Both the position numbers and the translations under genes were made by a program. A model generated the notes under the pieces. That model saw only the letters and a list, made by a program, of their open reading frames with translations. It ran no database searches and was not told where the DNA came from. From a virus, in the IMG/VR virus record IMGVR_UViG_3300045988_096785, positions 41,968 through 105,967 of that record: 64,000 nt of DNA; one strand, written 5' to 3'. Position 1 is the stretch's first letter; every line of letters starts with the position of its first letter. Shown piece after piece: positions 1 through 64,000 of the stretch.

Positions 1-15
1 GCCAAAGACAAAGCC

Positions 16-3000
16 ATGAGATCCTTGGTAAATGAATACCGAAGGAGTTTGATGGACTATAGGAATATGAATAACTTCTTGTCTAAGATGCTTGATAAAA
101 GATTCTTAGCTGAGGAAAACAGGGGATTTTCAAAAGCTCTGTCTTCTCTATGGTCTACTCCTTATAAGGGGGATGACAAGGTTCCTGATTTTGCAGAGCC
201 TAATAAAGTTGGTGAATATGATACTGATGAGGTAGTAGATCAAGCTGTGTCAGAAGGTAAGATTTCGGAAGACGAAGCTTGGACTATCAAGGCCTTTATG
301 CATGCTCTTGATAAAGTAAGAGAAGATAGGATGAAGGAAGCAGAAGATGATATAAAAGAGTCACCGCTTACGGAGTCTGTATCAGATGAAGATTATGAGG
401 TTGCTATGGATAATCCTATTATGGTTCCGGCCGTAAGGCAGTCTATAATTGATAAACTATATACAGGTAATGCCGATCTTCTTACTGTGAGAGAAAAAGA
501 TGTGTATGATAAATACAAACAAGATTTTGATGATTATGTATCGTCTTTAGGTGACAGTCCCGTTAATCTCATAAAATCATTATCTGAAAAGGCTGATAGG
601 CTTACAAGTCCGAGATCTGTGTATGAGGATAATAAAGCTATTATTGATATGGCTAAATCCAATTTAGAACCAGATCAAAGGAAGGAACTTGATGATGCTA
701 TTTCTTCGTATGTGGATATAATGAACAGACGGGACAAAGGGGAGAAAGTTGATGAAGATAAGCTTGCTGATTCGGTATTTACCATAGAAGATCTTGGCCA
801 GGTTGGAAACATCACGGATCTCCTTCCTTATGTTGAACAAAACAGGATTATTGACAAAGGTCGTATCTCTGAATCTACGTTGAGTAATTTTGGGGAAGAT
901 GATGCTAATATAGATTCTCTTGTAAATGAGCTAGATGAATCCGATAATACGCCAGGAGCCAATATAGATAGCGCCCAGAATCCAGAGACGTTGATGGTTA
1001 GAAGAATATCCAACGATGGCAACGAAAGGTATGAAATTGCAGGTCTTAGAGCCGATAAATTTATATCTTCAATAAAATCATTGGTTCCTATTCAAATAAG
1101 TTCTGAAACGAACGCTAATGGAACTAAAAGGTATTTCCTTAACATAGGTGGAGAAACGGCTACCGTGATAGAACTTCCTTATCATGCGAGATGGTCTATA
1201 GACAAAGAATCGGCTCGTGTTCTTAACCGTTACACAGATGTGTCTATTCAGGACGTGGGTAATTCATATTCTTTGGTTTATAAGCGTCTTGATTCAGACG
1301 AATTGGTTCCGTACAGAACAGGTGTTGGATTCGGAGAGAATGAAGTAGATAAAATAGATCAGGAAGCATTATCTTCTTTGAAGAAAGGAGATAAGGTTAA
1401 TCTTGAGATAGATGCAAATGATACCTATAATCAGTCTCTTTTTGCCGAATACAATGATGCTGTTCAGTCCGGTGATAAAAAAAGAATAGAATCTGCTGAA
1501 AATAAGCTGGTATCCAATATGGTTATCAAGGTCATGAGTGGAAACAGATTCGTTTCTGTTGTTAAAGCTGACACGGGTGGCATAGATGGTATAAGTAAAA
1601 TAAGAAGAACGGCTTTTAACAAGTGGAAGAAGGATGCCGGCCGGTCGGCCACCATCAACGTCGGCACGCATGTTGTTGCCCAGACCCTTCCCGGAAGACC
1701 GGTGTTTAACATGAGAGTGAACGGTCAAGGATATGGTCAGGTAGAAAATCTCCCTATTACCGAAAAAGGTGCTGAAAAAGTATCTGATGTCGGATATGTA
1801 TTAAATGGCAAAGTCGTGCTTAAGAACGGATCTAAATACACAGGCTTCCCATTTGCTTATTCTATATTAAATGACAAGGGGAATAATTACAAAAATGTAA
1901 GAGTTCCGGTAGTTGTCATCAAAGGTAAAAACGGTCTTAATTATCTTTTCCCAGTTAGCCTACGTTCTGTAGAATCAGAGGAAGGGCAGAAATGGATGTC
2001 TTTTATAGATATGCTGCTTGAATCTGGTGATTCTGAATTGCTACAGATGGGTCAAGATGATATACAAGATCTTAATGCGTATCTAACCAAGTTAGGTCTT
2101 GATCCAGCTTCGTATCAAGTATCGTATTTGAATCCTATTTCAGGTCTTAGAAAAGCTCGTGAGGCTATAGAAAAATTATCTACAGTTCCTGATGTTGTTA
2201 AGTGGGTAGAAGATGAAAGTAGGAGTGTGAAAGACATTGTGACGTCTGAAGTAGAATCTGGAATAGATTTCGAAGGTGAGATGTTTGTTGCTCCTAAGAT
2301 CAGGATTCAGTTTGGTAAATCATCTTCCAGACCTAAATCACTTATAGAAGATGATCTCCCTTTCTCCGATGAGGGTAAGACCGTTACTTCCAAGGAAGAT
2401 GTGGATATTTACGAAGAGGAAATGCCAGAGGAAGACCCTGTCCGGGGGACTCGGCCGGCGCCACCAGCTCAGCCGGCTCCTGCGGCACAAGCTACGCAGT
2501 CCTTACCTGGCAAGAAGCGCACCTCCAGAAAAAACTTCTCTATTATATTGAGTGAAATAGAAGCTCATACAGAAAAAGAAGGATTGCCGCCTTATGCTAA
2601 TATTTTTGATTTTATAGCAAGGAAGATTGTAGGAGGTGATTTGAGATTTCTTCGTGAGAGAGGTAATCCTAAAAGTCTTAAGGAGGAAATGGGATTAGAA
2701 CCTAAAGGAACAGTAGGTGATAAAATATCCACTCCTTCTAAAAAGGGAGGTAAGACCTTAGATGAATACGTTTCTTGGCTTCGTTCTCAAACGGATCAGG
2801 TAGTAGCGGATTATGTTGGGCCAAGATCTGACGAACAAATTATATCAGAGTTGAAAAACTTTTTGAAATATATTAATTTTGTTCCAAGCAAGGCTTTGAA
2901 TTATTCTCTTAGAGTCAATGGCATGGATGCCCTAAAAGAATATGGCACAAAAGAGGAAGTAAAAAAAATGGAATCTGACATCAATAGTTTGGTTTCTGAA

Positions 3001-3834
3001 GTTTTGCCTACGGTAGATAATCAAACTGTAGAAGATGTTTCTACTGCAATAGAATCAAATAACTTGCCTGCCATATGGGAGCCTATGGAAAGCCTTGATA
3101 TGACAAACGAGGAAAAAATAGAGTTTTTGAATAACGTAGCAGATTTCCTTAGTGGCATTCCAGAGTATGATGCTGTTGTGGAGTCTATAGAGTCAGAATC
3201 AGATAATATTTTAAATGATGGAAAAGAAGGAAGTGCAGAAGGCGGTGCAGTACGCACTGAGGAAGATGGCGATAAAAAGGGAGATGGAGAAGGCAAAGGA
3301 CAATCCAGAACAAATGTCGAAGTTGAAGGAAATGTCGAATTACCTGGATCTACAAAAGGAGAAATAGAAAAAGACGAACCTCGTATATCCGAAGAACCGC
3401 TTACTCACATATCAAGGGTAACAACCCCTTATTTTCTGTACGGCGGTGATGAAGCATATACATCTGTTCCGGCTAAGGTAGAACAGATACCTGAGAAGAT
3501 AATGGGTCGTAATGGCATTAAATTTGGTATGAGTGTAGTCGAGTTAACCAAATTAGGGTACAAAAAAGCTGGTGGAAAATGGATATATAAATTCTATATG
3601 AACTCAGGTGTGTATGATTTGTATAATATCAGTACCGGTGAAGCGTTTAGGGCAAAACCGGATCTTGGAGTTAAGATAAGTTCCAGTGTATTCATCCGCT
3701 CTTTATCTCAATCTGGTAGAAAAATACAAAATATGATGAGTAACATGAGTCAGGAAGAGATAGATAGGAATAAGAATCTCGTAGAAGGTTCTGATAATTC
3801 GGATTCGATAAATGAGTTAAATAAAGAGTGTTGA
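16..3834 (+). CDS. Large hypothetical virion-associated/structural protein (1272 aa). The frame is open to window start, so the true 5' end may lie upstream
   Basis: Longest ORF in the region with no in-frame stop between position 1 and the first ATG. Acidic low-complexity stretches and a Pro/Ala linker (PAPPAQPAPAAQ). Co-oriented with the other large plus-strand genes. Confidence 0.6.
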   Translation: MRSLVNEYRRSLMDYRNMNNFLSKMLDKRFLAEENRGFSKALSSLWSTPYKGDDKVPDFAEPNKVGEYDTDEVVDQAVSEGKISEDEAWTIKAFMHALDKVREDRMKEAEDDIKESPLTESVSDEDYEVAMDNPIMVPAVRQSIIDKLYTGNADLLTVREKDVYDKYKQDFDDYVSSLGDSPVNLIKSLSEKADRLTSPRSVYEDNKAIIDMAKSNLEPDQRKELDDAISSYVDIMNRRDKGEKVDEDKLADSVFTIEDLGQVGNITDLLPYVEQNRIIDKGRISESTLSNFGEDDANIDSLVNELDESDNTPGANIDSAQNPETLMVRRISNDGNERYEIAGLRADKFISSIKSLVPIQISSETNANGTKRYFLNIGGETATVIELPYHARWSIDKESARVLNRYTDVSIQDVGNSYSLVYKRLDSDELVPYRTGVGFGENEVDKIDQEALSSLKKGDKVNLEIDANDTYNQSLFAEYNDAVQSGDKKRIESAENKLVSNMVIKVMSGNRFVSVVKADTGGIDGISKIRRTAFNKWKKDAGRSATINVGTHVVAQTLPGRPVFNMRVNGQGYGQVENLPITEKGAEKVSDVGYVLNGKVVLKNGSKYTGFPFAYSILNDKGNNYKNVRVPVVVIKGKNGLNYLFPVSLRSVESEEGQKWMSFIDMLLESGDSELLQMGQDDIQDLNAYLTKLGLDPASYQVSYLNPISGLRKAREAIEKLSTVPDVVKWVEDESRSVKDIVTSEVESGIDFEGEMFVAPKIRIQFGKSSSRPKSLIEDDLPFSDEGKTVTSKEDVDIYEEEMPEEDPVRGTRPAPPAQPAPAAQATQSLPGKKRTSRKNFSIILSEIEAHTEKEGLPPYANIFDFIARKIVGGDLRFLRERGNPKSLKEEMGLEPKGTVGDKISTPSKKGGKTLDEYVSWLRSQTDQVVADYVGPRSDEQIISELKNFLKYINFVPSKALNYSLRVNGMDALKEYGTKEEVKKMESDINSLVSEVLPTVDNQTVEDVSTAIESNNLPAIWEPMESLDMTNEEKIEFLNNVADFLSGIPEYDAVVESIESESDNILNDGKEGSAEGGAVRTEEDGDKKGDGEGKGQSRTNVEVEGNVELPGSTKGEIEKDEPRISEEPLTHISRVTTPYFLYGGDEAYTSVPAKVEQIPEKIMGRNGIKFGMSVVELTKLGYKKAGGKWIYKFYMNSGVYDLYNISTGEAFRAKPDLGVKISSSVFIRSLSQSGRKIQNMMSNMSQEEIDRNKNLVEGSDNSDSINELNKEC

Positions 3835-4415
3835 GTATGAGAAGGAGATACGAAGATGTTTCAGGTCTTGTTCAGTATCAGTTGAAGACCAATCAGCAGG
3901 GGAATATAGAGGTTTATGTTGATGACAGGTTTGTTGGAAACGTAAGTGAAGGAGTCTGTAATTGGAAGGATATTGAATACAAGAGTAAGGTTACTATATC
4001 TTTGAAAGGAGTCGAGGATAAGGCTAAAACTTCAAGTAAAAGAGTCGGTCCTTATTGTCACATTAATAGCATATTTGGAGGAAATGAATCTTATCATGCA
4101 GGTCCGGATAGTAATATAAAAAAGAGTCCGGTTACTACCTTTCTAATGTATTGCTATAAAAATGGGAATATTACGACTATCACCACTTATACTAAAAATT
4201 TATCTGGAACTCTTCAGATAGGTAAAACACAATTGACTATCAATTACAAACAAAATAAAAGTCAGTCTTTTTCCGGTGGTTCTGGAGATTATGTAACATC
4301 CGTATCTGATTTCCCTTTTGTTACTGGTCCAGGAAATGATAGTGTTGAGTTTGAAGGAGAGGGAAGATTGATAGTTGAGACAGAGGCTTCGCATTATGAA
4401 ATAGAAGTTTCTTGA
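3828..4415 (+). CDS. Hypothetical beta-rich protein (about 193 aa). The first ATG is at 3837; the track start at 3828 is GTG
   Basis: ORF directly follows and slightly overlaps the 1272-aa gene. Ser/Thr/Gly/Asn-rich composition typical of structural beta proteins. Confidence 0.5.
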   Translation: MLSMRRRYEDVSGLVQYQLKTNQQGNIEVYVDDRFVGNVSEGVCNWKDIEYKSKVTISLKGVEDKAKTSSKRVGPYCHINSIFGGNESYHAGPDSNIKKSPVTTFLMYCYKNGNITTITTYTKNLSGTLQIGKTQLTINYKQNKSQSFSGGSGDYVTSVSDFPFVTGPGNDSVEFEGEGRLIVETEASHYEIEVS

Positions 4416-4600
4416 CATACTCCCATCGCTAAAGCAAACGGGATTCTTGGATACAAACGCAAGAAACCCCGATATTACTATCGTTGGAATTACTCTTACT
4501 CTCCAATTCGGAAATGCCCTTCCGAAGTATATTACGGGCTGCAAGAATATCACGGTCGTTGATGGCGCCGCACGCCGGGCATACCCACGTGCGGTCGCGT
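4380..4600 (-). ncRNA. Putative omegaRNA (reRNA) scaffold overlapping the tnpB 3' end, with the guide extending past the right end (about 4400-4428)
   Basis: Established architecture of TnpB loci (scaffold from the tnpB 3' end plus the right end, guide from the flanking DNA). Not directly verifiable from sequence without a covariance model. Confidence 0.3.
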
Positions 4601-5675
4601 AACGACAGACCTTTATTAATGCAGCCACATTCACAAGTTTTGGAAGAAGGATACCATTTGTCAATCTTGTGTATCGTTACTCCATACTTTGAAGCAACAT
4701 ACGTAAGTTTGTCAATAAAAGAAGAATGACTGAGATCGGAAACTTTCTTTCCCCACAAACGTTTCATTCCTTCAATGTTTAGATCTTCAATAAAAATATA
4801 ATCATACTGTTTGCATAACTGGTGTGCTAATCCCCATTGAAAATCCGATCGAAGATCGTTTATTTTACGATACGTTTGTTGTAGTTCAAACAGTTTTCTT
4901 CTTCTATTATTGGATCCTTTCTTTGTATTAGAAAACCGTTTGTTTAGTTTTCTAATCTTGTTTTGATATTGTTTAAAGAATAATGGAGAATCGATTTTGC
5001 TACCATCGCTTTTAGTTAGATAAGTTTTCAGGCCAAAATCTAATCCGATAGATGCACCATCATGTGTCTTTCTGTAAGAGTTTGAATGATTATGATCTGT
5101 AACTATAATCAAACTAAAACGGGAACAGGTTTCTCTAACTATTCTAATTTGTTTAACATTACCTTCGTAGACTCTACTGTATGAAAATCTAAATCGTTTC
5201 TTTCCTTTGTTAATTGTTAGACAATTCCCATTCAGGGTAAACCCTCCTTGTTTGAAAACAAAAGAGTTAAAACAATCAGCTCTTTTGAACTTAGGAGGTC
5301 GTTTAGCCAACTTCTTAAAGAAACGATTATAAGATTCATCAAGACGTTCAAGTATTTCTTGTGTTGTTTGAGAATGAAGAAGATTTCTTTTAATTCTTTT
5401 GGTAAAATGTTTCTTCATTTTACCAATTGATATATATTTCCTAAACAGTTTGTAGTATCTACGTTGTAGAGCTAACGCATGATTCCATACAAAACAACAT
5501 TCACGAAGCATTTTGTCAAGATACTTCGTTTTCTTGGAATGGTATATGTTGTATTTGTATGAAATCATTTTTATCTGTAATTTTGATTTAAAATTAATCA
5601 AACCAATTCATCCACCTTCTAAAGTATGGTGGTTTTGTTGGTTAAATTATCATAATTTCTATTTTTATAGTATCT
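4416..5675 (-). mobile_element. IS200/IS605-family (IS1341-like, TnpB-only) insertion between two plus-strand genes
   Basis: A canonical tnpB ORF oriented antisense to flanking genes fills the whole 1.26 kb intergenic gap. A CCACC-N11-GGTGG hairpin at 5612-5640 sits on the putative left-end side. No tnpA (Y1 transposase) is seen. Confidence 0.6.
4429..5601 (-). CDS. tnpB: TnpB (OrfB) RNA-guided RuvC-like endonuclease, 390 aa
   Basis: RuvC-I motif IGLDFGLKTY. RuvC-II motif IFIEDLNIEGM. Zinc finger CECGC...CPACG. RuvC-III motif NDRDILAARNI. Confidence 0.9.
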   Translation of the reverse strand: MINFKSKLQIKMISYKYNIYHSKKTKYLDKMLRECCFVWNHALALQRRYYKLFRKYISIGKMKKHFTKRIKRNLLHSQTTQEILERLDESYNRFFKKLAKRPPKFKRADCFNSFVFKQGGFTLNGNCLTINKGKKRFRFSYSRVYEGNVKQIRIVRETCSRFSLIIVTDHNHSNSYRKTHDGASIGLDFGLKTYLTKSDGSKIDSPLFFKQYQNKIRKLNKRFSNTKKGSNNRRRKLFELQQTYRKINDLRSDFQWGLAHQLCKQYDYIFIEDLNIEGMKRLWGKKVSDLSHSSFIDKLTYVASKYGVTIHKIDKWYPSSKTCECGCINKGLSLRDRTWVCPACGAINDRDILAARNILRKGISELESKSNSNDSNIGVSCVCIQESRLL

Positions 5676-7955
5676 TTGTCTAAAATATTTATCACTATGG
5701 GTGTCAAATGTCAGATAGAAAAAAAGGAAAATGAAATAAAACGGGTTAAGGCTCCTAACGGTGAGCCTTCCGTTCTTTACGAAAGTGCTTTAAAAGTATT
5801 AGGAAACAGCGAGCGGGCCCTTCAGGTATGGGCTAAGGCTTACACTCCTGGTTTTTTGTCGTATTACGGTCATTGGAACAACCCGGCTCCAGGGGAGATG
5901 TTTAATACCGATTCCAATGGTGAACCTCTCTTAGAAGACGTGCTGTCGTATATGAAGCGTCAGACTTATTTTGCTGATCCTTTAACGGCTCAGGACATTA
6001 AGGATGTAAGGGATTTCCTTTTGTCTACTCATTATTTTTTCAATGCGTCTTCATTGTCTAATGCTATCCTCTTCGATTTTTATGTAGATGGCAGTTTGAT
6101 ACTGAATGAGCAGAAATTAAGGGGATCCGGTTTGTATGATGAAACAGAAATAAGTCGTATTTTATCCGATCCTTCTGTTTTAAACGAGGTTTCGACTTCC
6201 ATGAGAAAGTTAATAGATTCTTCTATTAACGAACATGATAGGGAAAAGGATAATTATTTTATGTCTGTTGACTATCAGTATGGTCCTATTGTTTACAAGG
6301 AGGGAGTGTTTAACCAATTTGGTAAAAAAGTACCATATAATCCTTCTGAGCTTTATTATGCTATGCGTAAAACAGTAGCCGGCATAAAAAACTTTTCTGA
6401 ATTTTCATCTGCTTTTGAATCGTTGAGAAATTCATATCCTGAACTGGTTGAGAAATTCGTTTCTGATAAAGAATTTGCCGAATCTATGTTTGATGAGTTC
6501 TCATCTACGAATAAGATTCCGGTAATAAACATAGAAGGGGATGATGTGGTAGAAGGCAAGAGAAGATCCTTGTCTAAGCTACAAGATCTGTCTTATTACA
6601 ATCCTGGCAAAATAGAGTTCCTAAGAGCTCGTATATCAGCTTATTTACATAGGGCTAATGCCGACACCGAATCCGATTTAAGAAGCATGATATGGGATAT
6701 AGAAGAGGCTTGTACGTGGTTTGGCATAGATATAATAGGGACATCGGAAACTTATGATGGCACAGAAGAATCTTTGAATAAGATAGATAATTTGATGCTG
6801 GATCTTGATATTTATGTGGCCAGGCATAATGATGTAAATTATGCTCCAACGCTGGCATCTTCTATGGATGATGTTCTTGGTGATAGCACAGATTATTATT
6901 TTGGATTATTGCCGGAATATATGGATAATTTGAATATCGTTTATTCTGAATCTGATATAGACCCAGTAGAAGCATTTGAGAAACATTCATTGCTTAAGGT
7001 AGGAGATAATCTATATCAAAGGATCAGCAAAGATGATCTTAACGAGATGTATCAAATATCAACAGTGTTAGCCAAGCACAACCTAACTCATTTTTCTACT
7101 AAAATATATCCTGAATCTTGTTTTAAGAACGGCGTTTTGGATAAAGAGAAAGTACGGAACGTAGATGATAATACGCTCATGGATTCTATAAAAAAATACG
7201 TCAGATCGTTTATGGATTCTCAGAACACGGAGGACATGATAATGACCAGGCTGGCGTTTGGGCATCCGGCGGTACTTGACGTTCCTTACGTGGATGTGGA
7301 TCGGGAGTATAGTCGATACATGAACAAAAAACAAGATAGCGAAAACCCATTATCCTTATTCGATTTATACCAATCTTACCTTGACAACAAACTCCATAAA
7401 ACAAAATTATATGATAATGCCTATAAGTATCTTGACTTCAAACCTGGTCCATCTTTGGGTCTTATTTCTGATGATCCTGATATTTTGAAATCAATAGAAT
7501 TATCTTTATCTGGAAAAGACAGGTTGATGTTGTTTGATTATAGCATGACCAGTACCGACCCTTCTTTATCAGAATTGTTTTATTTGGAGAAGTATGACTC
7601 TTCGTATGCCGGGAATGATTTTGAACACTATTTTTACACCAGGCACCCGTATCTGTTAAAAGAAAAATCGGGCCCTAATATCGTAGAGCAAGATGGTGTT
7701 ATAACAGCCGAAGGTATTTATGATAATTTTATAAGAGTAGGTAATAAGATATGGTCTAAAGTAAGCGAAAGTAGTTCCGGATCTATCTACCAAAATCTGA
7801 CAGGAACCGAATCGGAGGTGAAATACGATTCTACTCAGAAGGCTAAGGTAGTAGAAACCGATTACGCTCCATACCAAAACAGATCTGGCTTGACGCAAGA
7901 CATGACCGTAAGCAAGTCTGAATTGGATGATCTTAACAAATTAGAATGCAAATAA
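5676..7955 (+). CDS. Hypothetical large protein (759 aa), possibly structural
   Basis: Long ORF co-oriented with the structural block. No recognisable motifs. Confidence 0.6.
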   Translation: MSKIFITMGVKCQIEKKENEIKRVKAPNGEPSVLYESALKVLGNSERALQVWAKAYTPGFLSYYGHWNNPAPGEMFNTDSNGEPLLEDVLSYMKRQTYFADPLTAQDIKDVRDFLLSTHYFFNASSLSNAILFDFYVDGSLILNEQKLRGSGLYDETEISRILSDPSVLNEVSTSMRKLIDSSINEHDREKDNYFMSVDYQYGPIVYKEGVFNQFGKKVPYNPSELYYAMRKTVAGIKNFSEFSSAFESLRNSYPELVEKFVSDKEFAESMFDEFSSTNKIPVINIEGDDVVEGKRRSLSKLQDLSYYNPGKIEFLRARISAYLHRANADTESDLRSMIWDIEEACTWFGIDIIGTSETYDGTEESLNKIDNLMLDLDIYVARHNDVNYAPTLASSMDDVLGDSTDYYFGLLPEYMDNLNIVYSESDIDPVEAFEKHSLLKVGDNLYQRISKDDLNEMYQISTVLAKHNLTHFSTKIYPESCFKNGVLDKEKVRNVDDNTLMDSIKKYVRSFMDSQNTEDMIMTRLAFGHPAVLDVPYVDVDREYSRYMNKKQDSENPLSLFDLYQSYLDNKLHKTKLYDNAYKYLDFKPGPSLGLISDDPDILKSIELSLSGKDRLMLFDYSMTSTDPSLSELFYLEKYDSSYAGNDFEHYFYTRHPYLLKEKSGPNIVEQDGVITAEGIYDNFIRVGNKIWSKVSESSSGSIYQNLTGTESEVKYDSTQKAKVVETDYAPYQNRSGLTQDMTVSKSELDDLNKLECK

Positions 7956-8000
7956 TTTTTGTATATATATAATATAGTTTTTTCATAGTTATAATTTGGG

Positions 8001-8032
8001 AAGTGAGGCTTGTGAAAGTCTCACTTTTCTTA
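8001..8032 (+). terminator. Rho-independent terminator after the 759-aa gene
   Basis: GTGAGgcttgtgaaagtCTCAC hairpin followed by TTTTCTT. Confidence 0.55.
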
Positions 8033-8453
8033 TATATGCACGTATATCAATAACATACAAGAAAAGTTAGATTTTCGTTGTTTATGAATTATTTTTATTA
8101 AGTTTGCAATATTAGTTTCAGGAAGGGATTATAGAAAATAGGGAAGGTAAGAACAGAACGTAACTAATAACGGTAGGAAATGAGAATCAGTACCATCAAA
8201 CGTAATAACAGCATTCATCTTATGTATAAAAAACATTATGAATGATTTAGGTCAATTAAGAACTGTAGTTTCAAAATCCTATATTTATAATCTGATACGA
8301 AATCAAACCGGATTAAGTATCAGAACTATATCCCATGTCTTGAATCACACAAAAGAACAGGATACAGATTCTTTGTGAAAAGCGTACATTTTCATACATT
8401 TGTGTATTCTTTAGTTTTTAGATTTAAGTTTTTTCATGGTATTAGTTTAGAGA

Positions 8454-8490
8454 TCAGGGCTCGCAGTGATGCGGGCCCTGGTTTGATTTA
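8454..8490 (+). terminator. GC-rich hairpin plus T-tract inside the long intergenic region. Possible sRNA terminator
   Basis: CAGGGCtCGCagtgatGCGgGCCCTG followed by GTTTGATTT. Confidence 0.4.
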
Positions 8491-8652
8491 CAGCGCTTTA
8501 CCCAAAATGGGAAAAGCGTAAGTTTCTGATTATCAGTTTTTCACCTTAAATGGGGAAAATTAATTATTGTGTATTATACTTCCGTTTTTGCTGAAAATAC
8601 TTCTCTTCTATAGGAAATAAACACACCTGTATTCCACTCTACAATCATGATC

Positions 8653-8692
8653 TTTGTTACGTGCTTCATGCACGTATGTTTAACAATTAAAT
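8653..8692 (+). promoter_or_regulatory. Bacteroidetes-type promoter candidate (-33 TTTG, -7 TAtgTTTA) overlapping a perfect palindrome TACGTGC-N4-GCACGTA (8658-8676)
   Basis: TTTG at 8653-8656 and TATGTTTA at 8675-8682, about 19 nt apart. The palindrome could be an operator. ATG at 8703. Confidence 0.4.
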
Positions 8693-8702
8693 ACTATAAA
8701 TT

Positions 8703-9710
8703 ATGGGTGGTGATAAAATCGTCCTTTTAGATGGAGCCGGGGCTAACGGTGGTGGTGCAGCCGCTAACGGTCTTCTTTCAATGATTCCCGGCATGTTTGC
8801 TAATTTAATAGGTGGTAATAAAATGGATCCGAATCTGGTGGCGGCTTTGATGAATGGTCGTAACAACCAGGACGGTTTCGGTGGGGCTAACGGTTGGTGG
8901 CTCTGGATAATTGTTTTGTTCTGGCTGTGGGGTGGACGCGGCTTCGGTAACGGTTTTGGAAATGGTGGTGATTGTTGCGCCAATGGTTTACCCGCTCAGT
9001 TGAATAACGATTACGGTCGTGAGCTTCTGATGCAGGCAATTCAAGGTAATCGTAGCGCTATAGATCAGATCGCTTCTGCTTTGAACTGTTCTACTACTCA
9101 ACTTCAGAACGCTATCTGCAACGTACAGGGTGCTATTGATAAAGTAGCTGGTCAGGTAGGTATGACTTCTCAGGCTGTTATCAACGCAGTTCAACAACAA
9201 GGTTGTGAAATCGGAAATCAAATCAGCTCTTGCTGCTGCAATCTGAGTTCGTTGATCAATCAAAGCACTTGCCAGACTCAGGGAATGATTACTCAGCAAG
9301 GTTTTGATAACCAGCTTCGCACGTTGGAACAAACCAATATCTTGCAGAACGGTCTCAACCAAGGTCTGGCTAACAATCGTGAGCAAGCTACAAGCCAATT
9401 TAATATCTTGTCTGCGAAACTTGACGCTCAAACCGTTATGATCAACGACAAATTCTGTCAGTTGGAAATGAGGGAGATGCAGAACACTATTGCTCAACTT
9501 CGTGAAGAAAAAGCGGCTTTGACAGCTTCGGCATTATCTCAGCAACAAACCCAGAATATCGTTGGTCAATTACGCCCGACGGCCGTCCCAGCCTACCCCT
9601 CTTGTTCTCCTTACCAGGCTTATTCTTGGGGACAGGTATTCGGAGGAGGTTACTGCAATAACGGATGTGGATGTAACAACGGATGTTGCAATAACAACGC
9701 TGCTGTCTGA
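8703..9710 (+). CDS. Gly/Trp/Cys-rich protein with a central coiled-coil (335 aa), hypothetical
   Basis: N-terminal Gly-rich region. Trp-rich hydrophobic segment WWLWIIVLFWLWGG. Gln-rich coiled-coil. C-terminal CCNNGCGCNNGCC. Confidence 0.6.
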   Translation: MGGDKIVLLDGAGANGGGAAANGLLSMIPGMFANLIGGNKMDPNLVAALMNGRNNQDGFGGANGWWLWIIVLFWLWGGRGFGNGFGNGGDCCANGLPAQLNNDYGRELLMQAIQGNRSAIDQIASALNCSTTQLQNAICNVQGAIDKVAGQVGMTSQAVINAVQQQGCEIGNQISSCCCNLSSLINQSTCQTQGMITQQGFDNQLRTLEQTNILQNGLNQGLANNREQATSQFNILSAKLDAQTVMINDKFCQLEMREMQNTIAQLREEKAALTASALSQQQTQNIVGQLRPTAVPAYPSCSPYQAYSWGQVFGGGYCNNGCGCNNGCCNNNAAV

Positions 9711-9733
9711 TTTTATTAAGAGAGGAGGCTAAT

Positions 9734-10147
9734 ATGGCTTGTGTTTCTAAAATAGGATCGTTGTATGAGATGGTTACGAAGAATGTTATTGTCAGTACGA
9801 CAAATACAATCTTCGGTATTAACCCACGGGCTTGGATCGCCCTTCCGTGTGAGGGTCTTATCCTTCTTAAGATAAGGCAAGTAGTCCCCACAGCCGGAAG
9901 TGCTCTACCGGTACAGATTGCGGTCCCGGCAAACAGCACAGTTTCAACAGTAGGAGCCGACACCTGTTGCTCGGTTACGGGAGTGAATGTCGTGAACCCT
10001 ATTAACGTAGCTGTAACGGGTGCTGCTATGGTAAATGGCACAGAACGCCTTCTGTACTTCAATAAAGTTCGTGGCGTGTTAAGATTAATGGATTGCTGTG
10101 TTCCAGTAGCGGCAGCCCAGGCGTCTGAAGTTAAAGCAGGTAAATGA
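9734..10147 (+). CDS. Hypothetical beta-rich protein (137 aa)
   Basis: ORF directly downstream of and co-oriented with 8703..9710. Confidence 0.5.
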   Translation: MACVSKIGSLYEMVTKNVIVSTTNTIFGINPRAWIALPCEGLILLKIRQVVPTAGSALPVQIAVPANSTVSTVGADTCCSVTGVNVVNPINVAVTGAAMVNGTERLLYFNKVRGVLRLMDCCVPVAAAQASEVKAGK

Positions 10148-10197
10148 TTTCAGTAGGGTGATGGAGATCATCACCCTATTTTCACCTAAATAATATT

Positions 10198-10692
10198 TTG
10201 ATCATGTTTTCAGATTTGAAGAAAGGGTTTCAGGTACATACCCTTGATACTAATACAGTACCTAAATACGAATTGGGAAAGGTAGTAGCCGTATCCGAAC
10301 CCAGGTATCTTCCTCCTCAGCCGGGTCAGTATCAGGCGATGCAGACCCGCGTGGTGGATCTGACGGTAGAGCTCACTGGCGAAACCAAAACCTATACGGT
10401 TCCGGAATCCCAGAATGTGGCTAAGGCTATGGGTATAACATTATCTACCAGCATAGATCCGATTATGAACGAACTGAATGCTATAAAAAGCACCAGTCAA
10501 GACATAATAGACAGCGTAGATACCCATCGTGCCAAGATAGAGGCTTGTGAATCTATATTAGAAGACATCAATCCGGCATTCAAACAAACGAGAGAGCAGG
10601 ATCGTAAAATAGCTGGTATAGAAAATAAGGTGAATGACCTTACTGATTCATTCGAAGATTTAAAGAAGTTAATTGTAGAACGTTTGAAATAA
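10198..10692 (+). CDS. Hypothetical coiled-coil protein (164 aa)
   Basis: ORF. Helical heptad-like C-terminal half. Confidence 0.5.
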   Translation: MIMFSDLKKGFQVHTLDTNTVPKYELGKVVAVSEPRYLPPQPGQYQAMQTRVVDLTVELTGETKTYTVPESQNVAKAMGITLSTSIDPIMNELNAIKSTSQDIIDSVDTHRAKIEACESILEDINPAFKQTREQDRKIAGIENKVNDLTDSFEDLKKLIVERLK

Positions 10693-10699
10693 GTATAAT

Positions 10700-11077
10700 A
10701 TGATAGTATATGATTTAAATTCAGGACACAGAGAATATCCTGGATATGATGAGATAGAAGACAGGCGAGGTGGAGGCAGAGGCAGAAGCCGTCGTTCTGA
10801 TGGGACGTACATGGAGTACGGACATGGGTTCCTTCCTCCTTATGATCATTACGGTATGCATGAGAAGATGAAGGAAATGGAAGAACGCGAAAACGAGCTG
10901 GAAGAAAGGGAAAGAAGGCTCGAAGAGCGCGAACGTCGTCATGAAATGGAGGACCGGGAATACCGGAGGATGGGTTACGAATCCTACCCGACCGATTACT
11001 ATGGAGACGACAGATACTACGGTGACGGACCTCAGATGCGTAGAGGTCGCGGACGTGGCAGAGGTCGTTCTTATTGA
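10700..11077 (+). CDS. Highly charged RG-repeat / Glu-Arg-rich protein (125 aa), possibly nucleic-acid binding
   Basis: RGGGRGRSRR and RGRGRGRGRS repeats at both ends and an EERERRLEERERRHE core. Confidence 0.5.
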   Translation: MIVYDLNSGHREYPGYDEIEDRRGGGRGRSRRSDGTYMEYGHGFLPPYDHYGMHEKMKEMEERENELEERERRLEERERRHEMEDREYRRMGYESYPTDYYGDDRYYGDGPQMRRGRGRGRGRSY

Positions 11078-11170
11078 GGAGCAGACGCAGAGGATCCAGC
11101 TTATCAGAAATATGTAGATACTTACGGCTACCATTTTTCTAATGCTCTTGCTGATGAGGCGGTAAAGAAG

Positions 11171-11464
11171 ATGGTCAACGTCGATGGATCCAAGAGGATC
11201 TGGAAGCAGCCGGAAATAAAAGATATTTTTGAAAAGTGCGGAGCGAAGAAGCCGGATAAAGCGACATGGGGCGATGTCCAATATGTCTTTGCAATGTACT
11301 ATTCGGATGGTTTTCCGAAGGTCTTCAAATGTGAGAACGAGTTGGTGAAAGCTACGTTAATGTATTTGGATGATCCGGATGCTCCCGAAGGAGTAGCCTT
11401 TATAAGATGGCTTGCCGTGCAAGATTACCTCGGCGAAAAAATAAACTGGAAGGATCTGACCTGA
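11171..11464 (+). CDS. Hypothetical protein (97 aa)
   Basis: ORF. A terminator-like hairpin region follows at 11575-11626. Confidence 0.45.
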   Translation: MVNVDGSKRIWKQPEIKDIFEKCGAKKPDKATWGDVQYVFAMYYSDGFPKVFKCENELVKATLMYLDDPDAPEGVAFIRWLAVQDYLGEKINWKDLT

Positions 11465-11829
11465 GATCCAGGCCCAGGCCCTTCCGGTGGTGCGGGAGCC
11501 ATAGTAAAAAATATGATTCCCGCATTCCCGTTTTTCCCGTTTGGAAAAAAAGGAATAAAAAAATGTTATACCGGTCGGCGGGCAATAGAATACCCGTGGC
11601 CGGTTTGTTTCACATAACTTTTTTTGGACATGAATATGGCACACGAATCTAAATCAAATAAAACCCCATTGTATTTAATAGGAGAGTTGATTGGCGTACC
11701 GAATACGGTTATGGACTCAGCATTGCATGAACTGAGAGATAGAATAGACAAAGACCCTAAATATAAAGATGTTAAAAATTGGCTCGAGTCTTTACCCAAG
11801 ATCTGAACCTATTTTTTTTCAATACCAGG

Positions 11830-11863
11830 CCCGATGCGATTTTAACGTATCGGGTTTTTATTT
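11830..11863 (+). terminator. Rho-independent terminator
   Basis: CCCGAT-N13-ATCGGG hairpin followed by TTTTTATTTT. Confidence 0.5.
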
Positions 11864-11934
11864 TAATTTATATTGTTTTATTTTAAATCTAATTAATTCA
11901 TGGATGTCGTACATTTGTTGAAAAACTATTCTAT

Positions 11935-12162
11935 ATGGAAAATAAGGAAGATTACGTTGGTTACGAAGATCAAGAACTGTGTAACCGATATTACAAAGAG
12001 GCTGAAGCCATGAGACAAAAGCAGGACTGGTCTCGGCTTAGGGCTGTCGCTGCTCCGGCTAAGGGAACGCCATCGCCCGGCTGGGGTCAGCTTGGACGTG
12101 GAAATGGTGTCAGTGTTAAGTATGTGAGTATCAATTCAGGATTGGGAGGAGACAGGTTATGA
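11935..12162 (+). CDS. Small hypothetical protein (75 aa)
   Basis: ORF. Its stop overlaps the next start (ATGA). Confidence 0.4.
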   Translation: MENKEDYVGYEDQELCNRYYKEAEAMRQKQDWSRLRAVAAPAKGTPSPGWGQLGRGNGVSVKYVSINSGLGGDRL

Positions 12163-12377
12163 CAGTAGAAGAATTGGCTAACAAAAGATACGGTGGAGAA
12201 TTTGTTTTCATGTTTGGTCATCTTGAAGGTAGAACAAGATTCGTTTTTGAATGCTTTGATCCTAAACCTGATTACGAAGGTAAAAGCACTTATATGGTTT
12301 CCTATTTTGAGAAGGGACTTTGCAGAAGAGATGTGGTAGATGTACCGTGTTATATGAATGTTTTACCAAAATCATGA
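12159..12377 (+). CDS. Small hypothetical protein (72 aa)
   Basis: ORF translationally coupled to the upstream ORF. Confidence 0.4.
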   Translation: MTVEELANKRYGGEFVFMFGHLEGRTRFVFECFDPKPDYEGKSTYMVSYFEKGLCRRDVVDVPCYMNVLPKS

Positions 12378-12570
12378 AAACACTACTTTTAAAAGAGACT
12401 CGTATTGTTCGGTTTGTGGATGTACGGGAGGGTGTAACTTATGCGATGATGTAAGTAAATATAGGATTTCAGAACAACTAAAATATTACAAATAATGGAA
12501 TTAAAAGATTTAGTCAGGGTAATGACAAAAGAAGAGTTCGAATCAGCAATCAACGAAGATATTAAATTCG

Positions 12571-13245
12571 TTGAAAGATTTAAGCATTTTTTTTAAACAT
12601 GATGATGTTGCGAGGATAATAGAACACGTAAAGTCAGTGTTAGAAGCATCAGTGGACTACTGCTATCCGAATCATCCTGAACCTAAAGCAGAACCTGGAG
12701 ACATGGGAGAGGTTTCTGATGGATACCATACTTTCAATGAATTGTATCGGTACCGCATGTTGTATAACGCCGCCTTTTTTAATCTATTAGCCAGAAATGG
12801 ACAGGTTGAAGTTTGCAAATCAAGGAGACACAGCGACGGAGAAAAATGTTTCGGTTCTGATGACTGGTTTATTGTGATGGCGATCCTGCCTACCGGTCAG
12901 GTATCTAATCACTATGAAAGCAAATACTGGGATTTGTTTGATGTTCCTGAAAGAGAAACCGCTTTCGAATACGATGGACATACACCAAATGAAGCTGCTG
13001 ATAGGATAGAAAAGTACCTTAAGTTGCCTTGTTACGGTATGACGTTTGAAAAGGCTTTGGAATCACTCAAATTGGGTCACAAGATAAAGAGAACTGATTG
13101 GGGTGGAAAGTATATCCAGATGTTTGTTTCGTATTCTAACATAATTTTATTAATGGTAGATACAGATCAAAAGTCGACAACAGAATGGATCCCTTCTTAT
13201 AACGATATAGTGTCTAACGACTGGATAGTATTACAATTACAATGA
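12571..13245 (+). CDS. Two-domain protein. N-terminal domain carries an HTFNELYRYR motif (possible all-alpha NTP-pyrophosphohydrolase-like). C-terminal domain is DUF2829-like (Tad2-type)
   Basis: C-terminal MTFEKALESLKLGHKIKRTDWGG matches the FxxALxxLKxGxKxxRxxW signature of DUF2829, as I recall it. Confidence 0.55.
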   Translation: MKDLSIFFKHDDVARIIEHVKSVLEASVDYCYPNHPEPKAEPGDMGEVSDGYHTFNELYRYRMLYNAAFFNLLARNGQVEVCKSRRHSDGEKCFGSDDWFIVMAILPTGQVSNHYESKYWDLFDVPERETAFEYDGHTPNEAADRIEKYLKLPCYGMTFEKALESLKLGHKIKRTDWGGKYIQMFVSYSNIILLMVDTDQKSTTEWIPSYNDIVSNDWIVLQLQ

Positions 13246-13517
13246 GTTTATTTGTATGTTCAAAATGTGGCTGTATAGATAATACAGCCACATCATATTA
13301 CTGGGCTCTTATAAGACCTTGTAAGAATCGTATTTACGATAAGTCACTAAAGGGATATGAAGGCAAGCCTCTTTGTTCTGAATGTGCCGCTATTGAATAT
13401 AGTAAGGGAGACGAAGTGGTGGTAGTTCCTGGAACGTGGCACGGTAAGTTCAAGAAAGAATGGCCTACTGAAGAAGAAAAGAAGCATATTGGTAAAAATG
13501 GTATTTTAAATTATTGA
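13242..13517 (+). CDS. Zinc-ribbon protein (91 aa)
   Basis: CSKCGC...CSEC four-Cys arrangement. ATGA overlap with the upstream gene. Confidence 0.5.
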   Translation: MSLFVCSKCGCIDNTATSYYWALIRPCKNRIYDKSLKGYEGKPLCSECAAIEYSKGDEVVVVPGTWHGKFKKEWPTEEEKKHIGKNGILNY

Positions 13518-13520
13518 TTT

Positions 13521-13826
13521 ATGTGTGATAAGGAAATTGTTATATGCGCAGCTATCTGGGTTCAAGATTACAAGAATAAGCCTCACGGTCCAATAAATAT
13601 ACCATCCGGAACCGTATTTTGTGGATTGAGACACTGTTCTATAATATCGCAACTTGCTGCATACGGTATAGCTCATAAAAACCGCAGTGTTCAAGGATTT
13701 TTGACAAGCAAGAACCGGTTTCTGACGAGAGAAGAAGCGTCTGAGCTTGTTAAGAACAATAATCAGGAGATGGTAGTAGATAGGAATGCTATTAGAGAAC
13801 AATTGTATTCAGAAGATTTATATTAA
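13521..13826 (+). CDS. Hypothetical protein (101 aa)
   Basis: ORF in an operon-like tight spacing. Confidence 0.45.
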   Translation: MCDKEIVICAAIWVQDYKNKPHGPINIPSGTVFCGLRHCSIISQLAAYGIAHKNRSVQGFLTSKNRFLTREEASELVKNNNQEMVVDRNAIREQLYSEDLY

Positions 13827-13843
13827 CTAAAAAACAAAACAAC

Positions 13844-14200
13844 ATGGGGTTTAAAATCAAAAAGTCAATCATTTATAATATGATGAACGGCAGTCGGGTA
13901 GAGTACGAATTTGACAATACCAAGGATTTTGATTATATTACATTTAAGGGTGATGGCAAAGAGTCTTTTTCATTTAACGTAATCCTTGTTAAACAATTAA
14001 TTGCAACATTTGAAATCATGTTGCAGGATATATATTCTGATAATTATAAGCTTAAGGTTTATGCTGGTAATTGCATAGTTCAATTGAACGCAAATCCAAA
14101 GGACTCAAGTGAATCCTTTTTTGACGTATATGATAAAGATGAAACGAAACTGATATATGGAATAGAGATCGGTATTCTGAAAGGAATGTTTGGCATATGA
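13844..14200 (+). CDS. Hypothetical protein (118 aa)
   Basis: ORF. Confidence 0.45.
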   Translation: MGFKIKKSIIYNMMNGSRVEYEFDNTKDFDYITFKGDGKESFSFNVILVKQLIATFEIMLQDIYSDNYKLKVYAGNCIVQLNANPKDSSESFFDVYDKDETKLIYGIEIGILKGMFGI

Positions 14201-14514
14201 TTACTAAACAAGATATACAAGCAGCAGCATCGTATATTTTCCGAAGCAGTTTTGTCTCAGAAGACCAGGCAAGGAAAGTAACGATAAGAGCCGGTAATAA
14301 CGCTACCAAGAACCTTGTCAAGACCTTCAGAGGAAAGTTGTTCAAGAAGGCTTTTGGAAGAGCTCGTAGAGGAAAGGATATCAGTTCTTTTGAAAGACAA
14401 GAAAAAGAAAGTGGTTTTAATTTTCTTTATAATCCTAATAATGGTCGTATGCGAAGCGGTCATATTATAATAGATGGAATTGGTCTGTTTAAACAAATAA
14501 TTCATGAAAGGTAA
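14197..14514 (+). CDS. Hypothetical basic protein (105 aa)
   Basis: ORF with ATGA overlap with the upstream gene. Confidence 0.4.
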   Translation: MITKQDIQAAASYIFRSSFVSEDQARKVTIRAGNNATKNLVKTFRGKLFKKAFGRARRGKDISSFERQEKESGFNFLYNPNNGRMRSGHIIIDGIGLFKQIIHER

Positions 14515-14687
14515 AAAAGTTGATATTCGTTTAGGCAGAGGTCTGGCGAATCAGATTAAGATAAACAAAACCATCCCAGTGTCTCATAAACCAAAAGAAG
14601 AACGTCGAATGATGTTTATTTGTGGTGATGATATTGCTTCTCTTATAAAGCGGTTTGAAAACGAATCAAAGTAATATAAAGTAGGAC

Positions 14688-15047
14688 ATGTATCTTGTCC
14701 GATTTTTTTTATATATTTGTGGCATGGCAAGAGGTTATTATTGGATACCACAAACAGATGAAACGTTAAATGGCAGAAGCTATTACGTGGCTAAGATAGT
14801 AGGAGATATCACGTTTGATACTAAACGAAAAAGAATCGTATTTCAAGCTGATAGGTATTTCCCTGTAGGATCTGTTTTCCATTTTACGCACAATTGCTTC
14901 AACTATATCATAACTTGCCGACTTCGTAAGCCGGGGCTTTGGTTTGAAGCCAGGAGAGAAGATTCAGGCTCTATTTGCCCTGAAGATATTGAGCGCTTTG
15001 AATCGGGAAGGTTTATACACCGAGATGGGTACATGCATTACATATAA
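14688..15047 (+). CDS. Hypothetical protein (119 aa)
   Basis: ORF. Confidence 0.4.
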   Translation: MYLVRFFLYICGMARGYYWIPQTDETLNGRSYYVAKIVGDITFDTKRKRIVFQADRYFPVGSVFHFTHNCFNYIITCRLRKPGLWFEARREDSGSICPEDIERFESGRFIHRDGYMHYI

Positions 15048-15189
15048 GCTGAACTTGACGATTTTTCGTCAGATTATAATTTTTTTTCATATTATTTTTA
15101 AGCCATCAGACTGAGAAGTTAGGTGGCTTTATTTTTTATGATATGCTTGATTTTTAACTACCTTTGTCTCATAACAAAAATGTTTTACT

Positions 15190-18100
15190 ATGACATCAAC
15201 GTGTATTATTAAAAGAGATAATAAAAATAAAGTTGTTTCTGTCTCTACCAGATCAGGGGACAGGTCTATGTTGTTTGATAAAATAGCATCTATTCCTCTT
15301 ATGGAGAATAGGGAACGGGCTACTACTGTTTTTAAAACCGTATTTTCTAATAAGTTCTTAAAGGCTTTTGGTGACTGGAGAAGGAATGTGCCTATCAACA
15401 AACAGGCTTATAATAAGGTAAAATCCAATATCGACCTTATTCCGGAAGCCTATAGAGAAAGGGTGCTGGATAAGGCTTCTAAGATGAGCAACCCTATTCT
15501 TGTGTCGAAATCAGATGCACCTTATGGGATTCAAGAATCGGGCTTTGGATTCTACAGCCAAGATCTGGGTGATAATATTATGTTGGTGGATGCTATGGTC
15601 CCGTCAAGTATTTCCGTACCGGAAGGACCGGGAATAGACGCCGGGCAGTATCTACAAGATGCTATATCTTCGGACTTCACTCCCGTATCTATGGTACGGG
15701 ATAAGGGTGTTAATTATATGGTTATAAAAGACGGTCTTAAGATATTTAGCCCAGAGGAGTTACCAGAAGCAGATTCTAATCCTGTGGGTGTAACGTATCA
15801 GACCGGAGAGCCTCGTTTGTTTTTTATGAACGATCGTAGTCAATTATTTGAAGATTACGGAGAAGCTCTTCGCTCTGGCGGGAATGATATCAGAATAGGG
15901 TTCTTATCCGGCATCGTTCAAGAATCTACCGTGGATGGAGTGGCAGACATTACTTACAAGGCTGGAAAGTATGTCCTTAACAACCCCAAATCTTTTATAC
16001 CTGTTATGACCGCCTCTACTTCCACTTCTTTATCAACAAAAGGTGGGATAATAAACTACCTTATAAAGAAAGGTCTTTTGTCCGGATCCAAGATATTCGA
16101 TCCGGAAACAAGAAGCTATTATCTTACAGGAGAAGGACATGCAGGACAAATTAGGCTTTTCAATTCAGCATTATCCTACACTGAGCTCCGTAATCATTTT
16201 GGTTCTGATGTTTCCATGAATGATCAAGGCATGATAACCATAAATTCATTGGATAATAGTAAGGTGACTATGAGACTCGCCACCGGAGGAACGGAAAGGG
16301 TTAGTAAGGAGCAGATAAAGAGCGATCTTAAGTCTGGAAGATACAATGAATTGGACGCCAAGTACGATCATTTTGATGCGCTTGTAGTTTCATTCATATT
16401 AGAAGACAATGATCTTTATGCTGATACTAAAGCTAAGATCGTATCGGATTATAGCCAAGAGGAACGTAATCAACGAAATTCTATTGTTGAGATACTGAAA
16501 ACGCTGGGCGTTAGTGTCGTTGGCATGACCGATTATATAGAGAAGTACCAAACTAAATACGGACACGAACCTTCTGCTAAGGCATTGGCGGATATTGCCA
16601 ATAACGTAATAGCAGTCGGTGAAGATGCTACTTTGTCTGACTTAGTAGAAGAAACAGCACACTTTCTCGTAGAGGCGTACAGAGATCAGAATGCTGTTGA
16701 ATCTGTTTTGCAAGATGTAGAAGGCACTGAAGAATGGAATCAGTATGCAGGTCAGTATTATAATACATACGGTAAGGTATATGAAGGCTCTGAACTTGAT
16801 AATGCTGTTAGGAGAGAAATTCTTGGAAAGATCCTCGCCAGGGAGATGCAGACCGGCACAGCACAGGCGCCGGTAGAGCCCACCTCCTTCCTGGGGCGCG
16901 TCCGGCAGCTTCTCTCTGGAATTGTAAACTGGCTTAAATCAGCTTTATCAACCCAAAGACAGGATTTGAATAACGTTATTAAAAATATTCGTGATCTTGC
17001 TATTACCGACATAGATAAAGGATTTGATACTTCTCTTTTGAAGGATAATGACTTTACATTATACTCCCTTTCTTCTATGAACAAGAACAAGTTTCTTGAG
17101 TCTAAAATCAGGGCATTGAGAAAAACGTTAAGAGACTTACGTCAGATAAGCTCTGATAGGGCTGTAACTACGTCTATGACCCTTGCTCAGCTTAAGACCA
17201 TAGAAGATAAGATAAATAAGGTAGAGACCGAAATAGACAAGAATGAGATGGCGGCTGCCATGAACAGCATGATCTCTACAGCCGAAGCTCAGGTCAGATA
17301 CTTAAGCAATGTGGTGAACACCATCCTTCATGGTGATACCAAAGACGGCAAGCTTCACTTCAATACCAATGATCGAAAGAACGTAGATATTATCAACAAT
17401 CAGGTTCTTCCGATCATGAACGATCTTCGAGGATATATCCGTAACAGAAGTACCGAATTTGATGAACGTGAAAAGCAGGATTATACAAATAGGATCAATA
17501 CCGTCATTGCAGACATCAATGGTATTCAGTCTGATATTAAATCAGTACAAGACCTTGATGAAAGCACGTTGCTTGATAAGTTAATGAACGAACTTCATGT
17601 GCCGGCAGATAAGGTAAAGAGAGTAAAAGAATTTTTTGACAAGGTTCAACACGATGTTTCTTGGATAAGTAGGTGGTTTGGTATATTAGAGCATTCTTCC
17701 AGCCCGTTCAATAACGCTCTTGGAACTATGATTGCCAAAGACAATTACAATGCGATGGTGAATGCCCAGCCCGCCATATCCGACTTCCTGGCATATGCGA
17801 AAAAGCATGGTTTTAACAAATCTGAATTTGAAAAACTGCTTCAGAAAGTAGACGGAAAAATTTCTAATTATCTTCGTAGTGCTCTTGATATGGCTAAATA
17901 CGATCGTAATAAGAAGCTGGCGCAGATGCGAGCGTTTGCGACCGCCATGAACATAGAGATATCAGAAGAAGAAATCAATGATGTGGTTGACAATAACCGT
18001 AATTACGTATTTAAAAGAGAAGTAGTTGACAAGGACGGAAATACGGTTACCGAGAACGCTAAATTTAAACCGTCGTCCGATAGGGTTAATACCGATATTT

Positions 18101-21100
18101 TTACCATCGAGCAGGAAAAGATTTATACAGAACAGATGGAGAAGTGGGATGCTGAAAATTCAGAACTGGAATTTAGTGAAAGTTATGCCACAAGAATGGA
18201 ATCCATATACAAAAAGGCCGAAGAAGAATTAGGGCATCCGGTTTCTCAAACAACCAAAGAATACCTTAATGCTCTTTCTCGGCAGAAGCGGATATTGAGG
18301 CAGCCTTTTATTGATAGCAATGGTAATTTTGATGAGGTTGCTTACTATAAGAGTAGTAACTACGAAGAAGAAGGACTGCTTCGTAAACAACGTAAGGAAG
18401 CAGCTTCAGAATACATATATGTAGGAACCAGGAGAGTGGAAAAAACCGGTGATCAACTCAAGATGGCTAAAGAAATACAAGCCATAAATGAAGTTTGGAG
18501 AAAAGAATCAAATAATGTCACTAATGCCGTATCAGAATCATTTCTGCAAAAATTGAGAACTATTCAGCGTGAATCTGGAGGGGAAGCTGCGCTGAAGACA
18601 CTTATGTTGGGAGGTCACCTGTCATTTAATGATCGGTTTTGGAATGACGTAGAATCGGAACAGTCGGCGCGCACCGAATCAAACAACAAGGCTTCGTATC
18701 TTAAAATGGCGCATGATATCATTAGCTCTACGACAAGTGATAGAGATGCGACTGACGTGGATTCGATTGTGAAAGATATAGAAAAAAATAAGGCCATTAT
18801 CAAGGAAATAATCGGAAACAACCGAGATGTGGCTGATATCGGAGAAATTAACGAAGCGACATTTACCTCATCTGAAAGAGATGCTTTTAGGGCCGCATCT
18901 GAAGCTATTGAAGCCGATTACGCTATTTTGATAGATTATGCTAAGATGGTGGGTCTTGAAGATATTGATAAGTACCTTACTAAAAGCAGTAAGGCTGAAA
19001 ACGAAGTAAATCAGTCTTATTTAAATGCTCTTGCTGACTCCAAGGAAGTGGAATGGAAGTTCGTACAACGTCATACTACGGCGAAGAAAGCAAAAAGGAT
19101 TCAGGCTTTAAGGGATAAGCTGTTTAAGGCTGCTGATAACCGATATCTGTTTACCGTATCTGAAACCAACTACCTGTCAGAAAAGCTTGGTATAAGCAAA
19201 GAATTAGACGGTAGAGATTTCAGGAATGCTGTTAATGCTAAGATGGCCAGCTTATTTTTAAATAATACAAGAGAAGAGGGCGTAGAAGAAGCTAATGCTA
19301 TTGTTAATGAATTTGCCAGAAGCCAGGTTTTTTCGTACTATAAACGCATGGCGCCTACCGGATATGCAGCTATGATCGACAAAATCGGTCGAGGTGAGAT
19401 AGATGTGGCGCAGATGGTTAAGGACGTACAAAACGGTACATCCACCCAAGATTATGGCATGGACATATCGTACCTGTCTTTCGACCCTGCAAGGGCATGG
19501 GTGGCTGAATCTGAAGCCGAAAATAACGGTCGTAATCCTGATTATGTAAAAGATCATGGGTATGGTCATCGCATGCCTAAGAAAAGCCTGTATCGTGATG
19601 AATCGTATTTCAATGACTTTGGTATCAAGTATGATGCTGACGGTAATGAAGTTGCTACTAAAAACGTAGAGCAGTGGAATATGATTCAAAAACTCAAGGA
19701 AATAAAAAGACAATCCCTTGATCTATACAAAGAGCAGAGCCCGAACCTGTATGCTATTCCACAGATATCAAAACAAGACATAGAACGTATGGAAGGATTG
19801 GGTATTAACTTCAAAAATACGGTTCGTAATTTTGTATCAGATCTGTGCCTGGACAGAGTAGACGATTCTCTATATGGTAAGACCAGGCAAGGAGAAGTGT
19901 ATGACCCGGAAGACAGACTTAGGTCTATACCTAAATACTACATATATGAATTGGAGAACCAAGATGATGTATCTCACGATTTTGGCTACTCTTATTCGAT
20001 GCTTATGATGCAGTCATCGTTATACAACGAAAAGCAGAAGTCTATAGAGCTCGCTCAAGGACTGGAGCAGATGTTACTGAATAAGCAATTTGAAGGCGGT
20101 AAGAAAGCTGAGGCAACCCAAGCATATCAGATGTTCAGGGACTTCTTCAACGATCATTATTATGGCATTAGGATGAACACCAAAAAACTTACGGTAAACA
20201 TCGGAGGATATACGGTAGACCTTACAAGAATTATGATGGCTGTTGAAAGGTTTATGTCGGTCATGAACTTGGCACTGTCTCCGTTTGTGGCAGCTACCGG
20301 CGCCTTAACAGGTCATATCAACCTCATCATGGAATCTGCCGTAGGACAGTATATAAGCAAAGACTCCCTTAAATACGCATCGGCTGAATTTTCACGCCTT
20401 GCGCCATCTTGTATAGCAGAAACCGGAGACATAGATAGGAAAAGCAAATTATATGTCATAGGTGAGAGAATGGGGATATTCAATATCCGAAATCGTATGT
20501 ATGGTGCCGGATACAATAGAGTGGCCAGGACCTTAATGCGTTCGCCTATGTATGCTTTTATGGAAATCCTGAACTACCCTCTTGATCCGCAGGTTATGAT
20601 TGCTACTATGGACAATGTTCGTTATTACAAAGGTCGGTTCTACACGTTCCAAGATTTCAAGATGGAAAAAGAACGTAATAAAGAACAGAGTACCATAAAA
20701 AGAGAATGGAATGCATTAAAAGATCGTACTTTATGGAGTATGGTAGATGTCGTGGATGGGAAGGTGGTTGTAAAGCCCGGATCAGGTGTTACTGTTGAGG
20801 AAGTTGAAACCCAGATGGCTATAACCAGAAATCAAGTTCGTAGCTTGTCGCAGATATGTAACGGATCTTTGAATGAAGAAAACCGAACTGCCGCATCGCG
20901 CAACTGGATAGCTAGGTTCATGACCGCCCACCGAGGATGGTTGGTGCTGGCGGCTCAACGTCTGTGGAAAAGACGTGGCTTCAATTTCCAGACAATGCAA
21001 GAAGAGGAAGGACTGTCAATTACGTTAAAGAATATGATAGCCAAAACATTTAGCTTAGCTTCCGAGTCTGGTATGAAAAACATCATAGATGCCTGGAACG

Positions 21101-21612
21101 AAAATAAAGACAATATGAATGAGGTAGAAAAAACCAATCTCAAACGTCTCAGTGTCTATGCCGGCACGTTCCTTATCATGCAGGCCGTATCTATGCTTCT
21201 TGCCGGATGGCGTGATGATGATGAAAACGAAGAAAGTTGGCTTACTCAATTTGGATCCTATGTCGGATTCAGAACCATAAACGAAATAGCTTCACAGATG
21301 CCGTTTATTATGGAGCTTAACGTGGTAGATATCATTAACGATCCGTTCGTCATGGGACGGAAGCTGAAGGATCTTACCGATCTTAGGAATTATTCACTTG
21401 ATAAAGTAACATCCGGTACATACAAGGGAGAGTCTAAGTTATTTAGGCAACTCGCCAAACAGACGTTTATCAAACAATGGTATAATATCAAGACGCCGGA
21501 AGACGTAGCGCGCGCCTATAATTGGTGGCAGCAGACGAACAACAAGTCAATGATGTTCTTCATCGGCGCCACTCCTGATTCGGAAGGAGACGATGATGTT
21601 AGCTACAAATAG
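15190..21612 (+). CDS. Giant hypothetical protein (2140 aa). Candidate virion/injection protein. Should be compared to crAss-like virion RNAP and tape-measure proteins
   Basis: 6.4 kb ORF, mostly predicted helical, with a hydrophobic segment near the C-terminus (VYAGTFLIMQAVSMLLAGW). No DxDGD motif was found (only DADGN). Confidence 0.7.
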   Translation: MTSTCIIKRDNKNKVVSVSTRSGDRSMLFDKIASIPLMENRERATTVFKTVFSNKFLKAFGDWRRNVPINKQAYNKVKSNIDLIPEAYRERVLDKASKMSNPILVSKSDAPYGIQESGFGFYSQDLGDNIMLVDAMVPSSISVPEGPGIDAGQYLQDAISSDFTPVSMVRDKGVNYMVIKDGLKIFSPEELPEADSNPVGVTYQTGEPRLFFMNDRSQLFEDYGEALRSGGNDIRIGFLSGIVQESTVDGVADITYKAGKYVLNNPKSFIPVMTASTSTSLSTKGGIINYLIKKGLLSGSKIFDPETRSYYLTGEGHAGQIRLFNSALSYTELRNHFGSDVSMNDQGMITINSLDNSKVTMRLATGGTERVSKEQIKSDLKSGRYNELDAKYDHFDALVVSFILEDNDLYADTKAKIVSDYSQEERNQRNSIVEILKTLGVSVVGMTDYIEKYQTKYGHEPSAKALADIANNVIAVGEDATLSDLVEETAHFLVEAYRDQNAVESVLQDVEGTEEWNQYAGQYYNTYGKVYEGSELDNAVRREILGKILAREMQTGTAQAPVEPTSFLGRVRQLLSGIVNWLKSALSTQRQDLNNVIKNIRDLAITDIDKGFDTSLLKDNDFTLYSLSSMNKNKFLESKIRALRKTLRDLRQISSDRAVTTSMTLAQLKTIEDKINKVETEIDKNEMAAAMNSMISTAEAQVRYLSNVVNTILHGDTKDGKLHFNTNDRKNVDIINNQVLPIMNDLRGYIRNRSTEFDEREKQDYTNRINTVIADINGIQSDIKSVQDLDESTLLDKLMNELHVPADKVKRVKEFFDKVQHDVSWISRWFGILEHSSSPFNNALGTMIAKDNYNAMVNAQPAISDFLAYAKKHGFNKSEFEKLLQKVDGKISNYLRSALDMAKYDRNKKLAQMRAFATAMNIEISEEEINDVVDNNRNYVFKREVVDKDGNTVTENAKFKPSSDRVNTDIFTIEQEKIYTEQMEKWDAENSELEFSESYATRMESIYKKAEEELGHPVSQTTKEYLNALSRQKRILRQPFIDSNGNFDEVAYYKSSNYEEEGLLRKQRKEAASEYIYVGTRRVEKTGDQLKMAKEIQAINEVWRKESNNVTNAVSESFLQKLRTIQRESGGEAALKTLMLGGHLSFNDRFWNDVESEQSARTESNNKASYLKMAHDIISSTTSDRDATDVDSIVKDIEKNKAIIKEIIGNNRDVADIGEINEATFTSSERDAFRAASEAIEADYAILIDYAKMVGLEDIDKYLTKSSKAENEVNQSYLNALADSKEVEWKFVQRHTTAKKAKRIQALRDKLFKAADNRYLFTVSETNYLSEKLGISKELDGRDFRNAVNAKMASLFLNNTREEGVEEANAIVNEFARSQVFSYYKRMAPTGYAAMIDKIGRGEIDVAQMVKDVQNGTSTQDYGMDISYLSFDPARAWVAESEAENNGRNPDYVKDHGYGHRMPKKSLYRDESYFNDFGIKYDADGNEVATKNVEQWNMIQKLKEIKRQSLDLYKEQSPNLYAIPQISKQDIERMEGLGINFKNTVRNFVSDLCLDRVDDSLYGKTRQGEVYDPEDRLRSIPKYYIYELENQDDVSHDFGYSYSMLMMQSSLYNEKQKSIELAQGLEQMLLNKQFEGGKKAEATQAYQMFRDFFNDHYYGIRMNTKKLTVNIGGYTVDLTRIMMAVERFMSVMNLALSPFVAATGALTGHINLIMESAVGQYISKDSLKYASAEFSRLAPSCIAETGDIDRKSKLYVIGERMGIFNIRNRMYGAGYNRVARTLMRSPMYAFMEILNYPLDPQVMIATMDNVRYYKGRFYTFQDFKMEKERNKEQSTIKREWNALKDRTLWSMVDVVDGKVVVKPGSGVTVEEVETQMAITRNQVRSLSQICNGSLNEENRTAASRNWIARFMTAHRGWLVLAAQRLWKRRGFNFQTMQEEEGLSITLKNMIAKTFSLASESGMKNIIDAWNENKDNMNEVEKTNLKRLSVYAGTFLIMQAVSMLLAGWRDDDENEESWLTQFGSYVGFRTINEIASQMPFIMELNVVDIINDPFVMGRKLKDLTDLRNYSLDKVTSGTYKGESKLFRQLAKQTFIKQWYNIKTPEDVARAYNWWQQTNNKSMMFFIGATPDSEGDDDVSYK

Positions 21613-21748
21613 ACGAAGAATATCGGACTTGCATTGTTTTGGTATGATTCCAATATGCTATATTAGCATCGTCAAAGAGTAGATTGTACGTTTTTTGTTC
21701 TTACTTGAAAGATTATGTAGGTTTAATTTTTTCTGAAATTGTTTTCTT

Positions 21749-21790
21749 ACCGGTTCTCAGTCAGGGATGATAGGGAACCGGTTTCTTTTA
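21749..21790 (+). terminator. Rho-independent terminator of the plus-strand module
   Basis: ACCGGTTC-N18-GAACCGGT perfect 8-bp stem followed by TTCTTTTAT. Confidence 0.6.
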
Positions 21791-21814
21791 TGTTGTACCA
21801 AACAATTGCGATAT

Positions 21815-21860
21815 GAGTTTAAATAAAAAACAATTATGGCACCAAGAACTATTGGTGCCA
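21815..21860 (-). terminator. Terminator of the minus-strand module
   Basis: GGCACCAA-N6-TTGGTGCC perfect hairpin. On the minus strand it is followed by ATAATTGTTTTTTATTT. Confidence 0.5.
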
Positions 21861-21980
21861 TAATTGTTAAAACCGTTTATTGTAACAAGAGTCCACTACC
21901 TTTACCCTCTTTTCTTCTTTCTTACTTCCCCATTAGTTGATTTCCTTTCAACTATTCTAAGAGGAATATGAAACAAGTTT

Positions 21981-22469
21981 CTAAGCATTAATTTCATGAC
22001 CTTCCCTATTTGTGAAAACTAAACCAATACCTTCTATAATATATCCTACTACAGGAGCTTTGTCAAATTCCTCCTTCGTAGCCCAGGTAGCATTATCAGG
22101 CATCAGATCCTTGAATGCGTCCGAAACATCACCTTGACACCAGCAGTTATTTGATACAACAATGCCTTTCCCTTCGATATTGATATACATTTTTCTTCCA
22201 CCACATCCAAGGGTGTTCCATCCGCTCGGTACGTTTTCCACCATAGGCTTAAGCACCCAGCTTACACCGTCTATCCTAACCCATCCAGGATCGTCTTTGT
22301 GCTTGTCGTACAAGTTTTGCCAAAAAGAGCATTCGTAGCACCACCCCCTGTCTTCCATGACAGTTCTTATCTCACTCCTTTCAAATCCATCTGCATCCAT
22401 CGTGTGCGGAGAATGAGGCTGGTGAGGGGTGCCACATTTTGGACATACGAGTTTTAAATTATTTTCCAT
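21981..22469 (-). CDS. Hypothetical Cys-rich protein (162 aa)
   Basis: ORF with an N-terminal CPKCG motif. Last gene of the minus operon. Confidence 0.5.
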   Translation of the reverse strand: MENNLKLVCPKCGTPHQPHSPHTMDADGFERSEIRTVMEDRGWCYECSFWQNLYDKHKDDPGWVRIDGVSWVLKPMVENVPSGWNTLGCGGRKMYINIEGKGIVVSNNCWCQGDVSDAFKDLMPDNATWATKEEFDKAPVVGYIIEGIGLVFTNREGHEINA

Positions 22470-22711
22470 ATTATTTTACTTTCACGATCTTAATAGAATC
22501 TCCGATATTGTATTCCCCTTGGTGTCCAACGAATTTTATGATTCTATTATGTTTAAATATTGAAATTATTTCGTCTTCAGCATAATACATCACACGTCCA
22601 CCCTGTAAAGGACGTAGATCATATATAACCCATCCGTCATTAACCTGATGATTATTTGAACATGATTATAATACTAATGTCATCAATAAAATAAAATACT
22701 TCATATTATTT

Positions 22712-22903
22712 TCAGCATAAAAATTTGTAACCTGGTTTTACAGCTTCCGCTTCTTCTCTCGTATCAAACATTAAGGTAGTGACAGCTCCTATTCCTTCAC
22801 AAACGTAAGACACTTTCACCCACCACCTAAAAACCCCAGAGCCGTAATCATCATAGTACGGCTCAGAAAGAACTTCTTCTACATACCCATCCAAATAATT
22901 CAC
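22712..22903 (-). CDS. Small hypothetical protein (63 aa)
   Basis: ORF overlapping the start of the upstream gene. Confidence 0.35.
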   Translation of the reverse strand: MNYLDGYVEEVLSEPYYDDYGSGVFRWWVKVSYVCEGIGAVTTLMFDTREEAEAVKPGYKFLC

Positions 22904-23616
22904 GATCGCTCCTCCTTATTTTTAGATTCTGCCTCTTCGAGTATGCTGATCACCTTATCAACAATATCCGAATCAGACATTTTCTCAATAAAAACATCCA
23001 TCGTCTTAGTTGTGTCATTGGCTTCTTTTTCTTCAAGAGCAATTTCTCCACCGGTAATAGCATCAGATAATGATGTAGATAAGTGTCTTATCTTATCAAT
23101 GCTCATAAACGTAAATGGATTACCACCTTGACCCCCACCCATTTCTTTCATAATCTGATATCCACCTGAAATAAGTCTGCCTGATGTCGTGGCTAAGGAG
23201 GATACGATTAGGGACAGTACCGCCGCTTCCGTCCGCTCCTCGGACACGCCCTTCGACCACACGGCTGCCCTTATAGCGCCGGCCAGGTCGTCTATGTATG
23301 GCATGAGACAGTCTTCCATAACTTGTGTTATATCAGCTATAACCTCACTACGCTCTTTATTTATGTAGTAGATAGAAGCATTGTATTTCCTTATCTCCTT
23401 ATCCATATCATTCAAGAATCGTTTGACATTATGTCTGTACATAGGACCGCCCTTAACCACTTCCTTTAGCTTAAGAATGTAATTATAAGCCTGGTCGTTT
23501 ACAAATAATGTCATGGTCTCAACCGTTGAATGAAGTGTGTTAAGACTGTTAAGAATCTTATCGAAATTGTTTATCAAATAAGCCTTCCTGGCTTTTGCTG
23601 CGTAGTTAATCATCAC
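22900..23616 (-). CDS. Hypothetical protein (238 aa)
   Basis: ORF translationally coupled on both sides. Confidence 0.5.
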   Translation of the reverse strand: MMINYAAKARKAYLINNFDKILNSLNTLHSTVETMTLFVNDQAYNYILKLKEVVKGGPMYRHNVKRFLNDMDKEIRKYNASIYYINKERSEVIADITQVMEDCLMPYIDDLAGAIRAAVWSKGVSEERTEAAVLSLIVSSLATTSGRLISGGYQIMKEMGGGQGGNPFTFMSIDKIRHLSTSLSDAITGGEIALEEKEANDTTKTMDVFIEKMSDSDIVDKVISILEEAESKNKEERS

Positions 23617-24136
23617 ATTCGAATTTTAGATTTTCAAGTTCATTCAATTGTTTCTTAATTGACTCGATCAGGTGCGTTCTCCGTTCCTCTGCATGTTTTA
23701 AAGCTTCTTCTTTGCTCTCAAAAGCATCCCTTCCTATTTCATAAGGAGTGATCCTATCAGGAATGTCGGCTAACAAAAGACCACCATAATCTTCTATTTT
23801 AGCTTTTACTTTTCTTATTACACCGTCTCTCATGCACGCATCTGTAATCCATATAAACCTATCACATTCTTCTAATTCCCTTTCGTACAATTCATACCAT
23901 TCCGGTTTAGGAAATCTTAATGTAAATCTAATCTCGGTATCTTTTTCTAAGACATTAATATCATACGCCTCCGGCCACAGTTCTTTTATGCTGTCTTCAT
24001 CTTCAGCATACGCCACCAATACAAATGAATTACTGGATTCTGCACTACACCAATATGGATGTTTTATAGGCCATTTGACTGGACGGTAATCATTATCACA
24101 GTCATCCTTTCTAATGTAAAATCTTGCTCTAATCAT
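23606..24136 (-). CDS. Hypothetical protein (176 aa)
   Basis: ORF. Confidence 0.5.
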   Translation of the reverse strand: MIRARFYIRKDDCDNDYRPVKWPIKHPYWCSAESSNSFVLVAYAEDEDSIKELWPEAYDINVLEKDTEIRFTLRFPKPEWYELYERELEECDRFIWITDACMRDGVIRKVKAKIEDYGGLLLADIPDRITPYEIGRDAFESKEEALKHAEERRTHLIESIKKQLNELENLKFECDD

Positions 24137-24137
24137 G

Positions 24138-24446
24138 TTATTCTACTTTTTTGATTTCGCTCAAATCGTCTTCATACACCAAATAAGATCCTCTTCCAGG
24201 TCTTCCTTCTTTATTAGCTTTCTGGATTGTAAATATAACTGTTCCAGTATTCGTGATTTGCACGTTCTTAAAGAAACCAACAAGAGGCTCTTTCGAACGT
24301 TTGTAAAGAACACTCACTTTATCTCCATTCTTTAACCCATAAACAGAATCGAAATATTCCTTTTTAATTCTTTCAATATTACTTCTATGTTTGTTCATTG
24401 CATCAAGCTCGTCGTCTAACAGTTGAATCATTTGTTTTTTTGTCAT
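24138..24446 (-). CDS. Hypothetical protein (102 aa)
   Basis: ORF. Confidence 0.45.
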   Translation of the reverse strand: MTKKQMIQLLDDELDAMNKHRSNIERIKKEYFDSVYGLKNGDKVSVLYKRSKEPLVGFFKNVQITNTGTVIFTIQKANKEGRPGRGSYLVYEDDLSEIKKVE

Positions 24447-25009
24447 TTCTTTTCCTCCTTATTTAATGGTATTAATCCTTTTCCGTGTTTATCATACCAC
24501 AACATAGTTATCACATTCCATGCAGCCGCAGCTAAATGGTGCACGTTCGTCTCTTTATCCGTTCTCTCTCCTTTCAGGTATGCCATTATATGCCTGGCAG
24601 CCGCCGCACGATACCGTTCAAAGCCATTGTCAAGATTCTGCCAATTATTAGGCCCATATTTCTTGGCTCCGGCATGATAGACTTTTACAATGTCCTCAAT
24701 CTCTTCCATCGGAAGCAAATCCCATCGTAGTTTGTCGTCAATGATGTCATTTTTCACTGATTTTATTGAAGTACTTTTTTCTGGATCTCCTACAAGAACA
24801 AGTTCCATAATATCTGTTTCTATAATAATTGTGTTTCCATTGTAACAAACTTCAGCAAACTTGTCATTTTCTTTTATATTTGTTACTGCAACTACTATAG
24901 ATCCTTTGTACATTATAGTACTTTTATCTATTTTATCATCTTTCAATGTACGAAAAATAGATCCTTTTGGATAAAGGATGTTTTTAGTATTATTGTCCAT
25001 CTTTTCCAT
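24443..25009 (-). CDS. Protein with a C-terminal all-alpha NTP pyrophosphohydrolase (MazG-like / dATP-dGTP pyrophosphohydrolase-type) domain, 188 aa
   Basis: RWDLLPMEEIEDIVKVYHAGAKKYGPNNW...RYRAAAARH...HHLAAAAWNVITMLWY resembles phage MazG-like/DUF550-type domains as I recall them. Confidence 0.5.
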   Translation of the reverse strand: MEKMDNNTKNILYPKGSIFRTLKDDKIDKSTIMYKGSIVVAVTNIKENDKFAEVCYNGNTIIIETDIMELVLVGDPEKSTSIKSVKNDIIDDKLRWDLLPMEEIEDIVKVYHAGAKKYGPNNWQNLDNGFERYRAAAARHIMAYLKGERTDKETNVHHLAAAAWNVITMLWYDKHGKGLIPLNKEEKK

Positions 25010-25058
25010 CGTTTTATCGTTGTTTTAATCAATTAGTATAATAATATAGCCCATTATT

Positions 25059-25400
25059 TTATTCTTCGCCTATAAAGCGATCAAATTCTTCTCCGCTCAT
25101 AACAATGCGGTTAATGATGATTGTGCCGTTATTGCTATAATCGTCATTTTTAACTCCCACATCATCAAGCTCCCTCTTTAAGTCTTCAAATGTAGGACCG
25201 GTCTTGCTTTTAAAAAATAAAGTAGCATATACAACCTTTCCGTTGTTTAGTTTTACTCTCACGGTATAGACATATCCTTTTTCCTCTTCATCCTTTTTGT
25301 TGACACCATCAAGGATGCTATTTATCATGTTCTTATCCTCACGTGATAGGTTAGATATGGCTATTCTGCCCTTCAACCTAAATATTTCGTTTTCGTTCAT
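25059..25400 (-). CDS. Hypothetical protein (113 aa)
   Basis: ORF. Confidence 0.45.
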   Translation of the reverse strand: MNENEIFRLKGRIAISNLSREDKNMINSILDGVNKKDEEEKGYVYTVRVKLNNGKVVYATLFFKSKTGPTFEDLKRELDDVGVKNDDYSNNGTIIINRIVMSGEEFDRFIGEE

Positions 25401-25684
25401 GACTTTCTGTTTTTATTGTTTTCAAAATATTGTCTTACAGCTTCTATAGCCTTATCATCATCAAAAGCCTCTTCAAACTCCGTATAGAACCTATCTCGTT
25501 CCATGCAGAACGTGTTTTTCCCTTCTGGTATAGGACGGAATACAACCACCCTCTCTTCAGCGTGATTGGTTCCTATTATGTTATTATCTAAGACAATAGA
25601 ATACCTTTTTGAACTTTTGTTGATAACAACATCATGCTGAAGACCATACAATTTAAGTATTTCCCTTAATTCACTTGTTTCCAT
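25397..25684 (-). CDS. Hypothetical protein (95 aa)
   Basis: ORF with ATGA overlap. Confidence 0.45.
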   Translation of the reverse strand: METSELREILKLYGLQHDVVINKSSKRYSIVLDNNIIGTNHAEERVVVFRPIPEGKNTFCMERDRFYTEFEEAFDDDKAIEAVRQYFENNKNRKS

Positions 25685-25688
25685 TATT

Positions 25689-26459
25689 TTAAGATTTTAT
25701 ATTTTTAGAAGACACTGCTCCCGATCCCCACTTTTTCTTATATATAGTCCCCATCATGTTTATTAAATCGGAAAAAGAAGATATGGTTTCCATTTCTATA
25801 CAAAATGCAAGATTGGATTGAAGCATTTCAAGTTCTTTTAACTGCTCTTGAGTTGCTCTGTTTCTTATCATGCTCTCATGTTCGTTAAAAACGATCCAAT
25901 TGAGGCCTTTAGCCATTCTTGTATAATCTGCATCAGGAAATCTTGATATAGCCCTTGATAGGACATTATATTTATCTCCTGCCTCTATCCTATTTAAAAT
26001 AAGTTTGTCCGTCAACCATGTTACTACTTCAGCATACAGCATAGGGTTAAGCTCCATAGCTACAAGAACCCATATATAAGGATTGCACATCGTTCTCCTA
26101 TTCTCTCCTCTTCCCATAGTTTTATAAGCCCCCATCTTTTTCATCACTTTTATAAGTGATTCTTTTTCAACAGATTGGATAAAACCAGGAAATCCTGCTT
26201 CTATTGTATATCCTTGTTTTTCAAGGATATAGTATATTCGTTCAGCACTTTCTTTGTTGGACAGAATGTTTTCTATTCTCTTTTCATTCCATCCCATTTC
26301 TATCCTTTTTCTCGTATAAGCCTCTTGTAAGTCTGTTAAGGACATAAATGATGTTTTGGTATCTTGTTTAATTATAACACCAAACAGTTCCCGATCTTTC
26401 GATACCATTGTAACATTTGTTTTCATGAAATATAACACTAAAAAAATATCATGATGCAA
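25689..26459 (-). CDS. Hypothetical protein (256 aa), possibly antirepressor/KilA-N-like (weak)
   Basis: ORF. Loose resemblance only. Confidence 0.45.
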   Translation of the reverse strand: MHHDIFLVLYFMKTNVTMVSKDRELFGVIIKQDTKTSFMSLTDLQEAYTRKRIEMGWNEKRIENILSNKESAERIYYILEKQGYTIEAGFPGFIQSVEKESLIKVMKKMGAYKTMGRGENRRTMCNPYIWVLVAMELNPMLYAEVVTWLTDKLILNRIEAGDKYNVLSRAISRFPDADYTRMAKGLNWIVFNEHESMIRNRATQEQLKELEMLQSNLAFCIEMETISSFSDLINMMGTIYKKKWGSGAVSSKNIKS

Positions 26460-26527
26460 ATATATACATCATGATACATTAATAAAAGATTATAGTGTTA
26501 AATTTTACTTATAGTGTTTTTATGGAC

Positions 26528-26884
26528 TCACATTATTTCTTCTAAATTTACTTTTATAGAACCATTTATGGTTTTGATGTTCCCATCTATGGTTGAAATC
26601 ACATCATCTAAATCGTTTATAATGCCTTCCATGTCATCAACCACCTCTTCCATATCAGTTACAGCCTGATCTGATTCCCAATATTTTTCTGAGTCTTGTA
26701 ACGATTCCGGTATATTATCTCTCGCCTCAGTCTCTTCATCTAAAATCATATCAACATCATCCTTGGCTGAATTTATGTTGTACTTCAACTCCGATAACTT
26801 TGATTTGATGTATTCAAAATCTGTTTTATACTTATTTACGTTTTTGATAACATCCGATATTTTTTTTCTTCTCTTGTTGTTCAT
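26528..26884 (-). CDS. Hypothetical acidic coiled-coil protein (118 aa)
   Basis: ORF overlapping the helicase stop. Confidence 0.45.
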   Translation of the reverse strand: MNNKRRKKISDVIKNVNKYKTDFEYIKSKLSELKYNINSAKDDVDMILDEETEARDNIPESLQDSEKYWESDQAVTDMEEVVDDMEGIINDLDDVISTIDGNIKTINGSIKVNLEEIM

Positions 26885-28305
26885 GCCTTTATCCTATTAT
26901 AATATTCGATAATCTTTTCTTTCCTATCTCCCGGTTTTACTGCCATATTCTCAGCCAAGAACCTAAAATACGACACCGGTATGTCCTTGAATCTAATTCC
27001 TTCATATTTTCCAAACCACATTATTATGCTGTCAAGATCGTCTTCTCTCCTACCATCTCCATTCACAGATTTAAGTGAGGCTGCCCGGCGAAGAATTTCG
27101 TCTTTGGTAATAATATCACCCATCCTTATATTGGACAGAAGTTGATTGCCGGCAAACATACACCAGCCCTTAGAAGGAAATTGTTCGATCGTCAAGTCTT
27201 CTATCCGACCAAAACGTCTCATGTTGTCGCAGCAATCAACTATCAGCGCCTCTTTCTTATCAGGATGGATGCGGACGGCGCGGCCTAATATTTGGTAATA
27301 CGTTGAATATGAGAACGTTGGTCGACCAAACATCACACAATCAAGTTCAGGAAAGTCAAATCCGGTAGCAAGCGTTGAATAATTAAAAACCACCTTCAAC
27401 TTACCTTCTTTGAAATCTGATATGATTTGCTCTCTTTTCTTTTTGGTTGTTAGCGATGTTACGACACCGGTTATGGCTCCCATTTTGGCATTCATAAACT
27501 CTGATATTCTATTACATGATTCGATAGAATCCATACAAACCAAAATGGCTTTACGCTCGTTCATAAGCTGAAGAAGACGCTTGTAGATAGAGTTGTTTAA
27601 GCCATTTCGTACGATGCTTTCTTTAATAGATTCGTTGGTATATTCGGCTCCGGTACTGTTTAGCATCAGAGCCGATTCATCAAATGACCATCGTTCGTAC
27701 TTAAGTGGACACCAAAAACCTTGAGAAGTTAGCTCTTGTATTTGTATTACATGAACTAACTTCTTGAAGAAGTTATGCTCGTCTTTTGTCAGCATATTAA
27801 GTTTGCTATAGTTTCCTTCCAGCATGGAACTGTAGGCTCTGAGGCGGCAGGGAGTGGCGGTGAAGCCCAGCACCTTCGCCTCGGGAAACTCGCTCATAAA
27901 CTCCATAAATTCAGAACCTTCTTCAGGAGAATATCCTGAATGACATTCGTCTATCAATAAGGTATCTATCCCTGTATCTTTCAACCTTGCTACGTCTTTC
28001 TTTATGCTTTTAAGTGTAGCATAAGTCATAGCCGATAATTCCTTTACGCCACATGAGGCAGAGTATATAGTAGGTTCGGAGCCAAACGATACAGCCTTAG
28101 CATAATTCTGCTCCAGAATTTCTTTTGATGGCTGCAATACTAACGTTGGTCTATTTATCTCATGTGCTATCTTGGATATCAGAAGGCTCTTACCCGCTCC
28201 GCATGGGGCTACTATTATGCCAGGCTTTTTAGATCTTCCTGTAAGAAACTTAAGCCCGGCATCTACTGCTTCTTTCTGGTAAGGTCTAAGTTCAAAGCCC
28301 ATCAC
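26881..28305 (-). CDS. SF2 DEAH-box DNA helicase (474 aa) with a C-terminal DUF3820-like tail
   Basis: Walker A APCGAGKS. Motif II LLIDECH. Motif III TATP. Motif VI QILGRAVR. C-terminal MWFGKYEGIRFKDIP...YFRFL. Confidence 0.8.
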   Translation of the reverse strand: MMGFELRPYQKEAVDAGLKFLTGRSKKPGIIVAPCGAGKSLLISKIAHEINRPTLVLQPSKEILEQNYAKAVSFGSEPTIYSASCGVKELSAMTYATLKSIKKDVARLKDTGIDTLLIDECHSGYSPEEGSEFMEFMSEFPEAKVLGFTATPCRLRAYSSMLEGNYSKLNMLTKDEHNFFKKLVHVIQIQELTSQGFWCPLKYERWSFDESALMLNSTGAEYTNESIKESIVRNGLNNSIYKRLLQLMNERKAILVCMDSIESCNRISEFMNAKMGAITGVVTSLTTKKKREQIISDFKEGKLKVVFNYSTLATGFDFPELDCVMFGRPTFSYSTYYQILGRAVRIHPDKKEALIVDCCDNMRRFGRIEDLTIEQFPSKGWCMFAGNQLLSNIRMGDIITKDEILRRAASLKSVNGDGRREDDLDSIIMWFGKYEGIRFKDIPVSYFRFLAENMAVKPGDRKEKIIEYYNRIKA

Positions 28306-28678
28306 AATCTATTATATTATTTTTTGAAAGTTCTATTATCGCCTCTTTCAACATCTCCCTTGCTTTATTCTCATTATCTTCAAACAGGCATACACTGCAT
28401 GTAGCACCTTTGGAGGGGTAGTCTCTGTAGGCTTCTGCTCTTTCTACAACGTACTCACAACAATAGTCGTGACTCATGTCTTTTGCTATACTTATGAAAT
28501 GATCTTCTCCATCCATCAACACGCAATATTCAGCATCGTTTTCGCATGCAATAACACCTTTGTTTTTTAAAATGGATAGCACTTTATTTCCAAAAAGTCC
28601 AATATAGACCCATATACCTTTCCCTGCATTTTTGTAAAAAATATCCATCCCTTCTTTGATTGTGACTTTCTTTTCCAT
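28292..28678 (-). CDS. Hypothetical Cys-containing protein (128 aa)
   Basis: ORF. Confidence 0.45.
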   Translation of the reverse strand: MEKKVTIKEGMDIFYKNAGKGIWVYIGLFGNKVLSILKNKGVIACENDAEYCVLMDGEDHFISIAKDMSHDYCCEYVVERAEAYRDYPSKGATCSVCLFEDNENKAREMLKEAIIELSKNNIIDCDGL

Positions 28679-28684
28679 AATCCC

Positions 28685-29035
28685 TTATTTTATATCAGTA
28701 ATTAAAACATATCTTTTAGCAATATCTTCAAGACTCACAGAAGAACGTATATATAGTTTTTCTTCGTACTCATATAGAGCGTACCCTTCTTTTATGTCTA
28801 ATATCTTAATCACATGCTTGCCTCTTTCAAATGGATCCTCAAAGTAGTTCTTATGTTCGTATCTTTGACCTACTTTGATTTTGTCAGTTTTCTTCTTTAT
28901 CTTATAACGATCTACTGCTCTACCTGTTTTTATGAAAGCTGTCGTGAGCAAGTATAATAAAACTAAATACAAAAGGATCGCTACTCCACATATTAGATCT
29001 TCTTTCATTACACTCCTTTTAAATAGTTGAACCAT
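28685..29035 (-). CDS. Hypothetical membrane-anchored protein (116 aa)
   Basis: N-terminal hydrophobic helix ICGVAILLYLVLLYLLTTAFI. Confidence 0.45.
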   Translation of the reverse strand: MVQLFKRSVMKEDLICGVAILLYLVLLYLLTTAFIKTGRAVDRYKIKKKTDKIKVGQRYEHKNYFEDPFERGKHVIKILDIKEGYALYEYEEKLYIRSSVSLEDIAKRYVLITDIK

Positions 29036-29174
29036 ATATCCTCCAGCTTCTCCTGAAGCTCAAACGCTTTCTTGAAATTCCCGCATCGTACAGCAACGTC
29101 TCTCATGTATGTCAAGTTTATAACTTCCGGATCTTGCCGGTATTTTGTTCTTAACTTTTGAACATCATCGTATT

Positions 29175-30194
29175 TCATCGTTTTATCTTTTTAGACGGAT
29201 CCCAATCCGAAGAGAAAGGGCATTCGTTTTTGTTATGTAATCCAAAGTCACAATAATAACACAGTGCTGACGGGTAGGGTTGTTTGTTTTGCGGAACAGG
29301 CTGGCTTAGGGTGGCACGCCGCTTGCTATACCTGGCTCCTTCTGCTCCCTGGATGTACGCTTGAAATGATTTTACACTATTATCTTCAAAATCATACATT
29401 TTAGACAAAGTGTCATTTAGCATCTCTATAGATTTTGTTTTACGTTCCTCATCCACCTTAACCTTTTGGTACTGCCTGGTCCTGGTAAAGAAATAGATGT
29501 TCATATCTGGAAGAACTCCACCATATTTTCTATAGATGTAAAATGAATATATAGGATGCTGTAAATTCGTTTCCAACTTCTTAGAATCAAAAACCTTATT
29601 ACCTGATTTCCAATCTATGACATAATGGTGAACTACGTTCTTGCTTTTTATAGCCAGATGAAGGTCTACCGATCCTACTATGTACACATGAGTATGAATT
29701 ACTCCATTTATGTTAACAGGCTTAGGAAGACGGTACGGCAGCACAAAATCTTCTTCGACTCCAACTATAGCGCCGTGTCTGATAAGTTTCTCGCAGGGAT
29801 TAAGATCACTATCAGCTATCATAAACCTATTGCCGTCTTTTTTAAACAGATCCACAATCCAAGCAAGAAGCTCTCCAGATTGCTTCATGGCTATCATCAT
29901 ATTTTCCGGTGATTGCCAAGGTATGTCTTCTTGGTAAGCATAGTAACTTATAGCTTCCCCCAGGTCTTTGCCAGAAGGCTGTCTTCCGTTCTTGAAGAAG
30001 TATTCCAGTGTCTTATGAATAACTGTACCATAAGACGTAGCTTCTTGTTTTTCCGTAGACCTTTTGCCCTCCACGTAAGTTTTATACCATTTCATTGGAC
30101 AGGTAAGAAACGTGTCTATCTGGGAATAAGATATGGCAAGACGTTTCACACCATTAAACTCCTTATATAGCAAATGCGTTTCCGGGACCATCAT
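29175..30194 (-). CDS. PD-(D/E)XK nuclease, Cas4/RecB-like with an Fe-S Cys cluster (339 aa)
   Basis: N-terminal Cys (LTCPMKW) and C-terminal C-x2-C-x8-C (LCYYCDFGLHNKNEC). VDLH and VIDWKSG match nuclease motifs II/III. QHPIYSFY matches the QxxxY motif. Confidence 0.6.
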   Translation of the reverse strand: MMVPETHLLYKEFNGVKRLAISYSQIDTFLTCPMKWYKTYVEGKRSTEKQEATSYGTVIHKTLEYFFKNGRQPSGKDLGEAISYYAYQEDIPWQSPENMMIAMKQSGELLAWIVDLFKKDGNRFMIADSDLNPCEKLIRHGAIVGVEEDFVLPYRLPKPVNINGVIHTHVYIVGSVDLHLAIKSKNVVHHYVIDWKSGNKVFDSKKLETNLQHPIYSFYIYRKYGGVLPDMNIYFFTRTRQYQKVKVDEERKTKSIEMLNDTLSKMYDFEDNSVKSFQAYIQGAEGARYSKRRATLSQPVPQNKQPYPSALCYYCDFGLHNKNECPFSSDWDPSKKIKR

Positions 30195-30538
30195 AAGTCA
30201 TTGTCTTTAAATCCTTCCGGGTAATATACGACATACTTCTTACCGTCTTCTGGTGTCATGGCAAACTGCATGTAGTTATTACGATTACGATGCTTGCCAT
30301 CCAATCCTCGTTTCCAATACAGGATACCGTCTATATCCACATAAGACCGTCCGCGTTCGGCTCTAACCACGTCCGTGTGTAGCAGATACCCGTCGGAAGA
30401 CACAATCCACACTTTATCCCCTTTGTTTAAATAAGATATTCTTTTTCTTACTATAATCTTTTTCTTATTATCCAATACAAATTCCTCGTCAGTCATACTC
30501 TTCATCCTCCTCTTCTTCTGTTTCAAAATCAATTCCAT
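30191..30538 (-). CDS. Hypothetical protein (115 aa)
   Basis: ORF overlapping the nuclease start. Confidence 0.45.
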   Translation of the reverse strand: MELILKQKKRRMKSMTDEEFVLDNKKKIIVRKRISYLNKGDKVWIVSSDGYLLHTDVVRAERGRSYVDIDGILYWKRGLDGKHRNRNNYMQFAMTPEDGKKYVVYYPEGFKDNDL

Positions 30539-31067
30539 ATCTCATATTCTATTAAATATATTTAAAGCTATTCATATGTTTTAATACATCCCCTCGGAGA
30601 CCTTCCGGTCTCCTTGGTAGATGTAAATCCCGTTAGGGATAAGTCAGGATTTCTCCTGTAAGTACCCATCGCCAATGTTATAAGAGGTTTTATATAATGG
30701 CAACACTGTTTCGTCAAATACACTACTCCTGTTTAATCACCATCCTTAGAGCAAGAAACTTGGATAAACATTCCTTGGTAACTATTTATTCTCAAATAAC
30801 GTAGCCTCTGTTTCAAGGCTTAGGCTAATAACCCGATCTCTGAAAGAGATGTATTAAACTTTTATAATAGAATTATATTGGGTTAATACTATTTGGGGTT
30901 ATAACACCGATCATAATGCTTGGTCAGTTCTTCTGGTTCTAAATCTTGTCCAAAATCCATGTTAAAAATATCGTAATTAGTAAAGCACTGTTCCTGCCGG
31001 CAGGAAATCTATGAATGCTGCTTTTATTTCTTCAATTAGGCCCAAGTGTAACCTTGGGCCATTGTAT
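30539..31067. other. 530-bp structured noncoding region. Contains perfect hairpins GGAGACCttccGGTCTCC (30596-30613) and GGCCCAAGtgtaacCTTGGGCC (31039-31060), and the 16-bp palindrome TTCCTGCCGGCAGGAA (30991-31006)
   Basis: No ORF of 60 aa or more. Several perfect inverted repeats. A T-tract follows the 31039-31060 hairpin on the plus strand. Confidence 0.5.
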
Positions 31068-31283
31068 TTATTTTTTGTCATCTCCTTTTAATTTCTTTAA
31101 AGTATCTGCAATCGGAAGCTGATCAATGACTCCCAATGCCGGAGCGACGGTCTTAACAACATTGTTAAGGAAATTACCGGTACTGTTCTGACCGCCGTCA
31201 AATACCGTGATATTTCCGAGGTTAATGTGCTCAAATGCCTTAACCTGTTCTCCGGCAATTTCTTTCCACTGATTAACCATCAC
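31068..31283 (-). CDS. 71-aa ORF resembling a flotillin C-terminal tail, in a different frame from the upstream flotillin gene (possible split or frameshift)
   Basis: GTG/ATG start overlaps the flotillin stop. ITVFDGGQNSTGNF...APALGVIDQLP resembles Gly-rich flotillin C-termini. Confidence 0.35.
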   Translation of the reverse strand: MMVNQWKEIAGEQVKAFEHINLGNITVFDGGQNSTGNFLNNVVKTVAPALGVIDQLPIADTLKKLKGDDKK

Positions 31284-32764
31284 TGGATGGCGATCTGAGG
31301 ATTGGATTCTGCTGCTTCCACCATAGCCTTAAATCCGTCGGCTTCTGCCATTAACGACTTTTTCTTACCTTCGGCTTCTGCCTCCAGTTTCATCTGAATA
31401 GCCTTTGCCTCTGCCTCAGCTTTTGCCAAATGTGCTGCCGCCTCAGCCTCAGCCCGGCGTTTGATCTTCTCTGCCTCAGCATCAGCTTGTAATATAGCCT
31501 CTTCCTTCTGGGTTTCAGCCGGCACAATCTTTTCAGCCTTAAGCGCAGCCTGAACTTTCTTAGCCTTAGCTTCTTCCACTTCTTTGTCGGCAAGCTCTTT
31601 TGCTGTTTTTACAGCCGCTTCCGATTTAACTCTCTCTTCTCCGGCTTTCTTTTCTGATTGAGCTTTGATAACCTGTAGCTCTGATTCTGATACAGCAACC
31701 TCTTTCTGAGCATTGTTGTAGCCTACAGAAGCATTTTTCTCAGCCTCAGCTTTCTTAATCTGAGCTTCAGAGTCTTGTATTGCTATAGCTGCTTGTTTAT
31801 CAGCTTCAGCTTTATTCTTCCCGACTTCTTCCATTCTTTCGGCTTCAGCTTTGTTTACTTCAAGTTCTGCCTTAGATCTTGCGATCGCTGATTCCTTATC
31901 AGCCAAAGTCTTTGCAATAACCGCAGCCCTATCTCTATCGGCTTGAGCTACACCGATCTGTTTTTCTTTATCGGTTAAAGCCAAAGCTACTTCTTTTTCT
32001 TTCTTTGTTTCAGCTACTACCGTTTCCTTTTCTTTTTCAGTATAGGCAATTTGAATCTCTTGCTCTTTTTGGGTATTAGCTACAGCCGTTTCTTTTTCCT
32101 TTTGCTGTACAGCAATCTTAATAGCACCCAGTTTCTCCTGTTCTTCGATATTAGCCTGTGCTTCGTTCAGAGCCCTACTTTCAGCCTCCTTACCAAGGTT
32201 CATAATATAACCGGCTTCGTCTCTGATGTCACTGATGTTGATGTTCAGGAGGTAAAGACCTAACTTATTAAGCTCGTTATCAATGTTCTTTCTTGCCTTA
32301 TCCAAAAACTCATCCCTGTCAGAATTAAGTTTTTCGATTGTCATTTCAGCAATAATCAAACGCATCTGACCGTAAACGATGTCCGTAATAAGATTTTCAG
32401 TAGATTCGGTATCCATCCCCAAAAGTCTTTCTGCCGCATTTTGCATGATTTCGGGATTTGTACTGATAGCTACTGTAATGGTCGTAGGTACATCTACTCT
32501 AATATTCTGAGATGACAAAGCACCGGTAAGCTTGCAATCTATTTGCATAGGCTCCATAGACAAAATATCATAGCTTTGAATAATAGGCAAGACGAATGCC
32601 GCTCCACCATGATATAATTTCGCCGATTTCTTTTCCCCACCTGTCTTACCATAAACGACCAAGACTTGATTAGGCTTACATCTACGATACCTTGATAAGA
32701 CTCCGATGATTGTCAAAATAATCACTACAGCTAAAATAGCTGACACGTACATGATTGTTGTCAT
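31280..32764 (-). CDS. Flotillin-like SPFH/band-7 protein (494 aa)
   Basis: N-terminal transmembrane helix. SPFH core (VLVVYGKTGG...AAFVLPIIQSYDILSMEP). Long Glu/Ala/Lys-rich coiled-coil. Confidence 0.8.
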   Translation of the reverse strand: MTTIMYVSAILAVVIILTIIGVLSRYRRCKPNQVLVVYGKTGGEKKSAKLYHGGAAFVLPIIQSYDILSMEPMQIDCKLTGALSSQNIRVDVPTTITVAISTNPEIMQNAAERLLGMDTESTENLITDIVYGQMRLIIAEMTIEKLNSDRDEFLDKARKNIDNELNKLGLYLLNINISDIRDEAGYIMNLGKEAESRALNEAQANIEEQEKLGAIKIAVQQKEKETAVANTQKEQEIQIAYTEKEKETVVAETKKEKEVALALTDKEKQIGVAQADRDRAAVIAKTLADKESAIARSKAELEVNKAEAERMEEVGKNKAEADKQAAIAIQDSEAQIKKAEAEKNASVGYNNAQKEVAVSESELQVIKAQSEKKAGEERVKSEAAVKTAKELADKEVEEAKAKKVQAALKAEKIVPAETQKEEAILQADAEAEKIKRRAEAEAAAHLAKAEAEAKAIQMKLEAEAEGKKKSLMAEADGFKAMVEAAESNPQIAIQ

Positions 32765-32797
32765 AACTTTTAAAATTTAATTGTTGATAAAAAAAAA

Positions 32798-33292
32798 TTA
32801 GATGCTTAATTCTCCTTCTTCGTATTTTATATTCACCTTGTCACCGTTTTTGTAATTTTTTCCAGACAAGCATCTTACTCTCATTTGCTCTTGTCTTCCA
32901 TTTTTCACAATATTTACCATATAATGATTCTTCCCTGATCTAAACACTATCTCCACCTCTCTGCCATTTAAATCTTCCGGACATTCGTACACCATTTCTT
33001 GCTTTAACTTAAGAAGTAACTTATATACATAAAACAAAACGATAAAGAAAAACGACCCTATTACGACCCCTACTAAATGGGAACCCGAAAAGTATGTGGT
33101 CCAGCTATATCCAAGAATAAAATGTGTTATGCCCTTGAATGATATGATGTCCGACAAAGACATGCTTAAATCAGAAGCGCTGTTAATGTCAATATCCGTA
33201 TCCAGATCAGATCCTAATATCGACAACAAAAACTGTATAACAAAAGCAAATGACGCTATTAAAGCCATGCATAAAATTATATCACTTCCCAT
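32798..33292 (-). CDS. NfeD-like membrane protein with a C-terminal OB-fold (164 aa)
   Basis: Two hydrophobic helices then a beta-rich C-terminus. This is the classic short-form NfeD partner of SPFH proteins. Overlaps the acyl carrier protein gene. Confidence 0.6.
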   Translation of the reverse strand: MGSDIILCMALIASFAFVIQFLLSILGSDLDTDIDINSASDLSMSLSDIISFKGITHFILGYSWTTYFSGSHLVGVVIGSFFFIVLFYVYKLLLKLKQEMVYECPEDLNGREVEIVFRSGKNHYMVNIVKNGRQEQMRVRCLSGKNYKNGDKVNIKYEEGELSI

Positions 33293-33533
33293 ACCCTTCT
33301 GTTATTATTTTGTAAACAAGATCAGTCATATCTTTGATGGTCTCCATATCATAATCAATAATAACAATATTGAATTTTTGTTCCACCATCGCATCAAGCT
33401 CAATTCGATCAATAGAGTCTAATCCAAGTTCTTTAAACGACACATCTTCTTCATGAACTATATCCATTTCCGAATTAAGAAACTGAGTAATAATTATATC
33501 CTCTATTATCTTTCTGATTCTTACTTTTTCCAT
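33282..33533 (-). CDS. Acyl carrier protein-like (83 aa)
   Basis: LGLDSIDRIELDAMVEQKF matches the ACP/PCP phosphopantetheine-attachment motif (DSL becomes DSI). Confidence 0.6.
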   Translation of the reverse strand: MEKVRIRKIIEDIIITQFLNSEMDIVHEEDVSFKELGLDSIDRIELDAMVEQKFNIVIIDYDMETIKDMTDLVYKIITEGYGK

Positions 33534-34234
33534 TGCTTTCTAATTTTGTTAAATAAGTATGTTTTTATGTTTTTCAATCGCTCTTTGTCTGTTTCAGAAC
33601 TTCCGGTAAACAAATAATCCGGATTGCCTTTAGCCGGCGGCGTAGGCAATTTAGATACGGCAAACAACCAATCCATTTCCTTATTCTTCTTAGACTCCAA
33701 ATAAGGCTCGGTAGCGATCTTAAATTTTTCAGCTATTAAGTCAAAGAGCTTTGAATTTTTAAGGTTCATATGGACTGAAAAAGCCTGAGAAGGCGGTTTC
33801 CATATGAAGTTACATAAGCTCATCGTATAATCTCCTGACTCTGCTATATAAGATTCCGTTACCTGAAGTATGACCTCTTTCTTGAATGAGGTGTTACCCA
33901 TAAACCAACATAATCTGGATTCCGCTTCTTTTCTGCTGACACCTATGTCTTTTGAATATGATTCGTACATTCCTATCATAATCTTCAACGTTTCTAGGAC
34001 CTCGTCCGTCATTTCCGGTGTCTCTATATAATTCACAAAAGACGTTCCTTTGTTGGTTAATCTCATCACACCTGATTTTAATTTCTCAACCAGGCCAAGC
34101 TCTATATACCTCCCAGCATCTTTTTCCAGCATGGCTTCGATCATAACCGTATCCTTCTGTCTTATAGCAAGAAGATTAGCCAGATCATTAGGGGTCATGT
34201 CTGATGCTGCAAGTTGTCTGAAATTGATGTACAT
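33521..34234 (-). CDS. Hypothetical protein (237 aa)
   Basis: ORF translationally coupled to the acyl carrier protein gene. Confidence 0.5.
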   Translation of the reverse strand: MYINFRQLAASDMTPNDLANLLAIRQKDTVMIEAMLEKDAGRYIELGLVEKLKSGVMRLTNKGTSFVNYIETPEMTDEVLETLKIMIGMYESYSKDIGVSRKEAESRLCWFMGNTSFKKEVILQVTESYIAESGDYTMSLCNFIWKPPSQAFSVHMNLKNSKLFDLIAEKFKIATEPYLESKKNKEMDWLFAVSKLPTPPAKGNPDYLFTGSSETDKERLKNIKTYLFNKIRKQWKK

Positions 34235-34236
34235 GC

Positions 34237-34446
34237 CTAATCAGCTTTAATAAAAATAACATCCTTACCATCCTCCCTCTCTACGTGATTACACGGGCCT
34301 GCGACTACATCTACCGACCCGCATGTAATGTGGTCGTTAAATATACATCCTTCACATCCTAAGTCTGGCTCTGGAGCATCCACACATTTTAATCTCACAA
34401 GTCCGGCATCAAACACTTCTCCTACTTTAAATTCCTTCTTTTCCAT
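34237..34446 (-). CDS. Small Cys-rich protein, member of a three-copy paralogous family (69 aa)
   Basis: KCVDA...GCEGCIF...C...PC pattern shared with 59304..59552 and 60739..61008. Confidence 0.5.
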   Translation of the reverse strand: MEKKEFKVGEVFDAGLVRLKCVDAPEPDLGCEGCIFNDHITCGSVDVVAGPCNHVEREDGKDVIFIKAD

Positions 34447-34461
34447 ATTTCCTCCTTGTTT

Positions 34462-35064
34462 TTAACTGTTGTACCCTTCTTTGATAATCGAATTTCTACC
34501 GGTAGATACCGACTGTCGAAGATCGTCATGTACAGAATCTACCGTAGAATACTTGTTTCTGGTTGTAAAAATCACTTCCAGCATCTCCTTGTAATCACCT
34601 AAAGCTACTTCGTATCTCGGATCCACTTTGGCTTTTCTTTCAGCCTCGGCATTACTTTTAGCCAGTTCTCGATCAAGAAGATCTTCTTTGATTCGGTCAG
34701 CAATCATATCAAGTTCTTTTTTAATAACTTCTCCTGCTGCCCGAAGTTGACCTTCTACGTCACCAAGCTGGTCTTGGACGGTTCCTATTTCTTTCTTTAG
34801 GCGATCGTATTCGTTAATCATACCCATATCACCTGCATAGCCGGAAAAGTCCTTGATTATTCTGGTTCCTTCTTTAAGGAGCTCAATGACTCGTCTTTTG
34901 CGTTCTCTGCTTATTAAAGACGGAAGACGATAATTCATATCCGCTACTGCTTTATCATGTATGGAGTTGATTAAAAACATCTCTCTTTCATCCCCTGCGA
35001 ACTCAGTAAGAACCAAAAGGAACTTACTTATCAGGTATTCGTTTTCTTCTACGGTAAGTCTCAT
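34462..35064 (-). CDS. Hypothetical coiled-coil protein (200 aa)
   Basis: ORF. Confidence 0.5.
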   Translation of the reverse strand: MRLTVEENEYLISKFLLVLTEFAGDEREMFLINSIHDKAVADMNYRLPSLISRERKRRVIELLKEGTRIIKDFSGYAGDMGMINEYDRLKKEIGTVQDQLGDVEGQLRAAGEVIKKELDMIADRIKEDLLDRELAKSNAEAERKAKVDPRYEVALGDYKEMLEVIFTTRNKYSTVDSVHDDLRQSVSTGRNSIIKEGYNS

Positions 35065-35077
35065 ACGTTTCTTTTTT

Positions 35078-36211
35078 TTAATATACTGACTGTTCTTCCT
35101 TTACCTCTTGTTCTTGATCTTGATTGTTCGTAACGTCTTCCACAGTATAGAGCTTGGGCGGCGTCGGCGGCTGGTTGGGGTTCACGAACTTCGTCCCTCC
35201 CTCCCCGTACATCCATCCATGCCCCGGCAGGATCTCTGGGTGGATTGTATTAGTAAGCTCTTCCATACTAACTTGCCTTACCTTCAGTATATGATGAAAC
35301 ACCAGTCCGGCTGTCCTGAATGATGTTTTGTTTTCAGTTTTAAACCGGTCAAGAGTCTGATACCAATCTTTCCCAAATATCATATACTTATCCAGCCCGT
35401 ACCTACGAGGATTGTGCAAACCTATCATTAACGTACATAACTGACCCAGCGTATCAGATTGGTAAAAATCAGAAAGACGGGGAGGCTGCTCTTGAGGGCT
35501 TTTTATCCTTCCTTCTATCTCTCTGTTGAATTGGGATATGATGAGGAAAAATATGTTTTTATATACTAATTTAGCCTCGTTCATAACTGCCACCAAATCA
35601 TCTATAGCCGACTTAGGATCCAATCCCATTCTTTTTATCAAAGCAATATGATCGACTTTAAATATTATAAGACGTTTGTCTTTGTGTTTGGTAGCTATAT
35701 GATACACAGCCGCCTCAAACTCTTTTACCGTACACGGAGCATCGATGTATATTATATTATTTCTAATTTCACCTTGAAGGATTTCAAACATCCTCATCTC
35801 TTCTACTGTATTAGAATCTTGCCTTCTTAATATTTCAGGAGCCCGTTTTTTCATATCCTGGCTCATTCTGCGAAGAAGAAGATCTTGAGGATTCATTTCG
35901 AACTCGCAATTGACAAGAAAATAATCTTCTGCTTGCGGGTTGATCATCGGATTCATCACATTTTCCAATATCTTTTGGGCCACATACGATTTACCCACAG
36001 ATGGCCGAGCTCCTATGGCAATAGCATGCTGAGGGAAAATACCTCCAAGCAAAGCCTCATCAATATAATCGTATCCGGTTTTAGCGGGGATAAGCTCTCC
36101 CCGCCTGTATTTTAAGATATTCTCATACGCCTCTTCCATAACCTGTTTAGAGGTTTTGAATATCCTTCTTATATCTATCCTATTTGCTATCTCCTCTTGC
36201 ATTTTTGTCAC
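35078..36211 (-). CDS. DnaB-family replicative helicase (377 aa)
   Basis: Walker A GARPSVGKS. IISQFNREIEGR matches the DnaB SQLNR motif. Confidence 0.75.
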   Translation of the reverse strand: MTKMQEEIANRIDIRRIFKTSKQVMEEAYENILKYRRGELIPAKTGYDYIDEALLGGIFPQHAIAIGARPSVGKSYVAQKILENVMNPMINPQAEDYFLVNCEFEMNPQDLLLRRMSQDMKKRAPEILRRQDSNTVEEMRMFEILQGEIRNNIIYIDAPCTVKEFEAAVYHIATKHKDKRLIIFKVDHIALIKRMGLDPKSAIDDLVAVMNEAKLVYKNIFFLIISQFNREIEGRIKSPQEQPPRLSDFYQSDTLGQLCTLMIGLHNPRRYGLDKYMIFGKDWYQTLDRFKTENKTSFRTAGLVFHHILKVRQVSMEELTNTIHPEILPGHGWMYGEGGTKFVNPNQPPTPPKLYTVEDVTNNQDQEQEVKEEQSVY

Positions 36212-36458
36212 CTTTCGTATCCGATTTGGATCCCCTATTAGCTTTTACTGATTTATACCTAAGACCGTTCTTGGTATGAGAACAATCTTTGCCTTTCCTC
36301 CAGCTTTTGCCTTTCTTCTTATCCGTTTCGTAGTTTTTACGACCAAGCTCCCGGCGTTTGGCTTTCTGTTCCGGTCTGGCATTTATCTCCTTGTCCTTTT
36401 TAGCCTTTTTCTTCCTGGCTTCGGGATGAGTCCTGTAGTACTCTGTCGATCTACCCAT
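36180..36458 (-). CDS. Small highly basic Lys/Arg-rich protein (92 aa)
   Basis: ORF fills the gap upstream of the DnaB-family gene. About 35 percent K/R. Confidence 0.4.
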   Translation of the reverse strand: MGRSTEYYRTHPEARKKKAKKDKEINARPEQKAKRRELGRKNYETDKKKGKSWRKGKDCSHTKNGLRYKSVKANRGSKSDTKGDKNARGDSK

Positions 36459-36509
36459 GTGCTTATGTTTTTTTGATTAATAATAGCACAAAGATAGGCA
36501 ATTCGCGCC

Positions 36510-37076
36510 CTATTTCAATCTGCCGTAACTCATATCAGGATCACACCAGACATACCCGTCTTTCTCATCATGAAGATACTCAGGGCATCCTCTGCATGCG
36601 CTACTGCCTGACACTATTTGGTTGTTCTTATTAGGGCACTTATCTCCAGGCTTATGCCATTCTATTCTCGAACCTGATCGTTCTTTGTTTACATGACAGA
36701 ACTGAAAGACTTTTCCCATCGTCTTCTCTCCGAACATACCTATATGTGTGTACTCTTCCGGTATAGAGAGAAATTCAGATAAATCTTTATACATCCTTTC
36801 CCGTTCTTCCGGCGTAGACCACAGTCTGTCAAGTTCGGCATGGACTCTTATTTTAAGAGACCTTAGTGATGGGCTCGCAAGCCGGCCTTTAGCTTTTCCC
36901 TTATTTGGCCCTGATTCATGAACACCGACATAAGCGTTGCATGGTTTACACATCATAACCATCCCTAAGCCTTTTCTGCTATATATTTTATCGGCATTGA
37001 TCAACTCGGTTTCTCTTCCGCAATAAGGACAAATTTCGCCTCTTAAAACCCGTTGTTGGCGCTCATTAAGTTCCAT
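36510..37076 (-). CDS. Zinc-binding hypothetical protein (188 aa)
   Basis: CPYCG...CKPC and CRGC motifs. Confidence 0.5.
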   Translation of the reverse strand: MELNERQQRVLRGEICPYCGRETELINADKIYSRKGLGMVMMCKPCNAYVGVHESGPNKGKAKGRLASPSLRSLKIRVHAELDRLWSTPEERERMYKDLSEFLSIPEEYTHIGMFGEKTMGKVFQFCHVNKERSGSRIEWHKPGDKCPNKNNQIVSGSSACRGCPEYLHDEKDGYVWCDPDMSYGRLK

Positions 37077-37321
37077 ACCCTATTCTTTTGTTTTTCTTTA
37101 AACTTTTCATACAAACTGTTTTCAGTTTCCATTTCCGAAATCTCTACCTCTACGTCCTCTCTTTTGAAAATTACTTTCTTGGCTGTCGGATACGCACATT
37201 TAGAGATACGAATAGCATTACGAATAGCGTAAACAAAATACGTTTCTGGTGATGATTCGATCACCACTACCTCGTTTAAAGTATTTTTATAATTTTCCAT
37301 GTTGTTATCTACTTGCTTCAA
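37043..37321 (-). CDS. Hypothetical protein (92 aa)
   Basis: ORF. Confidence 0.4.
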   Translation of the reverse strand: MKQVDNNMENYKNTLNEVVVIESSPETYFVYAIRNAIRISKCAYPTAKKVIFKREDVEVEISEMETENSLYEKFKEKQKNRVWNLMSANNGF

Positions 37322-37658
37322 TTATATAACCCGGATGATCTTCACACGCCTCTTTGTATTTGATAAGAAACTTAAGAAATGAATCATAAGACCCCCATCC
37401 GTTTTCCGGCTCGTATCTCAAAAGACTTTTTCTCTTAGAGATCATAACACATATACCTTTTGTAAGTACATTCTTCATCTCATCGGTATCTATTTCCCTA
37501 CCCAATTCTTCTGGTCTCCAAACATAATCGTACAGCGTTTCTTTATTTTCTGATACGAATATTCTTTGTGCCATCTTGTTCATGTTGTGGGTGATGTTTG
37601 CAACCCATTCACGATCCTCTTCTTTTTTCTTGTTCTTAATATAAACATCCAGGCTCAT
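37305..37658 (-). CDS. Hypothetical protein (117 aa)
   Basis: ORF. Confidence 0.45.
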   Translation of the reverse strand: MSLDVYIKNKKKEEDREWVANITHNMNKMAQRIFVSENKETLYDYVWRPEELGREIDTDEMKNVLTKGICVMISKRKSLLRYEPENGWGSYDSFLKFLIKYKEACEDHPGYIIEASR

Positions 37659-38649
37659 ACTGTTTTTCTTTTACCTTGTTACTAATTATCAAATCTGCCA
37701 CATCATCTCCGTCTCCTACATTTTCAACATTTTGAAGATAGTCCGATACTTTTATCCTTGACTTCATCATCATCCCATCTATCTTTTTACTCCATGTCTC
37801 AAATGCTTGTCCTTTGTCCGGAAAAGCTACAGTCTTTCTATCTTTTAAGACATCTATCACTTCCGGCCTTAGATTCTGCAACCCACCGGTAGCTACAAAT
37901 AACTCATCTGGTTTATTCACAGCGCATATAATAGCCGTCTTTTCTGATTCCACCAAATTAACCACCTTATCCGGATACTGGCTTAGAAGATGCTCTCCGA
38001 ACAGGCATTGTCTAAACAAGAAGTCTCTTGCATGCAACGAGTGATAAAACATAACATGAGGCCGCTCATTGTCGCCGTCTTTTTCCTTCACTCTTTTTAC
38101 ATCAATCTCATTCCCCTGGCCGTCGGTTTTTATATAAAAGTCCATGATCTTGCCGGTTCTGCATACAAAATCTTTGTCTATCTGCCAGAATATACAACAT
38201 CCTTTCCATCCCCATAAGTCCATTGTTCCTACATGATACCTCCTGAATACATCAGACACCCTTTCTTTTCCCCATAGAGATGATAAAAATCTAAATACAG
38301 TGTTTCTATCGTCTGGAACTACAGTCCTCTCAAACTCGCTAAAAGGTATGTAATTTACAACGTCAGGATTTACAGGAGGGCGATAAGCTCTTATACACTT
38401 GTTTCCTGAAATCCAAAGATCTTTGTCACCTACATCCTTACCAGTAGGTCGTTTATCGTAACCGCAAGTCCGTTCATGATCGCATCTTCCGAACTCGTTG
38501 CCAACAACCTGACCTGTTGCCACATCAATATAAGGAGTGAGGCACCGGCTTTTCCCGCAAGCCGGGCAGGTCAGCTTTAGTCGGCTCCTGCCAGGCCTGC
38601 GGTCAAGTTGAAACCGAGGTACGTTTTCGTATTTTCTAAAATCAAGCAT
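37636..38649 (-). CDS. Putative primase / zinc-finger replication protein (337 aa)
   Basis: N-terminal CPACG...CDHERTCGYD zinc-binding region. Sits immediately upstream of the DnaB-family helicase block. C-terminal region is weakly Toprim-like. Confidence 0.35.
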   Translation of the reverse strand: MLDFRKYENVPRFQLDRRPGRSRLKLTCPACGKSRCLTPYIDVATGQVVGNEFGRCDHERTCGYDKRPTGKDVGDKDLWISGNKCIRAYRPPVNPDVVNYIPFSEFERTVVPDDRNTVFRFLSSLWGKERVSDVFRRYHVGTMDLWGWKGCCIFWQIDKDFVCRTGKIMDFYIKTDGQGNEIDVKRVKEKDGDNERPHVMFYHSLHARDFLFRQCLFGEHLLSQYPDKVVNLVESEKTAIICAVNKPDELFVATGGLQNLRPEVIDVLKDRKTVAFPDKGQAFETWSKKIDGMMMKSRIKVSDYLQNVENVGDGDDVADLIISNKVKEKQYEPGCLY

Positions 38650-38671
38650 CCTTAGCTCCTCTCATTGCTTT

Positions 38672-39988
38672 TTATATCATGAATCTTTTAGACATTTCCT
38701 CTGCAATATCATATACAACCGTATGATCTTCTTCATTGTACGGCTTATTGATATTCAACACTCCTTTTCTCACTTTAAACTTCTTATCTTTTCTAAGGTG
38801 ATTCAACATACCTTGTTGGAACACACAGTCCGCCTTTTCAAGTGCTACACTGTCTTCTGTCCATTCTTTCAGCGTATATCCTTTACTGCTCGTGCTTTTT
38901 GGAGAAAAGTTCATAATACGTGCATCAATGCCATACCATGCTTTAACCATTCTTCTTTCAGCTTCCAATTGGAATGCATATGATTCCCATATTCCTCCCG
39001 ATTTAAAGTCAAGAATGACCACTTCTTCTTTTTCCACTTCTCTTACTTCCTTCTTCGGATCACCTTTTTTGAACTGTCCGGTAGCCCTTTGATACACGGC
39101 TCCAAAATAACCTTCTTCTTTGTATTTGAATGTCATTTTAACCATCGCATCAATAGGTGTTGCTACAAGGTAATCCTCTAAAGAAAGGATTCTTTCTATC
39201 ATCATCGGTTTCACCTTGTAATCAGAACAGAATTTGGCAAACTTCATGACCCTGACAATCATATCGTCAAGATCATCTATGCTATTAAAGAACCGATCAA
39301 GATTTTTCTTAGATATTTTCAGTTTGCCTTCTTGCACTGTCTTAACCACAAAGCTTCGATTTAAGACCATATCTCTACCTGTTAGGTACAATCCGTATAA
39401 GTAGTGCATGATCGTTCCCTTATCGGCTTCATACTGCGCTACCTCTTCTGGATTGCGACCAAGCATCTTTATCTCTTGCTTCCATTCCTGAAGTGCTGTC
39501 TTATCATCTACATACCCATCTTTGATTAAAGTTGTTACCGAAGCATATATCTTAGCCGTCCCATCATCCATCTTTCTTACATAAAAACGATTATCGTCTA
39601 ATGTCAATCTTACGAATTTGGGAGTCTCAATCTTCTTCAATTCATCACAGATATAAAATGGCTCTAACGTTTCCTGATTTTCTGTAAACGGATTCAAATC
39701 TTCTTCTCCAGGGTTAGGAGCGGCTTCCTCCGCCGGAGCTTCCGGTTCCTCTCCCTGGACCGGCTCTGGCTCAGGCGCCGGCTCTTCAACTATTGGAACC
39801 TGCCCGCCTCTTTCTGCTATGTCTCTGTTCTTTATTAAAGACATAACCTCCTTCTTCAACTGCTCTGGTGTTTGGTTAGGATCTGACACCGACATCACAA
39901 CATCGTTCATTCTAAACAACGTATTTCCTTCTCCTTCCACCATGGGTACAAATCCTAAATTTGTCAATATTTTTATTTTTTCTTTCAT
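38672..39988 (-). CDS. PD-(D/E)XK family nuclease (RecB/lambda-exo-like), 438 aa, with an acidic Pro/Glu linker
   Basis: TPIDAMV and VVILDFKSGG match motifs II/III. YAFQLEAERRM matches the QxxxY-like motif. Paralogous to the 29175..30194 nuclease core. Confidence 0.45.
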   Translation of the reverse strand: MKEKIKILTNLGFVPMVEGEGNTLFRMNDVVMSVSDPNQTPEQLKKEVMSLIKNRDIAERGGQVPIVEEPAPEPEPVQGEEPEAPAEEAAPNPGEEDLNPFTENQETLEPFYICDELKKIETPKFVRLTLDDNRFYVRKMDDGTAKIYASVTTLIKDGYVDDKTALQEWKQEIKMLGRNPEEVAQYEADKGTIMHYLYGLYLTGRDMVLNRSFVVKTVQEGKLKISKKNLDRFFNSIDDLDDMIVRVMKFAKFCSDYKVKPMMIERILSLEDYLVATPIDAMVKMTFKYKEEGYFGAVYQRATGQFKKGDPKKEVREVEKEEVVILDFKSGGIWESYAFQLEAERRMVKAWYGIDARIMNFSPKSTSSKGYTLKEWTEDSVALEKADCVFQQGMLNHLRKDKKFKVRKGVLNINKPYNEEDHTVVYDIAEEMSKRFMI

Positions 39989-40170
39989 GATCTTCCTCTA
40001 ATCAATTCTTCTTTAATACAATGTAACACTGTTTCCACTTCATCTTTATCTCTATCTTTCACTGCGATAGCTATATCCTTACCATAACTCTCTCTTCGTA
40101 TGTGAGCATAAAAGATAGTTTCATCGTCAGCTTCTATTCTTATTTTATAAAGTTTTCTCATATCTGTCAA
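39985..40170 (-). CDS. Small hypothetical protein (61 aa)
   Basis: ORF. Confidence 0.35.
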   Translation of the reverse strand: MTDMRKLYKIRIEADDETIFYAHIRRESYGKDIAIAVKDRDKDEVETVLHCIKEELIRGRS

Positions 40171-40660
40171 TTATTTCAATAATTAATCTACCTCTTTCTT
40201 TAATCATTCCCCTGCTTTCCATATCCAGCACCTTCTTTACCGCATACTTCCATACAAAAGGAAATTCTGTTTCAAGTTTATCAAATTCCATCCGGTCAAG
40301 ATACATGTCGAATACCGTATGCTCCGATTCATGAAGGAAAACTATATTATCCCTGCAAGTAGCAACCGACTTATATATCCTTTTCGGAAGTATGTGACAT
40401 ACGTTACATACTGTAGGAAAATGAATAGCCTTACCGGTCATAGACATCCGACTATTATTTAACTCTTCCAGCATAAGACGAAAAAACCCGGATAAATCCG
40501 GGTTCTCTAACTTTTTCTTCTTGCTGCTGTTTTTAATGGATGTAATTCTGTCTTTTTTCTTCGGAGTCAACTCTTTGCTCCTGCAAGCCTGGCATAAGCC
40601 ATGACTTCTTATCATCACTTTTCGTCCGCATCTTTCGCAGACGTACAATTTCTTTTCCAC
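40145..40660 (-). CDS. Zinc-ribbon hypothetical protein (171 aa)
   Basis: CERCG...CQAC N-terminal motif. Confidence 0.5.
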   Translation of the reverse strand: MEKKLYVCERCGRKVMIRSHGLCQACRSKELTPKKKDRITSIKNSSKKKKLENPDLSGFFRLMLEELNNSRMSMTGKAIHFPTVCNVCHILPKRIYKSVATCRDNIVFLHESEHTVFDMYLDRMEFDKLETEFPFVWKYAVKKVLDMESRGMIKERGRLIIEIIDRYEKTL

Positions 40661-40837
40661 TCTTTATATTTCAATACAAGTGATATGCTTGAAAAGGATA
40701 CTGCCGTTAAAGATAACGTATATGGTAAGTTCATTAACCATCTCGGTACTTCTTCGGTCTTAATCACTATCAACAAAGTAGCACCTGCTACTACCAATAA
40801 TACAATTGCTGTCGCAAGTGCTACACGGGAAACAATA

Positions 40838-41308
40838 TCACTCATCAGTTTTCTTTTCTCCCAATTTTTCTACACCTTTTTGCAGATCGTATTTAAACAC
40901 TTCAATGATCTTTGTTTCAGCAATAGACTCGCAATTCCAGTCTCCCAACGTACCCTGCATACCTTTAGTCAACACAGCTTCGGCGTCTTTAGGATTGCCG
41001 GCTTGGACATACATATAGCATGGCGTTTTCTTTTCTTTACCTTTCTTTTCATCCAGTGTAATGTAATTCACCTTGCACTTATACCAGTACTCAGCTTCTC
41101 CGTTGAAAAAGATTTCTGACACTTTAATAGGGTTAATTTTTACAACCTCGAAAGAATTGTACAAATCCTTAAAGATCTCCAACGATCTTGATTCTGCCTC
41201 TGTATAAGACAAGGCATCCACCAAATACTTTTCAGTTACTTTCTTTTTTTTGCCGTTCTCGATATTATCAATCTCGGCTTTTACCGTAATTTCAAACCAG
41301 CGATTCAT
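40838..41308 (-). CDS. Hypothetical protein (156 aa)
   Basis: ORF. Confidence 0.5.
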   Translation of the reverse strand: MNRWFEITVKAEIDNIENGKKKKVTEKYLVDALSYTEAESRSLEIFKDLYNSFEVVKINPIKVSEIFFNGEAEYWYKCKVNYITLDEKKGKEKKTPCYMYVQAGNPKDAEAVLTKGMQGTLGDWNCESIAETKIIEVFKYDLQKGVEKLGEKKTDE

Positions 41309-41319
41309 TGTATTAATAT

Positions 41320-41628
41320 TTAATTAGTTGATTTCTTTCCTTTCTCTATACTGTTTTTAAATCTTTCAGAACACCACTGCAAAACGTCCATCATCATCAT
41401 CTCATTATTAGATAAGATACCTTTTATAACTAACGCCAATTGATGCTGTGACATTCTTAAGCTCATATCAAATCTTCTTTCCTCTTCATTTACTATCGTG
41501 GCTACGAAATACTTACACCCCTCTAAGTGCGTCAGGGCCTCAATCATAGCCTCCTTTATCTCTTTTTCTTCCATTATGTTTGTTTTTTTGGACAAAGATA
41601 TGTCTTTTGATAATAAAAAAAGATTCAA
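41320..41628 (-). CDS. Hypothetical protein (102 aa)
   Basis: ORF. Confidence 0.45.
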   Translation of the reverse strand: MNLFLLSKDISLSKKTNIMEEKEIKEAMIEALTHLEGCKYFVATIVNEEERRFDMSLRMSQHQLALVIKGILSNNEMMMMDVLQWCSERFKNSIEKGKKSTN

Positions 41629-41648
41629 AATGATTTAATTTAGCTTAA

Positions 41649-42317
41649 TTACCGCTCTTTTGATTCGTCCGACATAGGCATGTCAAACTTTTTCCTGATA
41701 AACGATTCTGTTTCTTCATTGAATGGATAGGCCTCCTTGATAAAATTCATAGCCACCTCCATGTCGCCATCTGCTATATCCTTATACCTCTCAAAGATGC
41801 CAACCATGTCGTTGTTATATGAACGCTCTTGTTTTATATTGTACACGTATTTCAATACCCTATCTTTGATTTCATTGGCTTTTTTCACGGTGTCATTGAA
41901 GGTATTTATACCTGTCAATTCAGGGTTTTTATTTTTCTCATCTATCTTATCAAACTCTTCCTCGCTATATCCTGTTTCTCCTTTAACAGCCGGGCAAACA
42001 CCCTCCTTCATGATCCAAAACTGTTCATACGATCCTGCCAGATATCTCGATTCTGTTTTAAATGCATTATACTTGACAAGCAAATTAGCCACCTCAGTTG
42101 CACCTTCTATGGTTCTAAAACCGATGCCGATATCTTTTAATACAAATAATGGAACTCCTGTTTTGGGGTACGAGATTTCTTTTTTGTTCTTTATATTCCA
42201 GTTTTTAGCTTCAATTGGAATACCTTTATTAGCAAGCTCTTTGTCTATATACAGACTTATGTCTTCGTCTGTCAATGCCACAATCTCATCTCTGCTTAAA
42301 TCAAAAACTGTTTTCAT
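41649..42317 (-). CDS. Hypothetical protein (222 aa)
   Basis: ORF. Confidence 0.5.
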   Translation of the reverse strand: MKTVFDLSRDEIVALTDEDISLYIDKELANKGIPIEAKNWNIKNKKEISYPKTGVPLFVLKDIGIGFRTIEGATEVANLLVKYNAFKTESRYLAGSYEQFWIMKEGVCPAVKGETGYSEEEFDKIDEKNKNPELTGINTFNDTVKKANEIKDRVLKYVYNIKQERSYNNDMVGIFERYKDIADGDMEVAMNFIKEAYPFNEETESFIRKKFDMPMSDESKER

Positions 42318-42517
42318 TTTTCTTTATTTATTAAATTAAACAACTTACTTCTTTGTTCAGGCTCCGTATATTCTACCCATATATCGGCTGCCACATTTCT
42401 AAGAAATTCCATAAAGTCTTGATGATCTCTGTATTCAGTAGAATCGACTTTTCTCACAAAACTTAGAATTTCCTTTAACATCTTATTGTTTTCTTCAAGA
42501 AGTTCTCTGTCAGTCAT
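42314..42517 (-). CDS. Small hypothetical protein (67 aa)
   Basis: ORF with ATGA overlap. Confidence 0.4.
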   Translation of the reverse strand: MTDRELLEENNKMLKEILSFVRKVDSTEYRDHQDFMEFLRNVAADIWVEYTEPEQRSKLFNLINKEK

Positions 42518-42625
42518 AACCTTTCAAATTTTCTTCTTAAGCCTTTACCTGCCCAGATATCATGTCTTTTTCTTGATAAATCTTTGCTGCTTTTCCAATA
42601 TCTTCTCTCTTCATAATTTTATACT

Positions 42626-42886
42626 TTAATCTAACACTCCAATAAAATCATCGGGAGTTATATATCCTGCTGATTCCATACAGTCTATAATCTCATTCGC
42701 ATTCATTTCTGAACAGTTCCATTCAAGCATGATTTCATTTCCTGGAGTCATGCTCAAATTAGGCTCAATATCTCTAAATCCTGAGAAAGCAAGATGTTTC
42801 CAAATGGATTGCAGTGCAAGGTCTGCTTCATTTTGTTTGTTTTCTGCTTTCTTTATGGCATTTCTTAATCTTTTATTCATTATCAC
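42626..42886 (-). CDS. Hypothetical protein (86 aa)
   Basis: ORF. Confidence 0.4.
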   Translation of the reverse strand: MIMNKRLRNAIKKAENKQNEADLALQSIWKHLAFSGFRDIEPNLSMTPGNEIMLEWNCSEMNANEIIDCMESAGYITPDDFIGVLD

Positions 42887-43142
42887 CCCCTCCCTCTTCT
42901 TCTTTGCATGGGAGCAAGTCTTCGATGTATGCCCAGCGCATATAATGATTCTTTTCCGAAAGTTCTTCCCATGGCTTGCTCTTGGTTAAAAAATAGACCA
43001 AATCATAAGCACTGTCAATATCCTCCACAATGAGCAGCTTCCCTTTGTCTGGCTTTTCTCTTGCATCGTGCCACACGCTGTTAATGCGCCATTCTGCACC
43101 AGCTTTAAAAAGAGGAACAGCATATTCTATATCTTGTTTCAT
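42873..43142 (-). CDS. Hypothetical protein (89 aa)
   Basis: ORF. Confidence 0.4.
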   Translation of the reverse strand: MKQDIEYAVPLFKAGAEWRINSVWHDAREKPDKGKLLIVEDIDSAYDLVYFLTKSKPWEELSEKNHYMRWAYIEDLLPCKEEEGGGDNE

Positions 43143-43186
43143 GTCTTATTATTGTTTAATTAATTTAAATATTTTTAGTTTTGAAA

Positions 43187-43432
43187 TTATTTAATATGCT
43201 TATCGGCTGGATTGATTATCAATCCATCGTCACATGAAGGGAATGATATGTTAGATTCTCCATTATCAAGATTAGTCAGTTTAACCGTTCCAGCATATTC
43301 ATCATCCACAAAAAACAATTGACCCGAAGAAACCACAAACCTGCATTGATATGCATTCATCATTGCTCCAAGTTGTCTAATCTTAGTTTTAATCTCTAAA
43401 AGTTGAGCGTTGTTGATTATATTCTTATTCAT
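43187..43432 (-). CDS. Hypothetical protein (81 aa)
   Basis: ORF. Confidence 0.4.
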   Translation of the reverse strand: MNKNIINNAQLLEIKTKIRQLGAMMNAYQCRFVVSSGQLFFVDDEYAGTVKLTNLDNGESNISFPSCDDGLIINPADKHIK

Positions 43433-43586
43433 ATTTTATTAAAGTTTATCTATTATTTTGTCATCCATTTCCTGCCATTCATCACTCACGCTTATAACCA
43501 ATCCTATGACAGTGAATGATAATAGCAACGTAAAAATAAGCCATAACAGAAAGCAGATAAAAAACACATACATACCTCATGATTTT

Positions 43587-44333
43587 TCAGTTGTTAGATA
43601 AAAGCAAAATCGGTTCATTTGACTCCGCAATTGCTTTTATTTGTTCTGGATTGATAAAACTCTTAACTTGTTCGCTTATATTACAAATGGACTTGATCAT
43701 ATCAACGAATAATTTCGAGGTACATTCGTTACACTCCACTTCCATTACCTGTTTATGTCTATTGTATGATATGCTCGTTACACAATTCAGCCAGTGCGCA
43801 TAGGTTCCTTTTTCTGTATTTAACCTGCTGTATTCTACTTTTGTCTCTCCATTTCCATATTCAATTACTCTTTTTAGAAATGGTTTTGCATAAACACTAA
43901 AACCGAAAGGTTGGGCGTTTAAGGCATCTAAACGGGAAGTTCCATCCCTCCATTCTCCATTTTCATCGCCTCCTGTCCATTCCTTAGAGGGGTTAGGGAC
44001 AATATTTCCGTTTTTGTCATATGAAAACAGGCAATTCGTTTCCAGTTGATACTTAATAACAGGCACTTCTTCTACTATTTTATAACTCAAACATCTCTTC
44101 AGAACTTTCCTGATTTGACTCACTAAATCAGAAAATGATGTGCTATTGAAATATCCTTCGTTACCTAATCTGTTTGTAGGTAATTTGATCCCATAAGAAC
44201 GAATCTTATCCACATCTTCTTTTGATAAAGTAGTGGTAAGCACTCCTTTTTGGGTGATATTCACTTTAACAGTTACAGATAAACTGTTGTTATCATTCTT
44301 TTCCGTTATATTTAGTGTTGTTAATACTGCCAT
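43587..44333 (-). CDS. Hypothetical protein (248 aa)
   Basis: ORF. Confidence 0.5.
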   Translation of the reverse strand: MAVLTTLNITEKNDNNSLSVTVKVNITQKGVLTTTLSKEDVDKIRSYGIKLPTNRLGNEGYFNSTSFSDLVSQIRKVLKRCLSYKIVEEVPVIKYQLETNCLFSYDKNGNIVPNPSKEWTGGDENGEWRDGTSRLDALNAQPFGFSVYAKPFLKRVIEYGNGETKVEYSRLNTEKGTYAHWLNCVTSISYNRHKQVMEVECNECTSKLFVDMIKSICNISEQVKSFINPEQIKAIAESNEPILLLSNN

Positions 44334-44351
44334 AATCAGATCTTTTTAAAA

Positions 44352-44603
44352 TCAATTTGAATAAATATAATGCATTCCTGCTTCATATACCTTATGTACA
44401 TCAGGGTCATTCTTGTCTTCCGGTTCCAATTCACTCTCTTCACAAGTATAATCCCATTCAGAGTTGTAGTACATATCCTCGTCTGTTTTCTCCAAGGAAC
44501 AATCTTTCATTAGATTCATATTTTCTCCCCATACTGCAACTTCTTGCTGTTGCTCTTCTTCTGTCATAAGGGATATTTTGTCTTTCAATTCTTTCCAGGT
44601 CAT
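44352..44603 (-). CDS. Small acidic hypothetical protein (83 aa)
   Basis: ORF. Confidence 0.4.
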   Translation of the reverse strand: MTWKELKDKISLMTEEEQQQEVAVWGENMNLMKDCSLEKTDEDMYYNSEWDYTCEESELEPEDKNDPDVHKVYEAGMHYIYSN

Positions 44604-44663
44604 GATTTCTAAAATATGATCAATAATTCATTCTACATCAAAAAGTTGATCTAACACCAATAA

Positions 44664-45011
44664 TTAGGCATCCATATCTTCATCTTTCGGGAAACGAACT
44701 TTTATGTTTCCGAACTTAGATGTCTTAAACAAGATGTAGGGGTTCATGTCTTCGGCAGTCACCGGCTTATATTCCTTAACTTCCGACATCTTGAGATACC
44801 AGTCGCCTATTTTTACAAATCCGGAGAAGACAGAACATAGATGCGCTTTTACAGACTGTATCTCCTTTTTATCTTTGAAAGGTATAATTTCGTCCTTTCC
44901 CCTTATCCTGATTGACAGAAAAGGGCGAATGTTATCTGTTTCATTTTGAAATTTGAAGCCTGTTATGGCCTGCTTTGGGATTCTTCTCCCCATTAATACA
45001 AAATAGCTCAT
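44664..45011 (-). CDS. Hypothetical protein (115 aa)
   Basis: ORF. Confidence 0.45.
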   Translation of the reverse strand: MSYFVLMGRRIPKQAITGFKFQNETDNIRPFLSIRIRGKDEIIPFKDKKEIQSVKAHLCSVFSGFVKIGDWYLKMSEVKEYKPVTAEDMNPYILFKTSKFGNIKVRFPKDEDMDA

Positions 45012-45023
45012 TGTTGAAAATAT

Positions 45024-45821
45024 TTAATTGGACATAAATATACAAGTTTTACTAAGATATCCTTCTGTCATCTCTATGAAATTCACACAATCTAATTTGC
45101 TTAACTTGTAAATCAATGCCGGATTGTGTATTATGGCTATAATTTGTGTTTGTGGTTTATGAAATGATAATACATTGTAAATCTGCATTATGTTGTCAAT
45201 ATCAAGATTCCTGTCTGGCTCATCCATGAGAACCGTGTATTCAAAACTGCCTTCTGTTAATGTTATGCGGTTTCTTTTATAATACTTCAACAGGTTATCA
45301 ATTCTTTTGATCCAAAATGCATTTGATTTTTTCTTGTATTCTGCAAGATCTTGCATTGGAAACGCATAATCCTTTTGGTTGAACATTAAATTGAAAAGTG
45401 ATTCCAATGATAACACCACTTTTTCTCCATAAGATTTTTGAATGCTATTCACATACAAATCGAAATTGCTGATGTTTTTTAATACACTATCTCGATTTGT
45501 CTCCGCCGATGGCAATAAACGGAATACTTTCCCTGCATAATCGGATAATATGCCAATCCCATCAAGAACCTTGTCATCATCATCAAATATAGGTGGAAAA
45601 TCCAGCGCCTCGATCGGCATTTCAGAGCACATGGACTTCTCACATAACGCATACATTGATATGATGTTAAGTAAGGTTGATTTTCCACTACCGTTTTTCC
45701 CTATAATCACATTCACTCCTGGCTTGAAAATAAATTCTCTGCCATTTTCAAACGCCTCTATGTCAGAAACATATTCAAAAGGAGTTTTTGTGTTGTCTTT
45801 TATTTTTACTGATGTTATCAT
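45024..45821 (-). CDS. Compact ABC-type (SMC/RecF-like) ATPase, 265 aa
   Basis: Walker A GKNGSGKST. Signature-like SYGEKVVLSL. Walker B VLMDEPDRNLD. H-loop IIAIIHNP. Confidence 0.65.
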   Translation of the reverse strand: MITSVKIKDNTKTPFEYVSDIEAFENGREFIFKPGVNVIIGKNGSGKSTLLNIISMYALCEKSMCSEMPIEALDFPPIFDDDDKVLDGIGILSDYAGKVFRLLPSAETNRDSVLKNISNFDLYVNSIQKSYGEKVVLSLESLFNLMFNQKDYAFPMQDLAEYKKKSNAFWIKRIDNLLKYYKRNRITLTEGSFEYTVLMDEPDRNLDIDNIMQIYNVLSFHKPQTQIIAIIHNPALIYKLSKLDCVNFIEMTEGYLSKTCIFMSN

Positions 45822-45833
45822 ATGTAATCCTTT

Positions 45834-46670
45834 TTAAAAATCAATTACCGCCCGAACCCCGTTACTATTGCACTTGCAGTTGCTGCCCGTGAGGCCATTG
45901 GAGAAGTACACGATCCATGCGGCGCTCTGGCTGTACTCGGTACTGGACCAATACCACGCCGAGCCTAACGGTTTTGCGCCTATGTATTCAAGCGCATCGT
46001 TTATACTGTCTTTGTAATGCGCCATTAGGTTGAGTTGTCTCAACGAAGGGATGTATTCGCCATCTTCCAGCAGATTTTTCAACTTTGGATTTCTGGCTAC
46101 AAAGCGTTCCGTATTGTCGTGTCCGTCAATGTCAAACAGCGCATCACATTCACGTTCGTAATATGTCTCACCTCCGGATTCTTCACGGCTATCATCGTCA
46201 AGCAATTGTACGTTATCATGCTCCGTCAGTGAGATAGCAAACGATACGTCTTTGTGCTTTAATCCAATATAACGCACATTCTTTTTGAAATTCTCTCCAG
46301 TAAACGGCTCAGCGTGTCCGTTTCCGTAGATTAGATACAAACCATCTTTTCTTGATGGTACTCTATTTTCACATACGCATCTTTCATTTTTGGAACTTAC
46401 AATTATATTTAACTCATTTAACACATGATCTTTTATAACCTCCTTACATATTCTTTCTACAAAATCAGAATTTCTTTGTTTAAGTTCGTCATTAACCATA
46501 CATCTGATCCAATGTTCTATTTGATTGTTATTCCCATATGTATTATTCATACACTGTTTTACAAGTTTTTCCAATAATGATTCTATGTTTTTGATTATGT
46601 CTTCTTTGGTAAGGTGAAGTTCATTTAGTATGCAGTTCCTTACCGCCTTGTATTCTTTACTTGTTCTCAT
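45834..46670 (-). CDS. Protein with a C-terminal DUF1566 (Lcl C-terminal domain)-like region, 278 aa
   Basis: YIPSLRQLNLM...GSAWYWSSTEYSQSAAWIVYFSNG...NGVRAV resembles the DUF1566 signature (WRLPt..EL...yWSSt...aw.v.f..G...vRcVR) as I recall it. Confidence 0.5.
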   Translation of the reverse strand: MRTSKEYKAVRNCILNELHLTKEDIIKNIESLLEKLVKQCMNNTYGNNNQIEHWIRCMVNDELKQRNSDFVERICKEVIKDHVLNELNIIVSSKNERCVCENRVPSRKDGLYLIYGNGHAEPFTGENFKKNVRYIGLKHKDVSFAISLTEHDNVQLLDDDSREESGGETYYERECDALFDIDGHDNTERFVARNPKLKNLLEDGEYIPSLRQLNLMAHYKDSINDALEYIGAKPLGSAWYWSSTEYSQSAAWIVYFSNGLTGSNCKCNSNGVRAVIDF

Positions 46671-46681
46671 GATGATATTTT

Positions 46682-46918
46682 TTATAATTCAACTCCCTTA
46701 TTTTCCATTTCCTTAATTACCTTTCTTGCTGTCTCAAGTTCAAAAAGTCTCGCTATTGCTTCATCCTTCATTTTTTTAGCATTTCTGAATCTTTCAGGGT
46801 TTTCTCCTCTCTTAAAAAAGTCATAACCGGCCTCTTCGTATTCTGAAATGGATCTCTTTACTTCCATAACTGCTTTGAATGATTCATTTTCAAGATAAGC
46901 ATGTGCTGTTGGTTTCAT
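46682..46918 (-). CDS. Small hypothetical protein (78 aa)
   Basis: ORF overlapping the methyltransferase stop. Confidence 0.4.
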   Translation of the reverse strand: MKPTAHAYLENESFKAVMEVKRSISEYEEAGYDFFKRGENPERFRNAKKMKDEAIARLFELETARKVIKEMENKGVEL

Positions 46919-47580
46919 TTTAGTTCTTTGATTAAAGCATCCGCATATATCACAGCTAATTCAGCCGCCTTATCACACGCTTCCAATATTAATTCACCGT
47001 GAGGTCCACGCCCTGATACAGATGTGATCGGAAGCACAGTTTTCGCTATCTCGTATCTACGTTGTTCCCAATCTACATGGGTGTTACACGGTTCTTGATT
47101 GACCTGTATATATCTTCCTTCAATATTAGAAGATCTTAATGTTTCCGCATTCTCTTCGCCGAATGCAACCAGAATAGACCCACATCCTGGACTTTCACCT
47201 ATTGTCCCATCTTCTCTGTGGAATTTCATTCTTCCTTTCATGAACAATATACCTTTCGCTTTCGGGAATACAACATCCTGAAACATCTTATTGTCAAGAC
47301 GATTGAAAAGAAGAGCTATTCCATTATTGTACTCTACCATACGAGTAATAAAATGCTCTATCGTCGGTCTTGAATAAGGTGGGTTTAACCATACCCTTCC
47401 TTCCCATTCCTGTTTTAATCCATCTTGTTCTTTGTTGTACATCACTCTGGCTGTCCTCCATAAAGGACGCATAGGCGCACATGGATCTAAATCAAATTCT
47501 CCTAAAGCATCTATAATCTCTTTAGGTGTGTACCATTCATCTGTACTATTTTTTTTTGATTTTTCAAATGATGTGTTCAT
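46915..47580 (-). CDS. Phage-type DNA N6-adenine methyltransferase (221 aa)
   Basis: DEWYTPKEIIDALGEFDLDPCA N-terminal motif and WLNPPYS catalytic motif IV. Confidence 0.8.
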   Translation of the reverse strand: MNTSFEKSKKNSTDEWYTPKEIIDALGEFDLDPCAPMRPLWRTARVMYNKEQDGLKQEWEGRVWLNPPYSRPTIEHFITRMVEYNNGIALLFNRLDNKMFQDVVFPKAKGILFMKGRMKFHREDGTIGESPGCGSILVAFGEENAETLRSSNIEGRYIQVNQEPCNTHVDWEQRRYEIAKTVLPITSVSGRGPHGELILEACDKAAELAVIYADALIKELK

Positions 47581-47598
47581 ATATTTATGTTTTATAAG

Positions 47599-47919
47599 TT
47601 AATCCCATCCTCCATCAGCATACAAAGATACGTCTTCCTCCTCTACATTCACACCCTTAAGAGCTTGCAGAAGCTTTTTCTTTGTCTCCCTACACATATT
47701 GTAACCATATCCCTTATACTTATATGATCTTTCCCATGTACTCACTGGGAAGGGGATATTTTCATCAATGACCAGCCTCTTCATATGAAGATGTTCGAAG
47801 AATTTATCATGGTATAGAAGTTTATACTCGTATCCTACTATATCAGTAGATGAGAATGGAAAATAATCATCTTCCTTTTCTTCGTATTTAGGCTCCTTAT
47901 AGTAAGCCATTTTTGTCAC
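47599..47919 (-). CDS. Hypothetical protein (106 aa)
   Basis: ORF. Confidence 0.45.
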   Translation of the reverse strand: MTKMAYYKEPKYEEKEDDYFPFSSTDIVGYEYKLLYHDKFFEHLHMKRLVIDENIPFPVSTWERSYKYKGYGYNMCRETKKKLLQALKGVNVEEEDVSLYADGGWD

Positions 47920-48128
47920 AGTAAAATCGAAGCTCCTAAGAATCTCTTCTGGCTTTCCAAACTCTGACTCTATGAACTCTATCCATACCTTTTCTCCCTC
48001 TTTCTGGAACGCACATACCTTCTATTTCTCCACTTTTAATTTTTCTCGCCGTATTTAAATCAAACGGAACAACAATTGAATTTTTCATATCTTTTCGTTT
48101 TTAATTGTTATAAAATAGGATGGGTTAC

Positions 48129-49190
48129 TTACGCCCATCCCAGTTGTTTTGCAATACTTTCCATCTCGCTATACGCAATACGATGACATCCAGCAGTCAG
48201 TATATCGTTTTTATACCGGTTTATTCTCCACCTGTTGCCGTCTACGTCCTCTACCAGGCCATGCCGGAACTGACCTCCCTGGTGCAACAGTGACACAACC
48301 TGCCACATTCTTCTGGCCTCTTCTATCCCGATTTTTATTTCTTTGCTTGTTTCAATAATCCCTCCTTTTATACGCATCCAAACATTTGGTTTATCATAAG
48401 AAGTAAGATCACACGCATGCAAGAAATCAAGTTCTCCTGACTTCCATTTTTCTAATTTTTCATGGAAATCCCTACTACGTTCTTCTTCCAGCTCTTTCAG
48501 TTTCCTTAACTTTTCAACCTCTTGTACTTCTCTACTTATTCTATATTTTTCAACTCTTTCCCGATATTTCAACCAAGTTCCTTCACCACAAACTTCATCT
48601 ACAACCACATTAACGGTTCCAAGGACTTCCAGTGCTTGATGATTCAACAATATCTGGAAAATACGTTTCAATTCACTGACATGTTCACGTTTAATCTTAT
48701 CTGATTTCCGTGATAATTCATGGTTAGTTCCAAGCCATTCGTTTGCGCTCTTTTTAAGAAGACGCTGGGGAGTCCCCATATCGAAGAACTCAATATAACC
48801 CATCAGATTTTTAAACGCTCCCCAAACATTCTGATAAGGCAATTCAGTTCTGGCTTTCTTGTATTTTTCAATAGCATCTTTAATGGATTCCAACCCACTG
48901 GTGGCAAATGCCATATTACCATTATTTGACATATTATATCCAACACTGAATACCTTTGAGCCAGTTGGTATTGCTTCACGAACATAATATTGATGCCTGC
49001 TTGTAGTAGAAGAATAATATCTATCATTAATCAAATACGCCTTTTCTCCACGCTTGTTTCGCACGATTCTTCCAACCTCAAAATGTCTTCCATAGGAGTA
49101 AATACTTTGTCCTTCAAAATAGAAGTTACTACCATTTGCTGATTCTTGACTTTCATTTGCCCACAAGTGAGCGACCATTGAATTGTTCAT
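48129..49190 (-). CDS. Hypothetical protein (353 aa)
   Basis: ORF with a TTAAACAATTAAAAA motif 12 nt upstream of the ATG. Confidence 0.55.
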   Translation of the reverse strand: MNNSMVAHLWANESQESANGSNFYFEGQSIYSYGRHFEVGRIVRNKRGEKAYLINDRYYSSTTSRHQYYVREAIPTGSKVFSVGYNMSNNGNMAFATSGLESIKDAIEKYKKARTELPYQNVWGAFKNLMGYIEFFDMGTPQRLLKKSANEWLGTNHELSRKSDKIKREHVSELKRIFQILLNHQALEVLGTVNVVVDEVCGEGTWLKYRERVEKYRISREVQEVEKLRKLKELEEERSRDFHEKLEKWKSGELDFLHACDLTSYDKPNVWMRIKGGIIETSKEIKIGIEEARRMWQVVSLLHQGGQFRHGLVEDVDGNRWRINRYKNDILTAGCHRIAYSEMESIAKQLGWA

Positions 49191-49202
49191 ATAAGTATCT
49201 TT

Positions 49203-49517
49203 TTAATTGTTTAACTTACCTCTACTATATAATCCTCTTTGTTCATATTTTTCAATACATTCGGTTATCATATCGCAGAACACTTGCCCTTCTTTTTCGG
49301 AACCTCTGAAGTAACCAATCATCTTCAGGATATTCCCGTTAAACTCATGGACAAACTTATTGTAATAATGCTCTCCCATAACTTTCCCGTATTTTTCCAT
49401 GAACAAATTCTTGTCCAGTGATTCATCCTTAAAGCAGCGGTTGTAATCCCATCTTACGATACGAAACAATGTTTCAAAATTCAATCTTTCCATATCCTGT
49501 ATTTTATTTAAGTTCAA
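49203..49517 (-). CDS. Hypothetical protein (104 aa)
   Basis: ORF. Confidence 0.45.
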   Translation of the reverse strand: MNLNKIQDMERLNFETLFRIVRWDYNRCFKDESLDKNLFMEKYGKVMGEHYYNKFVHEFNGNILKMIGYFRGSEKEGQVFCDMITECIEKYEQRGLYSRGKLNN

Positions 49518-50400
49518 ACTTGATTCCTTCCGGTAACTGAGAGCGGTCTACGTTGTTTACAAAATCATCAAACTCTTCCTGTGTGATTTTTTCTCCATAA
49601 CCGTTCCAGTTGAAAGACAAAGTGTTCGTGTGAGGATAATATATGGCGTTATCAGTAGATAACCCATAATCAAACACACAGAGCATTATCTTCTTTTCAA
49701 CTTCTGCTTGTCTGATTTCTTTGTCATATTGCTCACAAATCTTGGCACGCTTTTCCACCATCTTTGCCTTATGAGCCTCTTCCCGGCGTTTTTCGATATT
49801 TTCCGCAGAATAATACCCGGCTTTAATGCGCTCTTCAATAAGCAAACGTTCCTCGTCCATTAATGTCAAAGTAAACCTTTCCTTTTCCGGTGTATATGGA
49901 TTTACCCATTTCTTGCCACACAGGTCTTCAAGTTCAACAAGAAGCTCGTCTGATTCACATTTCCATCTATCCACAATCCCCAGATTGAAAAGCAGATACT
50001 TGAAATACATCTTATCCTCAGAGGCTTTATATAATTCTACGCATTCTTGTTCTGATATACGCAAATACTCCATTGCCACAGACATACCACTTCTTCTAAC
50101 GTGATATATGCCATTTTCCACCGGATACATAGGAGCACCATAATGGTTACAAAGATGCAACGATATGAATTTCGCCAATTCCGGAAAATGTTTTGCAACT
50201 TCATCGTGGCAGCAACCTCCCATATACTCTACATACGTTCCTTGTTGATCTTTCTGTCTAATATCAGCCGTTACGCTCCAGTCACACATATTGTTATGAC
50301 AATCATCATCTAAAGATATTGTGACTGTTATTCTGTATTCTTCTTTGTTTTCTGTAAAGAATTTTGTACTTGAATAAATTAGTTTGTTTGCAGTTTCCAT
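49504..50400 (-). CDS. Hypothetical protein (298 aa)
   Basis: ORF. Confidence 0.5.
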   Translation of the reverse strand: METANKLIYSSTKFFTENKEEYRITVTISLDDDCHNNMCDWSVTADIRQKDQQGTYVEYMGGCCHDEVAKHFPELAKFISLHLCNHYGAPMYPVENGIYHVRRSGMSVAMEYLRISEQECVELYKASEDKMYFKYLLFNLGIVDRWKCESDELLVELEDLCGKKWVNPYTPEKERFTLTLMDEERLLIEERIKAGYYSAENIEKRREEAHKAKMVEKRAKICEQYDKEIRQAEVEKKIMLCVFDYGLSTDNAIYYPHTNTLSFNWNGYGEKITQEEFDDFVNNVDRSQLPEGIKFELK

Positions 50401-50411
50401 ATTATTTTAGT

Positions 50412-50648
50412 TTAATCATTACGCTTGTAAAAAATAAAATCTGCACATTCTCCCGGTGTATTATTAGCGTTATTGTACCAATAAAAACCTTCTGTTTTCC
50501 AGTCTACATCTACGGGATCTTCTTTTACTCGTTCCAAGAAATTCCTTATTTCTCGTTCTTCATTATCTGACAAACCTGTATAATCACCATTTATCAGAGC
50601 ACAAGCCCAATAAACTGGAAGCCTGTATCTTGTTACCTTTATACTCAT
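50412..50648 (-). CDS. Hypothetical protein (78 aa)
   Basis: ORF. Confidence 0.4.
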   Translation of the reverse strand: MSIKVTRYRLPVYWACALINGDYTGLSDNEEREIRNFLERVKEDPVDVDWKTEGFYWYNNANNTPGECADFIFYKRND

Positions 50649-51037
50649 AGCTTCATTAATTTACAATGACAATCATCAAATACCGGAATCATCCCTTGTT
50701 CTCTAAAATAAGCGGTAGCTACTTTGAAAGCATACAAAGGATTTACCTTCTTAATTTCCTGCTGGGATTTATAGAAAGTTACCGGCTGGCATACATAGAA
50801 GTTTTCATTACAAAAACGTCCGAAAACCCAATTCATAGTGCTTTCGTTACAATTAGTGCCACCAAGTATAATTAGATCACATCCGGTCTTCCGGGTCCCT
50901 AAGATGAATGTCTTGTTCTTATTCTCTGGCTGCATAAATATTTCCTTGTCAATACTAAACCAGTCGCTCTGGCAAATCTCCACATCCCGGCGGACAATTT
51001 CGTCAATTTCAAATGCATATTCTTCTTGTGTTTTCAT
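50645..51037 (-). CDS. Hypothetical protein (130 aa)
   Basis: ORF with ATGA overlap. Confidence 0.45.
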   Translation of the reverse strand: MKTQEEYAFEIDEIVRRDVEICQSDWFSIDKEIFMQPENKNKTFILGTRKTGCDLIILGGTNCNESTMNWVFGRFCNENFYVCQPVTFYKSQQEIKKVNPLYAFKVATAYFREQGMIPVFDDCHCKLMKL

Positions 51038-51049
51038 AAGGCATATTAT

Positions 51050-51463
51050 TTAAAAGAAACTCCAACAATATGTCACAATAAATTCCCTCATTCCGTATTC
51101 AGCAAGCTGCTGAAACGATTCTATCCCATTACAATAATAAAAAACAGCATCATTATCATCATCGTTGATACTCAGCGATAGTTTGATTGTCACTCTTTTA
51201 TCGTCTCCTGTTTCTTTCCACACAATCTGACATTCTACGTATTCAGGCTCCTTACCTGTTCTTTCTACAAATTCAAGGAATCTTAAATCAATTTCATATT
51301 TGACTCCTTCAACATTAGATATCACTACCTCGTTTTCACAATCACTGCAAATAGCATGCATGAAAGCTCCAGCAAAATAATCTATTATTTCTCCGGTATT
51401 CGGATTTACTATGGCTTCACAGGTAACATTTGTTCCACCACATCTTGTACATATATATCCCAT
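51050..51463 (-). CDS. Zinc-ribbon hypothetical protein (137 aa)
   Basis: CTRCG...CSDC motifs. Confidence 0.45.
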   Translation of the reverse strand: MGYICTRCGGTNVTCEAIVNPNTGEIIDYFAGAFMHAICSDCENEVVISNVEGVKYEIDLRFLEFVERTGKEPEYVECQIVWKETGDDKRVTIKLSLSINDDDNDAVFYYCNGIESFQQLAEYGMREFIVTYCWSFF

Positions 51464-51607
51464 AATTATCTGTTTTTAAAATGTTCAATAATTTCATCTA
51501 CTGTAGCCTTACGCCATGTAAGACAGCCCGCGTCTCCCCTGAGCCGGAACTCTTCGCACTCTACCCACCTGTCTCCTGTGGCGTCCGTCACTATCAGCCA
51601 TTATAAC

Positions 51608-52450
51608 CTATTTTTCTAAGCCATTCTCTATCATGACTTCCTTTATCAATTCATCTGTCTCCTCGTAACATCCCCAGCAAGAATCAACCTCTTCCCATTC
51701 TTCTTCCTCTTCATCCTCCCTGGATTCATCTTCGTATTTCTTGATAAATTTCACTTTCTTTTCAAGCACATACCTCTTTACATCTCCCCACATCCACATA
51801 CCTATGGATTCCACTTCACCATCAATCAATTTATCAATTTTGGTTTTCCAATCGGAAGTATTATTACTAACCATTTTTATGTACCTCTCCTTTGTACAAA
51901 AAGCTATACCTTCAATATAATCCCCTTGGCAATATCCTCTTGTGGACCATTCTTTGACAAATATATCCTTACCTAAGTCTGAAAGAATCTGAATCAATTC
52001 GTCACACTCCAAGTATTCTATAAATTCATCCGTATAATCATACGTATAAAGGTCGGAAGGAGAAACGCTAATAGTTTCTTGCCAGCCTTTATACTCTGTG
52101 TATTGTGGATTGTTATACCATCCCAAATACCACATTTTCTCATGTCTATCATATCTCATTCGATAACCGTCAATCTTGCCTTTCTTAAAATAATTCAGCA
52201 AGTCTTTCCATTCAACATATTCACTAATAAGTTTATGTAGTGCATCTATAAGTGAGTGTCGGCTATCTCCGTATTTACCAAACACTTCTCTCCAATCGCA
52301 CACATCTTGCAGTCGGTATGAATCGCTATATTCCCATAAGAAACATGCTGCCATATCCCAACTTTCACAAGGACATGTACTGTCAGTATCATAGTATATT
52401 TTTATACGATAATCCCCTACTTCTTTTGTTGTGATAAGTCCGTCTTCCAT
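51608..52450 (-). CDS. Hypothetical protein with an acidic tail (280 aa)
   Basis: ORF. Confidence 0.5.
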   Translation of the reverse strand: MEDGLITTKEVGDYRIKIYYDTDSTCPCESWDMAACFLWEYSDSYRLQDVCDWREVFGKYGDSRHSLIDALHKLISEYVEWKDLLNYFKKGKIDGYRMRYDRHEKMWYLGWYNNPQYTEYKGWQETISVSPSDLYTYDYTDEFIEYLECDELIQILSDLGKDIFVKEWSTRGYCQGDYIEGIAFCTKERYIKMVSNNTSDWKTKIDKLIDGEVESIGMWMWGDVKRYVLEKKVKFIKKYEDESREDEEEEEWEEVDSCWGCYEETDELIKEVMIENGLEK

Positions 52451-52461
52451 GTCTTTATATT

Positions 52462-52920
52462 TTAAATAGTTCCTAACTTCTCATCAATAAATGCATCTAT
52501 TGCATCATAGTATGAGCCATTAGAATCACAATCCCCATATTCCTCTGTAAACTCTTTAGCCCACTCTTGAATGATGTTAAATGCCTTTTCCCTGCTATAT
52601 TTTTTTGGTCCTGTTAAATACTCCACAGCTTCCACCGACAACTCTTGCAAATTTCGTAAGTATTTAAAATCTATTCTATACGGTAGCTTACCCACTTCTA
52701 TGCATACATGATGACCTTGTTTAAAGGCATCCTGTAAATCTTCCAAACTTTCTATCAATGACTCGGACTCATCATCTACCCTCACCTTGTATAACTCAAA
52801 ATCTTCATTTTCTGCCGACACCCATATCTTGTAGGCTTTTTCGTTGGACAATCTTTTCCAAACAAATCCGTCACTGAATACAATTAGGCTGCCTGTTACT
52901 ATCGTATTTTTCATAATCAC
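52462..52920 (-). CDS. Hypothetical protein (152 aa)
   Basis: ORF. Confidence 0.45.
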   Translation of the reverse strand: MIMKNTIVTGSLIVFSDGFVWKRLSNEKAYKIWVSAENEDFELYKVRVDDESESLIESLEDLQDAFKQGHHVCIEVGKLPYRIDFKYLRNLQELSVEAVEYLTGPKKYSREKAFNIIQEWAKEFTEEYGDCDSNGSYYDAIDAFIDEKLGTI

Positions 52921-52923
52921 TTT

Positions 52924-53238
52924 CTAATCTGTTACTCTGTAATAATAATCAAGTTCTTCTCCCTTAAAATTGTTCATGGCATACTCGTCAGCTTCCCGCC
53001 ATAACCGGTCATACAATGCAGCCAGTTCACGATTGCTTTTATAATGTTGCCAGATTTTATGATTCAATACCAGCGTCAATTCTGTAAAGAACTTATAATC
53101 GTCTTTCCATTCGCTAAACGCACGTCTGTAAGTATCTTTGACACCTGCTATACCATACTTGTCGGCTATACTAAAATCCTCCCAAAAGGTAGTTATCAGG
53201 TCATAGCCGTTCTCCTGCATAAATTCTTTGAATGTCAT
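52924..53238 (-). CDS. Hypothetical protein (104 aa)
   Basis: ORF. Confidence 0.45.
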   Translation of the reverse strand: MTFKEFMQENGYDLITTFWEDFSIADKYGIAGVKDTYRRAFSEWKDDYKFFTELTLVLNHKIWQHYKSNRELAALYDRLWREADEYAMNNFKGEELDYYYRVTD

Positions 53239-53249
53239 AAACTATTATT

Positions 53250-53717
53250 TTAGGTATATAATTGCCTTATCTTATCAATGACATCTTCCTTAAATTCGTA
53301 ATACTCATATATACGACCTTTGTAATCAGCTATCATTTCTTCAATCTTGCTTTCGGATGCCCATAGCCCGCAATACACATAGCAATCCAATAATCTATCT
53401 ACTGAAGAAACACCGATCAACATCATCTTAGAAAATGGATTCCCTTCTTTTTCCAATTCTTCCTTGGATCTGTCTGTCACCTCATCCCACCATTGTCCTT
53501 CACACTTCTCTACCTTTCCGTTGTCAAGTACGATATCGAACTTTCTACCTCCGAAAGCTTCTCTTCTCTCATTTCTCTTTGCAAGGAAATCATAGAATAT
53601 ACCTCCTATCCTTCCAATAATGGTATCATCTCCGTACTTTGTGCTAATTTTATCAGGCATTTCGTCGAAGACAAGGAACTTCGATTCTCCTGACTCTACT
53701 AAGTATAATAGCTTCAT
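53250..53717 (-). CDS. Hypothetical protein (155 aa)
   Basis: ORF. Confidence 0.45.
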   Translation of the reverse strand: MKLLYLVESGESKFLVFDEMPDKISTKYGDDTIIGRIGGIFYDFLAKRNERREAFGGRKFDIVLDNGKVEKCEGQWWDEVTDRSKEELEKEGNPFSKMMLIGVSSVDRLLDCYVYCGLWASESKIEEMIADYKGRIYEYYEFKEDVIDKIRQLYT

Positions 53718-53728
53718 GATTTATTTCT

Positions 53729-54208
53729 TTAGATGTAAGTTATTCCTCCAACCTTGATCTGCATTATATCGTTTTCAAGCATAATGAAATTATTTTGTTT
53801 TATGGATCCAAATATCAATCCATATACACTTACCGTATTAAACAGCCTAACAGTGTGAAAATCTTCATTTAGCCTTACTCTGTTTTTATTCCAATATCCC
53901 AAATCGTTGATAGTTATCGGGAATCCTTCTATGTTGTTATACCTGTAGTAATTGTTTTCATTGAAAACTATTTTCTTTATTAACAGGTTCCCGATGCTTT
54001 TCATGTTGAATCCGGACAACTCTATCTGTTCTGAAATATAATCAATCAGATTATTATGATATGTGTTTGGTTTATCTTCTTTCTCATTAATGATTTTCTT
54101 CCATTTCTTTGTTAAAGGAATCCGTATATCCATATATGTGCTAAATACTACTATAATAGGACATTCCCCTTCAAACTTCGTTAAATCTTCTACTCTCATA
54201 ATTAACAA
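53729..54208 (-). CDS. Hypothetical protein (159 aa)
   Basis: ORF. Confidence 0.45.
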   Translation of the reverse strand: MLIMRVEDLTKFEGECPIIVVFSTYMDIRIPLTKKWKKIINEKEDKPNTYHNNLIDYISEQIELSGFNMKSIGNLLIKKIVFNENNYYRYNNIEGFPITINDLGYWNKNRVRLNEDFHTVRLFNTVSVYGLIFGSIKQNNFIMLENDIMQIKVGGITYI

Positions 54209-54301
54209 ATATTTGTATTGTTTTCGTCGTTCACTATCTGACTAATATACGGCCCTGGCCACAGACAGCCAGGCCGACCTCATGGCAGGGCGGGCGCCGT
54301 C

Positions 54302-54490
54302 TTACTCTGGCTGTTTCACCCACTCCCTGTACCCTACATTAAAACCAATAGGATCATACCTTTTGATCATAGTACCATAATTCTCTCTACCACAATACCT
54401 GTTTTTCCCTCCAATGATCCATGCCTCATCGTCTCTATCTGGAGATATGGAGTTAAGATACTTTTCATAATCCTTTCTACTCTTTCCCAT
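54302..54490 (-). CDS. Small hypothetical protein (62 aa)
   Basis: ORF. Confidence 0.35.
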   Translation of the reverse strand: MGKSRKDYEKYLNSISPDRDDEAWIIGGKNRYCGRENYGTMIKRYDPIGFNVGYREWVKQPE

Positions 54491-54836
54491 CTTTGTCTTG
54501 ATTTAAACAATAGTTAATAAAATAAGCAACCTGTTCATTTTCCCCTGTATTATCAAAATCACCTAAAGTCATATCATCATAATCCAGCAGAACCATACGA
54601 AAACCGTTTTTTTTGACATACACCTCCGTTAAAAACATAGGAATCCCAGCAATTTCTATTATCACCGGAAACTGATCATCAAAGTCAAACGCATTATTAT
54701 CTTCTCCCCATTTTTTAAATTTTAGCTTTATACTTCCACCGTTCTCCACTAATGCCTCTTTGATGTACTTTAATCTTTTTGCATTCAGATCAATCTCTGC
54801 TTTTTCTATTTCTTTGTACAATTCATTCAGATCCAT
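54477..54836 (-). CDS. Hypothetical protein (119 aa)
   Basis: ORF. Confidence 0.45.
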   Translation of the reverse strand: MDLNELYKEIEKAEIDLNAKRLKYIKEALVENGGSIKLKFKKWGEDNNAFDFDDQFPVIIEIAGIPMFLTEVYVKKNGFRMVLLDYDDMTLGDFDNTGENEQVAYFINYCLNQDKDGKE

Positions 54837-55338
54837 ATTCCACTATATTTATGTTGTCAAATTTTTCTTTTATAACATCCAAGGCTCCACACTCGTTTGT
54901 TACCATAACATACTTTCCTGGCTTCATTCTCCACAGATTAAAATACCTTGTCACATTCATAGTGGCATTAAATAATGATATTTCGTATCTTGTGTTCCCA
55001 TTTTCATCATGTCCCGCTTTTTTAAAATAACATAGGGTCGGCTTGTATTTGAAATAATTAAAAAGCCTATACCATCCCTTTCCGTTACATGTTTCACAAT
55101 TCCATATTCCAGCAAGCTTCCTATATCCCCTTACCGGTATTCTCTCTATTTCTTTTGGTACGATCTTGACATACTTTCCTTCTCCGATTGGTATGGTCAT
55201 ATTACCTGCCTCTTTCGTGCAAAAGTATTCTATTTCAGATGCCATTCCTTTATACATATAGAACCGGTATAAGTTCCCGTCAGGGTCTACCCGATCCATG
55301 TAATATAAAACCACTTTGTCTACTTTTATCGTTTTCAT
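54823..55338 (-). CDS. Hypothetical protein (171 aa)
   Basis: ORF. Confidence 0.45.
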   Translation of the reverse strand: MKTIKVDKVVLYYMDRVDPDGNLYRFYMYKGMASEIEYFCTKEAGNMTIPIGEGKYVKIVPKEIERIPVRGYRKLAGIWNCETCNGKGWYRLFNYFKYKPTLCYFKKAGHDENGNTRYEISLFNATMNVTRYFNLWRMKPGKYVMVTNECGALDVIKEKFDNINIVEYGSE

Positions 55339-55658
55339 TCCTTTATTCTCCTTATCTTTAAATTGTCATTCTTACAGTATTTCTTCAGCCAACTATCTGT
55401 TAGATAACGATTGACTCTATCGTATTTCTTTTTCGGACCCTTGCTCCAGAATTTCCATTCGTTTGTGATATTGTACCCATATTTATCAAACCAATAGATA
55501 TAATACACTACGTTACCGTATAAATCCACTCTTTTTCTTTCCTGTATGACTACCTCATAAGGTATCTCCTTGTCTCTTTTTCCCATCTTTGTCCTCCTTT
55601 CTTGAATAAAAAAAACGGCACCTATCTTCACAGACCAGTGCCGGCAACTAACTCGCAT
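55335..55658 (-). CDS. Hypothetical protein (the real start is likely the internal MGKRDKE, giving about 83 aa)
   Basis: ORF. Confidence 0.4.
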   Translation of the reverse strand: MRVSCRHWSVKIGAVFFIQERRTKMGKRDKEIPYEVVIQERKRVDLYGNVVYYIYWFDKYGYNITNEWKFWSKGPKKKYDRVNRYLTDSWLKKYCKNDNLKIRRIKE

Positions 55659-55664
55659 GGAAAA

Positions 55665-56075
55665 CTACTTAACTTCAACTAATTCTACAGAGTTGTAGAA
55701 TTTAGTGAAGCTACCAACAAATTCTCTTATATTTTTATATTCTTCTGGTCGTTTTCTGTTACCATCTTTTATATAATTCACCCACAGTCTATCCTCTATG
55801 TTCTTAATCGCATTCTCTATCGTAAATTCGTCGCTGACGCTCATTAAACACGAAGACCCGGTTTTCTTATGTGGTTTATATATCCTTGAAAAAGACCACA
55901 TTTTTATTCTATCATATATATATCCGTTGTTGGGATAAACGAATCCTATCCGGCTGTCACCTTCTTTAGCGTAAAACACACCTGGCTCCTTCCCGCCCTT
56001 TCTATATACTACAAATCCTTTTTCTTTTAGGATATTAACCACTTTATCTAATTTATTTTCTACGTTCATTTTCAT
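55665..56075 (-). CDS. Hypothetical protein (136 aa)
   Basis: ORF. Confidence 0.45.
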   Translation of the reverse strand: MKMNVENKLDKVVNILKEKGFVVYRKGGKEPGVFYAKEGDSRIGFVYPNNGYIYDRIKMWSFSRIYKPHKKTGSSCLMSVSDEFTIENAIKNIEDRLWVNYIKDGNRKRPEEYKNIREFVGSFTKFYNSVELVEVK

Positions 56076-56526
56076 GCAAAAATTTAAAAACGACCCTCAT
56101 TATAGTTGCGAAGTTCTCTACCTTAACCCACTCATGAGCTACTGCTCTAAGTACGGATGTTTCGTATGTTGGAATATTATCTTCTTCAACCACCTTACAG
56201 GAAGCTAGAACTCCTTCGGTCGGCTTTAGTCCACGGTCATGCAGCTCGCAGAGACCGTCTGGCCGGCGGAATGCGCACCACCCGTCTTTCTCTGTCGGCT
56301 GGATCATCGCTATTGGTTTTTCTTTCACTGCAATATACCCTACCATCCACATTGTTTCTTTTAGCCTGTCAGCGTATCCGGCATCTATGATAGCTTCTAT
56401 GTCTTTTGGCGTACCAATACAAGGAACCTCACACATGTTCTTGCATTTATCACATGTACAAGGCTGCTCCCATCTATTATGATCTATGCCAACCAACTTC
56501 TTTATCCGTTCTACTTCCTCTTTCAT
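56053..56526 (-). CDS. Cys-cluster hypothetical protein (157 aa)
   Basis: CTCDKCKNMCEVPC cluster. Confidence 0.45.
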   Translation of the reverse strand: MKEEVERIKKLVGIDHNRWEQPCTCDKCKNMCEVPCIGTPKDIEAIIDAGYADRLKETMWMVGYIAVKEKPIAMIQPTEKDGWCAFRRPDGLCELHDRGLKPTEGVLASCKVVEEDNIPTYETSVLRAVAHEWVKVENFATIMRVVFKFLHENERRK

Positions 56527-56527
56527 A

Positions 56528-56812
56528 TTATACTGTCTCTGTTAGTTTTTCGTAATACAACTTCATTTCCGGTGAAGCGTATTCCATGAATGCTTCGAAT
56601 AAGTGTGGTACCTCTATTATCATATTCACATTACAACCTTCTGTCTGTGAAAGCGATTCAAGATCATTACTGTACAGGCACGTAACATAGGCACCTATAT
56701 TAAATACATGCAAATCTATCCTTACGTATTCTATACATGAAGACAATGCATTAAACAAATTCTTTACTTCATTCTTGTCAAAAAGTTCTACAAATTCTCT
56801 CAACCCCATCAT
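56528..56812 (-). CDS. Hypothetical protein (94 aa)
   Basis: ORF. Confidence 0.4.
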   Translation of the reverse strand: MMGLREFVELFDKNEVKNLFNALSSCIEYVRIDLHVFNIGAYVTCLYSNDLESLSQTEGCNVNMIIEVPHLFEAFMEYASPEMKLYYEKLTETV

Positions 56813-57192
56813 TTTACCACCCTTTCTATGTGTTTAATTAATACTACTGCTATTCCCTTACCGGTTTTTATCGCACATTCCGACCCTTTTATCCATTCTA
56901 CACACCCTACATACTTTTCCGTAGCATGAAATCCGGGATTGTATTTTCCAGATGTACTGAACTCTACCGTATCCCCTACCCTCAGATCATCAAAAGCAAT
57001 AGACCATGTGGTCCAAATTCTGTCATGTCTCCCAGGCTGAATGGCCCCGATTACGCCTTTTTTACGACCGTTTTTTATTGCCCTTAGTATTATCTTCCTA
57101 TCACCTTCGATAAGGCTGCAAAAGCGCCCGTAAAAGGTCAAATCAACCTGTTTTCCTCCTATTTCTTCTCTTATTTTTGTTATTCTGTTCAT
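56809..57192 (-). CDS. Hypothetical protein (127 aa)
   Basis: ORF. Confidence 0.45.
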   Translation of the reverse strand: MNRITKIREEIGGKQVDLTFYGRFCSLIEGDRKIILRAIKNGRKKGVIGAIQPGRHDRIWTTWSIAFDDLRVGDTVEFSTSGKYNPGFHATEKYVGCVEWIKGSECAIKTGKGIAVVLIKHIERVVK

Positions 57193-57416
57193 TTTCTGAT
57201 TTTGTTTTATTTTTTTCTTTGTTTTTTCTATCTTCTATAGAAGATGATAATAACATTATCTTTTCTATGTTACTTTTTGACTGTAAAAAAGAATCGCATT
57301 TCATTACTACTACCACCTTCTTAAGTTCCCCATTATCGTATAGCGATACACGCATCATGTTTTGCGCCTCGTCCACTATCAGACCTGGAGTAGTCTTAGC
57401 CATTTTACGTAGCTTG

Positions 57417-57701
57417 TTATACTCCGGTCTTTCCATTTCCTCTGTTTATTACTCTATAGTATTTATCCTTATCCCCTTCTTTTAACTTCTCCAGATAGAA
57501 AATTCCATCATGTAAATGAGACAAACAAAATCTGTATCCGTATTTCTGTACTCTTCTTACATGATCCCGCAGTCTTATCTCTTCACTTTTGTCTTGTACT
57601 TTGATCTTAATACTGTCTCCTTCTTTGATTGTGTATAAAATAGTTTGAATCTCTTCTTTTTTCATCTTATAAAATATTTTAACGGCAGCACCTATACTCA
57701 C
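57417..57701 (-). CDS. Hypothetical protein (94 aa)
   Basis: ORF. Confidence 0.4.
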   Translation of the reverse strand: MSIGAAVKIFYKMKKEEIQTILYTIKEGDSIKIKVQDKSEEIRLRDHVRRVQKYGYRFCLSHLHDGIFYLEKLKEGDKDKYYRVINRGNGKTGV

Positions 57702-57728
57702 GCACCACTACTGCCTTATGTTTAACAA

Positions 57729-58538
57729 TTAAATACTTAACTCTTCAATGGTCAAGCCTTTTTCTTTTGCCCACTTTAGCATTGCGCATAATTCTGTTTC
57801 TGACTTATATTTCGGATCACGCCACGCCCATCCGAATTTATCCAGGACATGATGATATAATTCGTCGGCCTTTGCCGTGTAAATGTCTTTGAATAAATGC
57901 TCCGAACCTTCCGGTATAAGCATCTCTGTTGTTGCAAAATCGGAATACGACAAACATCCGTAAGCATATTCTGTTATTTCACTCCATGCTTCTCCGGCTT
58001 TAAATCCAAATTCTTTTACAAAAGCCAAAGTTAGATACATATTTAATAATATTGTTACATCATATTCCGAATCCGACTTTCTTTCTATTATTTCTTTTTC
58101 AAATTCCTTTAAATCTTCAGGCCCTAAAAAGATGTATCCTGATACCGACCGGTAATTAGCCTCCGCATACTTCTTGCATTTATCATCATTGACAATCTTA
58201 CCAATGTTAGATAACATCTTTTGCCTCCATTCATCACAAAACTCTACCCTTACATCCATCCAATCAGTACCATAATTGTGATCTTTTGGATGTCCGACCG
58301 ATATTACCTTTATGTTATTCACACCATATTCATAAAGGCGTTCGCCCACCTTATTCGCCCATTCCTGTACAAAAGGAATAAACTTATTGCAATAAGAATC
58401 AAAATCAAAATCTAATTCCTCCTCATATTCTGGCATCTCTTCATAATCTTGTTCAAAGAAATATCGAGGATCTGCTATTGTTTCATAGAAACTTACGTTA
58501 ATGAAACAAAACTCGTTGGTTGTCGTTTTTAATATCAT
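57729..58538 (-). CDS. Hypothetical protein (269 aa)
   Basis: ORF. Confidence 0.5.
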   Translation of the reverse strand: MILKTTTNEFCFINVSFYETIADPRYFFEQDYEEMPEYEEELDFDFDSYCNKFIPFVQEWANKVGERLYEYGVNNIKVISVGHPKDHNYGTDWMDVRVEFCDEWRQKMLSNIGKIVNDDKCKKYAEANYRSVSGYIFLGPEDLKEFEKEIIERKSDSEYDVTILLNMYLTLAFVKEFGFKAGEAWSEITEYAYGCLSYSDFATTEMLIPEGSEHLFKDIYTAKADELYHHVLDKFGWAWRDPKYKSETELCAMLKWAKEKGLTIEELSI

Positions 58539-58789
58539 AGCTTTTTGTATTTACGTACATTTTTCTTGCCATAGAATCTACACATGGCACGAATCTGACT
58601 ATAAAATACTTTTGTCCTCCTGGCCTCAAAGTATTTAAACATTTCTTCATTCTTTGTTTCCCACACGTAGTCCGTTTGAGAACTCATGTGATTTTTGTCC
58701 TTGCGTGAATAATGGTAATATGATACCACAACACGTTTCTCACCATTCTTTACAGGTACGATATTCACATCTATGTTATTATCTGTCAT
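58535..58789 (-). CDS. Hypothetical protein (84 aa)
   Basis: ORF with ATGA overlap. Confidence 0.4.
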   Translation of the reverse strand: MTDNNIDVNIVPVKNGEKRVVVSYYHYSRKDKNHMSSQTDYVWETKNEEMFKYFEARRTKVFYSQIRAMCRFYGKKNVRKYKKL

Positions 58790-58908
58790 ATTATTATTGT
58801 TTTATATATTATACAAATACAAAGAGCGCATACCTTCACAGGCCGGCGCTCTTTTCAATAAAAATGAAAAAACTAACATTACATAAACATATTGTTTTCT
58901 GCTCTTTA

Positions 58909-59142
58909 TTACAATACTTTTGTCCCACAATTGTTATATCGTCCGTACTCTTTTTTCGTATCATTCAAGATTTCAAACACCATCTTCTTATGATCTTTGT
59001 TTGGTAACTTGTCTTTAACAGCCGATATCACGCTCGCTATAGACGTAAAGCCTGAATCTGTTATTGAACACAACAACAAACCTCTGTCGTCGTCTGTGCT
59101 TATCGCTGACGCCTTTATAATATCATTCCTATATATTCTCAT
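58909..59142 (-). CDS. Hypothetical protein (77 aa)
   Basis: ORF. Confidence 0.35.
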   Translation of the reverse strand: MRIYRNDIIKASAISTDDDRGLLLCSITDSGFTSIASVISAVKDKLPNKDHKKMVFEILNDTKKEYGRYNNCGTKVL

Positions 59143-59320
59143 AATCTTTCGTTTTATTGTCTACAAACTTATCTATATCGTCTCTTATTCTTTTTAGCAC
59201 TCCGGCTATAATTTCCGGCATCTCTCCTTCGGTACGGTTCAGAGTTTCTATCACCCCATCAATCCTACCAATTTGACGCCATAAGAAATTGGCGTCTTTC
59301 GCATTAAATTCCCTCATCAT
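59129..59320 (-). CDS. Hypothetical protein (63 aa)
   Basis: ORF. Confidence 0.35.
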   Translation of the reverse strand: MMREFNAKDANFLWRQIGRIDGVIETLNRTEGEMPEIIAGVLKRIRDDIDKFVDNKTKDYENI

Positions 59321-59552
59321 GTCTTATTTTACAGTAAACAACTTGCTTTTTTAAGCACCAGTCTTGCGATTCTGAGAGTGAACACCGTTCGGAGTTGTTA
59401 AAAAATATACAATCTTTGCAGAACATAAGAGGATCTTCGTCGTCACCAACTACTTTGACATCATACTCTATACCATACAATTTTAATCTAAATACATCTC
59501 CTGTTTTTTTAGAAGACAAATCCATGTTCGGACCGAATGTTATTACTTCCAT
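59304..59552 (-). CDS. Small Cys-rich protein, paralog family member (82 aa)
   Basis: DLS..G..F..K..G...V.AKVV...C..CIFF.....C.LS.S...C pattern shared with 60739..61008 and 34237..34446. Confidence 0.5.
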   Translation of the reverse strand: MEVITFGPNMDLSSKKTGDVFRLKLYGIEYDVKVVGDDEDPLMFCKDCIFFNNSERCSLSESQDWCLKKQVVYCKIRHDEGI

Positions 59553-59572
59553 ATAATTATGTTTTATTGTTT

Positions 59573-59668
59573 GTGAGATGCCCAGAATCGAACCAGGACC
59601 GGCACATACATACCGGCACGCCGCGCCATCCCTCTATGATACACAAATAGACATGCCTATTCTCACGA
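59573..59668 (-). tRNA. Possible tRNA or tRNA-like element (T-arm GGTTCGATTCT plus acceptor-like CATCTCAC). Non-canonical by manual folding
   Basis: The plus strand shows CCCAGAATCGAACCAGG, the reverse complement of a T-arm. An intergenic GTGAGA...TCTCAC pairing spans about 94 nt. Confidence 0.3.
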
Positions 59669-59725
59669 ACCGACATGCCAAAACCCAAAACTTAATTTGA
59701 TGAATAAAATAGATTAACAAAAATA

Positions 59726-60040
59726 CTATTCTAATTCTTTTATAATATCTTTCACAATATTCAGCCTTACCTCCTTCGTTTCTGGACTAAGACAACCAAA
59801 CCACCCATAAAACGTTCTTGTTTCCTCTGGTTCTGTGGCCATACTTATCTTCTCTTCCAATTCCGGGAAATATATTCTCACCATTTCGTCTGAACGAAAC
59901 TCATAGATATTTTTATGTGTTTTGAAATACATAAACACTACATTTCTTAACGCAACACATATGTATTCCCCATCCTCTAACCTATCAATCATCTCATATA
60001 CCTTTTTCCATATGAATAATCGCTCTTCTTTTGTAAACAT
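59726..60040 (-). CDS. Hypothetical protein (104 aa)
   Basis: ORF. Confidence 0.45.
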   Translation of the reverse strand: MFTKEERLFIWKKVYEMIDRLEDGEYICVALRNVVFMYFKTHKNIYEFRSDEMVRIYFPELEEKISMATEPEETRTFYGWFGCLSPETKEVRLNIVKDIIKELE

Positions 60041-60054
60041 ATCCTTCTTTATTT

Positions 60055-60471
60055 TTATGGTATTATTTGACTGTATGCAGACTTTTCCATGTACACAATA
60101 TTATGCTCCTGTCCAAATATCTTCTTTGCCGCCTCTTTCTTTATCGCACAATATCTCCCTGTACGATACGGATTCTTTTGATCTGATCCATCCTCGACTT
60201 CGATAATAAAACAGCCTCCGTCATCTATTATCTTTTTGCAATTGTCACATACTCCGCCCGTGCATATATGATGCGGTGCCTGCCCTTTGATATTATTCCC
60301 TAATAAAGCAATGCCCATCTCTTCGCCACATATCATGCAGACTTCTATAGACGGATTCAATCCGTGTTCTGGATGTAATGTAACACCATCTTTCATTTTC
60401 TTTCCTCCTTTGTTTTTAATGTTGTGTGAGATCGCCGGAATCGAACCGACTTGCTGCACCATGAATCCCAT
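60055..60471 (-). CDS. Zinc-ribbon hypothetical protein (the real start is probably the internal Met MKDGVTL)
   Basis: CMICG...CDNC motifs. Confidence 0.4.
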   Translation of the reverse strand: MGFMVQQVGSIPAISHNIKNKGGKKMKDGVTLHPEHGLNPSIEVCMICGEEMGIALLGNNIKGQAPHHICTGGVCDNCKKIIDDGGCFIIEVEDGSDQKNPYRTGRYCAIKKEAAKKIFGQEHNIVYMEKSAYSQIIP

Positions 60472-60497
60472 AAATCAAATGCTCCGATCTTCGCAGA
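60428..60497 (-). tRNA. Possible tRNA or tRNA-like element (T-arm GTCGG-TTCGATT-CCGGC plus acceptor-like GATCTCAC)
   Basis: The plus strand shows GCCGGAATCGAACCGAC. The T-arm is good, but a full cloverleaf was not found by hand. Confidence 0.3.
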
Positions 60498-60738
60498 TGG
60501 GAGCATTCTGTCTAAAGCATAAGAAAATTAATGAAGAAAATTTTTCTCACTTACGCCATAGCATCTAAAATAGCTATCAACACTATTTCTATGACAAGCA
60601 TAATAGAGAATGTCTTAAATATCTTTTTCATATCTCCTCCTTTTTTATCTGTTCTTTTCACGTTCCACAATAAACTGTTCCGGCTCTGCTCCGAACTACG
60701 TTCCACCTACAACCGCAGGCCTTAGCCCAAGGCGCCGC

Positions 60739-61008
60739 CTACTCCCCCTCTATGGCAGCCTGTTCGTACCTACAAATCCAATCTCCATCTACACAACTAT
60801 CACTACGCGATAATAAACATTTATCCTTATAACAATCATAAAAAATACACCTATCACAACTGTAATCCTTAACGTCTACACAGCTAACTACCTTAGCATA
60901 TACTATACCATCACTGCCTTCTATTCCTTTCACCCCAAAAATAGAACCTTCTACTTCTTTACTCAAATCTAAATCGGGTGCAAAATCATATACGTTCATA
61001 CCATCCAT
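60739..61008 (-). CDS. Small Cys-rich protein, paralog family member (89 aa)
   Basis: SCVDV...CDRCIFYDCYKDKC pattern. TGTTTAACAATTAAAAT sits immediately upstream of the ATG. Confidence 0.5.
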   Translation of the reverse strand: MDGMNVYDFAPDLDLSKEVEGSIFGVKGIEGSDGIVYAKVVSCVDVKDYSCDRCIFYDCYKDKCLLSRSDSCVDGDWICRYEQAAIEGE

Positions 61009-61069
61009 ATTTTAATTGTTAAACATTCCGATTACCACTAATCTATAGAATATAGTTTTCAACTCTCAA

Positions 61070-61186
61070 CCTATTGAATTTTGTAGAATAAACTCACATT
61101 TTGCTGTTTTAAAGCACTGTAATCCTTAATTTTGTGGGAAAACCCTACATAATGTTGTTTTAAAACGCTTATCTATTGAATTTTGT
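61070..61186. repeat. Direct repeat CTATTGAATTTTGT x2 (61070-61083 and 61173-61186)
   Basis: Exact 14-mer duplicated 103 bp apart in a noncoding region. Confidence 0.6.
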
Positions 61187-61252
61187 TGGTAGGGAGTGCC
61201 CTCCCCCTCCCTCTCTCCAACTCCCGCTAATCCTCCGGCTTTCCGCATAGAA

Positions 61253-61386
61253 CCCACGCCCTACCGCCTCACTACCGGCATACGGAGAGCGCTACAAGCT
61301 TATACTCTGGCATGGAGTATGGGGGATTTGGAGATAATATCATTCCATAGAGAGAATAGAGAGCCTTCAGCCCACGCCCTACCGCC
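61253..61386. repeat. Direct repeat CCCACGCCCTACCGCCT x2 (61253-61269 and 61370-61386) in a C-rich (minus-strand G-rich) island
   Basis: Exact 17-mer duplicated 117 bp apart. The minus strand at 61195-61215 carries GGGAGGGGGAGGG G-runs. Confidence 0.6.
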
Positions 61387-61720
61387 TGCTCCTCCTATCA
61401 AGATAGATATTTAAACCTATAATCAAAGCCAACAAAGAAAAGCAAAAGACCATTACAATATTATACTGATCCGGTCCGTACTCCAACATAGAGCGAATAC
61501 CAACCGACAGAAAATAAAGATCAGCTACTAATAAAAACCACCACATAGAATAAAAAAAATACAATAAGTATGTCCAAAAATACGGGGATTATAAAACCTA
61601 ACTAATTGATAATCAAGCATACCTCATTTTTAAGAAAAATACAATAAGCCTAATTTTCAATCCATAGAGACGAAAAAGGCGGCATCCGACACCCTATTTT
61701 GGGTCAGAAAACCGCCTCAA

Positions 61721-61817
61721 GTTTCGTTTTAGACCAATTTTAACGACATGATATAGACAAAATACCGGCATTATATCCGAATGGCCTTATTTTTGTTTCG
61801 TTTTAGACCAATTTTGT
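61721..61817. repeat. Direct repeat GTTTCGTTTTAGACCAATTTT x2 (61721-61741 and 61797-61817)
   Basis: Exact 21-mer duplicated 76 bp apart in a noncoding region. Confidence 0.65.
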
Positions 61818-61916
61818 CCACGTCCGCCGTTCACTCTCAGAATACCTACCCGTAAATAGAAAGAGTAGGATACGAAAATAGGGCTACTCCGATATTCGGA
61901 ACAACCCTATTCCTGT

Positions 61917-62123
61917 TTAAATACTGTTTATGTTTTCTTTCACGTATGTTCGTGATGTATGGACTTTGCGTTTGCATTTGTCCTTTCCCGTATCGGCATG
62001 ATACGCTTCTTTAAGATCACGATACAACATAAATTCCCGATACGCTCTTTTCCGCTTTTCTTTAGCTTCTTTCCTGGACAGACCGCGAACGTCTACCATG
62101 TGAGATTTAAATTTCCTTTCCAT
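61917..62123 (-). CDS. Small basic hypothetical protein (68 aa)
   Basis: ORF. Lys/Arg-rich. Confidence 0.35.
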   Translation of the reverse strand: MERKFKSHMVDVRGLSRKEAKEKRKRAYREFMLYRDLKEAYHADTGKDKCKRKVHTSRTYVKENINSI

Positions 62124-62145
62124 TTTCTTTATGCTTTAATTATGA

Positions 62146-62367
62146 TTAACCCCAGCGGTTAAGTGCTTCAATATAGAAACCTTCCGCCTCTTTGTACTCA
62201 CTTTCGCTCAATGTTTCCACCGTCTCGATATAGTTACGCAATGTTATTTTTACGCAACTGTTTTTAGATTTATTGAACGCTTCAGTTAAAGCGTTGATCA
62301 TTGCTTTCTTTCCCATGTTATTATATTGTTTATAATTTAGAGGTTGCTCCGGAATCGAACCGGACAC
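62146..62367 (-). CDS. Small hypothetical protein (73 aa)
   Basis: ORF. Confidence 0.35.
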   Translation of the reverse strand: MSGSIPEQPLNYKQYNNMGKKAMINALTEAFNKSKNSCVKITLRNYIETVETLSESEYKEAEGFYIEALNRWG

Positions 62368-62407
62368 GCATTCCTATCCTATAGAGATTTTATGCTACAA
62401 CCAACAG
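62341..62407 (-). tRNA. Possible tRNA or tRNA-like element (T-arm TCCGG-TTCGATT-CCGGA plus acceptor-like GCAACCT)
   Basis: The plus strand shows CTCCGGAATCGAACCGGA. A 6 of 7 acceptor pairing to TGGTTGT exists, but the element is only about 63 nt. Confidence 0.3.
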
Positions 62408-62899
62408 CCCGTAATTAGTACGTAGTTCTTGCGTACAGGCCCGTACTATGTTTTTATTATATTTTCCGTCTGCTACACTATTTCGCCACACATAACGGCA
62501 TAGTGTCCTTGCGTTTTGATACGGCACGTCCCTACATGGTAGGCTACATGTTTATACCCTGTAATTTAATCTACAGCCTTGTCCTATTTTACGTGTAGGC
62601 AAGTAAGACACGTTTCGGTCTGGAGATAAACCGCGTACAACGGTATGTTTTCCAAACTGTACTAACATACCTAACATAACTACATTTATCCAATGTAATA
62701 CATGCAGTAATACCAGCCCTTTAATTGCCAACGGCAAGGGCAAAGGTATATCTATCTCCAATATGTAAAATAACTCTCTGTTTTGTCAGCTTCAGTCTAA
62801 AGCATACGCGGGACGTGCACCCACTGACAACGGCGTACAAGCGCGTTTAACGGTACGCGTCAAACCTTTGGAGAGCTTAACGGCGCTCTCCGTGCCTTG
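62408..62899. other. 490-bp GC-richer noncoding region with recurring GTACG/CGTAC and AACGG motifs
   Basis: No convincing ORF (62552..62761 is likely spurious). AACGG occurs 6 or more times. Several CGTAC-containing short palindromes. Confidence 0.4.
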
Positions 62900-63445
62900 T
62901 TACTGCTGGTTGCTTTCATGTGCGAGGTATTCACTTACACACTTTGCCACAGTGCGAATAGAATAAGATTTGATCTTAACAGCCACATAAGTAGCTTTAT
63001 ACTCGTCGTTTTCTTTTATCAACCATTTAGTGCTTTTTTTGGTCTCCAATGATTCGGCAGTAGTAAAACCAAATGATTTATATTCGCTACCGTAAACCAC
63101 ATTCTCAGCGCACCAATCAGCCGTTTTAGCCTCAACGCCTTTCTCTTTGTCTGCATTGGTATCCTTATACACTTTAGAGTATAAAGCAAATTTAACAAAT
63201 GTATCGTCAACTTTCGGTAACATTTGGCTACACACAGCTACCAGGCGTTTTTTATCCTTGGCGAGGGCTGCAACCTTTACGGCGTATTCTGCCGGTATTT
63301 CCAAGGCCTTGCAAATAGACTTAAGATCAGCTCCATTAGCAAATAAAGCGTTGTATAACTTTACGGCACCTACCAAATTTGCAGCGTTTTCTTTGATAAC
63401 AGCATTCTGTAGTTTGTTTACATTTTTTTTCGTAATCATATCCAA
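62900..63445 (-). CDS. Hypothetical protein, first gene of the leftward module (the real ATG is probably at 63439; the track start is TTG)
   Basis: ORF preceded by TGTTTAACAATTAAAAT about 10 nt upstream. Confidence 0.5.
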   Translation of the reverse strand: MDMITKKNVNKLQNAVIKENAANLVGAVKLYNALFANGADLKSICKALEIPAEYAVKVAALAKDKKRLVAVCSQMLPKVDDTFVKFALYSKVYKDTNADKEKGVEAKTADWCAENVVYGSEYKSFGFTTAESLETKKSTKWLIKENDEYKATYVAVKIKSYSIRTVAKCVSEYLAHESNQQ

Positions 63446-63664
63446 TATATTTTAATTGTTAAACAAATGATATTCAATTTAATGACCCACAACGCAGGCA
63501 ATTACAGATACATATATAGTTCACCCAACGGGTACACTATATAGATTCACTATGTTAACTCGTAATCTCTCTCGATCACGACGCAAATATACGACATTTG
63601 TCAATACTACAAATATATATACTATCTTTTTTTTGTTAATTTGTATTAATTTCGATTCTATTAT

Positions 63665-63813
63665 CTGATTATCAGCAATTTGCAAAACACACAAGAGCAG
63701 TACTATACGCGTACATTAATATGTAGGATATATGTTTATTTAAGTGGCTTATAATCAATATGTTATAATAATACATTGATTATCAATAATTTAAATAAAC
63801 TGTTGATAATCAG
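63665..63813. promoter_or_regulatory. Three TGATnATCA-type palindromes (CTGATTATCAG 63665-63675, TTGATTATCAA 63776-63786, TTGATAATCAG 63803-63813). Candidate operators or initiator sites
   Basis: Three related 11-bp palindromes within 150 bp, upstream of the whole minus-strand module. Confidence 0.45.
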
Positions 63814-63833
63814 CGAGTTTATATGTTTGAGGT

Positions 63834-63888
63834 GAAAACGCGTTTCCGGTTTTCCAGCGAAGGGGGTGTGGGGGAGAAAACGCGTTTC
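63834..63888. repeat. Two copies of the 12-bp perfect palindrome GAAACGCGTTTC (63834-63846 and 63876-63888) flanking G-runs
   Basis: GAAAACGCGTTTC x2 with GGGGGTGTGGGGGAG between them and GGGGGCGGGAGG after. Confidence 0.55.
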
Positions 63889-63947
63889 GGGGGCGGGAGG
63901 TTCGTGATAGGTACCCCCTCTCTCCCATCACATAAACATTTTTTTTT

Positions 63948-63980
63948 ACATCCATCATCACATCCATCATCACATAAACC
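63948..63980. repeat. Tandem repeat (CATCCATCATCA) x2
   Basis: ACATCCATCATCACATCCATCATCACATAAACC. Confidence 0.5.
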
Positions 63981-64000
63981 TCTTTCTCATATCTCTCCCA

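Follow-up and report, generated by a model that had tools for sequence, protein, structure and literature searches.

TnpB, the ancestor of Cas12, is among the most abundant of prokaryotic genes, and a selfish 'homing' role has been shown for it on chromosomes and plasmids; in phages such homing has, to our knowledge, been proposed in theory only. The presence of a lone tnpB gene, antisense between two genes of the structural module of an epsilon crAss-like phage of the gut whose host is presumably a member of the Bacteroidota, raises the question of what such a gene is doing there, and in particular whether it belongs to a mobile element whose RNA-guided nuclease could act on other phages. The 64-kb stretch of phage DNA analysed here is referred to as the window. 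A TnpB-only IS in a phage is, taken alone, unsurprising: TnpB genes have previously been annotated and published for this crAss-like phage genus and a relative of TnpB is found in 414 phage records of the collection, which weakens the premise of an earlier note on this DNA that IS elements are uncommon in the structural regions of lytic phages. The element is of a known kind, and it is its population picture that is of interest.

Positions 4412-5651 (minus strand) form a complete, non-autonomous IS200/IS605 element of 1,240 bp and of the IS608 type, comprising a left end, tnpB and an ωRNA/right end. Comparison with a related phage, as had been proposed, provides a clean empty site, the exact ends and the TTAT target: in csAssE-Sib, which is ~94% identical to the phage of the window and has the empty allele within its positions 92,000-92,700, homology ends at 4411 and restarts at 5650/5652. 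The same boundaries are reproduced by at least 50 copies in IMG/VR that align across exactly element positions 1-1240 with unrelated flanks beyond. The element occupies the gap between the plus-strand genes 3828-4415 and 5676/5697-7955 in antisense orientation, as the earlier note had described, although the extent of 4380-5675 then given has to be narrowed to 4412-5651. It lies directly 3' of the tetranucleotide 5'-TTAT-3' in the phage flank (5652-5655, minus strand), the TAM and left cleavage site, which ends 26 of the 29 distinct left flanks of copies of this type (type-1), the exceptions being register shifts or divergent copies, while TTAC precedes all insertion sites (9/9) of a type-2 sister subfamily. 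Empty and occupied alleles differ by zero target duplication, with a 2-nt alignment ambiguity only.

The left end (LE; 5569-5651, minus strand) presents a subterminal hairpin, CCACC-N11-GGTGG (5612-5632), enclosed by an outer stem AACCAA/TTGGTT and weakly matched by a covariance model of the right-end hairpin at 5611-5635. Just before this hairpin lies a putative left guide tetranucleotide, AAAA (5633-5636), which accompanies a TTAT target in 24 of the 25 type-1 copies that are in register; in the type-2 copies AAAG is paired with TTAC in seven out of 11, with four exceptions. At the right end (RE) a second subterminal hairpin (4421-4443) is found on the same minus strand, and the last four bases of the element, TCAA (4412-4415, minus strand), provide the right cleavage site, GAAT…TCAA being present at 75 of 80 distinct right junctions. 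The element thus combines TnpB, imperfect same-strand subterminal hairpins in place of terminal inverted repeats, tetranucleotide 3' insertion without duplication and GAAT/TCAA signals, as is characteristic of the IS200/IS605 family. No Y1 HUH transposase TnpA was detected by tblastn and phmmer in the element or in the whole 64-kb window, in agreement with the earlier description of a TnpA-less locus, and the element is for this reason classed as a non-autonomous IS1341-type (TnpB-only) derivative. Searches of the window with blastn, tblastn and the unfiltered full covariance model revealed no second element copy, solo ends or second ωRNA.

The mechanically called open reading frame spans 4429-5601 on the minus strand (390 aa from the first in-frame TTG at 5601), but tnpB more probably starts at 5568 with a conserved ATG, giving a protein of 379 aa (4429-5568). 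Matches to the Pfam families OrfB_IS605 (PF01385; 8e-18) and the Cas12f1-like TNB zinc-finger domain (PF07282; 6.5e-20) are both above the curated cut-offs and are accompanied by a weak match to HTH_OrfB_IS605, while phmmer against the PDB aligns residues 21-363 with ISDra2 TnpB (8h1j, 8exa) at 1e-26. The RuvC residues D177, E261 and D340 align to the catalytic residues of ISDra2 TnpB, as does the CxxC..CxxC finger, which here reads C312-x-C314-x-C316...C330-xx-C333. The designation as a textbook TnpB, with RuvC triad and zinc finger intact, is therefore borne out.

A structured RNA at the tnpB 3' end and right end is supported by covariation. The ωRNA scaffold of ~120 nt (4412-4532, minus strand) lies almost wholly within the 3' end of tnpB and contains the hairpin CUUCGGAA-GGGCAU-UUCCGAAG, a long-range stem and the terminal RE hairpin UCCCGUUUGC-UUUA-GCGAUGGGA (4421-4443), which is preceded by the right DNA guide GAAU (4444-4447) and followed by GUAUGUCAA; its 5' boundary is indicated by tnpB-less remnants, which start at about ACUUCGG. 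The fold has a z of -4.1 against shuffles, and compensatory changes are found in 21 of the 25 pairs assigned by RNAalifold, six of the eight pairs of the RE hairpin likewise presenting them. In the alignment 89.6% of cells are paired compared with 69.7% after shuffling, and double changes number 120 against 37; none of 500 shuffles matches the observed values, and all slid registers fall far lower. The codon periodicity of sequence variation disappears in the last 30 codons of tnpB. Rfam, searched at a permissive threshold across 3500-6500, returned chance matches only (CRISPR-DR64, E = 8; snoRNA, E = 5) and no curated ωRNA family. A purpose-built covariance model gives one match in the window (156.7 bits) and also detects IS608-like elements on which it was not trained, including that of the Helicobacter pylori phage phiHP33 (E = 4e-14).

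The ωRNA is predicted to extend into the phage DNA directly 3' of the right end, where the putative guide GAAACTTCTATTTCATAATG (4392-4411, minus strand) falls inside the 3' end of gene 3828-4415; it is taken here as 20 nt, and its true length may be 16-20 nt. This 20-mer lies directly 3' of TTAT in 59 out of 60 empty-site alleles, the remaining allele having one mismatch, at position 20. No second target was found in the window at up to two mismatches over 14-20 nt. The earlier note had sought the guide in phage DNA adjoining the right end, but its position of about 4400-4428 was ~20 nt off; positions 4412-4428 are still transposon right end, and the predicted guide runs from 4411 to ~4392. 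A structured RNA, a predicted flank guide matching the TAM-adjacent target of the empty allele and an intact RuvC triad are together the attributes of an OMEGA system.

The upstream gene (3828-4415, plus strand) encodes a hypothetical protein of 195 aa with an ortholog, WOZ57302.1, in csAssE-Sib. Insertion took place where this gene has its stop codon and a 3' hairpin; in the empty site the latter can be seen as ATTATGAAA-TAGAAG-TTTCATAAT. The element supplies a replacement stop, since its positions 4413-4415 read TGA on the plus strand: the empty allele ends ...GTT TCA TAA and the occupied allele ...GTT TCT TGA, and both are translated as ...EVS*. The downstream gene is an open reading frame at 5676-7955 (plus strand), which probably begins with the ATG at 5697, as in the csAssE-Sib annotation (MGVKCQ...).

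Among the IMG/VR contigs that cover the insertion site 59 are empty and four occupied (~6%). The same element is present in sibling phages at no fewer than 26 other sites, nearly always after TTAT, with copies at different sites up to 99.8% identical, and the window is itself empty at at least five sites that siblings have occupied. These observations uphold the view that the element was acquired recently and is possibly still mobile, and they differ from what a long-resident gene would present, namely an absence of empty sites and of end structures, as empty contigs, IS608-type hairpins and a covarying ωRNA are all found. The copy in the window is at most 95% identical to copies at other sites, which indicates that the insertion studied here is of some age. 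It is found on two flank haplotypes, and a co-conversion comparison of the occupied genomes with the window revealed flanks that are mosaic in occupied and empty genomes alike; the occurrence on two haplotypes could reflect ordinary recombination or precise excision instead of nuclease-driven homing. In a scan of bacterial genome representatives, which detects only close relatives sharing exact peptide words, the best match was a 56%-identical TnpB from a Candidatus Cryptobacteroides MAG.

TnpA is encoded by related copies in the same phage population (L003, L176, L226, L228, L229, L238, L248 and L253). In L226 a 1,650-bp TnpA+TnpB element follows TTAC at a point corresponding exactly to 36692|36693 of the window, which is empty there, with flanks 94-97% identical to the window, while in L238 the TnpA is paired with a TnpB 89% identical to that of the window. 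The sibling TnpA+TnpB versions share the right end of the window element, and type-1 (TTAT) and type-2 (TTAC) TnpBs are ~90% identical, so that the TAM preference of TnpB itself may not match both motifs.

The closest described system is IS608 (ISHp608) of Helicobacter pylori, which also has phage copies (e.g. phiHP33). The RE hairpin and final bases are identical (…GGGAGTATGTCAA), as are the right guide GAAT and the cleavage site TCAA (PMC5934647), and both elements share subterminal hairpins on one strand, tetranucleotide 3' insertion without target duplication and target recognition through a guide of 4 nt, putative in the window, that precedes the LE hairpin. In contrast, the window TnpB is only ~37% identical to its IS608 counterpart, tnpA is absent, the left end differs in sequence with guide AAAA/target TTAT instead of the AAAG/TTAC of IS608 (PMC5934647), and the element resides in a crAss-like phage rather than in Helicobacter. 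As in the IS1341 group, tnpB stands alone between functional-looking ends, and tnpB-less miniatures of the family with LE and RE, which occur in sibling phages, resemble PATE-like derivatives and the tnpB-less miniatures described for ISGst elements (PMC10055086). It is set apart from the IS1341 group by an autonomous partner identifiable in the same phage population (L226, L238, L003) and by the diversification of the TnpB-only form, which now makes up a subfamily distinguished by its left end and its target motif.

In the order of its domains and in its catalytic residues TnpB agrees with the ISDra2 and ISGst2 OMEGA systems (Karvelis 2021; Meers 2023), with which the element also shares an ωRNA that overlaps the tnpB 3' end and stops at the right end, together with a flank-derived guide and a TAM common to TnpB and TnpA, both predicted here; the ISGst2 TAM, TTTAT, resembles the (T)TTAT of the window family. 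The predicted ωRNA of the window, by contrast, is unrelated in primary sequence to those of ISDra2 and ISGst2 and has no Rfam match. The cutting of a co-resident allele that lacks the nuclease, predicted here, is likewise the principle of the TnpB drive that Mears et al. (2025) demonstrated experimentally in multicopy plasmids, although the data for these phages are population-genomic. Free-standing homing endonucleases of T-even phages similarly bias inheritance by cutting the allele without the nuclease gene, but theirs is a protein-based recognition where that predicted here is RNA-based.

We consider it likely that the locus holds a selfish TnpB element, inserted by a TnpA acting in trans, whose ωRNA guides cleavage of empty alleles with homing and drive, or loss of the competitor, as the outcome. 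The element would be of the IS608 lineage, having retained tnpB and the ωRNA but not the transposase, and would have entered by single-strand 'peel and paste' 3' of TTAT, at the point where a gene of the structural module has its stop codon and terminal hairpin. Because its gene content is tnpB alone, and because siblings carry complete TnpA+TnpB versions, insertion would have been catalysed by TnpA supplied in trans, on which the element would depend; the 26 sites and the copies of up to 99.8% identity suggest transposition via a circular single-stranded intermediate. Minus-strand reading of the resident element would then give TnpB and the ωRNA, whose 3' extension would be a copy of the phage DNA adjoining the right end, and since the guide copies this DNA the TnpB-ωRNA complex should recognise TTAT-GAAACTTCTATTTCAT, a sequence intact only in phage genomes without the insertion. 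In a mixed infection the complex would cut empty alleles, and recombinational repair with the occupied genome as template would install the element in them, which would be non-restorative homing and hence a gene drive; alternatively the competitor genome would simply be lost. In this account the expression of the element, the processing of its RNA, its cleavage activity and its homing in vivo are predictions. There is precedent for TnpB-driven retention and homing (PMC10055086) and for a TnpB gene drive in plasmids (PMC11870625), and a 2026 review considers co-infecting phages as a theoretical arena for 'non-restorative homing'.

The alternative that survives best is that of an inert passenger, a real IS608-like insertion whose TnpB and ωRNA have lost their function or never worked in this host and whose distribution results from past TnpA insertion, precise excision and recombination. 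Activity of an IS608-like TnpB is not to be assumed, given that the H. pylori IS608 TnpB was inactive in an E. coli assay (Meers et al., PMC10055086). Several sibling tnpB copies are pseudogenised, with internal stops or loss of the ATG, which indicates that part of the family is decaying; recombination alone could shift the insertion between haplotypes with flanks so highly mosaic, and a site occupancy of ~6% is unlike that of a strong drive at equilibrium. Yet the window open reading frame is intact with all catalytic residues present, strong constraint keeps codon positions 1 and 2 far less variable than position 3 across 61 unique copies, and compensatory changes preserve the RNA structure across relatives 40-95% identical. 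The codon constraint and the compensatory RNA changes argue for ongoing selection for protein and RNA function, and an inert element therefore appears unlikely.

Domestication by the phage, which the earlier note had offered as an alternative to recent acquisition, is more improbable still. The gene would on this reading be, for example, a weapon that cleaves the DNA of the host or of a competitor at one set target, or a nuclease-dead, RNA-guided repressor of the TldR type; the recurrence of TnpB-only genes across this phage genus fits such a role, and to cleave the uninterrupted site of a sibling in the same cell would be interference competition, possibly to the good of the carrier. The gene is, however, polymorphic rather than fixed, being absent here from most siblings, and it occurs at 26 or more sites, each with its own flank-derived guide, that of the window lacking a second target there. 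The two ends of the transposon are preserved and the TAM rule still holds, which marks a mobile element rather than a domesticated gene, and membership of the TldR or other nuclease-dead TnpBs is ruled out by the intact catalytic triad, the intact ends and the polymorphic location. An erroneous join of a bacterial IS to a phage contig is scarcely credible, even though most relatives come, like the window, from assembled metagenomes and IS elements are a classical source of chimeric joins, for both junctions recur in the independent contig 111815, the RE junction also in 109727 and the LE junction also in 113064 and 117450, the TTAT/TCAA rule is obeyed to the base with frame and stop of the upstream gene preserved, a copy of 78% identity is present at another location in csAssE-Sib, a GenBank phage, and the peptide-word scan of bacterial genome representatives yielded no close copy.

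Within the preferred reading of a selfish, trans-mobilized TnpB element, a more tentative extension concerns deletions that adjoin the right end. Four cases are seen in which the neighbouring phage DNA has been lost up to a point directly 3' of a TAM-like motif (TTAT, TTAT, TTAC and ATAT), the junction in L004 being represented by one contig only. Recombination between two insertions was considered as the origin of the L004 deletion and set aside, as no element is found at the internal TTAT in IMG/VR, which is a weak negative. Such TAM-anchored deletions might arise when TnpA leaves the left end uncut and links the right end to a target further downstream, and each would yield a new guide. It is possible, if doubtful, that RNA-guided drive among co-infecting crAss-like phages is re-aimable in this way; the re-aimed guide would target intact siblings, even those already carrying the insertion. 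A literature search on IS608 or TnpA returned no paper in which the phrase 'adjacent deletion' occurs. The process would, if true, constitute a previously undescribed route for reprogramming ωRNA guides and for driving deletions through a phage population.

For crAss-like phage genomics, the element accounts for part of the presence/absence variation and for some local deletions in the structural module. It also offers a compact TnpB of 379 aa, for which the TAM is defined as TTAT and the ωRNA measures ~120 nt. Above all, the locus and its hundreds of sibling genomes form a natural data set that holds all the ingredients for testing phage drive, namely haplotypes that occur both with and without the element, a guide matching the empty allele, autonomous TnpA donors, miniatures and very recent transposition, so that RNA-guided drive from phage to phage becomes testable.

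[quoted passage not shown] The orthologues of both flanking genes lie 42 nt apart in csAssE-Sib, and pairwise alignment sets the breakpoints at window 4411/4412 and 5651/5652 with a 2-nt ambiguity. Since every other copy of the element starts with GAT[T/A]ATTTAACC directly 3' of TTAT and terminates in …GGGAGTATGTCAA, this ambiguity is resolved to give an insertion of 1,240 bp. No target duplication is seen between the empty csAssE-Sib allele and the occupied window allele. On the plus strand the former reads …GAA GTT TCA TAA and the latter …GAA GTT TCT TGA, so that the upstream gene takes a new stop codon from the final bases of the element, with the protein end …EVS unchanged. The insertion target is located in a hairpin (ATTATGAAA-TAGAAG-TTTCATAAT), on its 3' arm, and a T-run follows this hairpin. 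None of the three flanking plus-strand proteins has a Pfam match. Further along the plus strand are two compositionally odd ORFs, one of 335 aa (8703-9710) that is rich in Gly, Asn, Cys and Gln, ends CNNGCGCNNGCCNNN and has a csAssE-Sib orthologue annotated as spike protein/glycoprotein, the other of 125 aa (10700-11077), Arg/Glu/Gly-rich with RGRGRGR runs.

The assignment of a TnpB gene to the minus strand in the earlier note is confirmed by the ORF call (4429-5601), by two Pfam matches that exceed curated thresholds (OrfB_IS605, 8e-18; Cas12f1-like TNB zinc-finger domain, 6.5e-20), and by a phmmer search of PDB sequences in which residues 21-363 match ISDra2 TnpB (8h1j, 8bf8/8exa) at ~1e-26; HTH_OrfB_IS605 gives a weak Pfam match at the N-terminus. 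All three RuvC acidic residues (D177, E261 and D340 in 379-aa numbering) and the CxxC…CxxC finger (cysteines within 312-333) are conserved in the alignment with ISDra2 TnpB. The real protein is probably 379 aa long, starting from the ATG at 5568 (MISYKYN…), because nucleotide conservation between the window tnpB and two relatives sets in there; the csAssE-Sib TnpB is annotated with a length of 379 aa. Among the loci carrying related elements (L-numbers), tnpB is pseudogenised in a minority, by an internal stop (L009, L032, L043, L063), loss of the ATG (L041, L054) or a change of frame or length (L016, L057), and the right-end RNA region is still conserved in those copies.

In IS608, CL is TTAC with GL AAAG and CR is TCAA with GR GAAT, with each guide immediately 5' of a subterminal hairpin (PMC5934647). 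The right end of the window element consists of AAGAAT, a hairpin and AGTATGTCAA, and GAAT…TCAA occurs at 75/80 distinct right junctions; in the IS608-type element of Helicobacter phage phiHP33 the terminal hairpin and final GGGGAGTATGTCAA are identical to those of the window element. A sister subfamily (type-2) shares its right end with the subfamily of the window copy (type-1) and has a TnpB ~90% identical; its left end is GATCTTTAACAAAG followed by CCCCTGC…GCAGGGG, preceded by TTAC in 9/9 distinct flanks, which is the canonical IS608 arrangement. The type-1 left end in the window is AAAA followed by CCACC…GGTGG, with TTAT as target. TTAT ends 26 of the 29 distinct type-1 left flanks among the loci fetched, the other three being register shifts or divergent copies, and T is enriched at position -5 (19/29). 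AAAA is paired with TTAT in 24/25 in-register type-1 copies and AAAG with TTAC in 7/11 type-2 copies. The change of G to A in the left guide, matched by C to T in the target, fits the base-pairing model of target choice, although with four type-2 exceptions the correspondence is not clean. Type-2 copies include L003, L011, L029, L047, L056, L065, L068, L226 and L238. The copy in csAssE-Sib itself (L002, 58986-60125; 78% aa identity), between ring-protein and tail-protein genes, has a type-2-like left region and a right end as in the window element.

The 3' 229 nt of the tnpB region fold with z = -4.1. Two invariant anchors, AGGGCATT … GAGTATGTCAA, collected at least 119 viral loci, which were reduced to 36 representatives of <93% identity, 27 of them aligned (44-95% identical to the window in this region). 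RNAalifold predicted 25 pairs in six helices in this alignment, with compensatory double changes in 21. An independent count gave 89.6% paired cells vs 69.7% in shuffles and 120 double-change cells vs 37; 0/500 shuffles matched any observed measure, and the covariation score fell from 0.50 to ≤0.17 when partners were slid by 1-3 columns. The covariance model built from the alignment has one window match (4412-4562, 156.7 bits; runner-up 10.6 bits), which holds by construction, and it also detects two elements on which it was not trained, those of phiHP33 (59.8 bits, E = 4e-14) and MT835745. No Rfam family matches the ωRNA. As the common sequence of tnpB-less remnants begins at about ACTTCGG, the 5' end of the scaffold can be placed near 4530, giving a length of ~120 nt, almost wholly within the tnpB reading frame. 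Over 61 unique copies, variability at codon position 3 is 0.5-0.75 bits over the 5' half of tnpB but falls to 0.18 across the final 30 codons, where it equals that of positions 1 and 2; the constraint there is thus no longer codon-shaped.

By analogy with ISDra2 and ISGst TnpB (PMC8612924; PMC10055086), the ωRNA of the window element would run 16-20 nt beyond the right end, with GAAACTTCTATTTCATAATG (4411-4392) as predicted guide. In the empty allele TTAT immediately precedes this sequence, which matches 20/20 nt in 59 of 60 empty alleles, the remaining one differing at position 20. In the occupied allele it follows TCAA instead of TTAT, and the carrier would therefore be protected; one-base TAM changes abolish TnpB cleavage (Meers et al., PMC10055086).

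IMG/VR holds 279 relatives of the TnpB, the best 80 of which are 89-99% identical and all on viral contigs of 17-160 kb. The exact 24-nt empty-site sequence is present on 59 IMG/VR contigs and the occupied site on four distinct contigs (right junction on two, left junction on three); many contigs empty at this site have the element at others. A comparison of 68 unique full-length copies from 26 sites gives identities of up to 99.8% between copies inserted at different sites, which argues for very recent transposition. Together with the empty site, this distribution supports the earlier suggestion of a recently acquired, possibly mobile element; the alternative of a TnpB domesticated by the phage is not supported. 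The window copy is 99.3% and 98.2% identical to same-site siblings and at most 95.4% to copies elsewhere, and the window is empty at no fewer than five sites filled in siblings (~3917, ~22485, ~28795, 36692 and ~42141). Compared with the TTAT of the occupied sibling it reads TTGT at 42141, and at 22485 it reads TCAC in place of TTAC; these could be TAM-escape variants. The flanks are mosaic: two or more flank haplotypes carry the insertion at this site, and each is represented by empty alleles too. Two stretches, 5950-7750 (the greater part of the 759-aa gene that follows the insertion) and 2312-2900 (inside a 1,272-aa structural gene), are 61-77% identical in a subset of siblings, with adjacent bins at 94-99%, a pattern that indicates candidate divergent allelic modules swapped by recombination.

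The absence of a TnpA alongside the TnpB, also remarked on earlier, is borne out: no Y1 transposase (TnpA) is encoded in the 64-kb window, and the element is therefore non-autonomous, with IS1341-type content. MT839900 contains a complete version (TnpB 73% identical, divergent TnpA, left end TTAC/GAT…AAAG/CCCCT), and TnpA lies beside a related TnpB on seven IMG/VR viral contigs. L226, whose flanks are 94-97% identical to window 34.3-42.5 kb, carries a 1,650-bp TnpA+TnpB element after TTAC, at a point that is empty in the window (…ctttgtttac/atgacag…, 36692/36693), and in L238 TnpA is paired with a TnpB 89% identical to that of the window. A source of transposase is thus present within the phage population. 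Reduced derivatives also occur: PATE-like miniatures of ~210-250 nt without tnpB, in which the left end runs straight into the ωRNA/right end (L196, contig 115250; L166, contig 101995), and truncated solo ωRNA/right ends (L161, L214), both of which could supply additional guides to TnpB made elsewhere.

Several copies have a left junction in common with another copy and a different right junction. In L004 (contig 3300045988_113064; IS 99.3% identical to that of the window, identical left junction) the right end abuts window 4115, and the missing 296 bp of the upstream gene end …CTTTTTTAT. L012 (contig 117450), which shares the window left junction, lacks 255 bp ending …TTTTTAT, L034 and L060 lack 129 bp ending …CTTTAC relative to L014, and L020 lacks 12 bp ending …GATAT relative to L018. 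The lost segments thus end in TTAT, TTAT, TTAC and ATAT, respectively, three of the four deletions stopping exactly after TTAT or TTAC; the chance of each such coincidence is ~0.017, a rough estimate from ~35% GC rather than a formal test. As a lead rather than a result, this suggests that the right end was joined to a target further downstream in a transposase-linked event, or that the element recombined with a second insertion; no element at the internal TTAT of the L004 deletion was found in IMG/VR, and the L004 junction is present on one contig only. The right end is thereby rejoined just 3' of a TAM-like motif, and by either route a new predicted guide would arise that targets intact siblings. 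In the literature searched, no paper connected IS608 or TnpA with 'adjacent deletion'. The right junction of L076 (contig 066313) has an additional GTCAA, a tandem duplicate of the terminal pentanucleotide, when compared with same-site copies.

In itself, a phage carrying a TnpB-only IS is ordinary, given 414 phage records with a TnpB relative and the report by Babkin and colleagues of two TnpB genes in csAssE-Sib, the second unrelated to the L002 copy (18% identity), and of such genes in only some Epsilonunovirus genomes (PMC11054128). What is added here is the exact anatomy of the element, TTAT with its matching left-end guide, a covariation-backed ωRNA, the match of guide to empty allele, TnpA donors in the population, very recent mobility and the putative TAM-anchored deletions. 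We infer expression, processing and cleavage for the window TnpB and ωRNA, and the main ground for caution is that IS608 TnpB was inactive in one published assay (PMC10055086). A selfish role is most likely: the targets of TnpB would be excised 'donor joints' and, when infections are mixed, the empty allele of sibling phages, and after the cut the element would be copied in via recombination or the rival lost. Such 'non-restorative homing' has been demonstrated for plasmids (PMC11870625); for phages, a 2026 review (PMC13565253) mentions it only as a theoretical possibility. Taken together, the evidence offers a natural system in which RNA-guided drive between phages can be tested.

Follow-up and report, generated by a model that had tools for sequence, protein, structure and literature searches.

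What purpose is served by a 15-nucleotide sequence that recurs immediately in front of start codons along a phage genome, and why does one of its exact copies face the opposite way to the genes around it? The DNA analysed here, a stretch of 64,000 nucleotides referred to as the window, belongs to an Epsilon crAss-like gut phage with approximately 95% identity to crAssE-Sib. The copies and their surroundings led us to a joint reading, to which we assign a probability of roughly 0.45: the motif would act in mRNA as an extended leader for translation initiation, and the reversed copy would supply an antisense partner RNA for these leaders.

Copies of the motif and their distance from start codons

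The 15-mer TGTTTAACAATTAAA is present in four exact copies in the window, at 8677-8691 (+), 57719-57733 (+), 61011-61025 (−), and 63451-63465 (−), where none is expected and where 100 dinucleotide shuffles yielded no match; its recurrence beyond chance, claimed in a preliminary description of this DNA, is thus borne out. When up to two mismatches are allowed, eight matches are found against 0.8 expected. The near-matches at 5209, inside a TnpB open reading frame (ORF), and at 13987, inside ORF 13844..14200, are probably due to chance. The 10-mer core AACAATTAAA occurs exactly seven times, and in six of these an ATG follows after exactly 11 nt (AACAATTAAA-N11-ATG; 0.02 expected). The preliminary description had found copies that are indeed present, at positions displaced by 1-5 nt (for example, 61006-61021 for 61011-61025); its list lacked the seventh core copy, at 32776-32785 (−), and its ATG distance of about 10-25 nt gives way to exactly 11 nt in the window and 11-13 nt in close relatives. 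In crAssE-Sib, whose complete genome was scanned, the only hits were the orthologous copies and a few core variants, all preceding genes, so the enrichment upstream of genes, on which the earlier claim had been staked, holds at full-genome scale.

On the (+) strand, the exact sense copy at 8677..8691 lies in the leader of a 335-aa gene (8703..9710, phrog_16490), whose ATG begins 11 nt further 3'. The exact sense copies on the (−) strand lie 11 nt before ATG 60999 of an 86-aa protein (61011..61025) and 11 nt before ATG 63439 of a 179-aa protein (63451..63465). The former is preceded by approximately 900 nt of non-coding DNA with a 51-nt tandem repeat, and the second ATG downstream of it (60999) was taken as the start because relatives lack the first. 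Variants of the motif, also on the (−) strand, are TTATCAACAATTAAA (32771..32785, core exact, 11 nt before ATG 32764 of a 494-aa SPFH/Band_7 protein), TTTATAACAATTAAA (48100..48114, 11 nt before ATG 48088), and AGTTAAACAATTAAA (49202..49216, 11 nt before ATG 49190 of a 353-aa protein, phrog_7247); the latter two had been listed previously and are genuine. The ORF downstream of the 48100 copy spans 50 aa in the window and 246 aa in crAssE-Sib, and the TAA in the 49202 copy also terminates the gene before it, 49203..49517. The core copies at 49202, 48100, and 32776 sit in tight operon junctions and are therefore certainly transcribed.

The motif and SD-less translation initiation

The initiation region of Bacteroidia, which lacks a Shine-Dalgarno (SD) sequence, is A-rich at −14 to −11 and carries A at −3 and −6 (Baez et al. 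2019, PMC6847099); in Flavobacterium johnsoniae mRNAs, the A-rich determinant at the same position correlates with translation (PMC6847099). Among 102 genes of the window, A makes up 67%, 73%, 68%, and 62% of the bases at −14, −13, −12, and −11, respectively, and 24 of these genes have a TAAA whose last base is at −12. The 3' AAA of the motif occupies −14 to −12, with its last A at −12 in six of six sense core copies. The 11-nt distance is fixed, then, because the AAA of the motif falls on the general A-rich initiation signal, and the earlier suggestion of a translation-initiation enhancer in a Bacteroidetes-type system without SD sequences gains support from the phage-wide nature of that signal. 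It had gone unremarked that the 3' half of the motif is a genome-wide signal rather than one specific to the motif. The 5' extension, by contrast with this 3' half, is not generic to Bacteroidota starts: no consensus emerges at −26 to −15 from 811 ORF starts sampled at random loci of Bacteroidota, and AATTAAA at −12±1 is found in 1.1% of those starts versus 7.8% in the window.

We propose that the 15-mer, whose core AACAAUUAAA lies at −21 to −12, would form part of the mRNA leader of approximately seven genes as an extended, sequence-constrained form of the Bacteroidia SD-less initiation region. Its final three A's would provide the A-rich −14 to −11 determinant, while the AU-rich 5' extension would sit just upstream of the ribosomal mRNA channel, where it could serve as a standby or enhancer site. 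This reading would account for both the exact 11-nt spacing and the fixed orientation, and the assignment of the sense copies to an extended SD-less initiation leader is well supported and highly probable; enhancement of initiation by the 5' extension is what we infer beyond it. The motif shares with the known Bacteroidia region its position, its AU-rich and G-poor composition, and its location in the mRNA leader. The known signal, however, is a loose base preference with no consensus further upstream, whereas here a specific sequence of 10-15 nt reaching to −26 is repeated and conserved.

Conservation was assessed in 80 relatives whose retrieval made no use of the motif. They retain the motif, the 11-nt spacer varies in sequence and not in length, and the upstream flanks diverge; at the 63451 site, TTGTTTAACAA is unchanged across 29 haplotypes of relatives, while both flanks vary. 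Rare natural variants have lost the 5' half or the whole of the motif before the orthologue of gene 60999, and in a sister species (P1 81% identical) the 15-mer is absent before the orthologue of gene 8703. The motif recurs in two unrelated phage families, L011 and L070, with three copies (0.04 expected) and two copies, respectively, 11-12 nt before ATGs; no proteins are common to the window and either family in the DNA compared. Canonical −7 boxes lie 1-10 nt upstream of some motif copies in unrelated genomes, including some of the copies in these families, at a distance that varies whereas the distance from motif to ATG is fixed, and the motif is therefore probably transcribed there. The sense motif thus appears to be a transcribed element belonging to the level of the host.

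The reversed copy and a candidate antisense RNA

The copy at 57719..57733 is opposite in orientation to the local (−) strand genes, with no start codon downstream; the placement of the motif before start codons in the preliminary description, which stands for the sense copies, does not extend to it, and that this copy is reversed and part of a separate structured element had been overlooked. Read on the transcribed (−) strand, this copy is UUUAAUUGUUAAACA (hereafter the anti-motif), perfectly complementary to the sense motif, and it overlaps the TAA stop (57731-57729) of gene 57729..58538. A hairpin, GGCAG-UAGUGGUGCGUGAGUAUAGGUG-CUGCC (57684..57715, −), begins 3 nt after the anti-motif, and the intergenic module ends with the AU-rich spacer GUUAAAAUAUUUUAUAAG and ATG 57665 of the next gene (57663..57683, −). 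The predicted fold of the (−) strand RNA has an energy of −22.4 kcal/mol (z = −2.15) and leaves the anti-motif unpaired, compared with −6.5 kcal/mol (z = +0.94) for the (+) strand of the same region. The hairpin core GUGGU(G/A)CGUGAG(U/C)AUAG is conserved, the outer stem covaries in divergent relatives, and the hairpin shows three compensatory pairs and invariant G·U pairs across relatives. Conservation around 57719 is uninformative in close relatives because the whole region is uniformly conserved there; the module is also kept beside homologues of only 55-57% protein identity. A (+) strand mini-ORF that follows the reversed copy is not conserved in relatives, neither a terminator-like U-tract at the hairpin nor a discrete small RNA is evident, no Rfam family matched, and no antisense copy is obvious beside the sense motif in L011 or L070.

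In the proposed mechanism, the reversed copy would be transcribed within a (−) strand early operon as a perfect complement of the sense motif, its anti-motif single-stranded and directly 5' of the conserved stable hairpin. The intergenic RNA, processed or not, would base-pair with the leaders of motif-bearing mRNAs and, by covering the A-rich element, control their translation. Perfect complementarity to the anti-motif extends over 21 nt in the 8703 leader (the 8677 and 57719 copies have TATGTTTAACAATTAAATACT in common), 16 nt in the 60999 leader, and 15 nt in the 63439 leader; complementarity to the variant leaders is 10-13 nt. The corresponding predicted duplex energies are −27.7 (8703), −16.4 (60999), and −15.4 (63439) kcal/mol, against a mean of −7.5 kcal/mol (sd 3.3) over 102 leaders. 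In 6 of 60 trials, AU-rich shuffled seeds scored −14 kcal/mol or better against three or more leaders, and the pairing is clearly exceptional for the 8703 leader only.

Sense and reversed copies also appear to vary together. Lineages L332 and L334 have C at position 4 in each of their two reversed and four sense copies; in L357, C occupies this position in the reversed copy and in one sense copy, the other having U opposite G as a wobble pair. Such U·G intermediates occur in L357 and L313, and a sense C opposite an anti-motif A was not found among the lineages compared; this co-variation represents roughly one independent lineage split plus the wobble intermediates. Throughout the window lineage, position 4 is T or A; the change of T4 to A, present at the 61011 site in about half of the close relatives, would mismatch the anti-motif. 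Concerted evolution of the repeats or a common dsDNA-binding protein could also yield co-variation of sense and reversed copies.

On these sequence grounds, a putative antisense "anti-TIR" RNA that pairs with the motif leaders is plausible, at somewhat less than even odds, and we infer both pairing in vivo and repression by the anti-motif. More tentatively, the structured RNA after gene 57729..58538 may target the leader motif of a small regulon as a post-transcriptional timing switch; the candidate regulon, proposed just as tentatively, comprises two early genes, several middle genes, and the late-block gene 8703. If the proposal is true, pairing would mask the ribosome-loading element of SD-less mRNAs and thereby provide a phage timing switch. 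To our knowledge, no riboregulator has previously been described in Crassvirales, nor any "anti-TIR" RNA directed against a Bacteroidia-type initiation signal; it would be the first of each kind.

Occlusion of ribosome loading by trans-acting and 3'UTR-derived small RNAs is exemplified by enterobacterial 3'UTR sRNAs and by GibS of Bacteroides, and phages produce antisense RNAs such as lambda OOP and P22 sar, the classical ones being cis-encoded opposite their target. The candidate resembles these RNAs in its single-stranded seed, which adjoins a stable hairpin where a coding region ends, in its 15-21 nt of complementarity to several initiation regions, and in the apparent co-variation of seed and targets. 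It differs from them in showing no sign of a discrete transcript, a U-tract terminator, or a chaperone, and in that its targets are SD-less, the seed meeting the A-rich or standby region and not the SD or AUG. Unlike OOP and sar, the candidate RNA would act in trans on several genes.

Alternative explanations

Dispensing with a dedicated trans partner, the sense copies could be optimal AU-rich SD-less leaders, reached by repeated selection or recombination. The reversed copy would then be a by-product of the neighbouring structured element or a leftover from inverted duplication of the 8677 leader, with which it shares 21 nt. Taken as a whole, this explanation is somewhat unlikely. The A-rich −14 to −11 signal accounts by itself for spacing and orientation, unrelated phages and bacteria also carry the motif ahead of ATGs, the uniform conservation of the 57719 region in close relatives is uninformative, and strong predicted duplexes are not significantly more numerous than for AU-rich shuffles. 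Left without account, however, are the persistence of the reversed copy beside the 55-57%-identical homologues, its tracking of the position-4 and position-2 states of the sense copies, and the location of an unpaired copy beside a hairpin that forms on the transcribed strand alone. The reversed copy and its co-variation would be explained by orientation-independent recognition if a phage or host DNA-binding regulator bound the near-palindrome TTTAA-CAA-TTAAA and blocked transcription at the leaders. A 5+5 bp inverted repeat is present in all four exact copies and was seen to self-pair, annotations in this phage group include a repressor and anti-repressors, and a candidate regulator exists in the small HTH repressor at 8238..8378, termed a prophage repressor in the crAssE-Sib paper. 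Such an operator is nevertheless unlikely: its dyad symmetry is not conserved (functional-looking variants TATAA, TTAAA as a direct repeat, TTTTAA, and TCTAA), seven of the eight copies point the same way and keep exactly 11 nt to the ATG, which an operator does not need, the exact copies have no adjacent canonical promoter, the unrelated motif-bearing phages have no proteins in common with the window phage in the DNA compared, and the strand asymmetry of the flanking hairpin points to RNA.

A promoter −7 region, the other suggestion of the preliminary description, is not supported here. [quoted passage not shown] The Bacteroidetes sigma-ABfr −7 element TAHHTTTG has a near-invariant G at −5 and virtually no G at −10/−9; the best alignment within the motif, TATGTTTA, which is likewise AT-rich and close upstream of genes and agrees at six of eight positions in two copies, has A at −5 and G at −9, and its TA is present in only two of the four exact copies. 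Genuine TAnnTTTG boxes precede other genes in the window; in other genomes they are found ahead of the motif, at variable distance from it. The three exact sense copies do each follow a long non-coding stretch before the first gene past the gap, TATGTTTA is loosely like TAnnTTTG, no early promoters are described for the crAss-like virion RNA polymerase, and a short inverted repeat with a 3-nt loop recalls the hairpin promoters of N4; the hairpin potential of the motif is not conserved, however, and the core copies in tight operon junctions leave a promoter very unlikely. Least probable of all, and by our estimate close to negligible, is a mini-ORF (ATG/TTG-TTT-AAC-AAT-TAA, encoding MFNN*) from which terminating ribosomes re-initiate 11 nt on, as at the common stop-N11-ATG junctions of the phage. 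The base before the motif is A in three exact copies (giving ATG) and T in the fourth (TTG), the variant ATG-TAT-AAC-AAT-TAA preserves the frame, gaps of 11-12 nt after TAA are frequent, and the motif is the actual 3' end of an upstream gene both at 49202 and in L011 (...LNN*, ...MFNN*). A start-compatible base before TG is nevertheless expected by chance in approximately 43% of four-copy sets (our calculation), and the start codons lack the A-rich −14 to −11 context, that at 8677 lying in a hairpin. No in-frame start exists at 48100, at 32776, or in one L011 copy; in the window, only the four exact copies have start codons, and three core copies have none in frame. The reversed copy is left unexplained.

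Returning to the extended leader with its antisense partner, operators of the RegA protein of T4 and RB69, which are AU- and UAA-rich and cover the start regions of numerous early mRNAs, are similarly short AU-rich sites with UAA units at the initiation regions of a few phage genes, a likeness that implies translational control of a regulon. Unlike the degenerate RegA sites, which overlap the AUG, the motif is exact and ends 11 nt before the AUG, and the proposed partner is RNA, not protein. SD-independent enhancers, namely the epsilon sequence of T7 gene 10, UUAACUUUA, and the ACAAUUAC repeats of TMV omega, are thought to act via protein S1; like the motif, they are AU-rich, unstructured leaders upstream of the ribosome footprint, although they were defined in E. 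coli and plants and not in Bacteroidia. The heptamer ACAAUUA, which we take to be common to the motif and the TMV omega repeat, is a short likeness.

The motif and its distance from start codons

The window is ~95% identical across most of its length, with mosaic indels, to crAssE-Sib (OR575929.1), a 151-kb Epsilon crAss-like phage of the human gut assigned to the proposed Epsilonunovirus. Large structural genes occupy its first 21.7 kb on the plus strand, and replication genes with many small genes occupy 21.9-64 kb on the minus strand. The AU-rich sequence TGTTTAACAATTAAA is present in four exact copies, at 8677 and 57719 (plus strand) and at 61011 and 63451 (minus strand). It is the most repeated sequence in the window at word lengths of 12-14 and gave no match in 100 shuffles, ruling out a chance repeat and confirming the preliminary description of a 15-mer recurring upstream of ATGs more often than chance allows. 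The core, AACAATTAAA, occurs seven times, and in six of these copies an ATG follows after exactly 11 nt (expected 0.02); the distance had been described as fixed at about 10-25 nt, and it is indeed fixed, but in the window at this single value. At 61011 the true start is ATG 60999, since relatives lack the nearer ATG. The seventh core copy, at 57719, had been grouped with the start-codon motifs and is withdrawn from them, being oriented opposite to the genes around it. A scan of the complete crAssE-Sib genome, which agrees with placement upstream of genes, yielded nothing beyond orthologous copies and a handful of core variants, every one before a gene. The functions of the downstream genes, limited to SPFH/Band_7 and two unknown PHROGs, revealed no shared theme.

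Alignment of the 102 predicted starts of the window revealed 67-73% A at −14 to −11, with TAAA ending at −12 in 24 genes and TTAAA in 14. In 30 genes a TAA ends at −13; this is often the stop codon of the preceding gene, which explains the many 11-12-nt gene junctions. Junctions of exactly 11-12 nt after TAA are unusually common on the minus strand (for example 50400/50412, 52450/52462, 53238/53250 and 53717/53729), the stop codon upstream serving also as the TAAA in the initiation signal of the gene that follows. The same A-rich feature at −14 to −11 has been described in Flavobacterium johnsoniae and called characteristic of Bacteroidetes; in that species ribosome density correlates with A at positions −12 and −13 (PMC6847099). 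With an 11-nt spacer the AAA of the motif occupies −14 to −12, and its 3' half is therefore the ordinary initiation signal, independent of Shine-Dalgarno pairing, of the host phylum, as the earlier suggestion of a translation-initiation element in a Bacteroidetes-type host had anticipated.

The 5' extension is more specific. At 811 ORF starts from random Bacteroidota genomic loci the A-rich block was present without any consensus at −26 to −15, which excludes a general host consensus, and AATTAAA at −12±1 was found at 1.1% of these starts versus 7.8% in the window. Exact 15-mer matches in bacterial genomes are many, in a number that fits chance for an AT-rich 15-mer in an estimated ~60 Gb of Bacteroidota DNA, and only their positional bias towards ATG is informative.

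Conservation was followed in 80 relatives, a set unbiased as to the motif because it was retrieved via a neighbouring protein. At the 61011-type site ...AATCGGAATGT[T/A]TAACAATTAAAA is kept, and the 11-nt spacer, found in at least five sequence versions, is constant in length; the region upstream is a variable repeat array, and two rare haplotypes lack the 5' half or the whole motif. In the window this array is a 51-nt tandem repeat (2.3 copies, 61071-61186) with units that hold the palindrome-like CAGCGTTTTTAAAACAG; relatives L248-L327 differ widely in its copy number and in the sequence of the unit. All 29 haplotypes of the 63451-type site share TTGTTTAACAA unchanged, with a spacer of 11-13 nt, although both flanks diverge. 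A small hairpin lies ~20 nt upstream (~63483-63502, minus strand), with a conserved loop, GCGTTGT, and a stem that varies between haplotypes yet stays complementary (CCTCTTT/AAAGAGG versus GCCT/GGGC types). The inverted-repeat character of the motif, TTTAA-CAA-TTAAA, is not conserved; the constrained unit is therefore the sequence, chiefly the core. The motif is not conserved everywhere: before the orthologue of gene 8703, a sister species (P1 81% identical) has a leader rich in A and U that lacks the 15-mer, and in a more distant relative TTTTAACAATTAAA precedes a different gene.

In the window (8649-8676, plus strand) and in the sister species (L330, 9930-9975) alike, the 335-aa gene is preceded by a GAnnTTTG box and then a hairpin, the stems differing yet remaining complementary (TACGTGC/GCACGTA and CCCAC/GTGGG, respectively). 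T-arm-like sequences, GGTTCGATTC(C/T)GG, at ~59572-59600 and 62340-62365 (minus strand), immediately precede genes 59552 and 62316, with an AAACAAT(A)... leader after each; neither ARAGORN nor Rfam (E<=1) recognized a tRNA there.

A proposed reader and rival readings of the motif

An exact 15-mer scan of IMG/VR returned close relatives and 72 unrelated stretches, in about half of which the motif lies 9-12 nt before an ATG. An 11.1-kb contig (L011, IMGVR_UViG_3300045988_002535) and ~11 similar ~11-kb gut viral contigs carry three copies of the form [T/A]GTT[T/A]AACAATTAAA, each 11-12 nt before an ATG (expected 0.04), in a divergent control region, ahead of the first genes in either direction; one copy follows a perfect TAACTTTG box by 5 nt. 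Two copies are present in a family of ~68-kb contigs (L070). No protein common to the window and either family was found in the DNA available, and a shared phage protein was rejected as the cause. From the occurrence of the motif in these families we infer that it is read at the level of the host, for instance by the ribosome or by protein S1, and not by a protein specific to the phage.

The motif had also been proposed as a promoter −7 region. The −7 element, TAHHTTTG, has a near-invariant G-5, virtually no G at −10/−9 and a start site 4-5 nt downstream. The best fit within the motif, TATGTTTA, breaks both G rules and is present in only two copies, and the proposal is abandoned. Canonical boxes, mostly TATCTTTG, lie at 5671, 11910 and 15159 (plus strand) and at 41600, 36496 and 26464 (minus strand), in or near intergenic regions and 17-30 nt before the ATGs of genes 5697, 11935, 15190, 41574, 36458 and 26426, a set with no overlap with the motif-bearing genes. 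Host RNA polymerase probably uses these boxes as promoters, the one before the 2140-aa gene 15190..21612 being an example. Where the 15-mer is present in unrelated phages and bacteria, canonical boxes precede it by a variable 1-10 nt, while 10-12 nt consistently separate the motif from the ATG, which argues that the motif belongs to the transcript. A sigma-70-like reading with TTAACA as the −35 would place the −10 on the ATG and is rejected; an N4-like promoter, in which the motif forms its own hairpin or cruciform, is rejected as well, the inverted repeat being weak and unconserved. Indel junctions between the window and crAssE-Sib lie 65-100 nt from motif copies, and the flanks at 61011 differ by small indels with no clean joins, against a recombination junction or mobile cassette boundary; an invertible segment between inverted copies is rejected, the arrangement being identical in all 80 relatives. 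A literature search for the motif sequence returned no relevant paper. We regard the sense copies, with a probability of about 80%, as a conserved leader element that extends the initiation signal already known from Bacteroidia.

The reversed copy and its structured module

On the minus strand, which is the transcribed one here, 57733-57719 reads UUUAAUUGUUAAACA and overlaps the TAA stop of a 269-aa gene (57729..58538). This anti-motif is followed by 3 nt, a hairpin (57715-57684) with the core GTGGTNCGTGAGNATAG, GUUAAAAUAUUUUAUAAG and the next ATG. The minus-strand RNA is predicted to fold at −22.4 kcal/mol (z = −2.15) with the anti-motif unpaired, and the plus strand at only −6.5 kcal/mol (z = +0.94). 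A small plus-strand gene served by the reversed copy was rejected: the 34-aa ORF that follows shows a spacing of 14 nt and no longer has its ATG in one divergent locus (L332). Invariance of the module in close relatives is uninformative because the flanks are equally invariant, and homologues at 63-79% identity are mosaics with an identical 3' end. The module persists, however, beside homologues of only 55-57% identity (loci L332, L334 and L357), where the core GTGGT(G/A)CGTGAG(T/C)ATAG is conserved, the G·U pairs do not vary and the outer stems, though different, are complementary. L333, a homologue of 50% identity, has neither the module nor clear motifs at the 11-nt spacing. Searches for further variants gave none in IMG/VR and only unrelated matches in JGI metagenomes.

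Sense and anti-motif were compared within these loci. The reverse complement of the anti-motif is TATCTAACAATTAAA in L332, beside sense copies TTTCTAACAATTAAA (11 nt before ATG 4344) and TGTCTAACAACTAAA (12-nt spacer), and TGTCTAACAATTAAA in L334, beside AGTCTAACAATTAAA and AGTCTAACAATCAAA. In L357 it is again TATCTAACAATTAAA; the first sense copy, TATTTAACAATTAAA, places U opposite G at position 4 (wobble) and a matched A-U at position 2, and the second reads TGTCT.... The combination at position 4 is thus C-G or U·G in the lineage of these loci and U-A in that of the window, and no C·A combination turned up anywhere among the pairs compared. In one window-lineage contig the anti-motif changes C to U opposite sense G2, also a wobble. 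The progression from U-A through U·G to C-G matches the prediction of RNA pairing. It represents roughly one independent split, and concerted evolution could equally produce it, as could a protein that binds dsDNA, the motif then acting as a DNA operator. At the 61011 site, the frequent change of T4 to A would create a mismatch with the anti-motif. In computed pairings of the anti-seed with 102 leaders (mean −7.5, sd 3.3 kcal/mol), gene 8703 scores −27.7 kcal/mol, through 21 perfectly matched nt, and genes 60999 and 63439 score −16.4 and −15.4. Of 60 trials with AU-rich shuffled seeds, 6 likewise brought three leaders to −14 or better, which leaves the 8703 interaction as the only one that clearly stands out. 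Matched lineage pairs usually, though not invariably, outscore mismatched ones.

On the preferred reading of the reversed copy, it is a complementary seed in a structured minus-strand RNA that could pair with motif-bearing leaders and regulate them in trans. We infer these steps from sequence and hold this reading only tentatively, somewhat below even odds; its rivals are leaders acting alone, a DNA operator, a promoter and a mini-ORF.

Significance and further features of the window

Crass-like phages are the most abundant viruses of the human gut, and to our knowledge almost nothing is known of their gene regulation. For the question of start-site choice by Bacteroidia ribosomes, which do not rely on Shine-Dalgarno pairing, a discrete conserved 10-15-nt element at −26 to −12, common to unrelated Bacteroidales phages and absent from average host genes, offers a concrete sequence to mutate. 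The only detailed study of crAss-like phage transcription found no motif for early transcripts, and the paper describing the crAssE-Sib group makes no mention of promoters, intergenic motifs or regulatory sequences. If functional, the complementary RNA would represent a new class of phage riboregulator and a compact, portable translational switch for Bacteroides engineering; if not, the finding is a strong but ordinary initiation leader.

Relative to crAssE-Sib, a 390-aa TnpB-like ORF is inserted at 4411-5601 (minus strand), with 76% DNA identity to a TnpB gene elsewhere in that genome (58968-60130); the near copy of the motif that it contains, at 5209-5223, looks like chance. An anti-repressor gene (~1.1 kb; crAssE-Sib 95436-96542) is absent from the window at 8490-8580; the small HTH 'repressor' ORF 8238..8378 is retained. 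Other cassette swaps lie at 25685-26532, 42540-44344, 48017-48035 and 51236-55141. A full-length Rfam match to HEARO RNA (HNH endonuclease-associated RNA, an IscB-type guide RNA family; 95 bits versus a gathering score of 83) was detected at 30658-30902 (minus strand), inside a 530-nt gap upstream of ORFs 30191..30538 and 29175..30194.

Follow-up and report, generated by a model that had tools for sequence, protein, structure and literature searches.

Operons in which a flotillin is paired with an NfeD-type protein are widespread in bacteria, and their role is debated, with a scaffold, a function in membrane fluidity and a holdase all having been proposed. The canonical order in bacterial operons is nfeD followed by the flotillin gene, and both an interaction between the OB domain and the coiled coil and holdase activity have been demonstrated (PMC11222466). 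Literature searches for crAss-like phages together with flotillin found no paper, and searches for SPFH or flotillin proteins in phages found none that examined a virus-encoded flotillin. In the GenBank record of phage crAssE-Sib, four genes (CDS WOZ57345–WOZ57348) are already labelled as flotillin family protein, transmembrane protein, acyl carrier protein and hypothetical protein; the paper that analysed this genome mentions neither the flotillin, transmembrane (TM) protein and acyl carrier protein (ACP) genes nor the 237-aa gene.

The DNA analysed here (the window) was a stretch of 64,000 nucleotides from IMG/VR record IMGVR_UViG_3300045988_096785 (positions 41,968 to 105,967). It is epsilon crAss-like phage DNA, 92–95% identical to crAssE-Sib and collinear with it over the whole window (OR575929.1, positions about 87.9–151.3 kb), and the same four genes are found in both at 95% DNA identity. 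Host DNA or a prophage edge, which the preliminary description had considered, was ruled out by this collinearity across the whole window with a complete phage genome that includes the structural genes. Epsilon crAss-like phages carrying the pair of genes described below are common in the human gut. The preliminary description had correctly assigned to the replication/early arm a phage flotillin, an NfeD-like protein with TM helices and an OB-fold, and an ACP-like protein; it had also joined five minus-strand ORFs into one operon. All five ORFs exist at the positions given, but the 71-aa ORF is not a separate gene; as a functional unit the five-gene operon fell apart, the 71-aa ORF being a flotillin fragment and the 237-aa and ACP genes lacking any specific tie to flotillin. 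The features of the locus are listed here.

30537 to 30900, minus strand: 364-nt insertion, absent from crAssE-Sib, carrying a HEARO (IscB-type omega) RNA at 30658–30902
31039 to 31060, no strand assigned: G+C-rich hairpin (GGCCCAAG...CTTGGGCC), 8 nt past the flotillin stop codon and conserved in crAssE-Sib
31068 to 31283, minus strand: 71-aa ORF, C-terminal fragment of the flotillin (residues about 496–566, Flot domain)
31279 to 31285, minus strand: site of a 4-bp deletion (ACAA missing) at about 31283, from the DNA alignment with crAssE-Sib
31280 to 32764, minus strand: N-terminal 494 codons of the flotillin, with N-terminal anchor, SPFH/Band_7 domain and long Glu/Ala-rich coiled coil, truncated by the frameshift
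32798 to 33292, minus strand: NfeD-like membrane protein of 164 aa, with three TM helices, an acidic DxDxD loop and a C-terminal OB-fold; first gene of the cassette
33282 to 33533, minus strand: ACP-like carrier protein of 83 aa with an LGLDSID motif (PP-binding, 28.4 bits; phrog_5934)
33521 to 34234, minus strand: conserved protein of the replication module (237 aa), outside the cassette, its N-terminus a MarR-like winged helix

The 237-aa and ACP ORFs overlap by 13 nt and the ACP and 164-aa ORFs by 11 nt, and a gap of 33 nt precedes the flotillin ORF. The true unit is a cassette of two genes, the 164-aa NfeD-like gene and the flotillin gene, and this cassette is a real, selected and optional add-on. 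The transcription unit possibly ends at the hairpin, which is called a putative terminator because the minus strand has no T-run. The HEARO insertion, present in 11 of 78 related contigs, is a neighbouring polymorphism outside the module.

The NfeD assignment of the 164-aa protein stood on fold, profile–profile homology and synteny, and failed in the profile libraries. No NfeD match to it was obtained in Pfam, PHROGs or NCBIfam: Pfam NfeD (PF01957) gave no hit to the window protein at E ≤ 0.1, matched one of six close family members (E 0.067), and at E ≤ 0.01 matched 2 of 83 members of the wider family and 5 of 17 homologues encoded upstream of bacterial flotillins. PADLOC, Pfam and PHROGs hold no model covering this partner protein, scans of it and of the 237-aa protein with Pfam, PHROGs, NCBIfam and PADLOC returned nothing usable, and phmmer searches of both against PDB sequences gave nothing significant. 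Helices are predicted at residues 2–25, 52–69 and 72–101, N-terminal to the OB domain, and the C-terminal OB-fold is five-stranded, its best structural matches being NfeD C-terminal domains including that of YuaF. The gene adjoins the SPFH gene upstream and in the same orientation in the window, in the phage lineages, in a short contig (L084) and in bacterial chromosomes. By fold, profile–profile homology and gene order the 164-aa protein is classed as NfeD-like, despite the failure of Pfam.

The SPFH assignment was confirmed by HMM search, Band_7 (PF01145) matching residues 30–211 of the 494-aa ORF at 92.3 bits (cut-off 23.6; E 4.9e-26). The best NCBIfam match was FloT (NF058507) at 142.8 bits, and because the equivalog cut-off is 700 bits the protein is best described as flotillin-like and is not a FloT orthologue. 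Scans with PHROGs and PADLOC both missed it. Residues about 5–23 are hydrophobic (MYVSAILAVVIILTIIGVL) and are followed by RYRR, so that an N-terminal anchor can be read from the sequence, with a predicted membrane topology.

The ORF is 97% identical to residues 1–494 of the crAssE-Sib flotillin, which is intact at 566 aa and comes from a genome without the 364-nt HEARO element. Intact 566-aa relatives carry PF01145 and Flot (PF15975) on one polypeptide; in the window PF15975 gave a weak match to the separate 71-aa ORF (14.4 bits, cut-off 27; positions 53–120 of 124). That ORF, previously counted as a gene of its own, is 98.6–100% identical to intact flotillin tails in 81 loci, and DNA alignment with crAssE-Sib identified it as the flotillin C-terminus, separate because of the 4-bp frameshift alone. 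The deletion converts CAG TAC AAG ATG into CAG TGA TGG, with the stop overlapped by GTG/ATG (TGATG stop-start). The ACAA is retained in crAssE-Sib and in 78 of the 81 related loci (the other three were unmatched by the search pattern); the deletion was seen in none of them, and the deleted junction had 0 matches in IMG/VR. The deletion is private to this window, and the split flotillin is either a loss-of-function or hypomorphic allele or else a sequencing error. Clusters P0178 (507 aa) and P0210 (425 aa), which are abundant and contain shorter flotillins, were not counted as truncated alleles; they stop without extra residues and probably stem from genes cut short by contig ends. Cluster P0193 (494 aa) did not match the allele of the window.

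HflKC SPFH complexes are established regulators of FtsH and of lambda CII stability, and a phage SPFH assembly could in a similar way form a cage around FtsH or another host membrane protease, or modulate its activity, swaying lysis–lysogeny or persistence. A repressor and anti-repressors are encoded by Epsilonunoviruses (PMC11054128), which fits such a regulator, but lysogeny is unproven in this phage group, the protein is of the flotillin type (Band_7 with a Flot C-terminal domain, and FloT, well under its cut-off, as the best NCBIfam match), and its partner is an NfeD-like protein and not a second SPFH paralogue. We consider an HflK/C-like role improbable.

The closest homologues of both genes are chromosomal pairs of a 165–172-aa TM protein and a flotillin, with identities of 49–65% for the flotillins and 26–38% over the full length for the TM proteins. 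Three of the closest pairs (L091–L093) lie in Prevotella-binned genomes with a GC content of 52–55%, against about 38% in the phage; one of these (L092) has Peptidase_M13 and ABC-F neighbours and a flotillin 64–66% identical to that of the phage. A fourth (L259), on an unassigned metagenomic bacterial scaffold, lies beside LysRS and chorismate synthase genes (TM protein 38%, flotillin 49% identical). All four pairs share gene order and spacing with the phage pair and have no ACP, but differ from it in their housekeeping chromosomal context. The pair stays together, again without ACP, at 36–39% identity. SPFH–NfeD had been correctly named as the relevant known module, and the phage pair was probably copied from a gut-bacterial, Bacteroidota-type chromosomal two-gene operon.

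Where present, the flotillin and NfeD-like genes are under strong purifying selection, with pN/pS values of 0.046 and 0.079, as low as those of DnaB (0.059) and the exonuclease, at substantial synonymous divergence (pS 0.15–0.20). Presence of the flotillin was scored in a sample of 78 related contigs anchored on the 237-aa gene. An intact flotillin was missing from 27 of these (about 35%), with its neighbouring genes 95–100% present. The losses trace to at least 35 distinct deletions, their commonly affected core falling in the coiled-coil region (reference aa 230–428). In other assemblies, a minimum of 26 more deletion alleles differed from one another, against 2–3 aberrant forms of a control gene. 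The deletions are clean and lie inside long, otherwise intact contigs; unique junctions, long collinear contigs, independent samples and two databases rule out assembly artefacts. Repeats were rejected as the cause, junction microhomology being only 0–3 nt, and so was loss in a single clade, at least 14 state changes being scattered on the flank tree (to which recombination could contribute). The HEARO element was not associated with flotillin loss (Fisher p = 0.50) and was rejected as its driver. Many independent deletions, together with the frameshift in the window, might suggest functionless passenger DNA decaying in the phage population, but the low pN/pS values, the conservation of the pair between phage lineages (flotillins 76–82%, TM proteins 60% identical) and the intact cassette in most genomes (about 65%) make this hardly credible.

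In all 20 flotillin-less genomes the orphan NfeD-like gene was intact (20/20; pN/pS 0.107). What is new at this locus is that both genes are strongly selected, yet the flotillin is repeatedly deleted while the orphan NfeD-like gene is left intact, which suggests that the NfeD-like protein may be able to act with the host's own flotillin. It is conceivable, if rather unlikely, that the NfeD-like protein is the core phage effector, docking on host or phage flotillin to seize the microdomain or holdase machinery, with the phage flotillin as a conflict-driven optional partner in a balanced presence/absence polymorphism, lost where it is costly, sensed or targeted and kept where it is needed. If so, this would be the first bacterial virus to manipulate flotillin microdomains, and in a common group of human-gut phages.

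The ACP assignment was supported by the PP-binding model (PF00550), for which the 83-aa protein scored above the cut-off of 20.8 bits, and by the LGLDS motif. NCBIfam ACP models (AcpP and others) gave at best 29.1 bits, far under their cut-offs of 66–146. The ACP had been regarded as a component of the flotillin–NfeD unit and as a hint of a lipid-linked or pantetheinylated component. On that account the ACP, NfeD-like and flotillin genes form one unit, and the carrier, once pantetheinylated or acylated, would supply a lipid-linked component for phage-built microdomains. The co-orientation and 11-nt overlap of the ACP and NfeD-like genes agree with it, as does the canonical Asp-Ser motif, the attachment Ser of which is invariant in 151 of 151 population sequences; a preprint also has host FabZ as the predicted binding partner of a phage ACP (10.64898/2026.03.01.708874). 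Against this, 98% of related contigs carry the ACP, with or without the flotillin, and none of the bacterial or short-contig (L084) homologues of the pair that were examined has one. In a sister lineage (L086) its positional orthologue, beside methylase and radical-SAM genes, carries Asp where the attachment Ser would be. The ACP gene has a pN/pS of 0.39 and evolves about 5–8 times faster than its neighbours at non-synonymous sites, and the annotation of the complete 151-kb crAssE-Sib record, where many genes are hypothetical, lists no PPTase, acyltransferase or synthase. The ACP is adjacent and overlapping, yet evolutionarily separable from the cassette, and a three-gene unit is very improbable. 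With no tie between the ACP and flotillin, conserved linkage gives no backing to the idea of a flotillin component that is lipid-linked or pantetheinylated.

Nor is the 237-aa gene a member of the unit, as had been supposed: in relatives it sits with other cargo or with none. In L086 its neighbours are the ACP gene, the methylase gene and two radical-SAM genes, and in L088 it directly abuts the exonuclease gene. A weak match of the 237-aa protein to LmuC (E 0.002) was set aside in favour of the MarR-like wHTH given by the fold search. The backbone across relatives reads DnaB–200 aa–237 aa–[variable cargo]–PDDEXK, and the cassette occupies an accessory-gene hotspot, with the conserved 237-aa and ACP genes on one side and the PD-(D/E)XK exonuclease gene on the other. 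The ACP and the 237-aa gene, read too far as components, are neighbours.

The contents of the hotspot bear on a further reading, in which the cassette is a conflict module for superinfection exclusion (blocked DNA entry of competing phages) or for protection of the membrane against depolarising abortive-infection effectors, the polymorphism reflecting benefit and cost that depend on host or competitor. The methylase and radical-SAM genes of the sister lineage are plausibly modification or counter-defence cargo, the cassette lies in the replication/early arm among other early genes, and presence/absence is sharply polymorphic, with many independent losses and strong purifying selection where the genes are retained. 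PADLOC models, however, match neither protein, ordinary housekeeping genes surround the close chromosomal homologues, and literature searches found no SPFH-based exclusion or anti-defence system; we know of none. A conflict role is unlikely.

The most likely reading, held with fair confidence, is that the cassette derives from a Bacteroidota-type operon, sits at a hotspot of the replication/early arm and provides an optional, conditionally useful membrane scaffold or holdase made during infection. By analogy with FloA–NfeD (PMC11222466), the flotillin would sit on the cytoplasmic side of the inner membrane, anchored by its N-terminal hydrophobic helix, and would oligomerise through the long coiled coil, to which the three-TM NfeD-like protein may bind by its OB domain. 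In the infected cell such an assembly might serve, independently of ATP, as a scaffold or holdase that keeps membrane proteins stable or the membrane intact; the phage would gain from it, if at all, under some conditions only. Putative remodelling of membrane microdomains by the phage pair, as first suggested, is a reasonable proposal. A captured, selected pair with repeated deletion of the flotillin alone is a natural genetic experiment, in which matched genomes with and without flotillin, and the orphan NfeD-like gene, can be compared once a host is available.

There is no evidence for a new kind of system. Vibrio phage KIT04, an unrelated T5-like phage (Demerecviridae), also has a gene annotated as flotillin (Band_7, 29% identical). 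Immediately ahead of it lies the gene of a small three-TM protein, which has an acidic loop (DLDD) and resembles the NfeD-like protein in sequence features only; KIT04 differs in that this upstream protein is only 82 aa long and has no OB domain, and in that no ACP is annotated nearby. The bacterial operons of the B. subtilis yuaF-floT, S. aureus nfeD-floA and E. coli yqiJ-yqiK type likewise have a membrane NfeD-type gene first and a flotillin gene second on the same strand. Their flotillins share the N-terminal anchor, SPFH domain and Glu/Ala-rich coiled coil with the phage protein, and the Flot C-terminal domain with its intact 566-aa relatives, and the partner in each case combines N-terminal TM helices with a C-terminal OB-fold. 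The phage pair differs from them in being virus-borne, in having a partner too divergent for Pfam NfeD, and in that its flotillin is dispensable, being deleted in about a third of genomes.

All five ORFs were found on the minus strand of the window where the preliminary description had placed them, as a block flanked by genes for a DnaB-like helicase and a PD-(D/E)XK exonuclease:

33521-34234, minus strand: 237-aa ORF, overlapping the 83-aa ORF by 13 nt
33282-33533, minus strand: 83-aa ORF (ACP; PP-binding), overlapping the 164-aa ORF by 11 nt
32798-33292, minus strand: 164-aa ORF (transmembrane protein), with a 33-nt gap before the 494-aa ORF
31280-32764, minus strand: 494-aa ORF (flotillin; Band_7/SPFH), its stop overlapping the start of the 71-aa ORF
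31068-31283, minus strand: 71-aa ORF, the last of the five

In a Pfam scan, the 494-aa protein matched Band_7/SPFH (E 4.9e-26) and the 83-aa protein matched PP-binding (28.4 bits against a cut-off of 20.8), which upholds the SPFH and ACP assignments; no NfeD domain was found in the 164-aa protein, and no domain match at all in the 237-aa protein. Scans of the block with PHROGs, NCBIfam and PADLOC added only an ACP family. [quoted passage not shown] The crAssE-Sib genome carries terminase, portal, capsid and tail genes in other parts and runs collinear with the window over the full 64 kb (its positions about 87.9-151.3 kb), so the block is phage DNA proper and the alternative of host DNA was discarded.

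The 71-aa ORF, previously counted as a fifth gene, is a frameshift artefact. The crAssE-Sib flotillin is a single 566-aa protein; four bases (ACAA) are missing in the window, which converts CAG TAC AAG ATG to CAG TGA TGG, ends the reading frame after codon 494 and makes an ORF of its own out of the final 71 codons, the Flot-domain part. ACAA was carried by 78 of 81 related loci and the deletion by none (three loci did not match the search pattern), and the deleted junction had no match in IMG/VR; the frameshift is therefore either an error of sequencing or a truncating allele private to the window. Speculatively, the TGATG stop-start overlap made by the deletion could permit re-initiation. In crAssE-Sib, a 50-aa ORF is annotated directly behind the flotillin and overlapping its end (window 30911-31067; comparison locus L001 7576-7728). 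A 10-nt deletion breaks this ORF in the window; it is lost together with the flotillin in the commonest flotillin-less allele, and may not be a real gene.

The NfeD assignment failed by Pfam and stood by fold, profile homology and synteny. Pfam NfeD matched 2 of 83 wider family members, the window protein not among them, and 5 of 17 proteins encoded upstream of bacterial flotillins. The AF2 model of the 164-aa protein (pLDDT 72) placed a beta domain at the C-terminus, behind three TM helices, the phage family was aligned with the 17 bacterial proteins over the full length by hhalign (99.2% probability, E 1.3e-19), and the best match of the family profile among PDB sequences was YuaF, on the OB domain (E 0.035). 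On the grounds of fold, hhalign homology and the YuaF match, the protein is called NfeD-like despite the negative Pfam result; it belongs to a divergent family (404 representative clusters) without its own model, with the architecture, fold and synteny common to short NfeD proteins.

The NfeD-like protein and the flotillin form a real unit. Their genes adjoin at 36-39% identity on a short metagenomic contig (L084). Among 185,579 species genomes scanned, three Prevotella-binned ones had the cellular flotillins nearest to that of the phage (64-65% identical), each preceded by a 171-172-aa homologue of the NfeD-like protein; the GC of these loci was 52-55%, and the neighbours of one (L092), Peptidase_M13 and ABC-F, indicate a chromosomal context. 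At a further chromosomal locus (L259; LysRS and chorismate synthase neighbours), a 165-aa protein 38% identical to the phage protein (E 1e-38) is encoded upstream of a flotillin 49% identical. An ACP was absent beside every one of these pairs, including that of L084.

The proposed five-gene functional unit was not borne out, the block being composite, with cargo that varies behind a conserved 237-aa gene. A survey of homologues and their contexts gave a conserved backbone of DnaB, a 200-aa gene, the 237-aa gene, variable cargo and the PD-(D/E)XK exonuclease. The cargo between the last two backbone genes in the window and comparison contigs was as follows:

Window, L082 and L258: ACP, NfeD-like protein and flotillin (flotillins of L082 and L258 82% and 76% identical, respectively)
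L086 and L087: ACP-like gene, DNA methylase and two radical-SAM genes, without flotillin
L088: no cargo, the 237-aa gene abutting the exonuclease
L089 and L090: other genes

The 237-aa family reaches down to 36% identity at constant length; it is a core replication-module gene, and its product is probably DNA-binding. Between the 200-aa and 237-aa genes lies a 69-aa Cys-rich ORF (window 34237-34446; sole match phrog_33085, unknown function), which was 54-100% identical (median 64%) across genomes with 97-100% identical neighbouring genes, suggesting allelic replacement or very rapid evolution. In L086, a 154-kb epsilon crAss-like contig of a sister lineage, the hotspot (6675-9946) includes an ACP-like protein with Asp at the position of the phosphopantetheine-attachment Ser (LGFDDLD), and its genes could be a DNA- or metabolite-modification cassette using a non-carrier ACP fold.

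The Asp-Ser motif of the ACP is canonical and was invariant in 151/151 population sequences. At 0.39, its pN/pS within the phage species was well above that of every neighbouring gene (0.05-0.08); the changes cluster directly behind the invariant Ser (L/V/I, Q/R, E/D, V/M/A), in the partner-recognition helix, which normally contacts partner enzymes. The gene was present in 98% of related contigs, with or without flotillin; its positional orthologue in L086 passes PP-binding with Asp in place of Ser, and the annotated genes of the complete relative crAssE-Sib include neither a PPTase nor an acyl-handling enzyme. Given this independence from flotillin, the Ser lost in L086, the fast evolution and the lack of an annotated PPTase, the ACP is a separate accessory gene and not part of the flotillin/NfeD unit, and the earlier ACP-linked lipid model appears very improbable. 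Another phage ACP has been predicted to bind host FabZ (preprint 10.64898/2026.03.01.708874).

The main new result is the population genetics of the flotillin/NfeD-like pair, an unexpectedly dynamic presence/absence polymorphism. Where present, flotillin and the NfeD-like gene are constrained as strongly as DnaB and the exonuclease (pN/pS 0.046, 0.079, 0.059 and 0.059, respectively), which contradicts the hardly credible reading of the cassette as decaying passenger DNA. About 26 distinct chimeric proteins came up in a search with the NfeD-like protein; each joins residues 28-146 of that protein to flotillin residues 428-530 and marks a different deletion. The 237-aa gene, searched identically as a control, gave only 2-3 aberrant forms. 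Two variants inspected as DNA were clean deletions in otherwise intact contigs of 69-83 kb, with junction microhomology of 0-3 nt.

An unbiased sample of 80 IMG/VR contigs was drawn with the 237-aa gene as anchor. Flotillin was intact in 51 of them, and no intact copy was present in 27, or 35% of the 78 that were informative; the other two broke off within the region. At least nine deletion alleles were present in this sample, the commonest taking out exactly flotillin and the small ORF behind it. Across 9 kb, flotillin was found in 65-67% of contigs and every other gene in 95-100%. Loss was scattered on the flanking-DNA tree (at least 14 state changes), reflecting recurrent loss, recombination or both. 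The NfeD-like gene was intact in 20/20 flotillin-less genomes (pN/pS 0.107); its product may be capable of acting with the flotillin of the host. Natural deletions of at least 35 distinct kinds (loci L171, L172 and L176-L252; equivalent of window about 31068-33292) all take away a shared core, flotillin aa about 230-428, and the right breakpoints of all 14 in-frame fusions lie within aa 428-530, the last quarter of the gene. The Glu/Ala-rich coiled coil varies in length in frame among otherwise near-identical flotillins (proteins of 481, 531-566 and up to 595 aa).

Relative to crAssE-Sib, the window carries a 364-nt insertion (30537-30900) just upstream of a 115-aa gene and directly after GTGTTAT. 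Within it, a full-length HEARO RNA of the IscB-type omega-RNA family lies at 30658-30902 on the minus strand (Rfam RF02033, 95.2 bits against a gathering score of 83), with no IscB-sized ORF beside it; the insertion is possibly a non-autonomous IS200/IS605-type element. Since it was present in 11 of 78 related contigs (98-100% identity), it is an independent insertion polymorphism; no association with flotillin loss was seen among the 78. TnpB/OrfB_IS605-family genes were scattered at differing sites (contigs L082 13497-14288 and L087 1592-2812; crAssE-Sib 58986-60125 and 64190-65413), so IS200/IS605-type elements appear active in the epsilon crAss-like group.

On balance, the favoured reading is a captured host-type nfeD-like/flotillin operon that would supply an optional membrane scaffold or holdase during infection. 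A conflict module, acting in exclusion or in protection of the membrane, is unlikely, and an HflKC-like protease regulator quite improbable. The preliminary description was thus partly confirmed in its observation and partly supported in its interpretation. The genes were already annotated in part in GenBank, labelled in crAssE-Sib as flotillin family protein, transmembrane protein, acyl carrier protein and hypothetical protein; the paper describing that genome makes no mention of the flotillin, transmembrane protein, ACP or 237-aa genes, and no paper linking crAss-like phages with flotillin was found in the literature searched. The unrelated T5-like Vibrio phage KIT04 (LC487410.1; L257 2680-4350) encodes a 473-aa flotillin (Band_7). 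Immediately before it comes a protein of 82 aa that lacks the OB domain but, with its three TM helices and acidic DLDD loop, looks like the membrane half of the NfeD-like protein. In the canonical bacterial operon, the flotillin coiled coil is bound by the NfeD OB domain, and the complex needs no ATP to stabilise unfolded membrane proteins (PMC11222466). The gene order in the window is that of the canonical operon, and the pair is a phage-borne member of this known NfeD-flotillin kind.
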